NCBI GenBank assembly: GCA_020184695.1
Contig: JAANOX010000117.1
Span: 62,001 to 126,000, forward strand
Direction of reading: 5' to 3'
Source of the DNA: Histomonas meleagridis 2922-C6/04-290x
Taxonomy: Eukaryota > Protista > Parabasalia
DNA length: 64,000 nucleotides
The number at the start of each line of letters is the position of its first letter. The stretch's first letter is position 1. This document shows positions 1 to 64,000 of this stretch, piece by piece. The notes below the pieces were generated by a model. It ran no database searches and had not been told where the DNA came from. It saw nothing but the letters and a program-made list of their open reading frames with translations. Made by a program: the position numbers and the translations under genes.

Positions 1-275
1 TTTAGTGAATGTATTTGATTGAGAAAATGTATTTGATTCAGAAAATGTATTCGATTGAGAAAATGTATTTGATTCAGAAAATGTATTCGATTCAGAAAAT
101 GTATTCGATTCAGAAAATGTATTACTTTGTGAAAATGTATTCGATTGAGAAAATGTATTTGATTGAGAAAATGTATTCGATTGAGAAAATGTATTCGATG
201 AAGAAAATGTATTTGATTCAGAAAATGTATTTGATTTAGTGAATGTATTTGATTGAGAAAATGTATTTGTTGGTG
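1..275. repeat. 18-bp tandem repeat encoding the S/T-rich (xSNTFS/T) stalk
   Basis: Repeated GAAAATGTATTYGATT units with 18-nt period. Confidence 0.9.
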
Positions 276-1593
276 GGATGCATTCTTCAATAAATGTTCC
301 TTTGAATACTTCGATATTACCAAATTTTACACCATTATATGATGCAGGTACCAGAACATATGGAATTTTAATAGTAGAAAATGCATTTTTAATTGTTGGC
401 GATTCATTACCATTAAAATAAACACATTTAAGTGAATCACAATTAGTAAATGCATACTCTTCAATTGTTTTAACATTTTCTCTAATAATAATTGTTTCTA
501 AATTAGAACATGAATGAAATGCATACTCTTTAATTGTTTTAACATTTTCTCCCAAAACAATTGTTTCTAAATTAGAACATGATTCAAATGCATGTTCTCC
601 AATCGTTATAACTGAATTTGATGTTGTAAATGAATTTGTTAAATTTCCTGGTGGATAACAAATTAATTTTTCAATTTTTTTATCATATAAAATTCCATCA
701 TTTTCATAATTAGAAAAATATAAATTTTCTTTGGAAACATAAATAAATTGAAGTTTTGAACAATATAAAAATGGATTTGTTGATATTGATGTTACTGATT
801 TTGGAATTGCAATATTTTTTATATTAGTACAACTTTGAAATGCATAGTTTCCAATTGTTGTTAAAACTTCTCCTAATTCAACAATTTCCAATTTTGTACA
901 ACTTACAAATGCATTTTGCCCAATTGTATAAACAGACTTACCAATTTGAACTGAAGATAATGAATTCCATTGTCCAAAAGCACTACTTGGTATTGTATTA
1001 ATTCCTTCAATGATTAAATGTTGTGCTGACTTTTGATGATTTTTATAATCATTTGAAAAATCCTTTTCATTATTTAATATTAGTGTTCGATTTTCATTAA
1101 AATAAACAAATTGAAATGAATTTTTGGTAAATAAAAAAAATATCAAAGATATAATTTGAATATATTTTGTTTTGTTGATATTACATTTTTTGAAAGTATA
1201 AATAAAAAGGTAAATAAACATAAGCAAAAAGAAAATAATAAAAAATTTCAAAACATTTAGAAAATAGAAAAAAATATTTTTTCTATGTTGTAAAAAAATA
1301 TCAAAGAATTTTGAAAAATGTGAATAATATAGAGAATATTTGATCATGCATTCATCAGTAATAAAATTCAATTGCTTAAGAAAGCATGTATTTCCTAATA
1401 CTAATATAATTAACATGACTTTATAAACGCTCGTATGCCTGCTTGCTACGTAGCAAAATCTCATGTGCTTATTACAACTTTTTTTGACATTATAATGGTA
1501 TTGATGATTTGGATATTTTTTATTATTAAATGTGAACTTGCTAAATTTAATTTGAGGTATGAGTACATTCATAATCGGCATTACTACTGACAT
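1..1593 (-). CDS. BspA-like leucine-rich-repeat surface protein (subfamily D), 3' end runs off the window; absent from the ORF track
   Basis: Hand translation gives one open frame from ATG 1593 to base 1: long F/I/L-rich leader, ..IISLIFFLFTKNS|FQF.., TpLRR repeats (VLTTIGNYAFQSCTNIKNIAIPKSVTSI; VKTIKEYAFHSCSNLETIII), cap (KCVYFNG..P), then xSNTF stalk repeats. Confidence 0.85.
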   Translation of the reverse strand, partial: MSVVMPIMNVLIPQIKFSKFTFNNKKYPNHQYHYNVKKSCNKHMRFCYVASRHTSVYKVMLIILVLGNTCFLKQLNFITDECMIKYSLYYSHFSKFFDIFLQHRKNIFFYFLNVLKFFIIFFLLMFIYLFIYTFKKCNINKTKYIQIISLIFFLFTKNSFQFVYFNENRTLILNNEKDFSNDYKNHQKSAQHLIIEGINTIPSSAFGQWNSLSSVQIGKSVYTIGQNAFVSCTKLEIVELGEVLTTIGNYAFQSCTNIKNIAIPKSVTSISTNPFLYCSKLQFIYVSKENLYFSNYENDGILYDKKIEKLICYPPGNLTNSFTTSNSVITIGEHAFESCSNLETIVLGENVKTIKEYAFHSCSNLETIIIRENVKTIEEYAFTNCDSLKCVYFNGNESPTIKNAFSTIKIPYVLVPASYNGVKFGNIEVFKGTFIEECIPPTNTFSQSNTFTKSNTFSESNTFSSSNTFSQSNTFSQSNTFSQSNTFSQSNTFSESNTFSESNTFSESNTFSQSNTFSESNTFSQSNTFTK

Positions 1594-2088
1594 TGTGATT
1601 TGAATATAATTCTATATTTGCTCTGCCAGTCTTCCAAAGGCATAACGTTCATTATAAACGGTCGTATGGAAAAACAATTTTATCCCAAACAAAAAACATG
1701 TTGCTTTCATTAATGTAATACCTTTTAGTTTTAAGATAAAATGTTATGTTGACATCATTTAGTTCGTGTGCTTAAATATTTTAAATAAATGAAAAACTTA
1801 TATAAAAGTTTGTTATTTCAGGAATTTCACAATCTTTATTATAAATTATAAAGAAGTATGAATAAAATTGGAAATATGCGGAATTAATAATGACTGTGTA
1901 TTCATAGGAAATAATTTCTGTATAAATCTATGTTGATTCAATCGAATAAAGAATAAATGCATTTATCATTTAAAATGTATAAATGGAAAATGTTTGTGTG
2001 AATGAAAACAAATAAATTATAGTAATTGATGTTATGCGATGAAATGATTTATTAAATGTGATACTTAGTGTAAATGTATTAGTTCTTA

Positions 2089-2790
2089 CTAATGTGAATG
2101 TGAGTGTTGACATTGTGATACAATCTTGTGTTGTGGTTCCTTTAAGTACTTAAACTCAAATGGATCATTACCTGTATATATTGGTAATGTTACAACACAA
2201 TTAGTTGATTCACATGAAAACACATTATTTGCTATAGCTATTGGCTCAGTTTTACCATAATAGTTAATACATTTAAGATTAATTAATGATGAAAATGCAA
2301 TTGATCCAATGTGATTCACTTTTTCTCCAAAAATTCATAATTCTAACTTACACATGATGAAAATGCATATGAATAAATTGTTGAAACTAAATATGGAATT
2401 GTAATATTTTTTATTACATTACATGATGCAAATGCTGAAGATCCAATACTTTGCAAATTTTCATTGAAATTGGGTGCTATTATTGATTCACATGAGAAAA
2501 ATATTGATCCTTCAGTTATTGCAAAATTGTTACCTAATGTAATTGGGGGATCCATAGCGAATTACTGATACAGAATCAACATTATACTCAGTGCGTCGAT
2601 GAAAATGATTGTTCTGGTATCTCATACATGTTTAATCCAACAATAACATAAATGGTATGCTCTGGACATTAATGAGACTTAAACCCGTTGGTGCATACAC
2701 GCAAAGCTATTGCGAATGCATTACTTTCATCATGCCAATTGGCATTATTCTTGCATTAAAAAATGCTGAATAAGGAAAACCTCGCAGTAG
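2089..2790 (-). pseudogene. Decayed BspA-like LRR gene
   Basis: LRR fragments (LQSIGSSAFASCNVIKNITIP; HIGSIAFSSLINLKCINYYG; EIPEQSFSS) in different frames separated by stops. Boundaries are approximate. Confidence 0.7.
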
Positions 2791-2840
2791 TTGAAAACAT
2801 ATTTTTAGTGTCTCAAAATAACATTTGGAAATTATTTGAT

Positions 2841-3050
2841 ACAGTACTTATTTTAGCATATAAAAATGGTCACACAGAAATAATTTAATTAATTCTTGAA
2901 CAAGAAGGAATTAATATTAATGCTGAAGATAATATTTATTTGGCTTTTTGAAATTTATTTCATGGAAATTCTTCAAATTATTTAAAACAACAATTATATA
3001 CGCATTTGGAAATGATTGTGTGGAAATAATTGATTTAATGAAATTTCATT
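2841..3050 (+). pseudogene. Ankyrin-repeat relic (two partial repeats with an intervening spacer)
   Basis: TVLILAYKNGHTEII*LILEQEGININAED, then a spacer, then TTIIYAFGNDCVEIIDL. Confidence 0.65.
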
Positions 3051-3226
3051 ATAAGCACAGCTTTAGCAGCCTGCAGGTAATTGAAAATTGTGCGCATTAT
3101 AAAAAAGTGCATGTACACCATTCGAACCAAATGTGACAGCGGTTATCGATAGGATGCTCTTAAAAAGTTTACCAAAAGTGACAGTAATACACTTTCTAGT
3201 TATTTAACGTTTAGAAAAAAATTTTT

Positions 3227-3802
3227 TTAACAACAATCTTTCCCGTTTCTTTTTCCGTCTCCTCTGATATCAAGCTCACTTGTGACTTTGCTTCTGTTAG
3301 TTGGAATTTTGTGAGCAATTGTATCAAAAAGAACATCTATGTTTTGTCCGGTTTTTGCTGATGTTCTTATGAAAAGGATGTTGTTTTGCTTTGCATATTC
3401 ACTGGCTTCTGTAAGTTCATTTTCTGGGTCGAGATCGCACTTATTTGCAACAAGATACCAAATAACATCATTATCATGATTTCCTCTTTCATCTCTTATC
3501 CATTCTTTGGCTACTTCGAATGTGTCTGGCTCAGTAATATCAAAAACAACAACAATGGCTGCTGCCCCTTGTAAATATTTCGGAACCAAACTTCTGTAAA
3601 GTTCTTGTCCAGCAGTATCCCAAATATTTAATGTAATAGATCTGTTGTCATCCAAAACAAAGTCTTTAGAAATAAATGCAGCACCAATTGTTGGAACATT
3701 ATCTTCATCAAAAGTGTCTTTAGAACATCTAAATACTATGCTTGTTTTCCCTGTATGACTAGCTCCAATAAATGCGACTTTGTACTTGATTTTTTCTTCC
3801 AT
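3227..3802 (-). CDS. Rab-family small GTPase (Rab5-like effector loop)
   Basis: GASHTGKTS P-loop, PTIGAAF, WDTAGQE, NKCD, TSAK and C-terminal CC prenylation motif. Confidence 0.95.
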   Translation of the reverse strand: MEEKIKYKVAFIGASHTGKTSIVFRCSKDTFDEDNVPTIGAAFISKDFVLDDNRSITLNIWDTAGQELYRSLVPKYLQGAAAIVVVFDITEPDTFEVAKEWIRDERGNHDNDVIWYLVANKCDLDPENELTEASEYAKQNNILFIRTSAKTGQNIDVLFDTIAHKIPTNRSKVTSELDIRGDGKRNGKDCC

Positions 3803-4493
3803 GACTTTTTTGGAGATATTATGGGATGCCCCGAAGTTTCAATATAATATTCAAATGAATTGTCATTTAAATTGACTTTTTAAAGTAACCGATAGATTGA
3901 TTTTTGTCAAATGCTGACAATTTTTACCGCCACAATGTTAGATGGCACTTTATACGATCAAATTATATTCAATCCTATCTTATGATCCTCAAGAAGGCAG
4001 AACATCGCAAATTTAATTAACAGTTGCAGAAATCTACGATATACATAAAAAATTGCTATTTTGACGAATTGATCTTAAATCGTTTCATAAATAGATAATT
4101 TTTTATATATTTAAAATGATGAATATTTTAAATAAAAATCAATCACTTTCATTCAAGTTCAAAATTTCATGTATAATTGTTTCTTGGTCTCTGCATCTAA
4201 ATATATAGATGTGTGATTCAAATAATCTCACACTTTAGGAATATGAAATTAAAAATAACAAGTGATGGACATTTAAGTACATTTTGTTTTTTAGATATAA
4301 AATGATTTATTTAATAAAAATTCAAGTAAACAATAAAAAATGAACAACACCAAAACAAAGTGTTACTTAAAATAATGCACAAAATAATTGTTGAAATGGG
4401 TTGATTTCAATAAAAATACAAAACCCCAAACAATCAAAATTGTTGAAGCAAACTGCAACACATACTAAAAAACAAAAACTTTCCCTCAGATTT

Positions 4494-5291
4494 TTATTGG
4501 TTTTGCATTGACGCTCCAGTAGTGAGTTCAATTTCCCAATTGATCTTAGTAGCTGTAACTGGCAATTTCCTCCTGAGGCGGTTCAGCCCTTCATCACCAA
4601 TCTTGCTCAGACCGATTATGTATTCGTCGTAGAAGTTATTTTCGAATTCGATGATTGCTTCCATGAATGAGTTCGAGATTTCTTCTGGCGATTTACCAGA
4701 CAACTTCTTATCAAGGTTGACTCCGTATTGGCAGACGGCGTTTCCATTTTCGAAGAAGTGTTGGAGTGTTTGAATTCTTCCCTTGACTTCCAATTTGGAT
4801 GGATCAACTAAATATTTAGCAATTACATTGCCTGTTCGGTAATTTTCGAGCGAGATTGATGAACTCCTTAATATGACTTGAACCTTTTGATCTTTGGTAT
4901 CAAACGCTCCACATGCAAAATAATGTCCATAAGAATTTAAACCATAAACACTGATTTTTTCTTGTATGAGATTGCGGAGTGGAGATCCTTGAACAGTTTT
5001 TCCTGTGTTGGTTGCAGCTTTTTTATCTAAATTATATGTAAATGTCTGTAAGGTGACAGGATCAATGAAACTTCCATCAGGTAATCTTGCTTCAGCACAT
5101 AACATTGCGCTGTGTGTATTGAATGGAACATAAGTATACTGTGAAAGATTCCATTGCAATTCGGTGGCTTCTGTAGCTTCTTTTAATGAATTTTGTTTCG
5201 GCAGAAGTCCTTTAAGGGCAGCTTCACATTGTTTGTATTCTCCTGGTGGTGCTTCAGAAAGAATTTCGCTTATTATCTGTGTTTGCTTCAT
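4494..5291 (-). CDS. CAPZA: F-actin capping protein alpha subunit
   Basis: N-terminal EAPPGEY, HFFENGN and C-terminal LRRKLPVTATKINW match CapZ-alpha motifs. Confidence 0.88.
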   Translation of the reverse strand: MKQTQIISEILSEAPPGEYKQCEAALKGLLPKQNSLKEATEATELQWNLSQYTYVPFNTHSAMLCAEARLPDGSFIDPVTLQTFTYNLDKKAATNTGKTVQGSPLRNLIQEKISVYGLNSYGHYFACGAFDTKDQKVQVILRSSSISLENYRTGNVIAKYLVDPSKLEVKGRIQTLQHFFENGNAVCQYGVNLDKKLSGKSPEEISNSFMEAIIEFENNFYDEYIIGLSKIGDEGLNRLRRKLPVTATKINWEIELTTGASMQNQ

Positions 5292-5405
5292 CTCTGAATA
5301 AAGGGAATCGGTTTTGTAAAATTCAATTTCACTTGTTTACATAAAAGCTTAATAAAAATCCACCAACAAGACGAAATATTAAAAAATAAAAAAAAAACAA
5401 AAAAT

Positions 5406-5478
5406 CACCTTCGACGGGACTCGAACCCGCAACCCCAGGATTAAAAGTCCTATGCTCTAACCGTTGAGCTACGGAGGT
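5406..5478 (-). tRNA. trnK: tRNA-Lys (anticodon TTT)
   Basis: Cloverleaf ACCTCCG..GCTC/GAGC D-arm, TAGGA-CTTTTAA-TCCTG anticodon arm, GCGGG-TTCGAGT-CCCGT T-arm. One C-A mismatch in the acceptor stem. Oligo-T Pol III terminator follows. Confidence 0.93.
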
Positions 5479-5741
5479 TTACATACTTTGTCGAATAGAT
5501 AATGTTAACATACTAAATAAAAACGTGTATCTTTTAATTTGTGGACATAACGAATTTTACATGTTATTGTGTTATTTGTTCTTTACATTTAACTGGTGTC
5601 AAGTACTAACATTTATTATTTTGAGTTTTACCAATTATTATTCTTATTTGAAACGATTATAGTATTTTCACTTGCGAAAAACCTTATTTAAAATCTATAA
5701 CATCTTTATTTAAATATAAAAATTTGTCTTTGTAGCTGATT

Positions 5742-6239
5742 TCACCAGTATTGTTGAAAAGCATTTCGGAAATCTAATCCTGAAATCTTGTGATCGGGTT
5801 TAAAATAGTTTCCTAAATCAAAGATTAAACGAGACATCTTTGCGTGTGGACAATTATTTGCTAAATGTCCTGTTTCACCACAATTTAAACAAAAAGTTGA
5901 GTTTTTGAAGTTAAACTCAGTCGGAACAGGTTCGTCGAAACTATCTTCTTTGTATGGGCCATATTCGTCATATTTATATTCCTTAGAGTTCAATGAAAAA
6001 AGAATTGAAGATAAATCACGATTCATAATTTCCATAATTTCTTCAGCTGAAGGCGGAATGTTTGAACACCTATCTTCAGAGTGGCCTATTTTACCACATT
6101 TAGTGCAAAATATAGGATTATGTAATGGTTTAGTCATTGTTGGTAACGCAAAATTAGTTTTAATTGGTTTGAAATGAAAATATGCTTGGTTATGAAAATT
6201 AGCTTCTTCATCCAAAGAAATTCCAGTGATCTGAAGCAT
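5742..6239 (-). CDS. Zinc-knuckle (CCHC x2) protein
   Basis: CTKCGKIGHSEDRC and CLNCGETGHLANNC. Confidence 0.85.
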   Translation of the reverse strand: MLQITGISLDEEANFHNQAYFHFKPIKTNFALPTMTKPLHNPIFCTKCGKIGHSEDRCSNIPPSAEEIMEIMNRDLSSILFSLNSKEYKYDEYGPYKEDSFDEPVPTEFNFKNSTFCLNCGETGHLANNCPHAKMSRLIFDLGNYFKPDHKISGLDFRNAFQQYW

Positions 6240-6541
6240 TTTTTGATTTTTTTTTAAACGGCCGCTTCAAATCTTCAAATTCATTAATTCTCTCTAATGT
6301 AAAGAGAATTTTCTTTCTACTTGCAATTATGAAATTTAAATTAAATTCCATGATGAAGTTATTGTAATTTATTATTTTCAATTTTTCACAATTATTTTTT
6401 TTTATTTTAGTTCGAACTTTTTTTTAATAACGTTTACGTACCAACTAATATAAAAATACATTTTTATGTTAATTTTTTACAAAGTGAAAAAAATCAATCG
6501 ATTTCGCTTTAAAGTGAAATTAATGATGTTATTTAAATGGT

Positions 6542-6751
6542 CTACCAAGGAGTCCGCACGTGGTCAGCATGATTATTTCCATTTGGTGAATAAGCCTTTA
6601 CATCTTTCTCCCTTTGGAAATAACCTATTCCTTTATCATATTCAAGATGTTGGTTTTTCCAAAAACCCATTGATGGTTTTCCATCATATCCTCCTGAGAT
6701 GTCGAATCTAACTCTGAGTCGAGGTTCAAATTGCATTTCGAGCTCTTCCAT
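6542..6751 (-). CDS. Small hypothetical ORF or gene fragment (69 aa)
   Basis: ATG start and coding-like GC content. No family recognised. Confidence 0.3.
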   Translation of the reverse strand: MEELEMQFEPRLRVRFDISGGYDGKPSMGFWKNQHLEYDKGIGYFQREKDVKAYSPNGNNHADHVRTPW

Positions 6752-7001
6752 TTTTATGAAGTCATTTGTCTAACTTTGTTTGAAATTGAACTGCAGAAGA
6801 TTTTCAAGATTTTGACATTCTGGATTTTGTCATAAAAAAACGCCAACATATTGAAAAGTTGTAACCTGATACGAGAAATTATTATCAAAAACATGCTTGA
6901 AGTATTGAAAAGTATTCAATATTTGACACAAAATACTTTTTCAAAATATCGGATGAAATCGTCTTTTGAATTTTTTCTGGCAAAAACGAAGCTTGAATAC
7001 A

Positions 7002-7364
7002 TCAAATCCATTGATCCTCATCTTCTTTTGCCAAACTTTCAAGCCCATTATTTACTTCTTCAACCAAAGGCGTTGAAGAATTTGTTGTATCTTTGAATTC
7101 GAATTTTTTCGAAGAAATATCTTTCTTCTTGTTATTTTTAACAAGGAAAAGAGCAATACCAACCACAAGGAACACGAATGCGACAGCGCCGCATATTATA
7201 CCCATGAGAGCAGCAGTTGAAATTGGACTTTTGTTCACATTAGAGGATGAATACCCTATAGTGAAGAAACTCATGGAATAACTATAGTATGTCGTATAGT
7301 ATATAACTGTGTATTCGTAATAAATGTATTCAGTTATAACATATGATTGCGTTGTGCCATACAA
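7002..7364 (-). pseudogene. Orphan C-terminal anchor module of a BspA-type surface protein (Y/T-rich juxtamembrane, TM helix, acidic tail ending EDQWI)
   Basis: MGIICGAVAFVFLVVGIALFLV TM segment and a tail like the X-type BspA tails. In-frame TAA lies a few codons upstream of the TTG, with no LRR region attached. Confidence 0.7.
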
Positions 7365-7963
7365 TGAAATGCATTAAATGTTTGATAATATTTTTAATGG
7401 CATTCCAGTGAAATGGCATTATTTTTATGTGTGTTAATGTTTATTATTACTTTATTGCGTTTTAGAAGAAAGTTATTCTGTATTTTGAAAATAATTGGTT
7501 TATTATTAATAATTGAAGCAGATAACACAGGAATTCTGGAAGAGAAGAGAATGTTGAAGGATGAATACATGGTAATGCTGAAAAAACAAGCGAAGTGCTT
7601 CGATGTTAAAATTTTTTTACAATACAACACAGAAAACGGCAGAAAATGGTTTTGAATACTTTACATGCAGTATTTCAATGTATGCGTTAATTATATCACA
7701 GATGTAGGCAAATAATTACCCATGATTAATTTTTTTACCAAATTTATATAATATATATATATATCAAAAAGCATCGTCATTTTGGATTTAGTCTGAAAGT
7801 TTTTGAGAAAAAGTATTATTAATAAAAATCGAAAACATACATTTCAATAGTCTAAATTCCATTTTTTATGCATTTCACATTTTCTCAATAATGATTATAA
7901 TATTTCACCACTAACATAGCCAACAATTTTGTTTATAAAAAAGATTACAAACAATAGATAGTT

Positions 7964-10900
7964 TTATTCGATAGTAAACGTCGGCAATTCCTTTGCCTCT
8001 TTTTCCAATCTTAAATCCTCTTCAATTTTTTCGTCACCTACTTTATCCAACAATATCACTCCTGTTTTCTTTAATATCGAAAAGAAGGCAGTTGCAGGCA
8101 CTGTCACCAAACCCAAAATACCTTTTCCTGCTCCTTTAAATATACCCGGTACTCCTTGTTGATGGAATTCTCTTACTGGCAAAGTCACCATACCGGAGAT
8201 AGCGTGCGCCAATTCGTCGATCACTCTTTGGTTTGGTTCTTCATCGAAGAACTTAAACTTCGACAAACTTTTCTCGAGTGTATTTGTGAATCCGACGAAA
8301 CCTTCGAGTGCACCAGTTGTTACACCCTTTAATAAGTTCATTGAACCTTTTCCTATACCAAACAATAAAGAATCGCTCATTAAGAACGCTTGATTATAGA
8401 ACTCTTTTACGCCTGCAATTGATTTATTTACGATGTTTGCAGGGTTACCGATTAAAGATAATGAAGCAATTACTGAAGGGATTGCAGCTAATACGTCTGA
8501 TACATAATGGAATATTAATTGTTGGAAAAGTTTCGTTTGAAATAATTCGATATCATTAATTAAATATTGGCTTAAAAATATTGGAATCTTTTGGAAATCG
8601 GCATTAATTATTGATTGTGTAGCTAAAGATAAAATAATTTTTGTTTCATTAAATAAAAGATTTTTAATATATAAAGGTATTAATTTGTTTTGGATTTTAT
8701 CATCATTAATATCATTCTCAATTTCGATTTTATTTGTTGTTGGTGTTAATAATGTAATTAATTGTAATACAAAACGAACAAGATTTTCTTCAATAGATAT
8801 ATGTAATGGTTGTAAATTAAAGTTCATATTATCAATGATAAAACCTTCGTTAAATTGATTCATGAATTTAGCTGTAAGTTGAACTAATGGTAAATCTGTT
8901 GATTTACGTATAATCACTGGGAATTTTTGATAATTTTGGATGTTATCTATTTGTAATGTATCCAATGAAAAGTTTATTTCTATTTGTGTGTTTGGTATTA
9001 TGATAATATTAGAAGCTAATGGTGATATAGTAATAGTATATGAATGTATTGGTATTCCAGGATTAATGAAATCATTAAAGAAATATATCTTAAATGTGGA
9101 GATAAAAAATGATAATTTAATTTGTGGATATTTCGGTATTGGTGATAAATATGTTTGTGAAAATGTTACTATTACTTGATTAGCTCTTTTTTCGACTCGT
9201 ACATATAACTCAGTATTATTTTGTCGTATGATTGATTCGATTGGATATAATAATGATATAGTAAATGGATCATTACCAATATTTCCGATTTTTAATATCT
9301 CCGGAATTTTTGGTAGAAAAATTTTATTCTTTGGTGTAATTGATATAGTTTTCTTATTAAAATATATTTGATAATTAATTAATGACTCATTTATGATAAT
9401 TAATGGTGGTGAAGGATCATGATGAAATATAATTAAATATGGTTTAATAGTACTTTGTAATGAATATGTTAAATAATATAATGATTGACCTATTTCATTC
9501 ATTACGAATTTACGCTTTAATAATTCGGTTGTTGATAATGTTATAGGTTTTGTAAATCCAACATTTCGTGAAAACCCAAATGAAGCTGAAGGATATTTAG
9601 TTCTCCAAGTTAATAATTGGATTCTTGATCCAGGATCAACTTTAGATGAAGGCTTTACATAAATTGTTTCTTTAGATTCATTTAAAATTATTGTCGTTGA
9701 TTTAATTGTAGCTCTAGTTTCAGTAAATGAAGCAAACAAAAATAAACTTCCAAATGATGTTTTGATTGTAAATTCTTTTTTAGATGGAATTGGTATCGGT
9801 GCAGAATAACAAATGTTTTCATTGTCATCATAACCTATAGATATCCATTGAACTTCACCATTAAACATTAATGGAACTTTTTGTTCTGATTCGACTATAG
9901 TTTCTGTTAAGTTATATACTTTAAAGTATAAACGAACATTTGTTTTATTTTTAAAGATATATAATGGAGATATTATTAAAACGTTTTTATTTGGTAATGA
10001 ATTTATTAATATTGGAATACCTTCCATTATTAAATTTATAGGTTTTTTAAATGGGAAATTTAAATCAATAATATGTTCATTATTTAATATAATTTGATTA
10101 TTTTGAATAGATGATATGTTTAAAAATACTTTTGGTGGAATACTACCGATAGATGTGATTAATCGAATATCTAAATTATTTTGGATTCCTAAAATTGGCA
10201 CAAAATTATATTTAATGATTTGATGATATGTTTCATTATTACAATAAAAAGTTTTCTTTTTATATTTCATTAAACATGAAAATGTCGGCATACATAAATA
10301 ATTGGATGGTAACATATTCATTACATCTGTTGAAAAGATATAATCATTTTCTTCATTAATATTTGCTTCACTTGACCAATCAGTGATTTTTGGTAATCGA
10401 ATTTTAATATTTAAAAATGATTGTTTAATAATACAAAGTTTTTCATTATTTTGAAGTACTTTATCAAACAAATTATCATTTATATTTATTTCTAAGTTTG
10501 TTTGAAGTTTATTAACAAATTGATATGATGATAATATATTTAATTCATAACTATATGATGAATTTAATTCAACAGTTACATAGAAATCATCATTTAAATG
10601 ATATATACCGGTAGTATTAAATATGATTTTAGTGAAGAAACTTGGAAAATATATATAATGCATTTGATTAGGCTTAAAAATTATTGTGTTTTCTTTATAT
10701 GATTCAATTGTAACTAATTCATTTATATCAGATATTTGATAATAAAATGACATGTTACAATTGTTCTTAATTCGATATGGTATAATCTCTGAAACAGAGA
10801 AATTATTTAAGAAATTAATAAAATCAAATATTAATGATGGTACAAAATTAACATTAATCGTCGGTATCCTTAAAGATAATGATGAATTAAAACATGAATA

Positions 10901-12745
10901 TGAATTTTGTAATATTTTCCCTGTTAATGAATTAGTATACCAATTAACACTTAATAATAAATCTTTAATTTCAGGAAGTTTCGAAAATTCTAATATTAAA
11001 TTCGGTATATCTAAGATAGATGACATTGTTGAGTTCCGTATATTCGATAATAAAATTGATATCCCTAAAGATGTCGAAAGTTTTATAATAGAAAATGGAC
11101 CTAATTCGAAATTAGATTTAATACTATTTAATGATATGGCAGCAATTGGGAAATTATATGATTCTAATGATATTAAAAGTTGTTGAACATTAATTTTGAT
11201 TTCATTCACTTCATTTAAGCGTATTGACGTTTGATATCGTAATACTGAATTAGGAACAATATTAGGAAATGATGTTAATGGCTCAGGAAATAAGATTTGC
11301 CATCGACATCCAGGAATTAATTGTTCTTCTGGTATTCGAAATGATATAATAGATGATTTAGATTCAAATGAACATAACGCTATAAATGTATTATATGTTG
11401 GCTCATATATACGTAATTGTAATTTGGCGCGTTTCATCGAATCATCAAAAATAAAACCAGTTGGAATAATTGGCGTGTCAAATTCAAATTCAATGGAACG
11501 TGACATGACTTTAAGATTTGGTAATTCATTAAATGATAATGAATGATCTTCAAACCCATACTCAGGAGCGACCGTTTCGATCTGTTGGGGTGCCCCAATT
11601 TCGGGTATTTTAATGGACTTAAGCACTTCAAGAAGTTCTTTCTGTGCTGGAACTGAAATACGAAATGAGTCAATATCAACACCAACTTTAGTACGACGAT
11701 TTTCTTGATTTAGGTTACCTTTAATATCAAGAGAATCAATAATTGTATGAACTTGATCAAGATATTGAATTTGAATATTTACAGCAGATACAATAAATTC
11801 ACCATCTTTGATCTTAGCAGATCCAATTTGAATAATGGCATCAAGTGAAGTTACTAAACTAACTTTGATATTAATATCTTTAACATCAATCTCAAGATTT
11901 GGTAATGGAGAAAAACCTGGTTGTGGTGGAGCTGCAAATTTGTTGATAATATTAATTACAGATGGAATTATATCCAATTGGGCAAAAAGATTTATTGGTG
12001 TCGATGATTTTACACAAATATTATTATTATCGTTAATAACAATGTCTGCTGATATTGGCGAAGGAATTAAATCGAAGAAAATCGGATTTTCGCTTTCAAT
12101 GTTATCAGAAAATTTGGCAGTAAGATTTGTAATTTTAATTTTTGTGGAATTCGGTTCAACGATATGAACAACTATATCAAGGTCATCTGCTAATAAAGAA
12201 AGTCTTGTTTTGTTACAAATTATTGATCCTCGAATTTTTTTTCCTTTGATAATTGTATCGGTTGGAGTAAATTGTAGGCTAAAATCTTGAACTATAAGCT
12301 CTATAAGAATTCCTTTGATCTCTAATTGGAAAAATATGCCATCAACTTGTATTAAAATATTTGATGTTAATTTGGTTAAAAACGTTTGTTTTTGCTCTAC
12401 GTTGGAAGTAGGAGGTTCAAGTTCAGGCTCTTGAGCTTTTTGCTCTTCAACATCTTCAATTCCAATTCGAATATCAACAGAATGTAATTCAAAAGTTAAA
12501 GGATTAACACCAGCAGAAAATAATGGAATTTTAACAGAAAGCCTTGATGTGGTGATTTTTTTGATATTTACCGTGCCACCTGATTCTGAGATAACTTTGT
12601 TTAAACCATTTGGATTTAAGTCAATATCATCAATAGTTGCTTCACCTTTCCAGATTGGAAGTGAATCAATTTTGATTCCGCTAACATAGTTCTTTGCCAA
12701 AGTCTTTAGAAGTGTATTTGTTAGCGAAAAAATTGGTTTAAGCAT
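7964..12745 (-). CDS. VPS13: VPS13-family bridge-like lipid transfer protein (about 1593 aa from ATG 12745)
   Basis: Chorein-N-like start (LAKNYVSGIKIDSLPIWKGEATIDDIDLNP) and VPS13/ATG2 C-terminus (SLIGNPANIV..GIGKG..GIFKGAGKGILGLVTVP). Confidence 0.8.
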   Translation of the reverse strand: MLKPIFSLTNTLLKTLAKNYVSGIKIDSLPIWKGEATIDDIDLNPNGLNKVISESGGTVNIKKITTSRLSVKIPLFSAGVNPLTFELHSVDIRIGIEDVEEQKAQEPELEPPTSNVEQKQTFLTKLTSNILIQVDGIFFQLEIKGILIELIVQDFSLQFTPTDTIIKGKKIRGSIICNKTRLSLLADDLDIVVHIVEPNSTKIKITNLTAKFSDNIESENPIFFDLIPSPISADIVINDNNNICVKSSTPINLFAQLDIIPSVINIINKFAAPPQPGFSPLPNLEIDVKDINIKVSLVTSLDAIIQIGSAKIKDGEFIVSAVNIQIQYLDQVHTIIDSLDIKGNLNQENRRTKVGVDIDSFRISVPAQKELLEVLKSIKIPEIGAPQQIETVAPEYGFEDHSLSFNELPNLKVMSRSIEFEFDTPIIPTGFIFDDSMKRAKLQLRIYEPTYNTFIALCSFESKSSIISFRIPEEQLIPGCRWQILFPEPLTSFPNIVPNSVLRYQTSIRLNEVNEIKINVQQLLISLESYNFPIAAISLNSIKSNFELGPFSIIKLSTSLGISILLSNIRNSTMSSILDIPNLILEFSKLPEIKDLLLSVNWYTNSLTGKILQNSYSCFNSSLSLRIPTINVNFVPSLIFDFINFLNNFSVSEIIPYRIKNNCNMSFYYQISDINELVTIESYKENTIIFKPNQMHYIYFPSFFTKIIFNTTGIYHLNDDFYVTVELNSSYSYELNILSSYQFVNKLQTNLEININDNLFDKVLQNNEKLCIIKQSFLNIKIRLPKITDWSSEANINEENDYIFSTDVMNMLPSNYLCMPTFSCLMKYKKKTFYCNNETYHQIIKYNFVPILGIQNNLDIRLITSIGSIPPKVFLNISSIQNNQIILNNEHIIDLNFPFKKPINLIMEGIPILINSLPNKNVLIISPLYIFKNKTNVRLYFKVYNLTETIVESEQKVPLMFNGEVQWISIGYDDNENICYSAPIPIPSKKEFTIKTSFGSLFLFASFTETRATIKSTTIILNESKETIYVKPSSKVDPGSRIQLLTWRTKYPSASFGFSRNVGFTKPITLSTTELLKRKFVMNEIGQSLYYLTYSLQSTIKPYLIIFHHDPSPPLIIINESLINYQIYFNKKTISITPKNKIFLPKIPEILKIGNIGNDPFTISLLYPIESIIRQNNTELYVRVEKRANQVIVTFSQTYLSPIPKYPQIKLSFFISTFKIYFFNDFINPGIPIHSYTITISPLASNIIIIPNTQIEINFSLDTLQIDNIQNYQKFPVIIRKSTDLPLVQLTAKFMNQFNEGFIIDNMNFNLQPLHISIEENLVRFVLQLITLLTPTTNKIEIENDINDDKIQNKLIPLYIKNLLFNETKIILSLATQSIINADFQKIPIFLSQYLINDIELFQTKLFQQLIFHYVSDVLAAIPSVIASLSLIGNPANIVNKSIAGVKEFYNQAFLMSDSLLFGIGKGSMNLLKGVTTGALEGFVGFTNTLEKSLSKFKFFDEEPNQRVIDELAHAISGMVTLPVREFHQQGVPGIFKGAGKGILGLVTVPATAFFSILKKTGVILLDKVGDEKIEEDLRLEKEAKELPTFTIE

Positions 12746-12954
12746 TTTCCAATTTTTGGTTTTAGTTCCACTTTTTCTATACGAATAAACCGCTTTAATT
12801 TTTTGCAAAAAATCGATCTTCGTTTTGATTATGGAGGTATCTGTTCAAATTAAATCATCAAGTATTATTACATGATGATTACCTATTTTTAGATAACCTA
12901 TTATGATATTATTTTTAAAAATGATAACTATTTTAATCTTAAAAAAAAATCATT

Positions 12955-13221
12955 TCATCATTAGAAAGAGTTATCATTGGTGAAAATGTAACAACAATTG
13001 GTGATTTTGCATTTCAATACTGCTCTAATCTTGCATGTATATATTTTAAAGGTAATACATCACCAACATTTCAAAATGATTATGTTTTTGATGGTGTATC
13101 AGTAAAATATGTTATGACATCAGATTTATATGAAAATGCAGCATTTGGTACACTTGATGTATCTAAAGGCTCATCAATTGAAGGATGTGCTCTATATACA
13201 TGGCCAACACACACATTCACA
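12955..13221 (+). pseudogene. Isolated BspA fragment: last LRR, cap domain and start of stalk
   Basis: SLERVIIGENVTTIGDFAFQYCSNLACIYFKGNTSPTFQNDYVFDGVSVKYVMTSDLYENAAFGTLDVSKGSSIEGCALYTWPTHTFT. In-frame TAA at 12940 upstream. Confidence 0.85.
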
Positions 13222-13439
13222 GTACAACAAATGTTTTATTTTTAATTTTATTTCCCAGGGCAGAAAAATTTTTCAAGGTAGCTCTATAGAATACAAATAT
13301 TTTTTGAGCAAATTAGAAGGTAATAATATAAAATATTTTTTGAGTAATAATTCTCTTTAAATACTTGAAGGAATAAAAAATAGTTAAAGTTGAAAAGATT
13401 AATAATAATTTATAATATATATATATATATAATGCGCAA

Positions 13440-15175
13440 AAAATGCAATTTTTTTTTATTCTTTCAATGTTTTTTAAAATGCATTTCTTTTTATTGAAAT
13501 TAAAATTAATGATATAAAAACATATCTAAAAGAAATTTAATGTTTATTCTAAAAATAGAAAATGGCTTTAATATCGCATATATTTCTTTTATTGCTAATT
13601 TAATATTTCAATAAAATTACATTTGCACAATAAATTTATCTTCTTTGAAATCATCAGCAAAAGGATCTTCTTCAATTGTTGATATAGAAATTCCTGTTGC
13701 AAATGTATTCGTGGTTTCTTTTTTGTTGACATTTTCTTCTGAACTTTCGTTTTTAATATTTTCTGATTTTTTGTTTCGAGTTCGAATCAGTAATACGACA
13801 AGTAGTGTTATAATAATTATAATTATAATAACAACACAAACAATAATAATAATTGATGTAATATTATTATCATTACTGAGGAATTCATTTATATTAATAT
13901 ATGTATAGAAATTTGAATAATAATTATAATATGTTGTATAAATAACAATGTGTAATCATAATAAATAAATAAATAAATTTAGTTTCAATATATGAAAACA
14001 TTGAATTACTTAAAAATAATGAAAATGATATTATTTGCGTTTCATAAACAGTTAATGAATGAGTAATAGATACTGAAATGGTTATTATATAAGAAAATGA
14101 TAAAGTTAAATAACTTTGAAGTGATTTTATAAATGTATTCGACCTAGTGAATGTATATGATTTACTGAATGAGTTTGATTGAATATATGTGTTTCATTGT
14201 GTATATGTGTTTGATTGTGTATATGTATTTGAACTTGAAAATGAATGTGTAAACAATGGTATGCAGACTCCTCCTTCATAATCATTCACTGTAAATGGAC
14301 CAAATCTTTCATCATCATATGTTGGATATGTAAGAACTGTTGCGTTAACTGAAAAAAATGCACTTTCTCCAATCGATGGTCGTGAAATACCATAAAAATA
14401 AATACATTGAAGATTATAACATTGCGAAAATGCACCATTTGCAATCACTGATAATCCTGTGCAAAGTGTTAATATCTTTAACCCATAACAACATGAAAAT
14501 GCTGATGTTCCAATGAATTGAACTGAATTTGGAATTGTAATATTTATTATCGATATACAGTTTGCAAATGAATTATCTCCAAAACTTGTTAATCCTGTGC
14601 CAAATGTCAAAGTGTCAAATTATAACAATTTGAAAATGCTGCGGACCCGGTTTTTGTTACTGAATTACTAAATTTAACACAAACTATTGGCCATTCAATA
14701 ATAGCGCTACCCGGAATTATAGTAATATTTTCACCAATAATAATATTTTCAGTTATATTTGCATAAGAATTTATATTATTAGAATCATCATCATTTTCGA
14801 TTAAAAGCGTTGAATTATCATAATTGAAAATTATTTGATAAGAATGCATGAAAAAAAGAACAAATACAAATACAAAAATATTTTCGTTTTTGTTTTCTTT
14901 TGTTTTCAATTCATCATCTTTTTGATAAACTTTTTTCTGAATCATTGAATTTTTCTGAAGGAATTTGATGTAAACCGCTATCAACAGCATTGAAAAAATT
15001 GTGTTAATGTGAAGTAAACAATTGAATGCAACTGATTCAAAATTGTTGACGTTGTGCATCAAAAAAGAAAAACAAAATTTCCAATGTAATAATGATACAT
15101 ATTCATAATATCGATCCAATATTTGTAGAGGAAGGATACGTTGATCAAATGTATTGATTTCACTTGATTGTTCAT
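13440..15175. repeat. About 1.7-kb inverted duplication, partner at about 53730-55465
   Basis: Colinear reverse-complement similarity across the CDS and about 170 nt of 3' flank. Confidence 0.9.
13617..15175 (-). pseudogene. BspA-like gene (subfamily C), frameshifted inverted copy of 53537-55288
   Basis: 1-nt deletion near 14610, 8-nt TTTA expansion near 13970, in-frame TGA at 14194-14196, and truncated 5' end relative to the other copy. Confidence 0.85.
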
Positions 15176-16055
15176 TCTACTTTTTGACAATAGTATGACC
15201 GGCGGTCGTAATTATGTGAAGAATAAAGTCGTTAAGCTGATAAAATAAAACATCCGATTCGAATCTGATCAACCAATTAATGGAATGAAAATGTCTTTTT
15301 AATCAGCAGTTCAACACAAGGATTATAGCAAATATTTGAATATGAGAGAGTTAGTCCTATTCATATTTGAAATTATACTTGCAGTATTTCGACTGTAACT
15401 TTTTTGATTTAATGGAAACCGAACTATTTCATAAAGAATTTGAATTTTAGAAATTATCTATTCATGTTTTATCGCTTAAAATTTATAAATTTTTTGTAGT
15501 TTATAAATTATTTATTAAGATATTTCTATTTTTATTTCCACTTATCGAAATGAAAAGTGACGAATAAATTGGTGGGGACTGATCCCCTTCTAATTATCTG
15601 CAAATCTATCAGAAAAAATTCATAAATTCATGGATTGAAATGAACAGCTATATTTTAAATGATTTTTTTTTGAATAATTTTCGAGAATTTGAGAAAAAAT
15701 GAACGAAAATATATGTACGATTGAATTTAATTTAAAAAGTTATCAAATTTAAAACACCAGCAGCTATTAACGATTTAGGGTACCTCATGCTAAAACCTAT
15801 AGAACACACAAATGCTCAAATACATATACAGCATTATTTAATTAGTATAGCTCTACCAAAAACCAATAGTAAAAATTCTTTATTTATTATTACAAAGTAA
15901 TGATTTTTATCACGGTTTTTTTTTCATTTGCCTCCTCCGATAGAGTAAAATGAATGGAAAATCATCGTATTCATATTCAAAAACTGGAGTACTTTTATTC
16001 AACTACAAAACAAATTTAAATTTCAACATTATATACACTAAAGAATTTTTATTTC

Positions 16056-17450
16056 TTATTTAAAAGAGTTAATTGCATCTAATACTCCCTGATAAGTAGA
16101 GATTACTGCAGCGACAAGGCCAAAAATCCCCAATAGTATGCACAATATATTTTTCCAGTGTCCGAAGCCTTTATCCTTGTGTGTGAACAGCCAAAACAAT
16201 GCCGGATAGACAAAGTCAACCAAACATCCGCCGAGTGCTCCACCAACACTAAGAATTGGCTTAGCAGTCGGCAAGAACATCGCTAACAGCAATGCTATAA
16301 TGTGCGTAAGGAACAGTACTAAGGCCCTTTTGCCCCATGGAAGTCGTTCTGGTGAATTATCCTTGAACACAAGTTGATCCCATGCGCCCATCACACTTTG
16401 CGAAACCATCGGATATGCACAGGAAACAATGATAAAGAAAGCAACGCGGACAATGATGATAACAATGTCATTATCAGGAAATGATTTCAATACATTTCCA
16501 TCGCAACTAGTCCCAAAGTTTAAATACCCGAAAACTCCGGAAATACAAACTAAAAATGCACAGATGGCAATGGAAAAGGTGGAAACAATTTTCCGCTTCC
16601 TGATATTTGTATCGAATAATCGTAATGGTGGTAAAACAACTGCTGGTAATGCAAAGGAAAGTCCGTAAATGGAAAGAGAGGAGAACGCAGTGATGTCAAA
16701 TTTGGCATATGTAACTGTCGCTTCAAATCCATGATTTTTAACCATGAAATCAATGCTCTTGTAAATAATAACGACAACAAAGAAGGTGACGCAGAAGACT
16801 GTGGCAGTGGAAAAGTATTGAAGAAAGCTGATGTTCCGTGGAATTGTTAATGCGATTGGAAGTACAACGGCATATATTAAAATGGAAATGGCTCGAATCC
16901 ACGTAGAGGACTCTAAGTCAATACCACCGAGTTTGAACCATGAAAAAAAACTGTCACCTGCAAGAATTAAATATGAAGTAAGTGCAGTGATTAAGAATAA
17001 TAGGTTTAAAATTGAAAGAGAAAGTGAGCCAGGTTTGCCTAAAATCTTAAAAGCAAGTTCACTAAGACCTGTAGCGCCTTTTTTATGTGCTAAAATAATA
17101 ACCATGAAAGTAGCTATAAGAGAAAGGACAGCCATGATAACAAGAATTAAAATAGATATAAAAATACCACAGTTAATGAACGAGTTTGGAACACTTAATA
17201 TACCTGCACCAATCATTGAATTGAGAAGGTTCATAACTGTTGCAACAGCTGAAACTTTAGGAGCTTGTTCAGATGTTTCTGGACTTTCTTCTTCCTCAAG
17301 CTTTTGAAGGTCTTCATGGTCATGTGGTCCTTCTTCATGAGGATTAATTGGACTATGAGGTAGACCATCAGCTCCAATTGAGAGCTTACGATCTTTCTCA
17401 TGAGAAGCATCGATGTTTGATGGCTCAGGAAGATCTTGATCAATCTCCAT
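16056..17450 (-). CDS. Amino acid transporter, AAAP/SLC38 family
   Basis: NLLNSMIGAGILSVP, about 11 TM helices, FGYLNFG..GNVL and GALGG motifs. Confidence 0.92.
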   Translation of the reverse strand: MEIDQDLPEPSNIDASHEKDRKLSIGADGLPHSPINPHEEGPHDHEDLQKLEEEESPETSEQAPKVSAVATVMNLLNSMIGAGILSVPNSFINCGIFISILILVIMAVLSLIATFMVIILAHKKGATGLSELAFKILGKPGSLSLSILNLLFLITALTSYLILAGDSFFSWFKLGGIDLESSTWIRAISILIYAVVLPIALTIPRNISFLQYFSTATVFCVTFFVVVIIYKSIDFMVKNHGFEATVTYAKFDITAFSSLSIYGLSFALPAVVLPPLRLFDTNIRKRKIVSTFSIAICAFLVCISGVFGYLNFGTSCDGNVLKSFPDNDIVIIIVRVAFFIIVSCAYPMVSQSVMGAWDQLVFKDNSPERLPWGKRALVLFLTHIIALLLAMFLPTAKPILSVGGALGGCLVDFVYPALFWLFTHKDKGFGHWKNILCILLGIFGLVAAVISTYQGVLDAINSFK

Positions 17451-17970
17451 GAAGGTGCGGTGTGGTTAACTTTGGCTGTCGATAGAGGTGGTTTCTTTAT
17501 CGCTTCTCAAAATAAAACAGAAATTTTGGTTTTTGTATGGATGTTTAATAAATGTAATGAAAATTCTTTGGTATATTATTGCTGTTTTCATTAAAAATTA
17601 AATAAAAAAGTTGATATAATAAAAAAGTAATAAAATATTTGTGTTTATATATTTAATATTTTACAACGAATTCAAAATTTGATATGAAGTCAACTTTTTA
17701 TTTAAAGATATATCGTTTTTTTTGTAAAGTACACTATTTGAAAATGACACCCGTGTAATCGTTAAAATTTCTATTGATAGCTGGTCGATTCAAGTTTTAG
17801 AGAGAATTGAAAACTTGTTTTATGCCGTTAACGTCGTTCGACTTCACTTCAAATTAGTACCCCCAACTTTTTCTTCTTGTTGAAATATATACATATATAT
17901 ACATATATACATATAGTTTCAGAATGAAAAAGCATGTAATTTCGAATCCTTAATACCTCTTTAAGTAGAA

Positions 17971-18351
17971 TTAATTTTCAAATGAATTGTTTTTTTCCAA
18001 TGATGATGCAAGTGAAATTACTGCATCATAACAACTTTCAAATGGGATTTGCATATCATCAAATCCAACAATATAAAAATCAGAGCATTTTGCAACAACA
18101 AAGTTTTTGCAATTTTTCTTCCCTATCATTACTTTATTAGTTACATTTATTATTGCATACCTTTCTCCTTGAAAATAAATTCCTTTATATTTTCCATATG
18201 AATTTTGATTAAATGCTTCAATGAGTGAAGCCAGATCTTTTTGTTTAGGATAAAAACCTGGAGTAGAAGACCAAACCATTCCATTTCTATCAAAAATAGC
18301 ACCTCCAATCACTTTCCCAATTAGTGGATCAGTGGATCTCCAAAGAGACAT
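17971..18351 (-). CDS. Profilin-like protein (divergent)
   Basis: 126 aa with W near the N-terminus, GAIFDRNGMVWS and GIYFQGERY, fitting the profilin pattern. Confidence 0.75.
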   Translation of the reverse strand: MSLWRSTDPLIGKVIGGAIFDRNGMVWSSTPGFYPKQKDLASLIEAFNQNSYGKYKGIYFQGERYAIINVTNKVMIGKKNCKNFVVAKCSDFYIVGFDDMQIPFESCYDAVISLASSLEKNNSFEN

Positions 18352-18630
18352 TATTGAATTTTATGGATTTTTATGCGACTTTTACAGCGTTAAATTTTTA
18401 TGAATAAAATTTGATTTTTAAAAATAATTTCGCATTCTCTTAAAAGAAACAATTGACGTATTAATTTTTCATAATAAATAAAACTAAGTTTTCACATAAT
18501 TTTTAACATTTGAAAATAATTAGAATCAGCAAAACATAAATTTTATTTTTAAAAACATGTTCATCCAAAGTCTAAATCGGAAATAAAAAAAAATATTTGT
18601 AGCATTTTGATGTTTAAAGATAATGATTAT

Positions 18631-19017
18631 TTATTTGCGTTGACGACGAACATTGTCCCTAACAACAACTCCTTCCATTTTGTCAAGGCCAATCGAAGCA
18701 AGCATGGCTTTTGTGTCTGCATCAACGCTGATGGTTGGTTGATCAAGTTGTGAAATTTTTGGCATCCAGTTATCACGTTTTTCACGTTCTTCCTCTTGGA
18801 GTTTAAACGAGATTCCACGAACTGGACCACGTTCAAGGCGGCGCATTAAATGAGTAACATAACCTGCAATCTTATTTCTCATTCTCTTTGATGGAATTGT
18901 TGCAACTTCATCACATACACGTTTGTTGTCTTGAAAATCAAAGCTAAGTTGACCATAAAAACGTTCGATAATGAGACGTGAAGCTCTTTTTGTTGTCTTA
19001 GTCCTGATTCGACCCAT
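18631..19017 (-). CDS. RPS17: 40S ribosomal protein S17 (eS17)
   Basis: [68 protein letters not shown]. Confidence 0.98.
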
Positions 19018-19024
19018 TCCCTAC

Positions 19025-19029
19025 AAAGG
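19025..19029 (-). promoter_or_regulatory. M5-like core promoter motif CCTTT just upstream of the RPS17 ATG
   Basis: CCTTT 7 nt before the ATG. M5 is a described Trichomonas vaginalis core promoter element associated with translation genes. The motif is short, so chance occurrence is possible. Confidence 0.5.
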
Positions 19030-19126
19030 CCATACATTAAACGTCTCCCTTATTGACATAAAAAATTGAATGTTTTTAAAATGGCATTTTCCAAAAATAC
19101 GTTATTTTCGGTTTCATATTCAAAAA

Positions 19127-19879
19127 ATGTCTGATATTGAAGAAGAAGATGATGAATTAAATATTGGTCAATACGAGGGCGAACGAGATGAAGCTGGACA
19201 GCGTTCAGGATTAGGAAAAATGATATTTAAAAATGGTGATGTTTATGAAGGAATGTATCTTAATGGAATGAGAAATGGCAAAGGCAAATATACTTGGAAA
19301 GATGGTGGCATGTATGAAGGCGAATATCTTAATCATAAACGAAATGGTTTTGGAATAATGCATTATCCAGATACTTCCATTTATCAAGGTATTTGGTTTG
19401 ATGGGTGGCGTCATGGCAAAGGCACATATACTTATCCAAACGGTGATACATATGAAGGTGAATGGCAATATGGGCGTCGTCATGGTCATGGAATATATAC
19501 GGTTGCTAATGATGGCTCTGTTTTTGAAGGTGAATACCGCAGAGGTCGCCGTCATGGAATGATGAAATGGACTCTCAAAAACGGTCTTGTTTACACAGGG
19601 ATATTCCAGAATGATCAACAGCTTGGCAGAGGAAAATGGGAATACGCCGGTAAATCCATTGCCCAACACGGTGAGTATGTTCGAGTTGACGGTGAATTAG
19701 AGGAAGAAGAAGATATTGAAGAGCCAATTGAGGAAGAAGATCTCGATGACTTAATAGAACCAGAAGAAGAAATACCACAGAAATATCCAACAGTATGGAT
19801 GCCAGATGTTGAGCTTTCACACGACTTCGACGAGCTTAATACAACACCTTCATGGTATCTTATGAGTGTCGAAGAATAA
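19127..19879 (+). CDS. RSPH1: MORN-repeat radial spoke head protein 1 homolog
   Basis: MSDIEEEDDELNIGQYEGERDEAGQR.., about 7 MORN repeats, QHGEY and an acidic tail. ATG 19127 is preceded by an Inr-like TCAT. Confidence 0.8.
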   Translation: MSDIEEEDDELNIGQYEGERDEAGQRSGLGKMIFKNGDVYEGMYLNGMRNGKGKYTWKDGGMYEGEYLNHKRNGFGIMHYPDTSIYQGIWFDGWRHGKGTYTYPNGDTYEGEWQYGRRHGHGIYTVANDGSVFEGEYRRGRRHGMMKWTLKNGLVYTGIFQNDQQLGRGKWEYAGKSIAQHGEYVRVDGELEEEEDIEEPIEEEDLDDLIEPEEEIPQKYPTVWMPDVELSHDFDELNTTPSWYLMSVEE

Positions 19880-20264
19880 TAAATCGTTTTAACTTATGAT
19901 AAATTTGTATTTTCTAAATTTATTTGTCTTTTTAAAAGAAATCCTTTGATAAGAAGTTGATCATATTCTAAAGAATCATTATTTTGAGTAAAATATGTTA
20001 CAAGTTACAATACAGTTTAATATTTGAAATTAGGTTTAATAATAAGAATTTGCAAAAAGTCAACTGAAAAAAGTTTAATTAAAAATCAAAATCATTAAAC
20101 ATGATTGTAAATATGAATACCAGAAAAAAAAGAACGATCATTTTTATTGAAATTCTTTTAAAAAGTTTCATCGCACTTTTGTTTATTTCGTTTGAAAATA
20201 TTTTTGACCAAAAATTGCAAACAGAAAAATTCAGAAATAATTTATGAAAGAATTTTTCTACAAA

Positions 20265-20990
20265 TTACCAAAACCTCTTTTTCTTCTTTGGCTGGTCGAT
20301 ATTAACAATTTTGCTGAATTCGTCAAGTGCATCTGGATCAGGATGAGAAAAGAAATATGAACGCTTCTCAGGCAGCTTAACGTCTACTTGAAGCACGAGC
20401 TCGCGGCCATGCTTGTTTTGAAGTAACTTGACATTTGTTACGCTAGATATTTTGAAGCGACCAAGTTTTTCGCCTAATGTTGGATCTGCAAAATATGTTA
20501 TTTCAGATTCATCAATGTAAAAATAACGCCATCGCCAAATATTTGTCATTGTAACTTTTGATAATTTGAGTAATGCTAAAAATTTTTGATGACTATTATA
20601 AAATGAAACTTCGTTAACTGGAGACCACTCTGGAGAAACATTAATTAACACTGCTTCACGAAAGCCTGTAATCCAATTCCATTTTTCTTGATCGGATTCT
20701 GCTGCAAAATATAATACACGACCATCTTTTTTGGTAATTGTAAAACAATGAGCGATTTCCGGATTATTGTAGGAATCAATTTCTGATATGTCTGATAATT
20801 TAATTTTCTTCCTCCATTTTGATGAGTCTCCTGGGGGACCATACCTGAAAAGTCCATCTTCGCCAACAACAAATTGTCTATCTTTGTAGCCCTGCATTGC
20901 ATGACGGCCTTTTTTCTTGATGGTGCCTGCCATTTTCTTCATGGTGACGATAAATGCACCATCGTTTGATAAAAACCGTTTATTTAACAT
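20265..20990 (-). CDS. Tandem PH-domain protein (start uncertain; ORF open to 21092)
   Basis: Two PH folds: KDRQFVV..HCFTI..LYFAAESDQEKWNWITGFRE and WRWRYFYI..YFFSHPD. Confidence 0.75.
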   Translation of the reverse strand: MLNKRFLSNDGAFIVTMKKMAGTIKKKGRHAMQGYKDRQFVVGEDGLFRYGPPGDSSKWRKKIKLSDISEIDSYNNPEIAHCFTITKKDGRVLYFAAESDQEKWNWITGFREAVLINVSPEWSPVNEVSFYNSHQKFLALLKLSKVTMTNIWRWRYFYIDESEITYFADPTLGEKLGRFKISSVTNVKLLQNKHGRELVLQVDVKLPEKRSYFFSHPDPDALDEFSKIVNIDQPKKKKRFW

Positions 20991-22007
20991 AATTTTCAAT
21001 GTATTGAAAAACAGATAGATAATCATATCAATTCTGGGCTGGGTGTACCCCAACAAGAAAGATATTTTATGAAAATACAGAATAAACATCATTTTTTGAT
21101 GATATCATTCAAATTTAAATGCAGGTTACAAAACACATCATGAAAAATGTTGTTGAATATTGAAACGATTTTATTTAATGTTAATTTTTAAATAACAAAT
21201 AGAAAACGATTATCCAGAGTATAAGAATAACATAAGAATGATTATTTGCATATTTTTTGAAAACGCATGCGTTATTTAAAATTTTAAATTTTTAATATAC
21301 AATATGTTACAGGGAGAACTTAGGGGATATATAAATTTGAGCCTTATGCTTTGAATCTTCCATAATAGCTTCACTTGAAATATAAGTAATTTAAGTGGAT
21401 TATTTCACATATGTTTTATGTTTTTTAAAGCTTATTTCAATTAAGAATATATAAATATATATATATATTCTTTATATGTATGGCTTTTAAATCTGGATAT
21501 GTCACACAACACGACTACATCCACAAAACATCCAACCTTTTTTCAGAATATGTTAAAACATACAATTTTTTCTCTAGATTAACCCATCTGATGAAAATTT
21601 AAATCTTCTAAGTCTTTCAAATTCCTAATTTTTTAAAATTTTATTTTTTTAGCAAAATAACTACAAACATAGGAAAGACTGTGCTTAAAGATATGCATTG
21701 ACCCAATGATCATGTGAAGAGATTCATCCTTTTTCATAAGATGGGAAAATATCTAGGAGAGTCATATAGCTTTAATGCCAAATGAATTACCACCATTACA
21801 AATAATTGTAATACTCCTCATTAAATTCACATCTTCTTTTTGTTGGCATTGGTGGTTGTTATGTTTTTTTCTGTACAGTTAATAAATCATTTGTGTTTTA
21901 ATGATACACATATCCATTAAATCATGATCATATGGAATGATATGAATTAAACGCTCAAAGCGACATTATTACAAAAGCTAAAAAAATAATTTTTTTAATG
22001 ATATAAT

Positions 22008-22814
22008 TTATACGAACCTCCAAACCATTTTCCTTCCTGGTTCTCTTGCGCCAACAAGTTCATACTCACTTCCATAGTCATTTAGTATTTGGCAATCACG
22101 AACAGCAAGTGGTGATCCTGTTTGGTTGTGCTTAATGATAACAGGCGAGTTAATTTTAACGGGTTCTCCTTCCATATCAAAATCATCGTTTGGATTGAGA
22201 CAGCAAATTCTCCATGTGCATTTATATGACTCTTGTTGCGTGGAATATATCATTTGTTTTCTTGAAATTCGTGAGTAATGCATAAAGTCAGATTGGGTAG
22301 ATGCAAGATAAAATGGCGAAGAACCTATTTGATCAGTTGTCGAAAGGTAAAACTTATCACCATAGTGTACAATGTCTTCTTCGCCTTCATCTTCTGGAAG
22401 TTGGAGAAAATCATTCTCTTCAAATTTCTTTAAAATCCAAACATTTCTTGCTAGAAAATCAGATTGCTTAGAGCCAGTGCATGAATACAATTTTTCTTCT
22501 TCGTTCTCTAAGTCACTGGGATCACATGCAACAAAGCATCCAAGTTCATCATTCTTTATTCGAACCATCATTCCGAAATGAAGATAACCATCTTTTGGCA
22601 TTTCTTCAGGTTTTACCATTTTTACAGTTGTTGTGTTTTGACCAATTGTTTGAATTAATAACTCACCACGTTCTTTCTTCTCAAGAAATTCTCTGATTTT
22701 TTCGTCTTCACGAACACTTTCTTCATACCAATTTCCATTAAGTGTTCTGCAACTATATCTTCCCCTATCTGTTCCTTGCATGAAATATGATTTTAACGTA
22801 TTTTTAAACATCAT
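22008..22814 (-). CDS. CFAP161: Cilia- and flagella-associated protein 161 homolog (start may be ATG 22781)
   Basis: LNGNWYEE..EFLEKKERGELL, DGYLHFG, IVHYGDKFYL, EGEPVKINSPVIIKHNQTG and YGSEYE. Confidence 0.8.
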   Translation of the reverse strand: MMFKNTLKSYFMQGTDRGRYSCRTLNGNWYEESVREDEKIREFLEKKERGELLIQTIGQNTTTVKMVKPEEMPKDGYLHFGMMVRIKNDELGCFVACDPSDLENEEEKLYSCTGSKQSDFLARNVWILKKFEENDFLQLPEDEGEEDIVHYGDKFYLSTTDQIGSSPFYLASTQSDFMHYSRISRKQMIYSTQQESYKCTWRICCLNPNDDFDMEGEPVKINSPVIIKHNQTGSPLAVRDCQILNDYGSEYELVGAREPGRKMVWRFV

Positions 22815-22899
22815 GTGGGGTGCCCCTAAGCAAAAATTTTCATTTACTCAGCAAACAAAGAAAAGAAAAAAATTTAACCAAACAATATTCTAATATTTA

Positions 22900-24342
22900 T
22901 CAATTTGGAACAAAAAATCCGTGTAGTTCAAATTGTCTGACCCGCAATATATTTCCACCCGAACTGTTATTTCCAACAAGCCTTACAATGATCTTTTTTA
23001 CTGGCTGTACTACATCCACCTTTATTTGTGCAAACATAGATTTTGGGTCTATATCAATTTTGGGTGAATGATAAACAATTTTATTGTCTTCGTCATAGCC
23101 AAGCGTTTCAAGCACTAATGGCTTTGGTTTATTTTCAACAAAGTAAACCTTCAAGTTTGAAGGTACAAATGATTGTGTAGTAAATAAATATCCGACAAAA
23201 GGCATTGCATTTGTGTTGGCTTCTGGCGAAAATGGACAGCTCAAGAAATATTTGTTTTGATCTGAAATCGCTTCCTGATCAAACAGGAGCCGATTATATT
23301 GTTGAACCTGTAGAGGTGTTGAACAATAGGGTTGAATTAACTGGTATAACATAGGGTTGAAATAATTTGATGAGCTTCCAAGAGTACCAATAAAATTCAT
23401 TAAATCAATTTCAATGATTTCCTCTTGTCCGAGGGATTCTCGAATTTCTGTTAACCAAGTAAAGGCATACCAATTACAACAGAATTTTTTCACAGACTCT
23501 GTTGCATGAATAAAACTGTTGAGCGTTTTTCTCCTTTGATCCAAAAGTTTCGAAATAAACGGTCGCGATGTCGACGGTTTTACCCAATCGGCGTTGAACT
23601 TCGAGAAGAGAATGTAGGGATCACTCCGATTTTCACCAGGTTCATAGTCCCACTTGATGAGGTCCTGAAAGTAGTGAAAATCGAGATGACTTGTTTCGCT
23701 TTGAAGCTCGCAATATCTGTCAATTAACGATACTATTTTTGTATCATCAAAATTAGAGATACGTATGGTTTCAGATAGAAGCTTTGGTGTAAGAGATCTG
23801 AGAATAGAATCCGTGTCAAGCCTGTTAAAGTTAGAAGAGATAAACGAAGCAAAATCAAGTGACGAATTTAACATATTTTCAAAATTTTCTGTGAGTTTTG
23901 GAAACAAAATTTGCATTTTTGGATCGTATGTAAAATTTTTATAATGTGAAACTATCGATAAGATGTTATGTGAATTGATTTCCCGAAAAATTATATCTTT
24001 TAAAATGAGTGATAAACTAGAAACTCCATATACCAAGGACACTGCGTAAAAGTCCATTAATTTGTCTGTATTCATGTCTGTAGAAAATTGTTGTTCATAA
24101 AAAAAATTAATCAGATTTGGAAATTCATCTGAAATTTCGTATGGAATTTGAACCCTGATAAGTTTTGGGTTATATTCAGTCCTTTGAAAATATTCTTTAA
24201 AAAGATTGGAATAATGAGATAAAACAATACGATGTGCAAAAATTTCTTCAGAAGCAGTTTGAAAGGAACAATCGATAAACAATTTTTTTTCGCGAAATTG
24301 CCGGAATCTTGTTGGGATATTATTGAACAACGATTTTTTCAT
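22900..24342 (-). CDS. BTB/POZ-domain protein with C-terminal galactose-binding-like (F5/8C-type) domain
   Basis: EEIFAHRIVLSHYSNLFKEYF BTB motif and C-terminal IVRLVGNNSSGGNILRVRQFELHG. Confidence 0.8.
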   Translation of the reverse strand: MKKSLFNNIPTRFRQFREKKLFIDCSFQTASEEIFAHRIVLSHYSNLFKEYFQRTEYNPKLIRVQIPYEISDEFPNLINFFYEQQFSTDMNTDKLMDFYAVSLVYGVSSLSLILKDIIFREINSHNILSIVSHYKNFTYDPKMQILFPKLTENFENMLNSSLDFASFISSNFNRLDTDSILRSLTPKLLSETIRISNFDDTKIVSLIDRYCELQSETSHLDFHYFQDLIKWDYEPGENRSDPYILFSKFNADWVKPSTSRPFISKLLDQRRKTLNSFIHATESVKKFCCNWYAFTWLTEIRESLGQEEIIEIDLMNFIGTLGSSSNYFNPMLYQLIQPYCSTPLQVQQYNRLLFDQEAISDQNKYFLSCPFSPEANTNAMPFVGYLFTTQSFVPSNLKVYFVENKPKPLVLETLGYDEDNKIVYHSPKIDIDPKSMFAQIKVDVVQPVKKIIVRLVGNNSSGGNILRVRQFELHGFFVPN

Positions 24343-24910
24343 CTAGGGATTTTTGCCGGCAAAAAGCCCTCAAATTATTTTTTTATGTGAAATCAAAACA
24401 ATAAAATTAATCTTAACACTCGAGCTATCAGTCAAAACGAAGGAGAAACTTTTGCTAAAAAATTCGAAAATCACTTTACTTATACTTCAGCATTGAATAA
24501 CCTGAATATCGACATTCCAATATCTCAATGACAAAAGTCAACAAATATAAATCGAAAGGGAAACATGTAAAATATAGTAAATATTGATTTTCTTTAACTA
24601 AAGTGTATTTTATTTTAATCAAATTTAAAAAGGGCTTATTAATACTTTCATTTTAAATTTGATTAAAAATATTTTATAAATTGCAGTTAGTTAGGCAGAA
24701 TGTTGATTTTAATTAATAGATATATCCTCAGGAAATTACTTTATATTTTATTAGTTGCCACTACAAATGATTTAACTTCTTTATCTTCATCTGAACTAAA
24801 TCTATAATTCGTTAGTTCAATTTCATTTGACTTATTTAAAATTACATTTCCATTTATTTCACTTAAAAAAAAGATGTTAATATATATTTTAGACACAAAC
24901 CAATGAAATT

Positions 24911-26149
24911 CTATGTCGAGTCTTGTGTATAACGAAGCGTGTGCAAGAATTTCACCAAATCCGGATTAACTTTGAGCGCTTCTTCATACATTTCCTCGAA
25001 TGATTGTTTTATTTGATTTTTTATTGCGATGTAATGTTCCACGTTTAAAATATTTAAGCAGATTGTGAACTCCTTCGAATTTTGCATTATGATATCTCTG
25101 AGGTTTTTGTTTTTGTTGAATTTATCGTGCGAATTTATCGCATTCTTTTGGAATTCTTCTGTTGCATTTCCACTCCGTAAGATATTTAAAGCTTTATTAT
25201 ACACTATAGCATTCGAATGATATGTAGTTGTTGTCTTTTCGGCAATTCCTGAAAGAATTTCTGGAACTGATTTTGTTAATTTTTCTTGAACTTCATCATT
25301 TATTTCTTGTTTCAAATCTGGCGTTGTAAGCAAATAGAACACAACACATTCATATTGGACTTTGATCAAATTGGCTTCTATTTCTTCCTTTTCTGGAATA
25401 TCTGCAATACAGTTTTTGTGGGATGTTAGGGCGCCCCTGTCGGAGGACGTTAGATAAACGGTCGTTTCGGTTTCTTGTTCTGGAACAAATTTAAATAATT
25501 TTACTATTTCAAGAGGAATATGTGAAGCTAGAAGCAAATTTCCAATATAGCATGAAATTCCCCAAATATCTTTATGCGTTTGTATTAACATTAATAATAT
25601 TAATGATGCTGTTACACCTGCTCGATGCCATTGTATATTTGGGACATCAGAAAATGAGAAGTTGATTGGATTTGGCTCTAAAATGGGAAGAATAGAAGTG
25701 AAAATTCTTTCGCCTTCTGCTTCTAAATATGTTTTGATGGCTTCGATTGACGACATTTTTTTCTCTCCTAAAACAAAGTAAATACCTTTTTTAATATAAT
25801 CAAGTGCGATCGATATGGATTCATCACTGTATATTGGTAGCTCCCTAAGAAGGAAAAAAAGAAGAGATTTATCTTCTAATTCAATTGTTTGAATAGCTAT
25901 TTTTGTATTAGACCAAGAAAGGAAATCAAGCTTTTTGGTTTCTAAAGCGAGTGATGTAAATGTATGCAATGAAATGATTACTCTTAATAAATTTTCTTTA
26001 TTTTTTTCTGGAATAGCAGGATAGAAATAACTTTCTGCTAACATTTGACTCATCAATTCACTGCCATCTTCGCCACCTTCATTTCCACGTATAAAAGGAA
26101 CATGTCGAAATATACAAAAACAAGTTTCCTTTAGGGGATCTTTCTGCAT
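24911..26149 (-). CDS. Hypothetical protein, possible CCZ1/INTU/HPS4-type longin N-terminus
   Basis: FCIF..EGGED..SYFYP..LLRVIISLHTFT recalls the first CCZ1 longin domain. Recognised from memory only. Confidence 0.45.
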   Translation of the reverse strand: MQKDPLKETCFCIFRHVPFIRGNEGGEDGSELMSQMLAESYFYPAIPEKNKENLLRVIISLHTFTSLALETKKLDFLSWSNTKIAIQTIELEDKSLLFFLLRELPIYSDESISIALDYIKKGIYFVLGEKKMSSIEAIKTYLEAEGERIFTSILPILEPNPINFSFSDVPNIQWHRAGVTASLILLMLIQTHKDIWGISCYIGNLLLASHIPLEIVKLFKFVPEQETETTVYLTSSDRGALTSHKNCIADIPEKEEIEANLIKVQYECVVFYLLTTPDLKQEINDEVQEKLTKSVPEILSGIAEKTTTTYHSNAIVYNKALNILRSGNATEEFQKNAINSHDKFNKNKNLRDIIMQNSKEFTICLNILNVEHYIAIKNQIKQSFEEMYEEALKVNPDLVKFLHTLRYTQDST

Positions 26150-26427
26150 TTAAATTTGACTATGTTTGTTCGCTAAATTGTTCTAATCTCATTTTCTTCA
26201 AGCTATTTATATATAGTTGCTTAGCCAAGATTAAAGTGGTGGCACATTTTTCTGTAATCATGTGAGTTGTTACACTTTTTTAAAAATCATTTGATGATCA
26301 ATCAAAATTTTAAATTTCATCCAGCATACTGTTTTATGGCATTAAGCCACATAAATTATTTGTTCAATTTTGGAAAAAAAAATGTGAAAATCATATTTTT
26401 TAAAAAAAAATTAAAACATACAAACAT

Positions 26428-27237
26428 TTATTCCAATAAATTATTAATAGATATCGGCTGTTCTGACTGTGATTTCATCATGTCAGAAATATCTGTAGAG
26501 AAAATTGCAATTTCCTGGCACTTCCCATCTTCAACCTGAATTTTCTTTTGTAAAGTATCCAATTCGTGAATAAAGTTTTCAATTTCTGTCAGATCTGTTT
26601 GGAAATCAGATAAATTTTTCTCGAGAGGTGGTATGTCTGGTATATTAGCAATGATATTTTTAGGTTTTATATTGGTCCATTTATTTAATTCGTTTTCAAG
26701 TTTATGAAGTCTTTCTTCGGCATTTCTGATTTTAATATTTGCATTTTGGATTGTCTCAGGAAGATCTTCTTCTTTTTTCTTTTTGTTTTTCATTATTTGG
26801 TGATTCCATTCATCAAATGACTGAAAAAACATTGCAAAAATATTATCGAATATATATTTCACTTTAGGATCTGTTTTAGAATATTTTGATAAAACTTGTA
26901 CTGCAATATTTTTCGAAACAGTACTTAATGTATGTTGATCTGTTATATTTTGTGGTTTCATTGGTGAAAGTTCAAAATTTGGAAATTGAATTTCTTCATC
27001 TTCATCACTACTTTGAAAAAAATTCAATTTAGAATTATTTTGTGAAATTTGTGAATCATTTACTGATTCTGGAGGTGCGATAGGTCTTTCTTTTATAACT
27101 CGAAATGGAAAACTTCCAAAAAAATGTGTTTCATTTGAATGCCTTGGAGGAGTAATATTTAGGTCGTGATTGATTTGGTGATATCTAAAAGTATTTGGAC
27201 TTCCTGATGGAAGCATTTCGAATGAATCCTGAGACAT
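26428..27237 (-). CDS. Hypothetical coiled-coil protein (possible Dsn1/Mis13-like)
   Basis: ATG ORF of 269 aa with a disordered SP-rich N-terminus and a coiled coil ending LENELNKW. Confidence 0.6.
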   Translation of the reverse strand: MSQDSFEMLPSGSPNTFRYHQINHDLNITPPRHSNETHFFGSFPFRVIKERPIAPPESVNDSQISQNNSKLNFFQSSDEDEEIQFPNFELSPMKPQNITDQHTLSTVSKNIAVQVLSKYSKTDPKVKYIFDNIFAMFFQSFDEWNHQIMKNKKKKEEDLPETIQNANIKIRNAEERLHKLENELNKWTNIKPKNIIANIPDIPPLEKNLSDFQTDLTEIENFIHELDTLQKKIQVEDGKCQEIAIFSTDISDMMKSQSEQPISINNLLE

Positions 27238-27328
27238 TTTTGTCCGTTTAAAATTGCAATTAGGATTTATTGAATTGACATTTTATTTTCATTCAATTTT
27301 TTTCGCCAATTTTTCATACTGAATTTAA

Positions 27329-27853
27329 ATGCAAAGCAAAGATTTGAGTTTTGTTGTTCCCTTTAAAGGAAATTCTTTTGAGGGAATTTTTTTCCTTATA
27401 AAAACAGAATTTGGATTAGACAGGCTTCACAGCCTTGTTGAAGTCATTCCATGTGATCAAATATGTTCAAATGCACCCAAAATCATCGAGCCTGGATTTA
27501 AGCAACATTGGTTCTCATTTGAGCCAAATCCTTGGATAAAATTTAAATTTAATGGATCTATTAAAATTGACTATTATTCACTTAAAACATATTCTGGTGA
27601 TAAAGGATCTGGTCACCTAAAGTCGTGGATTTTAGAAGGAAGCAATGATGATGCTAATTATCAGAAAGTAGATGAAGTCAATGATTGCGAATTTTTAAAC
27701 TCTTCATCAGCAGAACACACATTTCAAAGCAAATGTACAGAACCTTTCAGGTACGTCCGTCTTTCTATGATCGGCAAAAACTTTGCAGGAAGTGATTTTC
27801 TTGTGGTACGCCAAATTGAGTTTTTTGGGGAACTTTCATTAGACACAGTATAA
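27329..27853 (+). CDS. Stand-alone F5/8 type C / galactose-binding-like domain protein
   Basis: WIKFKF..YSLKT..HLKSWILEGSND..FRYVRLSMIGKN..RQIEFFG. Confidence 0.8.
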   Translation: MQSKDLSFVVPFKGNSFEGIFFLIKTEFGLDRLHSLVEVIPCDQICSNAPKIIEPGFKQHWFSFEPNPWIKFKFNGSIKIDYYSLKTYSGDKGSGHLKSWILEGSNDDANYQKVDEVNDCEFLNSSSAEHTFQSKCTEPFRYVRLSMIGKNFAGSDFLVVRQIEFFGELSLDTV

Positions 27854-28326
27854 AGCATGCTTTTAAAATGTGGAAATTTGATATAAAAAAAGAGGATGAA
27901 AAGGGGAATTTTTTTACTATTCTAATATAAATATTTATATTTGTCGCAAAAATCTTTGTTATTGTTTACCATAATTTCCCTTTTTTTGAATTTTTTGTTT
28001 ATAGTAAAGCTTAGCATTTTATATAATAATAATAATAAAACTTTATCATAATTATGGTAATTCAACGGACAGAAAAACTAAAATGTAAGCCTGAATCACA
28101 TCTATAGCTTAGTGGAGAACTGGTTGTTTGTATTGACCTTAGTAAGTAGCCTCCAAGAAAAGTGTTCTCCGGTCGTTCGTAACTTCGGTTTCTTTTGGGA
28201 GAACAGTTCTCAAATATCCGTTGGGAAAGTTAAGTGGCGACTTTTTGATAATATATTATCGACCATGACTTTCAATGAATTGAATTTTTTTTAGGTTCGA
28301 ATTCACCCAAACTTGCCTCATCTAAG

Positions 28327-30486
28327 ATGAATGCTTTCCCAATCATTCCCTTAGTGTCTTCATTTTACTTATATTCAGTATGTTCTTTATTATCAATTTC
28401 AACAATTTTTAAATCCATTTTTAAATCATTATTTTTTTTTATAAATCTTCGATTGATTCTAACTTTATACTACAATTCAAAATATTTACATAACTTATTA
28501 GGTTATTTTCAAAATTCTTCAAATGTTTTATCTTTTTTATTAAAAAAATTTGCAGTGTTTATTTTATTTTGTATCATTAATAATATTTTATCATTGTTAT
28601 TCATTAAAACAAGAAATTATTTAAGAAATTTAAATCGAAATATTTTCAGCAAAGAAAAGTTTAAATTCAGAATTCTTCCATTTTTATTTATTCTTTTTTT
28701 CATTCGATCATTTGAAACATTTGATAATATAACCCAAACACTTATTATATCGAATTCAAATGAATTTGAAAATATTGATTTATATAAAACTCGAACAAAA
28801 TATCTTATAATTAATGGAAGTGTTGAAATAATTACAGATTATGCTTTTTCTAGTTGGTCAAATTTAGTTTCTGTTGAAATTGGCAATTCAGTTACATCAA
28901 TTGGTAATCGTACATTTCTATCATGCTCTAATTTAACAACAGCTATTATTGGAGAAAGTGTTACAACAATTAATGAATATGCATTTTACGGATGTTCCTC
29001 ATTAGAAATAGTTATTATTGGTGAAAATGTCAAAGAAATTTGCAACAACACATTTCGTTCATGTTTTTCATTACGAAACATTACAATTCCAAAGTCAGTT
29101 ACATTAATTGCATCAAATTCTTTTATAAAATGTGAAAATCTCAAAAACTTTACGACAATAATTTGTTATCCATTGGGAATCAAAAATGAAACATTTGAAA
29201 TTCCAAATTCAGTTATAACAATTGGATGTTATGCATTCTATAAATGTTTTTCATTAACAAATGTCATAATTTCAGATTCAGTTATAACAATTGAAGCTTA
29301 CGCATTTTATCATTGTTATTCAATAACAAATATAACAATTCCGAATTCAGTTCAAATAATTGGAAGTCATGCATTTTGTAGATGTACTTCATTAACAAAT
29401 GTAATAATTTTTCATTCAGTTACAACAATTGGAAGTTATGCATTTCAATCATGTTCCAAATTAATAAATATCACAATTCCAGATTCAGTTACTTCAATTG
29501 GCGATGCAGCATTTCAGTCATGTTCCAAATTAATAAATATCACAATCCCAGATTCAGTTACTTCAATTGACTATGCAGCATTTCAATCATGCGATAACTT
29601 GAAAAATATTATAATTGGAAATAGTGTAACAACAATTGGAAGTTCTGCATTTCAATCATGTTCATCATTAGAAACAGTTATCATTGGTGAAAGTGTTACA
29701 ACAATTGAAAGTTATGCATTTCAACACTGCTCTAATCTTACATGTATATATTATAAAGGTTATTCTTCACCAACATTTCAAAATTCAAATGTCTTTGATA
29801 ATATAACAGCAAAATATGTTATGACATCAGATTTATATGAAGACGCAACATTTGGTACACTCGATGTATCTAAAGGCTCATCAATTGAAGGATGTGCACA
29901 ATATCCATGGCCAACACACACATTTACTAAATCAAATACTTTTACTAATACATTTACACAATCAAGTACATTCACTAATACATTTACTAAATCATTTACA
30001 TTTACATTTGAATCTTTAAATAATTATATGACAACATTATCGAATTCAATTATTTTAACGAATTCATTATTTATTACACAAACATTAACATTAAATAATA
30101 TATTTTCAACAAATTCATATTCAATTACAATAAATAATTCGATATTCACATATATTAAGAGTGAAATCTTTTCATATGAATATATAATTTATCAATATTC
30201 TACATATTATTTTTATTATTCTAATTTCTTTACAGTCATTTCATATATTTTTACTGAACGAAAATCTATTTCAAACGAAGTATTAATTGGTATTATATGT
30301 GGCTCGATTGGATTTATTTTATTAATCACTGGAATTATTATATTTGTAATTCACAAAAGTAAAAATGAAATTTCAACATCAACTATGAATATTAAATCTA
30401 AATATTCAACATCAACATGTAAAACGGAACAAATTGATGAAGAATTTAATCAACATATTGTTAATGAAGAAGATCAATGGATATAA
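28327..30486 (+). CDS. BspA-like LRR surface protein, ectodomain A with anchor X
   Basis: TpLRR repeats (VTSIGDAAFQSCSKLINITIPDS), cap, short stalk, TM ILIGIICGSIGFILLITGIIIFVI-type helix, tail ..EEDQWI. Confidence 0.92.
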   Translation: MNAFPIIPLVSSFYLYSVCSLLSISTIFKSIFKSLFFFINLRLILTLYYNSKYLHNLLGYFQNSSNVLSFLLKKFAVFILFCIINNILSLLFIKTRNYLRNLNRNIFSKEKFKFRILPFLFILFFIRSFETFDNITQTLIISNSNEFENIDLYKTRTKYLIINGSVEIITDYAFSSWSNLVSVEIGNSVTSIGNRTFLSCSNLTTAIIGESVTTINEYAFYGCSSLEIVIIGENVKEICNNTFRSCFSLRNITIPKSVTLIASNSFIKCENLKNFTTIICYPLGIKNETFEIPNSVITIGCYAFYKCFSLTNVIISDSVITIEAYAFYHCYSITNITIPNSVQIIGSHAFCRCTSLTNVIIFHSVTTIGSYAFQSCSKLINITIPDSVTSIGDAAFQSCSKLINITIPDSVTSIDYAAFQSCDNLKNIIIGNSVTTIGSSAFQSCSSLETVIIGESVTTIESYAFQHCSNLTCIYYKGYSSPTFQNSNVFDNITAKYVMTSDLYEDATFGTLDVSKGSSIEGCAQYPWPTHTFTKSNTFTNTFTQSSTFTNTFTKSFTFTFESLNNYMTTLSNSIILTNSLFITQTLTLNNIFSTNSYSITINNSIFTYIKSEIFSYEYIIYQYSTYYFYYSNFFTVISYIFTERKSISNEVLIGIICGSIGFILLITGIIIFVIHKSKNEISTSTMNIKSKYSTSTCKTEQIDEEFNQHIVNEEDQWI

Positions 30487-31856
30487 TTCACAGTAAATAT
30501 TTTAAATGAAAAATGAGCAACAATTGTTCATTATCATTACATTGATTATTATTATTAAACGAAAGAAAATTTTGATCGATATTATACTTTCTCCGCTGTT
30601 TTATACAGTTCCAGTTTATTATGAACATTTTTAAATAATTGGCATTTTGGGTAATTCTCATTTTCGAAGTTCAATATCACGAACAGTATAATCCTTTTGC
30701 CAACTTATGTCGACGTAGAGATTCTCATCGTCTAAGGAAATACATAGTATAAACAAATACATCAACAAATTTATAACAACAATTTATTAATTTTTATTAT
30801 TAATGAAAAATCCAAATAATGTAATCAAGAGGTTATTTTACATTGATAACTTTGTGGTTATGATTAACTTTAATCCATTGAATGCATTGTGAACATTGTG
30901 TTTTTAAACTCGGTCCATTACATAAGTCTTTTTGCCATTATCTCTTCGTATGTGATAAACATTCATTGTTTCATCTTTCATTCATTTGATCCATTAAAAC
31001 ACATGAATAAACTTTGGTGATTTCAAAGTTTTAACATCATTACAGTGATAGAAATATATATTAGACCTGTTTCTTGCCCTACAGCATTTACAATGTTCCA
31101 AGTATTTTTGTTCATGTCTTATGAAAATGAAGTTAGTTGACACACAATGTGGTTAACATTATCAAAGATATGACCTAATAAACATGATTACTTCGATAAA
31201 TTTAACTTGCATTTTAACTTGAAAACATTTTGCAACATATAAATTTTCATAAAAAATGGATTAACACATTAAATGAGTTTACATGTGAATTAATTATTAT
31301 TTATTTTAATTTTTTGGTTAAAATACATTAATTCAGAAAAAGCAAAATTAAAATCATGTACTTTAAATTAGATTTGCAACAATCAAACTTAAAGTTCTAA
31401 TGAATTTCTTAAATTTATTTCAAATCCAAAGAATACATGGAAAATAATGATGTTTTAATTTAAACATGGCTTTAAACCGTTCATTCAATGGTTTACATGG
31501 TGCACTTGACGATATTTCAGATGAACCAAAGCCTTTTATATGCAAACCAGCTTGTGTATGCAGGAACAGTAAAGTGCGCCGAAGCAAGACAATTGAAATA
31601 AAAGTGCATTTCCTGTCGTTTTCCCTTGTATATCAAACCGTTTTTTAACGGTTTGTTTGCTAACAAAATTTGAGCGGATATGTGTTTTGTTAAGTTTTTC
31701 TGAGTTTATTTTGTAGCGGCTCTCTTTTTCTTTTGCATGTACAACAGATTTTAAGAAATAAAATTGGGTTTGTAACTTTTTGAATACTTGACTTTCGCCA
31801 AACTTGAAATCTGTGTTTGAAATCGAAAACTTACCTCATTTGAGCTATTCCGAAAT

Positions 31857-33836
31857 ATGGTGTATACGTATTTTATTTTCCATACATTGTTTACGATTAA
31901 TTCAGACCATGTTCACATTTGCTCAAAGTTATTTATACTAAACATTATTTTTTATAATTACTTAAAAAATAGATTATTCAATATTCTACATATTATATTT
32001 AATATCTTTCCGATTTATTTACATTCAACATGCTTTTTGTTATCCCTGATATTTTATTTATCTTGTTTTAAATCAATAATTTCATTTTTAAAACTTCGGT
32101 TGTGTTTTATTTCAGGAGCCCATTTAAAATATTTATGTAATTTATTGGATGAACACTATCTTCTATTTGTTTTATCTTTTTTTCAAAAATTTACAGTGTT
32201 TATTTTATTTTGTATCATTAATAATATTTTATCATTGTTATTCATTAAAACAAGAAATTATTTAAGAAATTTAAATCGAAATATTTTCAGCAAAGAAAAG
32301 TTTAAATTCAGAATTCTTCCATTTTTATTTATTCTTTTTTTCATTCGATCATTTGAAACATTTGATAATATAACCCAAACACTTATTATATCGAATTCAA
32401 ATGAATTTGAAAATATTGATTTATATAAAACTCGAACAAAATATCTTATAATTAATGGAAGTGTTGAAATAATTACAGATTATGCTTTTTCTAGTTGGTC
32501 AAATTTAGTTTCTGTTGAAATTGGCAATTCAGTTACATCAATTGGTGATCATGCATTTCTATCATGCTCTAATTTAACAACAGCTATTATTGGAGAAAGT
32601 GTTACAATAATTAATGAATATGCATTTCACGAATGTTCAATAATAAATATCATAATTCCAGATTCAGTTTATTCAATTGGTGGTTATGCATTTCAATCAT
32701 GTAAATCTTTAGGAACAGTTATCATTGGTGAAAGTGTATCATTTATTGGTATTTATGCATTTCAATACTGCTATAATCTTACATGTATATATTATAAAGG
32801 TTATAGCAAACCAACATTTCAAAATGATTATGTTTTTGATAATATACCAGCAAAATATGTTATGACATCAGATTTATATGAAGATACAACATTTGGTACA
32901 CTCAAAGTATCTAAAGGCTCATCAATTAAAGAATGTGCTCAATATCCATGGCCAACACACACATTCACTAAATCAAATACATTTACTCAATCAAATACAT
33001 TTACAGACACATTCACTAAATCAAACACATTTACTAATTCAAATACATTTACTAATACATTTACTCAATCAAATATATTCACTAAATCAAATACATTTAC
33101 TAAATCAAATACATTTACTCATTCAAATACATTTACTAAATCAAATACTTTTACTAATTCGAATACATTTACTAAAACATTTACTCAATCAAATACATTT
33201 TCTAATTCAAATACATTTACAGACACATTCACTAAATCAAACACATTTACTAATTCAAATACATTTACTAAAACATTTACTCAATCAAATACATTTTCTA
33301 ATTCAAATACATTTACAAATTCGAATACATTTACTAAATCATTTACATTTACATTTGAATCTTTAAATAATTATATGACAACATTATCGAATTCAATTAT
33401 TTTAACGAATTCATTATTTATTACACAAACATTAACATTAAATAATATATTTTCAACAAATTCATATTCAATTACAATAAATAATTCGATATTCACATAT
33501 ATTAAGAGTGAAATCTTTTCATATGAATATATAATTTATCAATATTCTACATATTATTCTTATTATTCTAATTTCTTTACAGTCATTTCATATATTTTTA
33601 TTGAACGAAAATCTATTTCAAACGAAGTATTAATTGGTATTATATGTGGCTCGATTGGATTTATTTTATTAATCACTGGAATTATTATATTTGTAATTCA
33701 TAAGAATCGGAAACAAATTTCAACATCAACACCAAAAGCCATTTCTAATTCATCAACAGATAACAAAAGCCTAACAGAACATGTAGACCAAGAACTCAAT
33801 CAACTTTTTAATAATGAAGAAGATCATTGGATATAA
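31857..33836 (+). CDS. BspA-like LRR surface protein, short A-type ectodomain, long stalk, anchor X
   Basis: Same N-terminal block as 28327, fewer LRRs, about 20 stalk units, TM, tail ..EEDHWI. Confidence 0.92.
   Translation: MVYTYFIFHTLFTINSDHVHICSKLFILNIIFYNYLKNRLFNILHIIFNIFPIYLHSTCFLLSLIFYLSCFKSIISFLKLRLCFISGAHLKYLCNLLDEHYLLFVLSFFQKFTVFILFCIINNILSLLFIKTRNYLRNLNRNIFSKEKFKFRILPFLFILFFIRSFETFDNITQTLIISNSNEFENIDLYKTRTKYLIINGSVEIITDYAFSSWSNLVSVEIGNSVTSIGDHAFLSCSNLTTAIIGESVTIINEYAFHECSIINIIIPDSVYSIGGYAFQSCKSLGTVIIGESVSFIGIYAFQYCYNLTCIYYKGYSKPTFQNDYVFDNIPAKYVMTSDLYEDTTFGTLKVSKGSSIKECAQYPWPTHTFTKSNTFTQSNTFTDTFTKSNTFTNSNTFTNTFTQSNIFTKSNTFTKSNTFTHSNTFTKSNTFTNSNTFTKTFTQSNTFSNSNTFTDTFTKSNTFTNSNTFTKTFTQSNTFSNSNTFTNSNTFTKSFTFTFESLNNYMTTLSNSIILTNSLFITQTLTLNNIFSTNSYSITINNSIFTYIKSEIFSYEYIIYQYSTYYSYYSNFFTVISYIFIERKSISNEVLIGIICGSIGFILLITGIIIFVIHKNRKQISTSTPKAISNSSTDNKSLTEHVDQELNQLFNNEEDHWI
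32960..33340. repeat. 18-bp stalk tandem repeat (T/S-x-S-N-T-F), about 20 units
   Basis: ACTAAATCAAATACATTT-like units. Confidence 0.9.
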
Positions 33837-34182
33837 TATACAGAAAACTAGAGTTCTCAGTTAGGTACAAACCATTTGGCTGAGCCCTCAGCCATAAGTA
33901 AATAATATGTTGCATAAGATTGAATTGCTTGGCGAAGCAGACATGCCAAAGCCAACAACTCTCTTTTTATGAATACTTTTTTAAATAATTGTGATTCGTT
34001 GGAAATATATTTTCTGAGAGAAAAAAGTAACACTGTAATGATATCATCGTTTAATATAATTTACAGAAAACTTATGCGATGTTCAACGTGTATAATATTT
34101 TGTAATTTCATAATTTTTTGTTTTCTGAAATGTATAAATTTGTAAAATAAAAAAATTGGTATCTAAAAAACAGTTTATACAT

Positions 34183-36678
34183 TTAAATTTTGTGTATTTT
34201 GTTCTTATCATAAAAAAAGTAAATCATTTTCTTCGACACGTTTGGTAATTTGTTCAATTCCGCATCAAACGGCTTTCCGATGATATTTCTCATTTCCACA
34301 AAGCAGAAAACAGCCGATTTCCTTACCTCAACTCTTTCGTCATTTAACATTGGCTTTAATTTATCGATTATCACATGAATTTTTGGTGCCAAATCTTTAG
34401 CCTTTGTTCTTCTTATCACAAGCGTCAGCACGTCCACAGACGCCAACGATACGTCACTTTTGAAGTAATTAACCGTTTCGGTTATCAGTTCAGAGTTTGC
34501 CACTTTTGATAAACGTTCGATACATTTTTCGATTTCTTCGAAATATGCGGATCGAATCAAGCCAACTAAGTAAGGAATTGCTTGCCGAAAGTACTTCCCC
34601 TTTGTTTCCTCAAAGAATTGTTGCAAGTATATTATCGGCTCATATTTATTTTTGTTTCCATCGATTAAATGCAAAATGTTTTCAAGTCTTTGTTCCGGGT
34701 TTTCGACGTTTTGTAATTGTTGTGAGAACACGCGAATTGGTTTTTTGCTTCCATCGACTGAAGGTTCGAGATGTAATGTTCTTAGTAAATGTTTCCAATT
34801 TTCGCCAACTGAATTTGCAAATGCTTGAAAAACATTCGGATTTACTTCGTTAATCTTGTTCAGTAAGCCAACAGACAGCGCAGAAAACCTTTGCTCGTTT
34901 GTTGTTTCGTATACAGAGCAACAAACGGGAAGTAATTCCTTCATGATTTCATTCTGCATTAACACAGATTCATGTTTTCGGACAATATTTGCAGCAAATG
35001 ATAGAAGTGGCGGCGACGGAGGGCATTTTAGCCCAATGAAAAGAAGGATTTCGCCGGAATAATGTGTAGATAGTAAACGAAGAACGGCTGACGCGTTAAG
35101 AGATATACGTGAATTGGTTTGGTTTGCTTTGCCAAGTAAAATTGTTATGAGGTCGCTAAGATGATAATTAAATGATTGTGGAATAAGTGGAATGATGTCA
35201 ATAATCAGATTAAGTGATAAAATAAGTATCGACTCATTGGAGCTCTTTAGACACTGCATAAAACCTGTGGCAATTTGTGTTGAATTATTTTCAATTGTCG
35301 AATAATCTGAAGAAGAAAATGCACTACGTACTGTGTTAAGGAAAATACTTTCGTTACCTTCCGTACAAACAAAAGAAGGAATATCTTCGATTTGTTTGCG
35401 TTTGTCATTTTTTGAATCTGTCAATATAAAAGATGAAGAATGAGGTTTGAACTGAACATTTTTTGGTGGTTCTTCAGGTTGTGGATTAGGTTCTATAGTA
35501 ATATGTGGGACTTGTTCTGTGTTTTCTAATTCTGTTTTGGGAAGGTTAAATGAGGTGACGGTTTTTTCTGAGATTTTTTTCGGTTTTTGATTCGTTTGTA
35601 GAGACTGCATTTTCGCTTTGAGGATTGATGAAATATCAAATGTTGTCTCAGCTCTTAAATCGTTTTCGAAGTTGAAGTTTGGTTTTGACTTGGAGTCAAT
35701 TTTAGTACGCATTTGTTGGAATTGCTTTTTAATTTGGGCAGGTGATTTTGAAACAAATGAAGGAGGATTTCTTTGCTTTGGAACTGAAGTAGGTTCAGTA
35801 AGTTTTGATGGCTGTTGAATTGTCTTTGGTTTGTGATGTTCGAATGTATCTGATGTATTTAATTTTATTTGTTTGTCAGTGGAAACATTTGCTTGTGTAA
35901 ACTTCGCTCTGGTTTTCTCATCAAATTGAGAAAGTAAAATCGATTTTCGTTCAGGAAATTTCATTAACAATTCATTTAATGCATTCCTTGAGTTTTTTCG
36001 TGCTTCAGACCCAGCATCTGAAATTAAGATTTTAAGCGCTTTTTCTATCTTTTTGATATTTTGTTGGATATTTTGGCGTGACCATTCATTGATTATGATT
36101 TCAAGACATTCTGAAACAATATTTCTGTGGATTTGTGACTTGGATGAAATCTCTTCAAAAAGAATTGACAAGACTTTCTTCGACTGACAATATCTTGTAA
36201 TTGAAAAAATAACATATTTGCATGAATGAGATATTATTTGTGTTCCATGTGTCGTTGGTTGGAATAAGTTTGGAACTATTGTTTCAACAGCTTGTTCAAA
36301 TTTGTCTTGAAGTGATTTTACTAATTGTGATAAAAAGAGACAGCTATATTTAACTAGTGTGCTCCTGAAATTTAACACACATGGTATCAATGCAGTGATT
36401 ATTTTCATTAATTGAGAAGTGAATGATTGATAATTTCCAATATTTCCTTGGACTAAAGACATTCCTCTTTGTATCGCAGCAAGTTGATCATCCCAGTCCT
36501 TGCTTGATTCAAACCTCAATATTAAATCTTGTGTTTCTTTTAATGCGGTTTTTTCATTTGTGATAGGAATTGGTTCAATATTTTCACCAATTGTATTGAA
36601 CATGCTTGCAATAACTTGCGATATATCATTCGTTGTTTGATTTTTTAGAATACTTTTTGGTTGATTCCCTTCATTCAT
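34183..36678 (-). CDS. CLASP: CLASP-family TOG/HEAT microtubule-binding protein
   Basis: WDDQLAAIQ..FRSTLVKYSCLFLSQL..DAGSEARKNSR CLASP_N pattern and C-terminal DERVEVRKSAVFCFV. Confidence 0.82.
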   Translation of the reverse strand: MNEGNQPKSILKNQTTNDISQVIASMFNTIGENIEPIPITNEKTALKETQDLILRFESSKDWDDQLAAIQRGMSLVQGNIGNYQSFTSQLMKIITALIPCVLNFRSTLVKYSCLFLSQLVKSLQDKFEQAVETIVPNLFQPTTHGTQIISHSCKYVIFSITRYCQSKKVLSILFEEISSKSQIHRNIVSECLEIIINEWSRQNIQQNIKKIEKALKILISDAGSEARKNSRNALNELLMKFPERKSILLSQFDEKTRAKFTQANVSTDKQIKLNTSDTFEHHKPKTIQQPSKLTEPTSVPKQRNPPSFVSKSPAQIKKQFQQMRTKIDSKSKPNFNFENDLRAETTFDISSILKAKMQSLQTNQKPKKISEKTVTSFNLPKTELENTEQVPHITIEPNPQPEEPPKNVQFKPHSSSFILTDSKNDKRKQIEDIPSFVCTEGNESIFLNTVRSAFSSSDYSTIENNSTQIATGFMQCLKSSNESILILSLNLIIDIIPLIPQSFNYHLSDLITILLGKANQTNSRISLNASAVLRLLSTHYSGEILLFIGLKCPPSPPLLSFAANIVRKHESVLMQNEIMKELLPVCCSVYETTNEQRFSALSVGLLNKINEVNPNVFQAFANSVGENWKHLLRTLHLEPSVDGSKKPIRVFSQQLQNVENPEQRLENILHLIDGNKNKYEPIIYLQQFFEETKGKYFRQAIPYLVGLIRSAYFEEIEKCIERLSKVANSELITETVNYFKSDVSLASVDVLTLVIRRTKAKDLAPKIHVIIDKLKPMLNDERVEVRKSAVFCFVEMRNIIGKPFDAELNKLPNVSKKMIYFFYDKNKIHKI

Positions 36679-36980
36679 TTATTTGTGGACGTTTATAATT
36701 CCATACGAAAACGTTCTCCAAGTAAATCGTATGAAACTAATTAAAATTGAAGGTGTATGAAGTCGAATTTTCAAAATACTACTACGTAGTTACCTATTTA
36801 CAGAAATAGATAGTGTGATAGTTCAAATAATCAAACAAATTCAAATCATAATATTATGATTTAATTTTTTGATCGAAAATCAATAAAAATATTTCATACT
36901 AAAACATAAAGAAACATAAGGATAAAAAAAGTATTCATAAAATTTTGAGAAATTCGATTAATGTTTAGAAATGTATTTTT

Positions 36981-37334
36981 TTAGTCAATCTCTTTGACAA
37001 CATAATCACCATAATCAATTTGAACTTTCGAACCAGATGGAAAGTCCATGATGACAGTATTAATGAGTCTTTCATCCTTGACTTTTTGAGGTTCTTTATA
37101 ATTTCCATGATTTGTTTTTTCGTAGTCTTCCTTTCTTTTAGCAATGAATTTTTCCTTTTTTTCAATATCCTTTTTTAGCTTTTTAGCTTCTTTTTGAAGT
37201 TTTGATATTTCTTGCTTGTTTTCATCTTCTAATCTTACTAAATCTTTCTTCTTTTCCTCAATCCTAGCTGCAAGTTCTTTGATTTTTTCATCATTGTTCT
37301 TGATGATTTCTGCATATTTCTCGGCATCCGTCAT
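36981..37334 (-). CDS. Small coiled-coil hypothetical protein (117 aa from ATG 37334)
   Basis: K/E-rich heptads. The track start at 37454 overlaps the neighbouring gene, so the internal ATG is preferred. Confidence 0.6.
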   Translation of the reverse strand: MTDAEKYAEIIKNNDEKIKELAARIEEKKKDLVRLEDENKQEISKLQKEAKKLKKDIEKKEKFIAKRKEDYEKTNHGNYKEPQKVKDERLINTVIMDFPSGSKVQIDYGDYVVKEID

Positions 37335-37438
37335 TTCGAAAATATTTGTCAATACTGTTTTCTCACAAAAAGCTACTGTCATTTTTTTGGGAAGTGAACA
37401 GAATAAACGGGCGAAAATAAACGTCCATTGAGTTACTA

Positions 37439-39190
37439 ATGTCCAAACTTCCAACAGCAGAATCGATAAAAAAAGTAACTGATATCAACCAACTACAGAA
37501 TGTTTGTATTGCATTACTTAAAGTATATGAAAAAGAAGAAAAAAAGAAAAAAGAATATCGAAATTCAGCTGCTGTTCTTCGTCAACAAATTAAAGCATCA
37601 GAACTTGAAAACAGCAGCCTTGTTGAGAAGGCAAAAATACTAGAAGAAATATCACGTAATACTGTTGATAGTAGCAAAGAAAATGAACGATTAAAACAAG
37701 AAGTAAATCAATTACAAGAAAAAATTAATAATATCAAAGAAGAAAACGCAACCAAATTCCAAACTTATGAAAAAGACATTGAAAGGTATAAACTTGCATT
37801 ATCCAGACTCGAAACAGAAAATACACAATATCGAAATAACATAAAAGAATCCACAGCTGAAGAATCTCAATCAAATGCTGAGACTTCATCTTCGCAAGCC
37901 ACCGAAAATGAAAGTCTCAAAAATATTAATTCCGAATATCAAAATCACATATTCCAATTAGAAAACGAAATTCTTACACTCAAAGAATCCCACAAAACAG
38001 AAATTGCTATGTTAAATCAACAGAAGTCCCTTGAACTCCAAACCAAAACAGATTCCTTCAATACACAAATCACAGATCTAAATAACACAATTCAACAACT
38101 TCAAATCGAAAACGACAATTTACAAAACAAAATCAATTCACAAAACGATGAACAAAAAGCTCTTGTTTCCATTATCGAATCCAACAAAACCAAAGCCGAA
38201 ACACGAATCAATAAACTCAAGCAAAAAAACATAAAACAATTTAATGAACATAATCGCGAACTCCAAAAACTCAACGAAACGAATCAAAACTTATCATCGC
38301 AAATCCAAAAATATAAAACACTCGAAACAGAACATCAACAAACTCAAGAACAGATCACAAATTCAGAGCAGCGAATTCACGACTTAGAGACCGAATCCAA
38401 ATATATGCTCTCCAAAATCAATGAATTAACCAATTCATTAACTAATTACGAAGACGTCAAAGCAGAAAACAAAACGTTGCAAGAAGAAAACGAAAAACTT
38501 CGTAGTGAACTTATTCAAACGAAACATTTTTCGCAAGAATACGAATCCGCTTATAAAGAATTACAATCGACAATTGAAGACAAGAATTCGACAATTGTTA
38601 AACTTAAAGGACTTTTGTCGCGTTCTGTTAAATCGGACCAAAGGAAACAACAAGTGATTGATGAACTACAACAAAATGTAATTCCAACAAATGTTGAGCC
38701 AATAGAAACAAAAGAACAAATCGAAGAATTGAAAAATAAAATTTTTGAGCTAAAAGAACAAATTAAAAACTCAGAAGCATCAAAGAAATTAAAAGATAAA
38801 AACAAAAGAATCACCGAAATGCTTGAAAAGTCAAACGCGTTATATACCGAACTATTCCAGAAATATCAAAATGTAATAAAAAATGGAACAGAAAAGAAAT
38901 TGGAAAAGTTCGAAATATTTAATGTGTCGCCGAAAAATATAATAAGAAAAAAACAACAAAAGAAAAATAACGCAACTGATAGAAAGGAAAAGAAAATGGC
39001 AAAAAACGCATATTTAAGAAGAATTTTGTTGGAGTTCTTCTCCGCGGAATTGGACGACGAAAGAATGCAATTGATTCCAATGATTTTGGAGCTGGTGGGA
39101 TGCACAAAGGAACAAGTCGCACTCGTCGAAAGGCAATACGAAAGAAAAAGAAACTTCTTCGCAAACGTTTCGGGCGTATTCGGAATATGA
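37439..39190 (+). CDS. GRIP-domain golgin (long coiled coil)
   Basis: Extended coiled coil and C-terminal AYLRRILLEFF..RMQLIPMILELVGCTKEQ. Confidence 0.75.
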   Translation: MSKLPTAESIKKVTDINQLQNVCIALLKVYEKEEKKKKEYRNSAAVLRQQIKASELENSSLVEKAKILEEISRNTVDSSKENERLKQEVNQLQEKINNIKEENATKFQTYEKDIERYKLALSRLETENTQYRNNIKESTAEESQSNAETSSSQATENESLKNINSEYQNHIFQLENEILTLKESHKTEIAMLNQQKSLELQTKTDSFNTQITDLNNTIQQLQIENDNLQNKINSQNDEQKALVSIIESNKTKAETRINKLKQKNIKQFNEHNRELQKLNETNQNLSSQIQKYKTLETEHQQTQEQITNSEQRIHDLETESKYMLSKINELTNSLTNYEDVKAENKTLQEENEKLRSELIQTKHFSQEYESAYKELQSTIEDKNSTIVKLKGLLSRSVKSDQRKQQVIDELQQNVIPTNVEPIETKEQIEELKNKIFELKEQIKNSEASKKLKDKNKRITEMLEKSNALYTELFQKYQNVIKNGTEKKLEKFEIFNVSPKNIIRKKQQKKNNATDRKEKKMAKNAYLRRILLEFFSAELDDERMQLIPMILELVGCTKEQVALVERQYERKRNFFANVSGVFGI

Positions 39191-39764
39191 AAATTGTTTA
39201 TTAAAGTTATGTTAGAAAGGAATTAAATTTTTCATTTAAATATTTATTTGTTGTTGTATATACCTTGGAAACACTTATTCGGATAATTCAGAACGCCATT
39301 ATATATGTCACCGCAGCTTGTAGAATACATAAATAAGTTTAACCCATTACAATTGTAAAAAATCGTAATTCAAAGCTAACTAATATCTTTCAATGTTATA
39401 ACTAAATAATTTTGACTTTGAAAAAAAATATGTATCATTTTGTCGAAGATCTTTATTTGTTCAAAACTATTGCTATAAAATGTGATAGTGTACCAATACC
39501 AACATTACTTTGATATTCAAACACTAAAAATTTTATTATTTCCACGAAAAAAATTTGTTGGTCGAGTTTAGTTTAGATGGTATCAATAATTCAGAAATAA
39601 AACCAAAAAAATTACACCGGAAAATGCCAGGACAACGTTTCCATTTTTCAAAATTGTTAGATTAATTTATCGTTTATTTCTGAGAAATGAGAAACGTTTC
39701 TTTCAATTACTGGCGGCTATATCATTATTTCATATAACATTTCCTTATCAAAAGCTATTGAACA

Positions 39765-40913
39765 ATGTCCAGTGCACCCGAGCTTGTTACAATTTTACGA
39801 AGAGTTAAAGAACGTATAACGAAAGGAACTGGAAATTATTCAGCTATTCTCAAAATAATATCAGCTCGTATCGATGCCGAAGAAAAAATCGCAAGCTTAT
39901 TAAAATCAACAATACCTTCCACCTATGATACAACAGATCCACTTGTTAATAACTTTATCGAAGAATTGAAGAAAGAACAAGAACAACACATACAATTTTC
40001 CAAAGAGCTTAAAGCCGAAGTTTATTCACCAGCAAATAAATACTCAACCACGATGCATGAAAAGCAAAAGTCACTTCTTTCCACAGTTAAAAAGACCAAA
40101 ATGGGTCTTCTTAAGTTAATCAATGATAGAGAAAAAGCGCAAAAAGAAGTAGAATCAGCCAAAGCCAAATGTAATGGACTTCAAGGTCCACAACTTGAGA
40201 AACAGAATGCCAAAGTAGCCAAAGCCCAACAAGAACTTGCCAAGAAGACACAACTTGAAACCAAGAAAGCGCAAAGTGAAGCCTCCACATCCATTCCAAT
40301 CATCCACCGTGACTTCAGCGACTTTGATTCAGCCCGTCTTTCCAAGCTCCAGGCGGCCATTGTCAAGTTCCAAAGCCTGAAGACATCAATGAACGGGCGA
40401 ATTGACAGTGGTGCTAAAAGTTTCACAGAAAAAGTGACAACATATGATACGAGTGACCGAAGTCAGCAAATGGTCACAAGAGTCTTCGATACGTCGTCCA
40501 AAGATGTCAAGATCGAAGTACAAGGGGATGGCGAGCAAACACTTGTCGGAGTAGCAATTTCAGATTATCGAAGTGATGAGCCAAAAGATCTTCAATTTTC
40601 TCGAGGAGACCAAATCAAAATCTTGTCCAAACATAAGACAGGTTGGTGGGAAGGAGAATGTAACGGAAGGAAAGGTATGTTCCCAATGACATTTGTTCAA
40701 CTCCCAGAAACAGTCCAAGTCAAGAAAGACCCAATTGGAGCCGTTTTCCTGTGCATAAAGGACTACATGAAGGCACAAACAGGAGACATAGAGTTGCACT
40801 CGGGTGATTTGGTGTACGTTGACTTTATTGCAAACGGAAGATGCAGCGGAACAAATTTGAGAGACCAAAAAAGAGGATACTTCCCACTCGACGCTTTGGA
40901 GCAAAGAGCTTAG
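39765..40913 (+). CDS. F-BAR-like helical domain with two SH3 domains
   Basis: AISDYRSDEPKDLQFSRGDQIKILSKHKTGWWEGECNGRKGMFPMTFV, a second SH3 ending GYFP, and an N-terminal helical bundle. Confidence 0.8.
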   Translation: MSSAPELVTILRRVKERITKGTGNYSAILKIISARIDAEEKIASLLKSTIPSTYDTTDPLVNNFIEELKKEQEQHIQFSKELKAEVYSPANKYSTTMHEKQKSLLSTVKKTKMGLLKLINDREKAQKEVESAKAKCNGLQGPQLEKQNAKVAKAQQELAKKTQLETKKAQSEASTSIPIIHRDFSDFDSARLSKLQAAIVKFQSLKTSMNGRIDSGAKSFTEKVTTYDTSDRSQQMVTRVFDTSSKDVKIEVQGDGEQTLVGVAISDYRSDEPKDLQFSRGDQIKILSKHKTGWWEGECNGRKGMFPMTFVQLPETVQVKKDPIGAVFLCIKDYMKAQTGDIELHSGDLVYVDFIANGRCSGTNLRDQKRGYFPLDALEQRA

Positions 40914-41221
40914 CAATAGTAAAAATGAATATTCGCTCTTAGAAATATATGTTGTGAAAAAAGAATTTTTTTAATGTTTTGTAATCGTTTTATATGTGAA
41001 ATATGTTATTATTATGATATCAAATGACATAATATAAAACTTTTTGTGACATTTGAATATGTTTTTCTTGTTAGATATAGATATAAGTACTTCTTATAAA
41101 AAGTTACAAAGAAAACAAAAATATTATATCAACACAAATAAAATAAAAAGAAATTATTATGAATTTACTTATTGCGGTTTATTAATATCAAATTGATCAA
41201 GAAAATTAAAATTATTGAAAA

Positions 41222-43699
41222 TTATATCCATTGATCTGCTTCATTGTTGATAAATTCATTGATTTCTTTGTTAACATGCTCTGTGTTATTCGTTGATGAT
41301 TTTGATATTACTTTCGTAGTTGATGTTGAAATTTCATTTTTACTTCTGCGAATTACAAATATAATAATTCCAGTGATTAATAAAATAAATCCAATCGAGC
41401 CACATATAATACCAATTAATACTTCGTTTGAAATAGATTTTCGTTCAGGAAAAATATATGAAATGACTGTAAAGAAATTAGAATAATAAAAATAATAATA
41501 TGTAGAATATTGATAAATTATATATTCATATGAAAAGATTTCACTCTTAATATATGTGAATATCGAATTATTTATTGTAATTGAATATGAATTTGTTGAA
41601 AATATATTATTTAATGTTAATGTTTGTGTAATAAATAATGAATTCGTTAAAATAATTGAATTCGATAATGTTGTCATATAATTATTTAAAGATTCAAATG
41701 TAAATGTAAATGATTTAGTAAATGTATTCGAATTTGTAAATGTATTTGAATTAGAAAATGTATTTGATTGAGTAAATGTTTTAGTAAATGTATTTGATTT
41801 GGTGAATGTGTGTGTTGGCCATGGATATTGTGCACATCCTTCAATTGATGAGCCTTTAGATACATCGAGTGTACCAAATGTTGTATCATAATATAAATCT
41901 GATGTCATAACATATTTTGCTGGGACACCTTCAAAGACATAATCATTTTGAAATGTTGGTGAAGAATAACCTTTAAAATATATACATTTAAGATTAGAAC
42001 ATGATTGAAATGCAGAACTTCCAATTGTTGTTACATTATTACCAATGATAACTGTTTCCAAATTTTCACATGTTTGAAATACAAAATTTCCAATTGTTGT
42101 AACTGAATCTGGAATTGTGACATTCGTTAATTTTGTTGAAAAAAATGCAAATGTATAAATACTTTTAACATTATTACCAATAATAACTATTTCTAAATTA
42201 GAACAATATTGAAATGCACTAATACCAATCGTAATAACTGAATCTGAAATGATAACATTTTTGATTAAAGAACTTTTTTGAAATGCATATTTCCCAATAG
42301 TAATAACTGTGTTTGGAAGTTCAAATGTTTCATTAGATTTTCCTGATGGATAACAAAGTATTGTTGTAATACTTTTATCATAAAGAACTCCATCACATTC
42401 TGAATAATATTCATTTTCTTTCGATACGTCAATAAATTGAAGACTTGGACATTGTGCAAAAGCAGCTTCTCCAATTGAAGTTACTGATTTCGGAATTGTA
42501 ATATTAGATAATCTTTCGCAAGATTCAAATGCATTGTTCCCAATTTCTTCAACATTTTCTCCAAGTTGAACTGTAATTAAAGAACTACATGTTTGAAATG
42601 CACTAATACCAATCGTAATAACTGAATCTGAAATGATAACATTTTTGATTAAAGAACTTTTTTGAAATGCATATTTCCCAATAGTAATAACTGTGTTTGG
42701 AAGTTCAAATGTTTCGTTCGATCTTCCTGATGGATAACAAAGTATTGTTGTAATGTTTTTATCATAAAGAACTCCATCACATTCTGAATAATATTCATTT
42801 TCTTTCGATACGTCAATAAATTGAAGAATTATACATTGTGCAAAAGCAGCTTCTCCAATTGAAGTCACTGACTTAGGAATTGTAATATTAGATAATCTTT
42901 CACAAGATTCAAATGCATTGTTCCCGATTTCTTCAACACTTTCTCCAATGTAAACTGCTTCAATTGCATAACAATGATAAAATGCTCGATCTCCAATCGT
43001 TTTAACTGTTTCACTAATTTCAACTGAAATTAATGAAGACCATTCAGAGAATGCACTACTTTCAATCGTTTCAATACCTGAAATAATAAGATGTTTTGTT
43101 TTAGTTTGATATAAATATCTTTTTTCATATTCATTCATATTAGTTATATTCAATGTTTGTGTTGTATTATCAAATATTTCATTTGAAAATGTTAAAAAGA
43201 AAAAAAATAAAAAATAAAAAAATTTTTGAGAAATAATTTGAGAAATAATATTTGTTGAAAAAAAATTCATTTTAACAAATAGTAAAATGAAAATAAAAAT
43301 AAGAAATATTGGAGAATTAAAAAAGAATGAAAAATGTTTTGTTACAAATTGAAATGAGAATTCTCTACTTGCATTATAAAAAAAACCATTTTTATTTAAT
43401 AAAAATATTGAAAGTGTGTAATTTCTAGATTGGAAATTTGTTAAATTATCAACTAATTTAAAATTGTTAAGTATTGAATCAAAAGAAATAAGATGAGAAT
43501 AACAGTTGAAAAATAAGCCGAAATTTCTTGTTTCAGTTAATATTGGATAATTAATACCATTCGTATAAAGTTTATCTACATATTTTGATTTTTGAAAAAA
43601 CATATTTTTTGGCAATGATGTAAAAAAGGATAAAATGCGTACATGCACTAGAAAAATAAGATAGTAGCTCATAAAATTAAAATATTTCCATGGAGACAT
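41222..43699 (-). CDS. BspA-like LRR surface protein, ectodomain B with anchor X
   Basis: Internally duplicated LRR block (VSKENEYYSECDGVLYDK twice), cap, stalk, TM, tail ..EADQWI. Confidence 0.92.
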   Translation of the reverse strand: MSPWKYFNFMSYYLIFLVHVRILSFFTSLPKNMFFQKSKYVDKLYTNGINYPILTETRNFGLFFNCYSHLISFDSILNNFKLVDNLTNFQSRNYTLSIFLLNKNGFFYNASREFSFQFVTKHFSFFFNSPIFLIFIFILLFVKMNFFSTNIISQIISQKFFYFLFFFFLTFSNEIFDNTTQTLNITNMNEYEKRYLYQTKTKHLIISGIETIESSAFSEWSSLISVEISETVKTIGDRAFYHCYAIEAVYIGESVEEIGNNAFESCERLSNITIPKSVTSIGEAAFAQCIILQFIDVSKENEYYSECDGVLYDKNITTILCYPSGRSNETFELPNTVITIGKYAFQKSSLIKNVIISDSVITIGISAFQTCSSLITVQLGENVEEIGNNAFESCERLSNITIPKSVTSIGEAAFAQCPSLQFIDVSKENEYYSECDGVLYDKSITTILCYPSGKSNETFELPNTVITIGKYAFQKSSLIKNVIISDSVITIGISAFQYCSNLEIVIIGNNVKSIYTFAFFSTKLTNVTIPDSVTTIGNFVFQTCENLETVIIGNNVTTIGSSAFQSCSNLKCIYFKGYSSPTFQNDYVFEGVPAKYVMTSDLYYDTTFGTLDVSKGSSIEGCAQYPWPTHTFTKSNTFTKTFTQSNTFSNSNTFTNSNTFTKSFTFTFESLNNYMTTLSNSIILTNSLFITQTLTLNNIFSTNSYSITINNSIFTYIKSEIFSYEYIIYQYSTYYYFYYSNFFTVISYIFPERKSISNEVLIGIICGSIGFILLITGIIIFVIRRSKNEISTSTTKVISKSSTNNTEHVNKEINEFINNEADQWI
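41738..43400. repeat. About 1.7-kb near-identical direct repeat, partner at about 45211-46890
   Basis: Constant offset of 3473 nt checked at 41741, 42068 and 42781. Identity starts inside the stalk repeat. Confidence 0.9.
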
Positions 43700-44164
43700 G
43701 GAAAATTTGGATATTCTGGAGATATGGTTCTGTTTGCCAACTCAAAGCTTTTGAGTAAAATTGAAAGCACTCAGATTTTATTCCATGTAAACGTATTAAA
43801 AAGTTTTAATTATTTCTGATGATCATCAGACAGACTTTGTCAAATGATTTTTTCGGTTTCAAGTTGCTTCTTCGGCTTTTGGGTCAAACTCTAATTAACA
43901 TAAAAATAAAAGCTTTGATACCTCAACAAGAGATAAATTAATTTCTCTTTTCTTTTTGTACAATCTCAATTTTGGCTTATTATTCTAAGATCATATTTTT
44001 GTATATTAACTTATTTTATAACTTAAACAATATCTTTATTCTGTTGGTCAGGCACATGATTAATTATTTGAAAAGTTCACCTGTTTTTAATAAAGGACAA
44101 GTGACATTATAATTATGAAATGTTAATAAGCTTGTTTATTAATCTAAATGTTGATAAAATGATT

Positions 44165-44198
<34 letters not shown>

Positions 44199-44586
44199 AA
44201 ATAATATCAAAAAATACGTTATCTAATAACAGGCAATTTTAATTAATTTTAAAGTTATCAATTTCAACATTACTCCAAATTACCAGAAAAGTATTATGAC
44301 ATTCAAGTATTATATCAGATTTAACAGAAGATATAAGAAAATTATATATTGTTTTTTTTTCTCTTTAACCCAAAAAAGCCAAATTCCTGTTAAAGTATTA
44401 TTATAAAATCAAACATTAAACATAAAGATTCAAAAGACGATATACCAAAACAATTTCATCTTTAAACAAAATCTAAAATTAGCGCATGTTTTGATGTGTT
44501 AGTTCGATAGATATTATTGTTCATTAATTCATTTCTTGAATCAAATAATTGAAAAATTTATACTAAAAAACATTTATTTATTTATA

Positions 44587-47236
44587 TCATAAATGATTAA
44601 TAATATTTTCTTCTTCAAAGTCTTTAGCAAATGGATCTTCTTCAACATATGAAAGATTATTACATATTTCGAATTTGTTTGAAATTTCATTTCCATTTCC
44701 ATTTTCATTTTGTTCATTATTACTGTTCATTTCGTTCTTATTTTTTTGGTTATTTCGTTGATGAATTAAAATGATAATAATAACAATAATTATAATTATG
44801 ATAATAATGATTATACTAACAATGATAATAATAATATAAATTTGATTTTCGTTATTATTATCATTAAATTCATTCGTAAAATAAATTATAAAATTCGTAT
44901 AAAAACTAATTTTCGAATAATATTTAATGATCGTATATTCATAATATATAAAATTACTATAAGTAATAATATATGTTAAATTAGAATATGAAAAATAAAT
45001 CGAATTCGATAAAAATGAATAATTTATTATATAACTTTCGACAAAAGAATATGTGAAAAGTAAAGTTTTTGTGAAATATCCATTCGATATATAACTTTGT
45101 AATGATATTATTGATCTGGTAAAACTATTCAAATTAGAAAATGAATTCGATTTGGTAAATATATTTGATTGAGTAAATGTATTTGAATTAGAAAAAGTAT
45201 TTGATTTAGTAAATGTATTTGAATTAGAAAATGTATTTGATTGAGTAAATGTTTTAGTAAATGTATTTGATTTGGTGAATGTGTGTGTTGGCCATGGATA
45301 TTGTGCACATCCTTCAATTGATGAGCCTTTAGATACATCGAGTGTACCAAATGTTGTATCATAATATAAATCTGATGTCATAACATATTTTGCTGGGACA
45401 CCTTCAAAGACATAATCATTTTGAAATGTTGGTGAAGAATAACCTTTAAAATATATACATTTAAGATTAGAACATGATTGAAATGCAGAACTTCCAATTG
45501 TTGTTACATTATTACCAATGATAACTGTTTCCAAATTTTCACATGTTTGAAATACAAAATTTCCAATTGTTGTAACTGAATCTGGAATTGTGACATTCGT
45601 TAATTTTGTTGAAAAAAATGCAAATGTATAAATACTTTTAACATTATTACCAATAATAACTATTTCTAAATTAGAACAATATTGAAATGCACTAATACCA
45701 ATCGTAATAACTGAATCTGAAATGATAACATTTTTGATTAAAGAACTTTTTTGAAATGCATATTTCCCAATAGTAATAACTGTGTTTGGAAGTTCAAATG
45801 TTTCATTAGATTTTCCTGATGGATAACATAGAATTGTTGTAATACTTTTATCATAAAGAACTCCATCACATTCTGAATAATATTCATTTTCTTTCGATAC
45901 GTCAATAAATTGAAGACTTGGACATTGTGCAAAAGCAGCTTCTCCAATTGAAGTTACTGATTTCGGAATTGTAATATTAGATAATCTTTCGCAAGATTCA
46001 AATGCATTGTTCCCAATTTCTTCAACATTTTCTCCAAGTTGAACTGTAATTAAAGAACTACATGTTTGAAATGCACTAATACCAATCGTAATAACTGAAT
46101 CTGAAATGATAACATTTTTGATTAAAGAACTTTTTTGAAATGCATATTTCCCAATAGTAATAACTGTGTTTGGAAGTTCAAATGTTTCGTTCGATCTTCC
46201 TGATGGATAACAAAGTATTGTTGTAATGTTTTTATCATAAAGAACTCCATCACATTCTGAATAATATTCATTTTTCTTTTCGATACGTCAATAAATTGAA
46301 GAATTATACATTGTGCAAAAGCAGCTTCTCCAATTGAAGTCACTGACTTAGGAATTGTAATATTAGATAATCTTTCACAAGATTCAAATGCATTGTTCCC
46401 GATTTCTTCAACACTTTCTCCAATGTAAACTGCTTCAATTGCATAACAATGATAAAATGCTCGATCTCCAATCGTTTTAACTGTTTCACTAATTTCAACT
46501 GAAATTAATGAAGACCATTCAGAGAATGCACTACTTTTCAATCGTTTCAATACCTGAAATAATAAGATGTTTTGTTTTTAGTTTTGATATAAATATCTTT
46601 TTTTTCATATTCATTCATATTAGTTATATTCAATGTTTGTGTTGTATTATCAAATATTTCATTTGAAAATGTTAAAAAGAAAAAAAATAAAAAATAAAAA
46701 AATTTTTGAGAAATAATTTGAGAAATAATTTTTTTATTTGTTGAAAAAAAATTCATTTTAACAAATAGTAAAATGAAAATAAAAATAAGAAATATTGGAG
46801 AATTAAAAAAGAATGAAAAATGTTTTGTTACAAATTGAAATGAGAATTCTCTACTTGCATTATAAGAAAAATCATTTTTATTTAATAAAAATATTGAAAA
46901 TATGTGTTTTTTAGATTGGAAATTTGTTGAAATATCAATTAACTTAAAATGTTTGTCAAAAAAACTTGGATAATAATCATATTTGATAAATAAATTAAAA
47001 TCTCCTGCTTCGTGTAGTCTCTGATAATTTAGATTGTTCTCCTTTATTTTTGCGTTTAAAAGTTTTGATTTTTGGTGAAACATATTCTTTGAAATTGATA
47101 AAGCAAAAAACAAAACGTATGTGTGTGCACACATTGAAAACAAAAGAGTGAAATATTTCATACCAAATGACTGACAAATAGAAGTTTGAAGAAGATGAAA
47201 TGCAAAACCAATATCGTTTTCACTTTTCGAATACAA
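44587..47236 (-). CDS. BspA-like LRR surface protein, ectodomain B with anchor Y (apparent frameshifts at 46270-46610; first ATG at 47161)
   Basis: Ectodomain nearly identical to 41222-43699. Frame is intact from 46260 to the stop. Extra bases sit only in homopolymer runs. Poly-Ile TM, tail EEDPFAKDFEEENIINHL. Confidence 0.75.
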
Positions 47237-47815
47237 TTGAATATTACCCTAACCAAAAACTGCCTAACAACGAGACGATCTCGTAAAGCAAACGATAAGT
47301 TTTTGATAACTCAATACAACTAAAATTTGGCCACATAAATTCAAAAAGTTTCTTGTTAGGGGAAATAACTGATTATTTCGAATCACTTTATCTGTGTATA
47401 GGGTAAACAGGTATTTGCATTCATATGGCACTTTCCGTCAGCCAGCAGAAACATTAGCATCTTATATTGAGTTTGTATTATTATTAAAGTTTGGTTATTT
47501 AAATATTTTTCAAATATACCATTATTTGGGAAAAATTTATTAAAATCAACAAAGTAATTTAAAAACTCATAAAAATATTATAGCAAATTATTACTATAAA
47601 AAAATCATATATGAAATAAAATTTTCGGAATCATATTAAAAAATTAATTTTCATTTCATGAAGAATTTTTATTTTTCTCGATTCTAATTAATAACTTTAT
47701 TATTAGCTAATCTTCTTTAATTATTTCCCTTAAGTTTTCTCAAAATAATATACTTATTTTAAATATTTACGCACAACTTATACTTCAAATGAACCAATAA
47801 AAGATTTGATATCTT

Positions 47816-49016
47816 TTATAAATGTTTAATCATCAACATACATCTACAAAATGCATGAGTTCCAATTATTTGAACTGAATTCGGAATTGTTATATTTGTT
47901 ATTGAATAACAATGATAAAATGCGTAATCTTCAATTGTTATAACTGAATCTGAAATTATTACATTTGTTAATGAAAAACATTTATAGAATGCATAACATC
48001 CAATTGTTATAACTGAATTTGGAATTTCAAATGTTTCATTTTTGATTCCCAATGGATAACAAATTATTGTCGTAAAGTTTTTGTTATATAGAATTCCATT
48101 ATTACTATTGGAGTAATTATCATTTTCATCAGATACATTAAAAAATTGAAGATTTTCACATTTTATAAAAGAATTTGATGTAATTAATGTAACTGACTTT
48201 GGAATTGTAATGTTTCGTAATGAAGAACATGAACGAAATGTTTTGTTGCAAATTTCTTTGACATTTTCACCAATAATAACTATTTCTAATGAGGAACATC
48301 CGTAAAATGCATATTCATTAATTGTTGTAACACTTTCTCCAATAATAGCTGTTGTTAAATTAGAGCATGATAGAAATGTACGATTACCAATTGTTGTAAC
48401 TGAATTGCCAATTTCAACAGAAACTAAATTTGACCAATTAGAAAAAGCATAATCTGCAATTATTTCAACACTTCCATTAATTATAAGATATTTTGTTCGA
48501 GTTTTATATGAATTAATATTTTCAAATTCATTTGAATTCGATATAATAAGTGTTTGAGTTATATTATCAAATGTTTCAAATGATTGAATGAAAAAAAGAA
48601 TAAATAAAAATGGAAGAATTCTGAATTTAACCTTTTCTTTGCTGAAAATATTTCGATTTAAATTTCTTAAATAATTTCTTATTTTGATGATACAAAATAA
48701 AATAAACACTGTAAATTTTTGAAAAAAAGATAAAACATTAGAATAATTCTGTAAAAAATCTAAATAATTATACAAATGTTTTAAATTTGTATTTGAAATA
48801 AAACATTCTTGAAGTTTTAAAATAGAATATTTTGATTTAAAAGTAGATAAAAAAATTGTTGAGACCGACAAAAATGAATATATTAAACATGAATAAAATG
48901 AAAAAGCATGAAAAATAGTATGGAATATAAAATAATATATCCGTAGAAAATCGATCAATAAGGACTTTCAAAAATGAGTGGTTGTATGTTAGAAGCAAAG
49001 TGCGAGTCGGAATCAT
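47816..49016 (-). pseudogene. Truncated A-type BspA copy (no cap, stalk or TM; leader frameshifted after ATG 49016)
   Basis: Paralogous to 56817-59174 up to AFCRC, then unrelated sequence and a stop. The ATG 49016 frame is offset from the LRR frame. Confidence 0.8.
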
Positions 49017-49459
49017 TTATAAATTTTGATAAGAAGAATTAACAATATCCAAATAAGATTTTGGGAAAAATAAAATTGAATGATTCAAATTTGTCATTCA
49101 AAAAATAGAATTCTATCGATGCACGAAGCACTTTTTAATTTGAGTAGCAATTGCAGGAACAAAAAATGTTGGTTTTTTATTACAATTTCATTGCAATACC
49201 AGAGTCATTAGTTAGCTAACTATCTAAAAATAAAATCGAAATGACATAATGAAATAAATTTATGGTCCATACCTTAATTATATGATTGAAATCAAAGATA
49301 ATGTTAAAACAATTGAAAAAACAGAGGAATTCTCAAATTTTTAAACACACTCGCATAAATGTTACAATGCGAAGGCAGAATCGAATTTCATATACTCAGA
49401 CTTCGTAAACCAAAACAAATGCTTTTATTTATTATTGGTTTTTGTGATTGGTCATTGAG

Positions 49460-49828
49460 TTATTTCATAGAATTGGTTAAAGGTGCACACATAAGTGTTG
49501 TCCAAAACAATTTATATAATTTCCAAATATAATTTTGTGATTTCTATGTCATAGAAATTAATATCAGATAAAACAAATGAATATTTCTCTCATTAACATC
49601 AATATCTTTTCGCTCTAAAATATATTTAATTAGTTCAGGATTTTTTAACATTAAAGAAGAACTCAAAATATCTTTTGGAAGAGTATTATTTTGAAGGAAA
49701 TGCGTAACAAGATATAATTTACTAGTTTTTTCAGCTAGGTTTATACCAGAATTATCAATTTTCATTTTGTTTTCTTCAAGATATGATAAGATTTCAAAAT
49801 TTCCATACATAATACAAAAACATCTCAA
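49460..49828 (-). pseudogene. DUF3447/ankyrin gene fragment
   Basis: NFEILSYLEE..ELIKYILERKDIDVNERN aligns with the 62154 gene, followed by an 81-nt spacer and TTLMCA. Confidence 0.65.
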
Positions 49829-49925
49829 ACGATTTACATTTTATTAATACAACATCCTATGTATATAAAATCAAAAATATAATTATAACAATATAATTTT
49901 GAAAATAATAAATCATTTTTATTAA

Positions 49926-52596
49926 CTATTTCCCATCTAAAATTGACATAATCTGTGGATTTACTGTTAATTGTAATGGTGTTTTATTCCAAACATAAAA
50001 TAAACATCTAACATATAGAAAAAACTTTATTTCTAATATTAGTTTGTATCTTTGGATTTCCAATAAGTAATTTTACTGATAAAACATTTCCTCCTTTTGC
50101 TGCATAATGTAAAGGTGTCATTGAATTATTATCTTTCTTATTACAATCAATTTTAGTAGATTTTAATAGAATCTCAATAATCTCTGGATTTCCATATTCA
50201 CATGCATAATGTAAAGCAGTTTTAAAAGCTAAAATCGATTTCCAAATATAAAAAGTTCACATAAAAAATATAAAACAAATCTCAATAATTCTTAAATAAC
50301 ATCAAACGCATTAACATCGACTCTTGAATCATTTATAAGTAATTGACAAATTTTAGGTTTTCGCATATGAGATGCACATATTAATGGTGTCATTTTAGAA
50401 TGAGTATTAAATAAACATTATTCTTTGCATTTAAATCAATGTTTTTATATTTAAGTAATTCTTTTACAACTTCTTCACTTCCACTTTTAGCAGCCAAATG
50501 AAGAGGAAAATCGCCATTATTAAATGGTTTCGTTACATCAAATTTTCCTGTTCCAATTATGAAAAGTGCTGTTTGTTCATAACCCATTTGAAATGCCATT
50601 TGTAATACTGACCAACCATCGCTAGTTAAAGCATTTATATCAATTCCTGGATATTGACAAAGAAGTTTAATAATTTCGTAATATTGACATGCAAAATGTA
50701 TTGCTCGTTTATGATAATTTCCTTCAGATGGAAGATTTACATCAATATTTTTTTTACTTAATAATAATCTCACAATTTCAACATTACCATTTTGGCATGC
50801 AAAATGAAGTGCTGTCATTTAAATAAATATAAAACACCAACAAAAAAATTTAAGAAACTGAATTCTTATAAATAATATAGAAACTGTTTTGATATTTATA
50901 TCAATATCTTTTCTTTCTAATAGTAAAATTAAGATTTTTTCATTTGATCTAAGTGATGCAATATGTATTGGTGCAAGATAAATAATGAAAAAAACTTCAA
51001 TTTATATAAATAAAGAATATAAACATAAAACAAACCTCAAAAAATATCAAAAAATATTAATATAATTCACATTAATATTTTCAAAAGACAAAAGCATTTT
51101 AACAATTTCATAATTATTAACATTATTACATGCAATATTTAGAAGTGATGAAAAAGAATTAAAAAAACATAATCAGTTTCATTTTCCTTAATATCATAAA
51201 ATTTACATAACTCTTGAAATGAATGAAGTTTTTTCAATTCAAACAAATATTTTAATAAATAATAATTCCCATATATTATAGCATTATTAATAAGATTATT
51301 GAATTGATTTGGTTCAATCCCTTCTTGAATAAATTCTAAAAGCATTTCATTTGTATTTTCTTCAATACATTTGATTTCATATTCTTCTTTTTTCTCATAA
51401 ATTTTCGAGAAGTTATTTTCAATTAGATAATTAAAGACATTTAATGAATGAAATTTAATTGAACTTGAAAAATAATCAACAAAATTGATTCCGTTTTGTT
51501 CACATATTTTTATGATTTCGATGTTTTCTCCTTTAATAGCAAATTCTGCTATTTTTGGTTCTAAAATTGATCCATTTATAAATAAAAACCGAAAGCATTT
51601 AATTGATCCATAAAATGCAGAATATTCAATTAAAGATGGACAAATATTTAAAAGTGAATTTCTTTCATATAAACTTCTTTCTATTCTTTGTTGGAAATCA
51701 AAATTAGATTGCGATGATAATTCTTGAAGTTTATCAACATTATCTTCACGAATTGTTTTAGCAATGAATGAAGGATTAACTCCTTCATGACAATAAATCT
51801 TATGAAGTTTCCAATTATCATTTCTTAATTCATCATTAAATGAAGGTTGGAAACTATTATGACGATTTGAATACATTAAACATGAAATATCATCACTAGA
51901 AAGCAAATGAGCAAAATACAAATCTTTATGCGTTTCGTTCATTAGTTTATTTACATCTATTAGTGAGTGCTCAGAAAGATGGAAAATCAAATATTTGATC
52001 TCGGATGAATTCTGATTTTCCTGATAATATTGACGTACGGCTTTAAGAAAAGATGTTAACATTTGTTCCATTATAGGATTGTTGCTTTTTTGACTGTCAA
52101 AATGTTCAAGCAAATCAATGTATAATGGAATATAATTCTGTTTAGTCAAACAACCAAAGAGTAAAAGTTGACTAACATTACCGAAGTTGATGTCCTCGTG
52201 TTCTATCATATTGAATATTTTGTCCCTATTTTCTGGTGTGATATCAAAAATGAGTTTTTCTATCTCTACTGAGTTTTTAAACCCTGTACTTTGATTTAGA
52301 ACTATGATTGACTCTTTGATGTATTTTTGGAATAATATGGCTTTTTCGTATACTTGATCCATTTCAAGATATTTGGAAGCAGAAATAATAAATGATATAT
52401 TGCTTTTTGAAAAACAAATAGAATTTCCATTTAATAGATTAACAATAAAAGGAAATTGATTTGATTCATCAGAAATTTCTAAATTTAATGTTGAAATATT
52501 TTGATCTTGAGTATTTTTTGCTATATATTTGCTAACATATGATGCAGTATCTCTTTTGCAAATGTATTCTTTGTTATCATTAATTAAGGTTAACAT
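49926..52596 (-). CDS. BTB/SKP1-like N-terminus, DUF3447-type region and ankyrin array interrupted by six non-coding-like spacers
   Basis: 485-aa ORF (SLIEYSAFYGSIKCFRFL motif) followed by ankyrin cores SLLNIAC.., APIHIAS.., TALHFAC.., TPLICAS.., TALHYAC.., TPLQL.., with a final TAG at 49926-49928. The expressed structure is unknown. Confidence 0.7.
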
Positions 52597-53536
52597 TTGG
52601 AAACAAAATTATTGTTGTTAACCTGCTGATGCACAAAATTGTTGGGAACCGTTAAAAGATTTTATGGTTCTTTCACCTCATGTTTTAAACGGTCGCGAAT
52701 CACAAAAAAGTAAATTCAATTACAAACTTTTTCAGAGAAGGGTCAATAATTATCAACATGTTGATAATTAATATTGAAATCATTCAATATCTTTAATTAA
52801 TATTGAAGTTTCTTGTTGATAATTAATATTAAAATTATTTAATATCTTTCATTTTATTTGTGTTTTGTCATTTATTTAAAATAAATATAAATGATAAATG
52901 AAATGGTTCATTGATATAATCATATGAATATGTAACAATATTAAAGAATTCTAAGTAAAAAGTAAAGTTAATAATATATGATGTTGATGATGATACAATA
53001 CAATGAATCAAAATATTAATATTAAACATAAATTCCTATTCACGTAAAGAAACACTATGATCATTTATAATCTTTGATAGAGAAAAAGAGAAATTCTGAA
53101 ATATTTGATACAATTAACCATAACAAGTCATTGAATTTCAAGTGAATAAAATTTTATTAACAACAAATCTTTACAGCTTTCGAATGAACTTTCATTATAT
53201 TATTTAAAAGTGTCTTTAAAAGCATTTTATTCTTGTGATTTACTTGTACACTTTAAATATTGATTAAAAGATTCGATGATTGAATTAAAAAAAATTCAAG
53301 AAAACAATAGGCCAATTATCTTATAACCGTGTGAATTTTAACTTTTGTATAGGCCGATGTGTATTTGGTAAAGGTCTTCAATTATATTTCATCTTGAAAA
53401 ATGAAAATCCTTCAAATTCTTCTCATTTTGCAGGTCTCAAAGCAATTTATAACTCATATGAATCTTAAATCTTCATTTTTCAAACATATAAAATTTTTAC
53501 ATATACCAAAAAGCAGGAACAAAGAAGAACTTGCTC

Positions 53537-55288
53537 ATGCACACAACGTGGATGATCCAATCTTTGAAACCATCATCAAAAAAAAAATTAATTTTAAGCA
53601 ATATATCCACAGAGCTCACCAAATGTCATTTTGATGCAAAATTCATCTTAAACAATATACTTGCGATGCCAATGAACCATGTTTTAACCCCCAAACAAAA
53701 ACTTTTCGAATCAGATTTTACAAATTCTCATGAACAATCAAGTGAAATCAATACATTTGATCAATGTATCCTTCCTCTACAAATATTGGATCGATATTAT
53801 GAATATGTATCATTATTACATTGGAAATTTTGTTTTTCTTTTTTGATGCACAACGTCAACAATTTTGAATCAGTTGCATTCAATTGTTTACTTCACATTA
53901 ACACAATTTTTTCAATGCTGTTGATAGCGGTTTGTATCAAATTTTTTCAGAAAAATTCAATGGTTCAGAAAGAAGTTTATCAAAAAGATGATGAAATGAA
54001 AACAAAAGATAACAAAAACGAAAATATTTTTGTATATGTTTTTGTTCTTTTTTTCATGAATTCTTATCAAATAATTTTCAATTATGATAACTCAACGCTT
54101 TTAATCGAAAATGATAATGATTTTAATAATATAAATTCTTATGCAAATATAACTGAAAATATTATTATTGGTGAAAATATTACTATAATTCCGGGTAACG
54201 CTTTTATTGAATGGCCAATAGTTTGTGTTAATTTTAGTAATTCAGTAACAAACATTGGGTCCGCAGCATTTTTAAATTGTTATAATTTGACAATTTTGAC
54301 ATTTGGCACAGGATTAACAAGTTTTGGAGATAATTCATTTGCAAACTGTATATCACTAATAAATATTACAATTCCAAATTCAGTAACAAACATTGGATCC
54401 TCAGCATTTTCATGTTGTTATGGGTTAAAGATATTAACACTTGGCACAGGATTATCAGTGATTGCAAATGGTGCATTTTCGCAATGTTATAATCTTCAAT
54501 GTATTTATTTTTATGGTATTTCACGACCATGGATTGGAGAAAGTGCATTTTTTTCAGTTAACGCAACAGTTCTTACATATCCAACATATGATGATGAAAG
54601 ATTTGGTCCATTTACAGTGAATGATTATGAAGGAGGAGTCTGCATACCATCGTTTACACATTCATTTTCAAGTTCAAATACATATACACAATCAAACACA
54701 TATACACAATGAAACACATATATTCAATCAAACTCATTCAGTAAATCATATACATTCACTAGGTCGAATACATTTATAAAATCACTTCAAAGTTATTTAA
54801 CTTTATCATTTTCTTATATAATAACCATTTCAGTATCTATTACTCATTCATTAACGATTTATGAAACGCAAATAAAATCATTTTCATTATTTTTAAGTAA
54901 TTCAATGTTTTCATATATTGAAACTAAATTTATTTATTATGATTACACAATTGTTATTTATACAACATATTATAATTATTATTCAAATTTCTATACATAT
55001 ATTAATATAAATGAATTCCTCAATAATGATAATAATATCACGACAATTATTATTATTGTTTGTGTTGTTATTATAATTATAATTATTATAACACTACTTG
55101 TCGTATTATTGATTCGAATTCGAAACAAAAAATCAGAAAATATTAAAAACGAAAGTTCAGAAGAAAATGAAAATAAAAACAAAAAAGAAACCACGAATAC
55201 ATTTGCAACAGGAATTTCTATATCAACAATTGAAGAAGATCCTTTTGCTGATGATTTCAAAGAAGATAAATTTATTGTGCAAATGTAA
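53537..55288 (+). CDS. BspA-like LRR surface protein (subfamily C) with one in-frame TGA at 54710-54712
   Basis: Frame is continuous on both sides of the TGA (64 sense codons to ATG 54905, then TM and EEDPFADDFKE tail). It may be a pseudogene. Confidence 0.7.
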
Positions 55289-56816
55289 TTTTGTTTAAAC
55301 ATAAAAAAGCAATAAAAGAAATATATGCGATATTAAAGCCATTTTCTATTTTTAGAATAAACATTAAATTTCTTTTAGATATGTTTTTATGTCATTAATT
55401 TTAATTTCAATAAAAAGAAATGCATTTTAAAAAACACTGAAAGAATAAAAAAAATTGCGTTTCTTTTTTTCTTGTAATGATTAGAAATATTTGATTCATA
55501 GTTAGACATAACATTACATTTAGGAATAGAATTATCAACCTAATGAAATGAATACAATAAAAGGAAATAAATTTGTTTACATGTTTTGTTTTTTTATTAT
55601 AGACATTTTTCGACAATGTTGAAAAATAACACAATAAGCATGTGTAAGTTAAATGAAAAAAGAATGCATCAGTTCATGAAATCAAAAGTGTTTCATGCAA
55701 ACATGCAAAGAGGAAATTAACAATTATGATACAACATATTTGATGAAAATAAAACCAACAAAAGTTACCTGGTATTTATGTAAATATATCAAAAAGTTTC
55801 AAAACCTCGAAAATTTCTTCATCAGCCACACCTTGACAAATGATTTTCAGCAATTAATTTTCATGGAATGTATTCACCTGTTGTCAAGAGTTTAACTCCT
55901 GAACTTTTTTATGAATTTATCCCACATAAGATTTTTATAATGTGTTAAAAATTTAAACTTCAATTTCAAACATGACTTAGTCTAAGTATCTTTTACTCTT
56001 AATTTATTTATCAGTGTGAAAATCAAATTTTTTGATTTTTGGTGAACAATAAATTGAATCATCGAATAGAAGTAAACGAAAAGTTCAAATTTAAATTCTT
56101 ATTTTTTTAAAAAATTTATGATATATAAGCGGATTAAAACTGTCTATCTCACGAAAACTCTTTACGAATATAAACTTAATGTGCTTATCATTTTGCATTT
56201 TCACTAAATTCTGATTTTTTTAGAAGGCATTTTACGTTGTTTGAAAACTTGTTTCTATAAATAGAAATATATTATATTATCCTAATTTAATGAATTTTTA
56301 AATTCAGAACAAATCATCAATGCTTTATGCTCCAAAGCAAATTTCATTCCAACTAGGATGGTGACACCATCACGGTGTGATCGAATATTTGAAAAAATAT
56401 GATTTGTAATATTGATTTTTTATGTGAAAATTTTTGTTGTATTCATAAAAAACATTAAAATGTACATAGAATATGTGATTAATCTTTTATTTTTGGGACT
56501 AACCACAAAAAACTTCAAAATGTTTGATGCATTTTTCATGTTTAATTTCAACAATCGACATTTTATTTAATGATTGGAATATCATCCTTTAATTATTAAT
56601 AAAACTTGTTGATATAAGATATATTTTTTTTTAATTATTTGTATGGTTTTTAATATTTGACAATGTACTTATTATGGTATTTTTAATCGAAAAAATATAT
56701 TACCGAAATTATTACATCTTTTGATGTGTTAGTTCGATAGATATTATTATTCATTAACCCATTTCTTGAATTAAATAAATAAAAAATTAATACAAAAAAG
56801 CATTTATTCATTTATA

Positions 56817-59174
56817 TCATAAATGATTAATAATATTTTCTTCTTCAAAATCTTTAGCAAATGGATCTTCTTCAACATATGAAAGATTATTACATATTTC
56901 GAATTTGTTTGAAATTTCATTTCCATTTCCATTTTCATTTTGTTCATTATTACTGTTCATTTCGTTCTTATGGTTATTTCGTTGATGAATTAAAATGATA
57001 ATAATAACAATAATTATAATTATGATAATAATGATTATACTAACAATGATAATAATAATATAAATTTGATTTTCGTTATTATTATCATTAAATTCATTCG
57101 TAAAATAAATTATAAAATTCGTATAAAAACTAATTTTCGAATAATATTTAATGATCGTATATTCATAATATATAAAATTATTATAAGTAATAATATATGT
57201 TAAATTAGAATATGAAAAATAAATCGAATTCGATAAAAATGATTTATTTATTATATAACTTTCGACAAAAGAATATGTGAAAAGTAAAGTTTTTGTGAAA
57301 TATCCATTCGATATATAACTTTGTAATGATATTGTTGATCTGGTAAAAGTATTCAAATTAGAAAATGAATTCGATTTGGTAAATGTATTTGATTGAGTAA
57401 ATAAATTTGATTTAGTGAATGTATTTGATTTTGTAAATGTATTCGATTTAGTGAATGTGTGTGTTGGCCATTGATATTGTGCACATCCTTCAATTGATGA
57501 GCCTTTAGATACATCGAGTGTACCAAATGTTGCGTCTTCATATAAATCTGATGTCATAACATATTTTGCTGTTATATTATCAAAGACATTTGAATTTTGA
57601 AATGTTGGTGAAGAATAACCTTTATAATATATACATGTAAGATTAGAGCAGTGTTGAAATGCATAACTTCCAATTCTTGATACACTTTCACCAATGATAA
57701 CTGTTCCTAAAGATTTACATAATTCAAATGCAGAACTTCCAATTGTTGTTACACTATTTCCAATTATAATATTTTTCAAGTTATCGCATGATTGAAATGC
57801 TGCATAGTCAATTGAAGTAACTGAATCTGGGATTGTAATATTTATTAATTTGGAACATGACTGAAATGCTGCATCGCCAATTGAAGTAACTGAATCTGGA
57901 ATTGTGATATTTATTAATTTGGAACATGATTGAAATGCATAACTTCCAATTGTTGTAACTGAATGAAAAATTATTACATTTGTTAATGAAGTACATCTAC
58001 AAAATGCATGACTTCCAATTATTTGAACTGAATTCGGAATTGTTATATTTGTTATTGAATGACAATGATAAAATGCGTAATCTTCAATTGTTATAACTGA
58101 ATCTGAAATTATTACATATGTAAATGAAAAACATTTATAGAATGCATAACATCCAATTGTTATAACTGAATTTGGAATTTCAAATGTTTCATTTTTGATT
58201 CCCAATGGATAACAAATAATTGTCGTAAAGTTTTTGTTATATAGAATTCCATTATTACTATTTGAGAAATTATCATTTTCATCAGATACATTAAAAAATT
58301 GAAGATTTTCACATTTTATAAAAGAATTTGATGTAATTAATGTAACTGACTTTGGAATTGTAATGTTTCGTAATGAAGAACATGAACGAAATGTGTTGTT
58401 GCAAATTTCTTTGACATTTTCACCAATAATAACTATTTCTAATGAGGAACATTCGTAAAATACAAATTCATTAATTGCTGTAACACTTTCTCCAATAGTG
58501 GCTGTTGTTAAATTAGAGCATGATAGAAATGTACGATTACCAATTGATGTAACTGAATTGCCAATTTCAACAGAAACTAAATTTGACCAACTAGAAAAAG
58601 CATTATCTGCAATTATTTCAACACTTCCATTAATTATAAGATATTTTGTTCGAGTTTTATATAAATCAATATTTTCAAATTCATTTGAATTCGATATAAT
58701 AAGTGTTTGGGTTATATTATCAAATGTTTCAAATGATTGAATGAAAAAAAGAACAAATAAAAATGGAAGAATTCTGAATTTAAACTTTTCTTTGCTGAAA
58801 ATATTTCGATTTAAATTTCTTAAATAATTTCTTATTTTGATGATACAAAATAAAATAAACACTGTAAATTTTTGAAAAAAAGATAAAACATAAGAATAAT
58901 TCTGTATAAAATCTAAATAATTATACAAATGTTTTAAATTTGTATTTGAAATAAGACATTCTTGAAGTTTTAAAATAGAATATTTTGAGATAAAAGTAGA
59001 TAAAAAAATTGTTGAGATCGACAAAAATGAATATATTAAACATAAATAAAATGAAAAAGCATGAAAAATAGTATGGTAAATATAATGTGATATATTCTTA
59101 AAAAATTGATCAAAAATAAGGACTTTCAAACATGGGTGGTTGTATATTAGAAGCAAAGCGTGAGTCGGAATCAT
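56817..59174 (-). CDS. BspA-like LRR surface protein, ectodomain A with anchor Y
   Basis: LRRs nearly identical to 28327. Anchor, tail and about 100 nt of 3' flank match 44587. Confidence 0.92.
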   Translation of the reverse strand: MIPTHALLLIYNHPCLKVLIFDQFFKNISHYIYHTIFHAFSFYLCLIYSFLSISTIFLSTFISKYSILKLQECLISNTNLKHLYNYLDFIQNYSYVLSFFQKFTVFILFCIIKIRNYLRNLNRNIFSKEKFKFRILPFLFVLFFIQSFETFDNITQTLIISNSNEFENIDLYKTRTKYLIINGSVEIIADNAFSSWSNLVSVEIGNSVTSIGNRTFLSCSNLTTATIGESVTAINEFVFYECSSLEIVIIGENVKEICNNTFRSCSSLRNITIPKSVTLITSNSFIKCENLQFFNVSDENDNFSNSNNGILYNKNFTTIICYPLGIKNETFEIPNSVITIGCYAFYKCFSFTYVIISDSVITIEDYAFYHCHSITNITIPNSVQIIGSHAFCRCTSLTNVIIFHSVTTIGSYAFQSCSKLINITIPDSVTSIGDAAFQSCSKLINITIPDSVTSIDYAAFQSCDNLKNIIIGNSVTTIGSSAFELCKSLGTVIIGESVSRIGSYAFQHCSNLTCIYYKGYSSPTFQNSNVFDNITAKYVMTSDLYEDATFGTLDVSKGSSIEGCAQYQWPTHTFTKSNTFTKSNTFTKSNLFTQSNTFTKSNSFSNLNTFTRSTISLQSYISNGYFTKTLLFTYSFVESYIINKSFLSNSIYFSYSNLTYIITYNNFIYYEYTIIKYYSKISFYTNFIIYFTNEFNDNNNENQIYIIIIIVSIIIIIIIIIIVIIIILIHQRNNHKNEMNSNNEQNENGNGNEISNKFEICNNLSYVEEDPFAKDFEEENIINHL

Positions 59175-59739
59175 ATTTATAAGTTTTGATGAGAAGAGTT
59201 AACAATGTCCCAAATTAGAATGGGAAATATAAAATTGAAGGCGGATCGTAACGGTCGTCTTTTTCTCAGTACCATAACAAGTCATTTAATTCCGAGTGAA
59301 TAAATTTTTTTGACAACAAATCTTTGAGTAATTACTCGCTTAAATCTACCGACTTTTTAAATATAAACATTCAATACTTTATACAAACTTTTTGAATGAA
59401 AATTAGGTAAGTAAAAAACATTAATTTAATTTCAGAAATAAATATTTATAACTCTCAACAATACAACAATAAGAAATAAATATTTTATTCATATAATTTA
59501 ACTTCTTTATACATTATAAAGTATTCAAAGAAATATTATTCTTCAACGTTCGTTCAATCATCAAATGACGACATGGCAATCCAAATATTTGATGCAACAA
59601 TTGTCTGAAAAAGTAATAGAAAGTGCCAACTTTTCTTGTAAATCAATGTACTCTGAAGAATTATTGCCAGCGCATAAGAACCAATTTTATCCATGTCATT
59701 AAAATTCATTAACTGCTCAGGTAAATCTTCTTTTCATTA

Positions 59740-60610
59740 ATGGACGATAATAATAGTCTTACACCTCTAATATATAATGCGCCCACGAGATTTGAGAGTG
59801 TCTGTAATTTGTGTTCTATTAGGTTTTTCAAAGAACCAAAGAAACCTTCAATACTGTTTGTAGTTACATATAATGAAATATAATGTTCTCGACGATATAA
59901 TTGAAAATGAAAGAATTTGACTTCTTACATTTTCATCTTCAGATAAAATAACTAATTATGGCATTCCAAAAAAGTTTGTGCAATGAGTATCATTTATTAT
60001 TCTAATATCTTTTGAATAATCTGTATGAGTAATTGGATCGTGAAAAATGTAGCATGACTCCATCTTCTTCTCCTTATTCACATTCATTAAATTAGACCAA
60101 TTTATCCATTCTTTTATCTCATTGAATAAATTGTTAATTTCATTATTCTTTAATTCTGCTAGCAGAATTTAGAACATCTTTTGTACAAGTTAAACTTTCC
60201 TGCATTCTTTGTGCATAAGCAGAAACTCCGATTCTTGTAGCACATCTAATCCTCTCCTTTTGGGATACTGTTAAGTGGTTTCGAATTCGATGTTGTATAA
60301 GTGCTCCAATTAAATGTATATGCAAATTATCACATGAATGGAATGTTACAATCTTTGTTCTTGACAATAGTTAAATCTTACGCAAGCTTTGCAATGATAA
60401 ATTGTAGTTCTATATTGACAAAAAAAGACATTTAGTTTGTGTGAATTCCCTGTTGAGCAAGAAACGAATCGAAATTTAAAATAATCTTAAACTTCACGAA
60501 CTCTTGCAAGAGTTAATAAGTGAAGAAACATCCAGAAATATAGCACCATCTATATCTTTAAAAGCTGATAATAGAAGAAAAGGAGTTTGATAATCATCAT
60601 TGTCCGACAT
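59740..60610 (-). mobile_element. Decayed, internally deleted Mutator (MULE) transposase
   Basis: DTHCTNFFGMP*LVILSEDENVRSQILSFSII at about 59991 matches the MULE first-Asp motif DxTYxTNxxxxPL. TTNSIEGFFGSLK at about 59864. N-terminal CKACVRF..H.H zinc-ribbon-like remnant. Many stops and frameshifts. Confidence 0.72.
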
Positions 60611-60724
60611 AGATTCCGTACATGACAATAACGCCCTCTTTTAATGAACTATTTAGAAGTATCCTATCGGCTGTCAGTTCATCTCTATCGTACTTGATCG
60701 TTTTACATTCAATCGGTTGTCATC

Positions 60725-61001
60725 CAGGCTTGGGCAATTTCAATTTTGTGTTCCGTCACTTTTTTCAATTTATGGTTGACCAAATTGATTTATGAAAAAA
60801 TTGGGAAAAGTGACTAACCGCAAATTACTCCGAAAAAGTTCGAAAATTGAAATAAAATAACCGTAAATTGAAACCGCTCAATTTACGGTTCGATAAATTG
60901 AAATTGGCCAACATTGAAAAAAGTGACTCGCCTTAAATTGAAATTGGCCAATTCCCAATTTACGGTTATTGAAATTGGTCAATTTAATTTGCGCAAGCCT
61001 G
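60725..61001. mobile_element. 277-bp hAT-type MITE
   Basis: TIRs CAGGCTTGGGCAATTT / AATTTGCGCAAGCCTG, exact 8-bp TSD TTGTCATC (60717-60724 and 61002-61009), subterminal repeats AAATTGAAATTGGCCAA and CAATTTACGGTT. Confidence 0.88.
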
Positions 61002-61310
61002 TTGTCATCCTTTCTGATTGTCCTAATTTACAAATAGAATTACTACATCTAATGAATTCAATAAAAGAGATACATATTAATATCAAACATATATTTGGTG
61101 TGGGAAAAAGTGCATTTATCCCATATAAAATTATCTAATTTTGCATTTTCTTTTGTTCACTGTTATATATTATGTCTTTATTTAGCTTCATAAGGTAAAC
61201 AATATAATGATCCTTCCACTCAATCAACTCTATTTACCATTACTAACTATACGATTGTAGGGTAAAACAAATTTTACTAATATAGTTTAATTTTTATAAA
61301 CATAACAAGG

Positions 61311-62058
61311 AAAATTTTTGGGGAATCGTTTTTTGCTACAGACAAACCTTGCCAATTTTAGTAGAAAAAATTGTGTAAAAAAGGCGGGGAATTCCCTGGG
61401 GTTTTTGGAAATGTGATATAAAAAATTGTTCTGACCATTCATCAACAAATATTGAAGAAACAACACCTGTTCTCTTTACCCCTATTATAGACTTTTTAGA
61501 CATTTTCGTTTTTAATTTCAACTTCCAGTTCAGCTCATTAAATCATTCGGTCTCTCTCATTTGTGATTTAGTACACCTAATTTATTAATATAGAAATTTA
61601 ATCATTTTATCCATCACATTTAGGCTTTCAATGTTTCGTATCTCATTTAATCATTACTATCTCATTTATCTCTCTCTTTCAAACATCTGTGATTCACTTA
61701 ATCATTTTTTGCATTTTTGTCTATTTTGTTTAATTTTTTAGTATGTATTTTAAAATAGTTTTTGTGTTTTTAAATCTTTAGTTATATGTTTGAATTTGTG
61801 GTTTAACTTCCCCAGTTATTACTTCAGTTTTTGAATATAAATCCGATGATTTTTCATTCATTTGATTCTATCGTTGGAAATCTGCGTTGGGTTTTTTAAA
61901 AGTGTTCTCAACAATTTTTTCATCAAAATCTGACGTTTTGCTCCATCTATTTTTTATCTAACAAATTTAATCACAGCAAAATGACATCTAAATTATTTTT
62001 TTGCGACTAAAATTGACAAGGTTTGTCTGTAGCAAAAAACGATTGTCCAAAATTTTTT
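61311..62058. repeat. About 60-bp inverted repeat pair (61311-61372 and 61996-62058) enclosing about 620 nt
   Basis: Core AATCGTTTTTTGCTACAGACAAACCTTGyCAATTTTAGT and its reverse complement. No TSD found. Confidence 0.8.
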
Positions 62059-62153
62059 GGTCGTTTAAAAATGACTAAAAACAAAGGGGCTACGCTGTCA
62101 CTTTTTGTAACACATCACTTTTTTGGTTCATTTTTTTCCTCCCAGAAACAAAA

Positions 62154-64000
62154 ATGGGTAATGATCTAAGTATTATACCAACACACAAAACTGTGCAACC
62201 TTCTGAGCCCCAATTTACTCCAAATGAAGAATATATTTCTTATTTGAAAGATATTGAACAAATTCTTATCAGTTTAAGTGAAAGTAATGTTGAATCACAA
62301 GCTCAATTAGCAATCAGTAAGTTCGATGTTAATTTTCCAGATTCTTTTAATCTTATTATTAGTAGATTAATTATTTCATCATATATTTCACAAAAGAAAG
62401 ATATAAATGTAACACCATATATTGAATTTTTAAAGACAATGGAAGAGAAAGAAAAAGATATTAATACCAGTATTCACACAATAACAGATATTTTTATTTG
62501 GTATCTTCAACATTCGGTTCAACAATCAAATTATTTTTTACAAAATATGTTAGAACAAAATTTGTGCAAACCAAAAATCATCAAAAACATCAACTCTCCT
62601 TATTTTTTTCATATGAAGACTAAAGAAGAAATTCATAGAATAGGTATACGCAAGCCACCACGTTTTTACCATGATTTTCTTTCAAGTATTCAAACTCTTG
62701 AAAAAGATGATTGGAAACTTCATAAAGAATTAATTCACAAAGGAGTTAATCCATCTGAGATTGCAATAATAATTCGAAACGATGATGTTAAAAAGCTACA
62801 AGAAATATCTTCGCAAAATAATTTTGATTTCAACCAAAAGGTGGAACCATCTCTTTATGAAAGATATAATTATATTAATTTTTCTGAAGTATCTCTTATT
62901 GAATATGCAGCATTCTTCGGCTCGATTGAATGTTTTAAGTTTTTAATGTTAAATAACTCTTCTTTGGATAAATGTGGTAAATATGCAATTGCAGGTGGTA
63001 ACTTAGAAATAATTCATCTTTGTGAACAAAGTCATTCTACATTTGCAGATTCATTAGATGCAGCTATAATTTTTCATCGAAATGATATATTTAAATATTT
63101 ATATGATCACAATATTGGGAATATCAAAAAATTGGAATTATATGGAAGAATTTGTATTGAAAATAATAATTTTGAGATTTTATCATATTTGGAAGAAAAA
63201 GGAATTAAAATTACAGAACTAATGCCTTGCATAGCAGCAGAAAATGGAAATTTATTTTTAATAAAACACTTTATTGGTGAAAATCAATATCCGAATAATA
63301 TTTTGGGTTATTCTGCATCTTTTGGAAGTGCAGAACTTGTTAAATATATTCTAAAGCAAAATGGAATTAACATAAATACGAAACATGAAGTTTATTTAAA
63401 TATTCCTATATTATTTAAAAATATTTGGAATTTTTTCATAACATTTAAAACAGCACTTATGATTGCTTGTGAAAAATGTCATTATGAGGTTGTAGAAGTT
63501 CTTCTTAAAGAAGAAGGAATCGATATAAATGCTAAAGATATTTACATTTTTCATTTGATTTATAATTGATTCCTTCAATGTTTTAACAAAATATTTAAAC
63601 TTTTTTGTTGTTTTTTGGAACAGCACTTATGAAAGCATGTGAAAGTGGAAATTGCAAAATTGTAAAATTACTTCTTAAGCAAAAAGGAATTGATCTTAAT
63701 GCTAAGAATGTTTTAATGGTTAATTTATATTTTATTCCTTAAATTTTATACTTAATAATATTTTTTGAAATTTATTCATTTTATTGATGTCAGCATTTCT
63801 GTATGCATGCAAAAATGATAAAATAAAATTAATTAAATTACTATTAGAACAAGAAGGTATTGATATAAATGCAAAAAATGTCTTTTAGTTTATTCTAATG
63901 CATTTTTTCCATTGTATTTGGAATACAAATATAATTCTTTTTACAGCACTCATATTTGTATCAGCTTTCGGATACTGTGATATTCTCAAATTATTACTTA
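62154..64000 (+). CDS. DUF3447-type ankyrin-repeat protein with spacer-interrupted C-terminal array; MGxxxS N-myristoylation consensus; runs off the window
   Basis: 471-aa ORF (SLIEYAAFFGSIECFKFL) followed by 30-codon ankyrin cores at 63620, 63790 and 63943 in shifted or stop-separated frames. Confidence 0.75.

What the first reader, a model, noticed from the sequence alone, without database searches (positions are those of the whole stretch)
28327..59174. Complete 2x2 combinatorial set of BspA ectodomains and membrane anchors, joined in the stalk repeat
Seen: A+X (28327), A+Y (56817), B+X (41222) and B+Y (44587-47236). Ectodomains A and B are each nearly identical between their two copies. 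Anchors X (FTFESLNNY..GIICGSIG..) and Y (SLQSYISNG..poly-Ile..EEDPFAKDF, with about 100 nt shared 3' flank) are likewise shared crosswise. In every comparison identity switches inside the 18-bp xSNTFT repeat. Established: BspA is a large trichomonad surface family with varied tails. Inference: the stalk repeat is a recombination hinge that re-assorts binding domains with trafficking or signalling tails, a possible surface-diversification system.
Basis: partly seen in the sequence, partly recalled or inferred. Interest (0 to 1): 0.75.

Follow-up and report, generated by a model that had tools for sequence, protein, structure and literature searches.

The report
Mosaic BspA surface genes in Histomonas
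A cluster of surface-protein genes in the poultry parasite Histomonas meleagridis has swapped outer binding domains and membrane anchors by recombination at or next to a short repeat between them, a process already known from yeast adhesins but not yet described for this gene family.

Summary
The four combinations are real. A+X is at 28327-30486, A+Y at 56817-59174, B+X at 41222-43699 and B+Y at 44587-47236. Identity switches from 97-100% to about 58% inside the xSNTFT stalk repeat for both B genes. For both A genes it switches in the stalk or the 66 invariant bases before it (Fisher p 1e-73 to 1e-111).

Three corrections apply:
- B+Y is not an intact frame in this assembly.
- "Anchor X" is shared only through the juxtamembrane and transmembrane parts (about 99%). 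The cytoplasmic tails are about 74% identical, so there is a second switch after the membrane span.
- The cluster holds more mosaic members (31857-33836, 47816-48958, fragment 12948-13220) and tract ends outside the stalk.

The genome is the attenuated H. meleagridis assembly. Across 43-49 paralogs, tail class is scattered at random on the ectodomain tree but clustered on the juxtamembrane tree. The same stalk-anchor cassette also carries fimbrillin-like ectodomains. That breaks fall specifically in the stalk genome-wide is only weakly supported.

The best reading is ordinary non-allelic recombination and gene conversion among paralogs, as in yeast FLO/ALS adhesins. Nothing points to a programmed switching system. 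I could not test for chimeric assembly.

The parts
28327..30486 (+). G1, the A+X gene. Its leader and first LRR are 100% identical to G2, its A ectodomain is 97-100% identical to G5/G6, its X juxtamembrane+TM is 99-100% identical to G2/G3, and its cytoplasmic tail is its own.
29911..30000 (+). G1 stalk (PTHTFT... repeat of 15/18-nt units). The A|X switch interval is 29845-29906, with mixed sites up to about 30000.
30001..30348 (+). X juxtamembrane+TM tract of G1. The matching tracts are G2 33348-33695 and G3 41354-41704, at 98.3-99.4% identity. Identity falls to 69-74% in the tail that follows.
31857..33836 (+). G2, a further mosaic member. It has a G1-like leader and first LRR (32168-32638), a short distinct LRR block, a cap, a 396-nt stalk (32952-33347, about 23 units), the X juxtamembrane+TM tract, and its own tail.
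41222..43699 (-). G3, the B+X gene. It is intact. Its leader is shared with a partial B copy on contig C144, so it is the donor-like context for the B tract.
41705..41818 (-). G3 stalk. The B|X switch lies between 41755 and 41723; against G2 it lies between 41801 and 41735.
44587..47236 (-). G4, the B+Y gene. Its leader is its own and diverged. Its B tract (46953-45173) is near-identical to G3. Its Y juxtamembrane+TM+tail and 111 nt of 3' flank (45234-44476) match G6. The reading frame is broken by A-run length differences between 46277 and 46735.
45106..45291 (-). G4 stalk. The B|Y switch lies between 45220 and 45205.
47816..48958 (-). G5, a truncated A gene. The upstream region plus the first ~1.1 kb of A is 93-100% identical to G1/G6. 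Homology ends at 47839-47895 inside the LRRs. An 885-nt stretch unique in the genome (46954-47838) follows.
56817..59174 (-). G6, the A+Y gene. It is intact. It carries a small patch in the last LRRs (about 57730) that matches G2 rather than G1.
57330..57467 (-). G6 stalk. The A|Y switch interval is 57533-57453.
12948..13220 (+). Orphan fragment of a last LRR plus cap (88% to the cluster genes). Its homology stops in the first stalk unit ('...WPTHTFT', then unrelated sequence).

Best explanation
**What it is.** This is a 31-kb birth-and-death cluster of BspA-like surface-protein genes in Histomonas meleagridis. Each gene has the same layout:
- a leader;
- an LRR_5 ectodomain;
- a conserved cap (CIYxKG...PWPTHTFT);
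- a stalk of xSNTFT repeats (15/18-nt units);
- a beta-rich juxtamembrane segment;
- one transmembrane helix;
- an acidic tail, either X (ends ..DQW[IL]) or Y (..EEDPFAxDF..).

**How the mosaics arose (inferred).** Non-allelic homologous recombination (gene conversion or unequal crossing-over) between neighbouring paralogs has copied tracts of 0.3-1.7 kb from one gene into another.

**Why the stalk (inferred).** All paralogs share the invariant end of the cap and the repeat, which offers many registers of microhomology. One end of many tracts therefore falls there. This yields every combination of ectodomain A or B with anchor block X or Y, and also varies stalk length (90 to 396 nt).

**Limits of the 'hinge' idea.** Other tract ends fall in the leader, inside the LRRs, just after the membrane span and in the 3' flank. 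The stalk is a favoured joint, not an exclusive one.

**Shown versus inferred.**
- Shown: the mosaic structure, the breakpoint intervals and the genome-wide incongruence of ectodomain and anchor.
- Inferred: the recombination mechanism, its direction (B moved from the G3 context into G4) and any functional consequence of changing the anchor.
For: **Family.** LRR_5 is found at E 1e-27 to 1e-90 in all members.

**Local mosaic.**
- Cap identity is 99-100% within A and within B, and 89-91% across.
- Juxtamembrane+TM identity is 98-99% within X and within Y, and 58-60% across.
- Informative-site tests for one breakpoint per gene give Fisher p 4e-73 to 3e-111, with intervals in or abutting the stalk.
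- The 90-nt window map shows about 15 tract ends, 5 of them in stalks that make up 7% of the sequence (binomial p about 0.003). An orphan fragment also ends in the first stalk unit.
- The C144 partial B copy shares G3's leader and G3's A-run lengths.

**Genome-wide.**
- On 49 paralogs, tail class needs 12 changes on the cap+LRR tree (shuffled labels average 12.5) but 3 on the juxtamembrane tree (0 of 500 shuffles reach this low).
- The AU test rejects a single X clade on the ectodomain tree, with the cluster genes (p 0.0003) and without them (p 0.007).
- Between diverged paralogs the stalk gives the longest exact shared runs (median 14 nt against 9-11 nt elsewhere).
- The same stalk+anchor cassette sits on Mfa_like_1 fimbrillin-like ectodomains and on Pfam-negative ectodomains.
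Against: - The number of independent stalk events in the cluster may be as low as two or three, so the local enrichment test overstates independence.
- Genome-wide, distance correlations fall across the stalk (C-J 0.13-0.23 against U1-C 0.36-0.43). The difference is not significant without the cluster genes (95% CI -0.08 to 0.33). Uniform, distance-dependent loss of linkage is therefore not excluded.
- The sample of paralogs was drawn partly by similarity to these anchors, and X-class genes are few (14).
- One row (L074) later proved not to be a BspA gene.
- No independent assembly or read-level check of the junctions was possible.
Confidence: 0.8

Rival explanations
1. The stalk repeat is a selected, dedicated recombination hinge. 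On this reading H. meleagridis uses it as a built-in plug-in site to re-assort ectodomains, including ones of bacterial type, with alternative anchor or trafficking modules. That would amount to a true surface-diversification system.
For: - All five full-length cluster genes, plus one fragment, have a junction at the stalk.
- At least three kinds of ectodomain share the cassette.
- Ectodomain and anchor histories are incongruent genome-wide.
- Linkage drops across the stalk in the expected direction.
Against: - Most tract ends lie elsewhere.
- In the X genes the tail is not part of the exchanged block.
- The X and Y tails align and share the acidic D-[PQ]-[FW] core, so the functional contrast may be small.
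- The cluster contains broken and truncated copies.
- The two strain assemblies, separated by long in-vitro passage, are reported colinear without rearrangements within contigs.
- The genome-wide hotspot test is not significant.
Confidence: 0.12
2. The pattern is an assembly or polishing artefact. The four junctions, or the near-identity of the shared tracts, would come from chimeric joins at repeats in the Flye ONT assembly, or from racon polishing with Illumina reads mis-mapped between paralogs.
For: - The assembly is ONT/Flye with three rounds of racon on short reads.
- G4 differs from G3 almost only by extra bases in A-runs, with hardly any substitutions, which looks like uncorrected homopolymer error.
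- 100% identical tracts could be partly homogenised by polishing.
Against: - The shared tracts are only 0.3-1.7 kb and each gene has unique flanks within 1-3 kb, well within single long reads.
- Sequence shared at a junction is only about 60-250 nt at about 90% identity, too little for an overlap join (my own knowledge of assembler overlap limits, not tested here).
- Polishing cannot turn 58% identity into 99%.
- Paralog tracts keep copy-specific differences of 0.2-4%.
- The paper reports colinearity of two independently assembled strains.
Confidence: 0.06
3. No recombination occurred. The genes are plain duplicates whose anchors, or ectodomains, diverged quickly under selection.
For: None beyond the fact that surface proteins often evolve fast.
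Against: - All four haplotype combinations are present.
- Identity jumps from 99% to 58% within a few tens of bases.
- The X-like and Y-like modules each have more than 150 homologs elsewhere in the genome, so they are old, separate lineages.
Confidence: 0.01

Closest known systems
Yeast FLO / ALS / IFF-HYR adhesin genes (Verstrepen et al. 2004, 2005; PMC8712946)
   Same: - The layout is the same: an N-terminal binding domain, a Ser/Thr-rich tandem-repeat stalk and a C-terminal anchor.
- Repeat copy number varies between paralogs.
- Recombinant genes place the binding domain of one gene, or of another family, on the stalk of another.
   Different: - The organism (a parabasalid) and the protein families (BspA LRR_5, Mfa-like) differ.
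- The anchor is a transmembrane helix with a cytoplasmic tail, not GPI or cell wall.
- The repeat units are much shorter (15/18 nt).
- No recombination event has been observed directly here.
Trichomonas vaginalis BspA-like family (TvBspA; PMC2843621, PMC6701047)
   Same: - The ectodomains are LRR_5/TpLRR.
- Subsets carry one TM helix and conserved cytoplasmic tails.
- One TvBspA tail group carries [DE]D[PS]FA, which the Y tail (EEDPFA) matches.
- Tails are shared between BspA and Pmp families.
- Recombination from pseudogene reservoirs was suggested as an idea.
   Different: - Those papers report no mapped ectodomain/anchor exchange, stalk repeat or breakpoints.
- The xSNTFT stalk and the juxtamembrane block seen here gave no hit in the word search of 5.8 billion proteins.
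- The ten best profile hits looked up were H. meleagridis proteins or short unnamed metagenome contigs.
Mosaic surface-gene families of parasites (Plasmodium var, Trypanosoma VSG, Giardia VSP)
   Same: Large paralog families have a variable ectodomain on a conserved C-terminal part, and ectopic recombination creates chimeras.
   Different: Those systems have mutually exclusive expression and, for VSG, dedicated expression sites and flanking repeats. None of that is known or seen here.

Membership tests
BspA-like (TpLRR / Pfam LRR_5) surface proteins of parabasalids | LRR_5 (PF13306) repeats above Pfam's gathering score | tested here: met
   One search gives 94-298 bits against a cut-off of 27.7 for G1, G2, G3, G5 and G6. 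G4 is 99.8% identical to G3 over the B tract.
BspA-like (TpLRR / Pfam LRR_5) surface proteins of parabasalids | Single C-terminal transmembrane helix with a short cytoplasmic tail (the TMD-CT subset) | tested here: met
   There is a 24-residue hydrophobic span before a 43-59 residue tail. AF2 predicts a helix at residues 100-129 with pLDDT about 90.
BspA-like (TpLRR / Pfam LRR_5) surface proteins of parabasalids | Cell-surface location and a role in adhesion | not testable with these tools
   This is known only from literature on T. vaginalis and Tetratrichomonas (PMC6701047).
Tandem-repeat-mediated adhesin recombination (FLO/ALS type) | In-frame tandem repeats between the binding domain and the anchor, with copy number varying among paralogs | tested here: met
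   TRF finds period 18 with 2.9 to 23.4 copies. Stalks are 90, 114, 138, 186 and 396 nt long.
Tandem-repeat-mediated adhesin recombination (FLO/ALS type) | Chimeric paralogs whose junctions lie in the repeats | tested here: met
   In one search, G3 and G4 junctions are strictly inside the stalk. G1 and G6 junctions are within the stalk or the 66 nt before it.
Tandem-repeat-mediated adhesin recombination (FLO/ALS type) | Breakpoints enriched in the repeats relative to the rest of the gene | tested here: inconclusive
   Locally, 5 of 15 tract ends fall in 7% of the length (p about 0.003, events not independent). Genome-wide, the drop in linkage across the stalk is not significant.
Tandem-repeat-mediated adhesin recombination (FLO/ALS type) | New recombinants arising at measurable frequency | not testable with these tools
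   This needs clones, passages or isolates.
Programmed antigenic-variation systems (VSG, var, pilE/pilS type) | An expression site with a silent donor archive, exclusive expression and frequent switching | not tested
   No expression data are available. The paper reports colinear virulent and attenuated assemblies, which argues against fast switching but is not a test of this locus.

The most novel reading that the evidence does not exclude
The xSNTFT stalk, together with the invariant end of the cap, is a selected universal joint. Through it H. meleagridis fuses any ectodomain (BspA LRR, fimbrillin-like and other bacterial-type domains) to a common juxtamembrane-TM-tail display cassette and keeps re-assorting them. 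The 2x2 set here would then be a snapshot of an active combinatorial surface repertoire.
Probability: 0.2. Interest if true: 0.65.

Novelty: new member of a known kind. Interest (0 to 1): 0.45.

Why it matters
Histomonosis currently has no treatment or prophylaxis (PMC8529796), and BspA-like proteins are leading candidates for adhesion and virulence. Three consequences follow.

- **Family analysis.** If ectodomains and anchors have separate histories, family trees, orthology calls, typing schemes and antigen choices built on whole proteins will mislead. Ectodomain and anchor need to be analysed apart.
- **Domestication of bacterial-type domains.** The shared stalk-anchor cassette on LRR, fimbrillin-like and other ectodomains gives a concrete picture of how bacterial-type surface domains were adapted for display on a eukaryotic membrane.
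- **Wider relevance.** The cluster is a clean, dated example of repeat-associated recombination outside fungi. It may explain the 'varied tails' long noted in trichomonad BspA families.

Tried and rejected
- **Whole-protein word search with A+Y.** It was swamped by long bacterial LRR_5 proteins and returned no Histomonas relatives. The same search limited to the Y anchor found nothing at E 1e-5.
- **Exact look-ups of the cluster proteins.** Nothing was on record, not even the CLASP control, so the virulent-strain assembly could not serve as an independent check of the junctions.
- **Fetching more paralogs.** The X class is therefore under-sampled (14 genes).
- **AF2 model of juxtamembrane+TM+tail.** Mean pLDDT was 63. 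Only the TM helix is confident, and the long beta hairpin is not. I made no fold search and rest no claim on the model.
- **Idea that G4's frame breaks came from the C144 copy.** Rejected: G4 carries none of that copy's substitutions.
- **Mis-called BspA gene.** The regex for the cap mis-called L074 as BspA. It has no LRR_5. It was left out but is present.
- **Distance-correlation test for a stalk-specific break.** The direction is as predicted, but the result is not significant once the cluster genes are removed.
- **Pfam scan of NCBI-named 'bacterial Ig-like' and 'DUF5057' proteins carrying the cassette.** There were no hits at 1e-5, so those names are quoted only as the source's own.
Full report
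**Identity of the sequence**

The window is G000:C117:62001-126000 of a 43,133,364-base, 281-contig genome. These figures equal, to the base, those given for the attenuated Histomonas meleagridis strain in Table 1 of PMC8529796. That assembly was made with ONT reads and Flye, then three rounds of racon with Illumina reads. The window is AT-rich and carries eukaryotic genes such as a CLASP/TOG protein at 34183-36678.

**Check of the observation**

Pfam LRR_5 (BspA-type) is found far above threshold in the ORFs at these positions:
- 28327-30486 (G1, A+X)
- 31857-33836 (G2)
- 41222-43699 (G3, B+X)
- 47816-48958 (G5)
- 56817-59174 (G6, A+Y)
- 53531-54712 (G7)

The B+Y gene (G4, 44587-47236) is split into three ORFs in this assembly.

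Window self-comparison and a 90-nt window map show which tracts are shared:
- A copies are 97-100% alike, apart from a 63-66 nt indel.
- B copies differ by about three real substitutions in 1640 nt.
- Y is shared by G4 and G6 through the stop codon and 111 nt beyond it, ending at 44476/56706.

Segment by segment, nucleotide identity is as follows.

| Segment | Within type | Across types |
|---|---|---|
| Cap | 99.4% (A), 100% (B) | 89-91% |
| Juxtamembrane+TM | 98.3-99.4% (G1, G2, G3), 99.1% (G4, G6) | 58-60% |
| Cytoplasmic tail | 96% (Y genes), 69-74% (X genes) | |

The 3' flanks of the X genes are unrelated. "Anchor X" is therefore a shared juxtamembrane+TM block on three different tails.

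**Breakpoints**

I took each gene as a child of two parents and used only informative sites. One breakpoint explains the data with Fisher p from 4e-73 to 3e-111.

| Gene | Switch | Interval | Position relative to the stalk |
|---|---|---|---|
| G3 | B to X | 41755-41723 | inside |
| G4 | B to Y | 45220-45205 | inside |
| G1 | A to X | 29845-29906 | last 66 nt of cap, up to the stalk start |
| G6 | A to Y | 57533-57453 | last 66 nt of cap plus first 14 nt of stalk |

For G1 and G6 the last 66 nt of the cap are invariant in all genes, so there are no informative sites there.

Tandem Repeats Finder gives period 18 (or 30 = 18+12) with 2.9 to 23.4 copies. Stalk lengths are 90, 396, 114, 186 and 138 nt.

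An orphan cap fragment at 12948-13220 reads '...WPTHTFT' and then turns into unrelated sequence. This is one more break in the first stalk unit.

**The stalk is not the only joint**

The map shows tract ends elsewhere:
- in the leader (about 28540, 28605, 43380-43470, 49100);
- inside the LRRs (about 28960, 47839-47895, a patch near 57730);
- just after the membrane span (about 30330, 33650, 41380);
- in the 3' flank (44476).

Counting about 15 ends, 5 lie in stalks that make up 7.2% of the sequence. The binomial p is about 0.003, or 0.013 if the invariant cap end is added to the target. These ends are not independent events. The different ages of the tracts (B and X 0-1% diverged, A and Y 1-4%) require at least two exchanges, but possibly not many more.

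**Direction of one event**

A partial third B copy on contig C144 (89% identical) shares G3's leader and G3's A-run lengths. G4 has its own diverged leader and an 885-nt upstream stretch unique in the genome. The B tract therefore most likely moved from a G3-like context into G4.

G4's frame breaks are all extra bases in A-runs within 46277-46735, with almost no substitutions nearby. That pattern fits unpolished homopolymer error in a near-identical paralog at least as well as real decay. I leave this open.

**Genome-wide picture**

Searches of the genome with the X and Y modules each returned the full 150 scored hits at 31-57% identity outside this cluster. In 56 distinct genes from the fetched loci the layout is the same throughout: cap, xSNTFT stalk, a juxtamembrane segment with the motif FIYYEYT..YS.YY.FYSNFFT, one TM helix, and one of two tails.

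- X has the TM motif LIGIICGS and ends in ..DQW[IL].
- Y has a poly-Ile/Val TM and carries ..EEDPFAxDF...

The two tails align on an acidic D-[PQ]-[FW] core. The Y motif matches the [DE]D[PS]FA tail group of T. vaginalis BspA (PMC2843621). DP[FW] is known to me as an AP-2 appendage-binding motif; that link is inference only.

Tree tests of tail class against ectodomain and juxtamembrane histories:

| Gene set | Changes on cap+last-LRR tree | Changes on juxtamembrane tree (80 aa) | AU test of one X clade on the cap+LRR tree |
|---|---|---|---|
| 49 genes | 12 (shuffled mean 12.5) | 3 (0 of 500 shuffles as low) | not run |
| 21 genes found with the whole protein as query, less biased | 8 (shuffled mean 7.1) | 2 (0 of 500) | p 0.0003 |
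| 43 genes, cluster genes removed | 8 (shuffled mean 10.0) | 2 (0 of 500) | p 0.007 |

Ectodomain and anchor thus have different histories across the family.

Whether the break is specifically at the stalk is less clear. Rank correlations of pairwise distances between segments are:
- within the ectodomain: 0.26-0.43;
- juxtamembrane against TM+tail: 0.41;
- across the stalk: -0.05 to 0.13.

Without the cluster genes the contrast shrinks (0.31-0.36 against 0.23), and only one of three bootstrap contrasts excludes zero.

Between diverged paralogs the stalk offers the longest exact shared runs. The median is 14 nt against 9-11 nt in other segments, and runs of at least 20 nt occur in 11% of pairs against 0-4%.

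**The cassette serves other families**

Genes at L033, L035, L041 and L042 carry the same stalk, juxtamembrane block, TM and Y tail. Two of them have a fimbrillin-like ectodomain (Mfa_like_1, E 2e-24 and 5e-21). L074 has a Pfam-negative ectodomain.

A profile search of 1.84 billion representatives found 70 proteins at E 1e-10 or better. I looked up the ten best. Eight were H. meleagridis proteins, each on record from two contigs. NCBI names them leucine-rich repeat, bacterial Ig-like, DUF5057 or hypothetical proteins. The other two come from short metagenome contigs. On the juxtamembrane+TM tree the fimbrillin-like genes sit next to the Y anchors of this cluster (support 87).

**Interpretation**

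The best-supported account is non-allelic recombination and gene conversion among clustered paralogs, with the invariant cap end and the repeat acting as the preferred shared homology. This is the process described for yeast FLO, ALS and IFF/HYR adhesins, where a binding domain from one gene ends up on the repeat stalk of another (PMC8712946).

The papers found on trichomonad BspA do not report mapped ectodomain/anchor exchange. The 2010 paper only suggests recombination as a possibility.

I found no sign of a programmed system. The cluster contains truncated and frame-broken copies, including G7 and G8, which are both broken inside the stalk. The two published strain assemblies are reported colinear.

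A chimeric assembly is unlikely, given tract lengths of 0.3-1.7 kb and unique flanks. It could not be tested here.

**Verdict**

The recombination reading is largely right. The 'hinge' is a favoured but not exclusive joint, and the 'diversification system' is unproven. This is a new example, in a new organism and gene family, of a known kind of process.

Noticed in passing
window 13438-15175 (-) and 53730-55466 (+): An inverted 1.75-kb duplicate pair (96%) of another BspA gene with a Y-type anchor (G8 and G7). In both copies the reading frame changes inside the stalk: the ORF ends '...SSNTYTQSNTYTQ' and the anchor continues in another frame.
   Followed up: partly
window 28327-28715, 43270-43699, 46954-47236, 58730-59174: The BspA genes have 125-180 open codons of T-rich 'leader' upstream of the signal-like segment. 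The A genes have no ATG next to that segment. The G3 and G4 leaders are homologous but only about 55-60% identical.
   Followed up: partly
window 42209-42948 (also 45682-46423): The B ectodomain contains an internal tandem duplication of 384 nt (1.9 copies, 96% identical), about five LRR units, present in both G3 and G4.
   Followed up: no
L058 = G000:C144:141815-145629: A third, partial B-type copy lies on another contig: leader plus the first ~830 nt, 89% identical to G3. It ends in unrelated sequence within the LRRs.
   Followed up: partly
G000, e.g. C34:563313/565829, C75:43819/46429, C280:438171/440788, C126:623912/626562 (lists): At more than 20 places in the genome an X-anchored gene of about 563-571 aa is followed about 2.1-2.6 kb downstream, on the same strand, by a Y-anchored gene. 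This looks like a dispersed two-gene unit.
   Followed up: no
L035:1498-3039 (-), L041:280-1989 (+): Fimbrillin-like (Mfa_like_1, a Bacteroidales fimbrial family) ectodomains are fused to the eukaryotic stalk-TM-tail cassette. This may be another bacterial-type surface domain in this parasite.
   Followed up: partly
window 7964-12808 (-): A 1614-aa ORF has no Pfam hit at E 0.01. From memory, its N-terminus resembles the chorein-type start of VPS13/ATG2-like lipid-transfer proteins. This was not tested.
   Followed up: no
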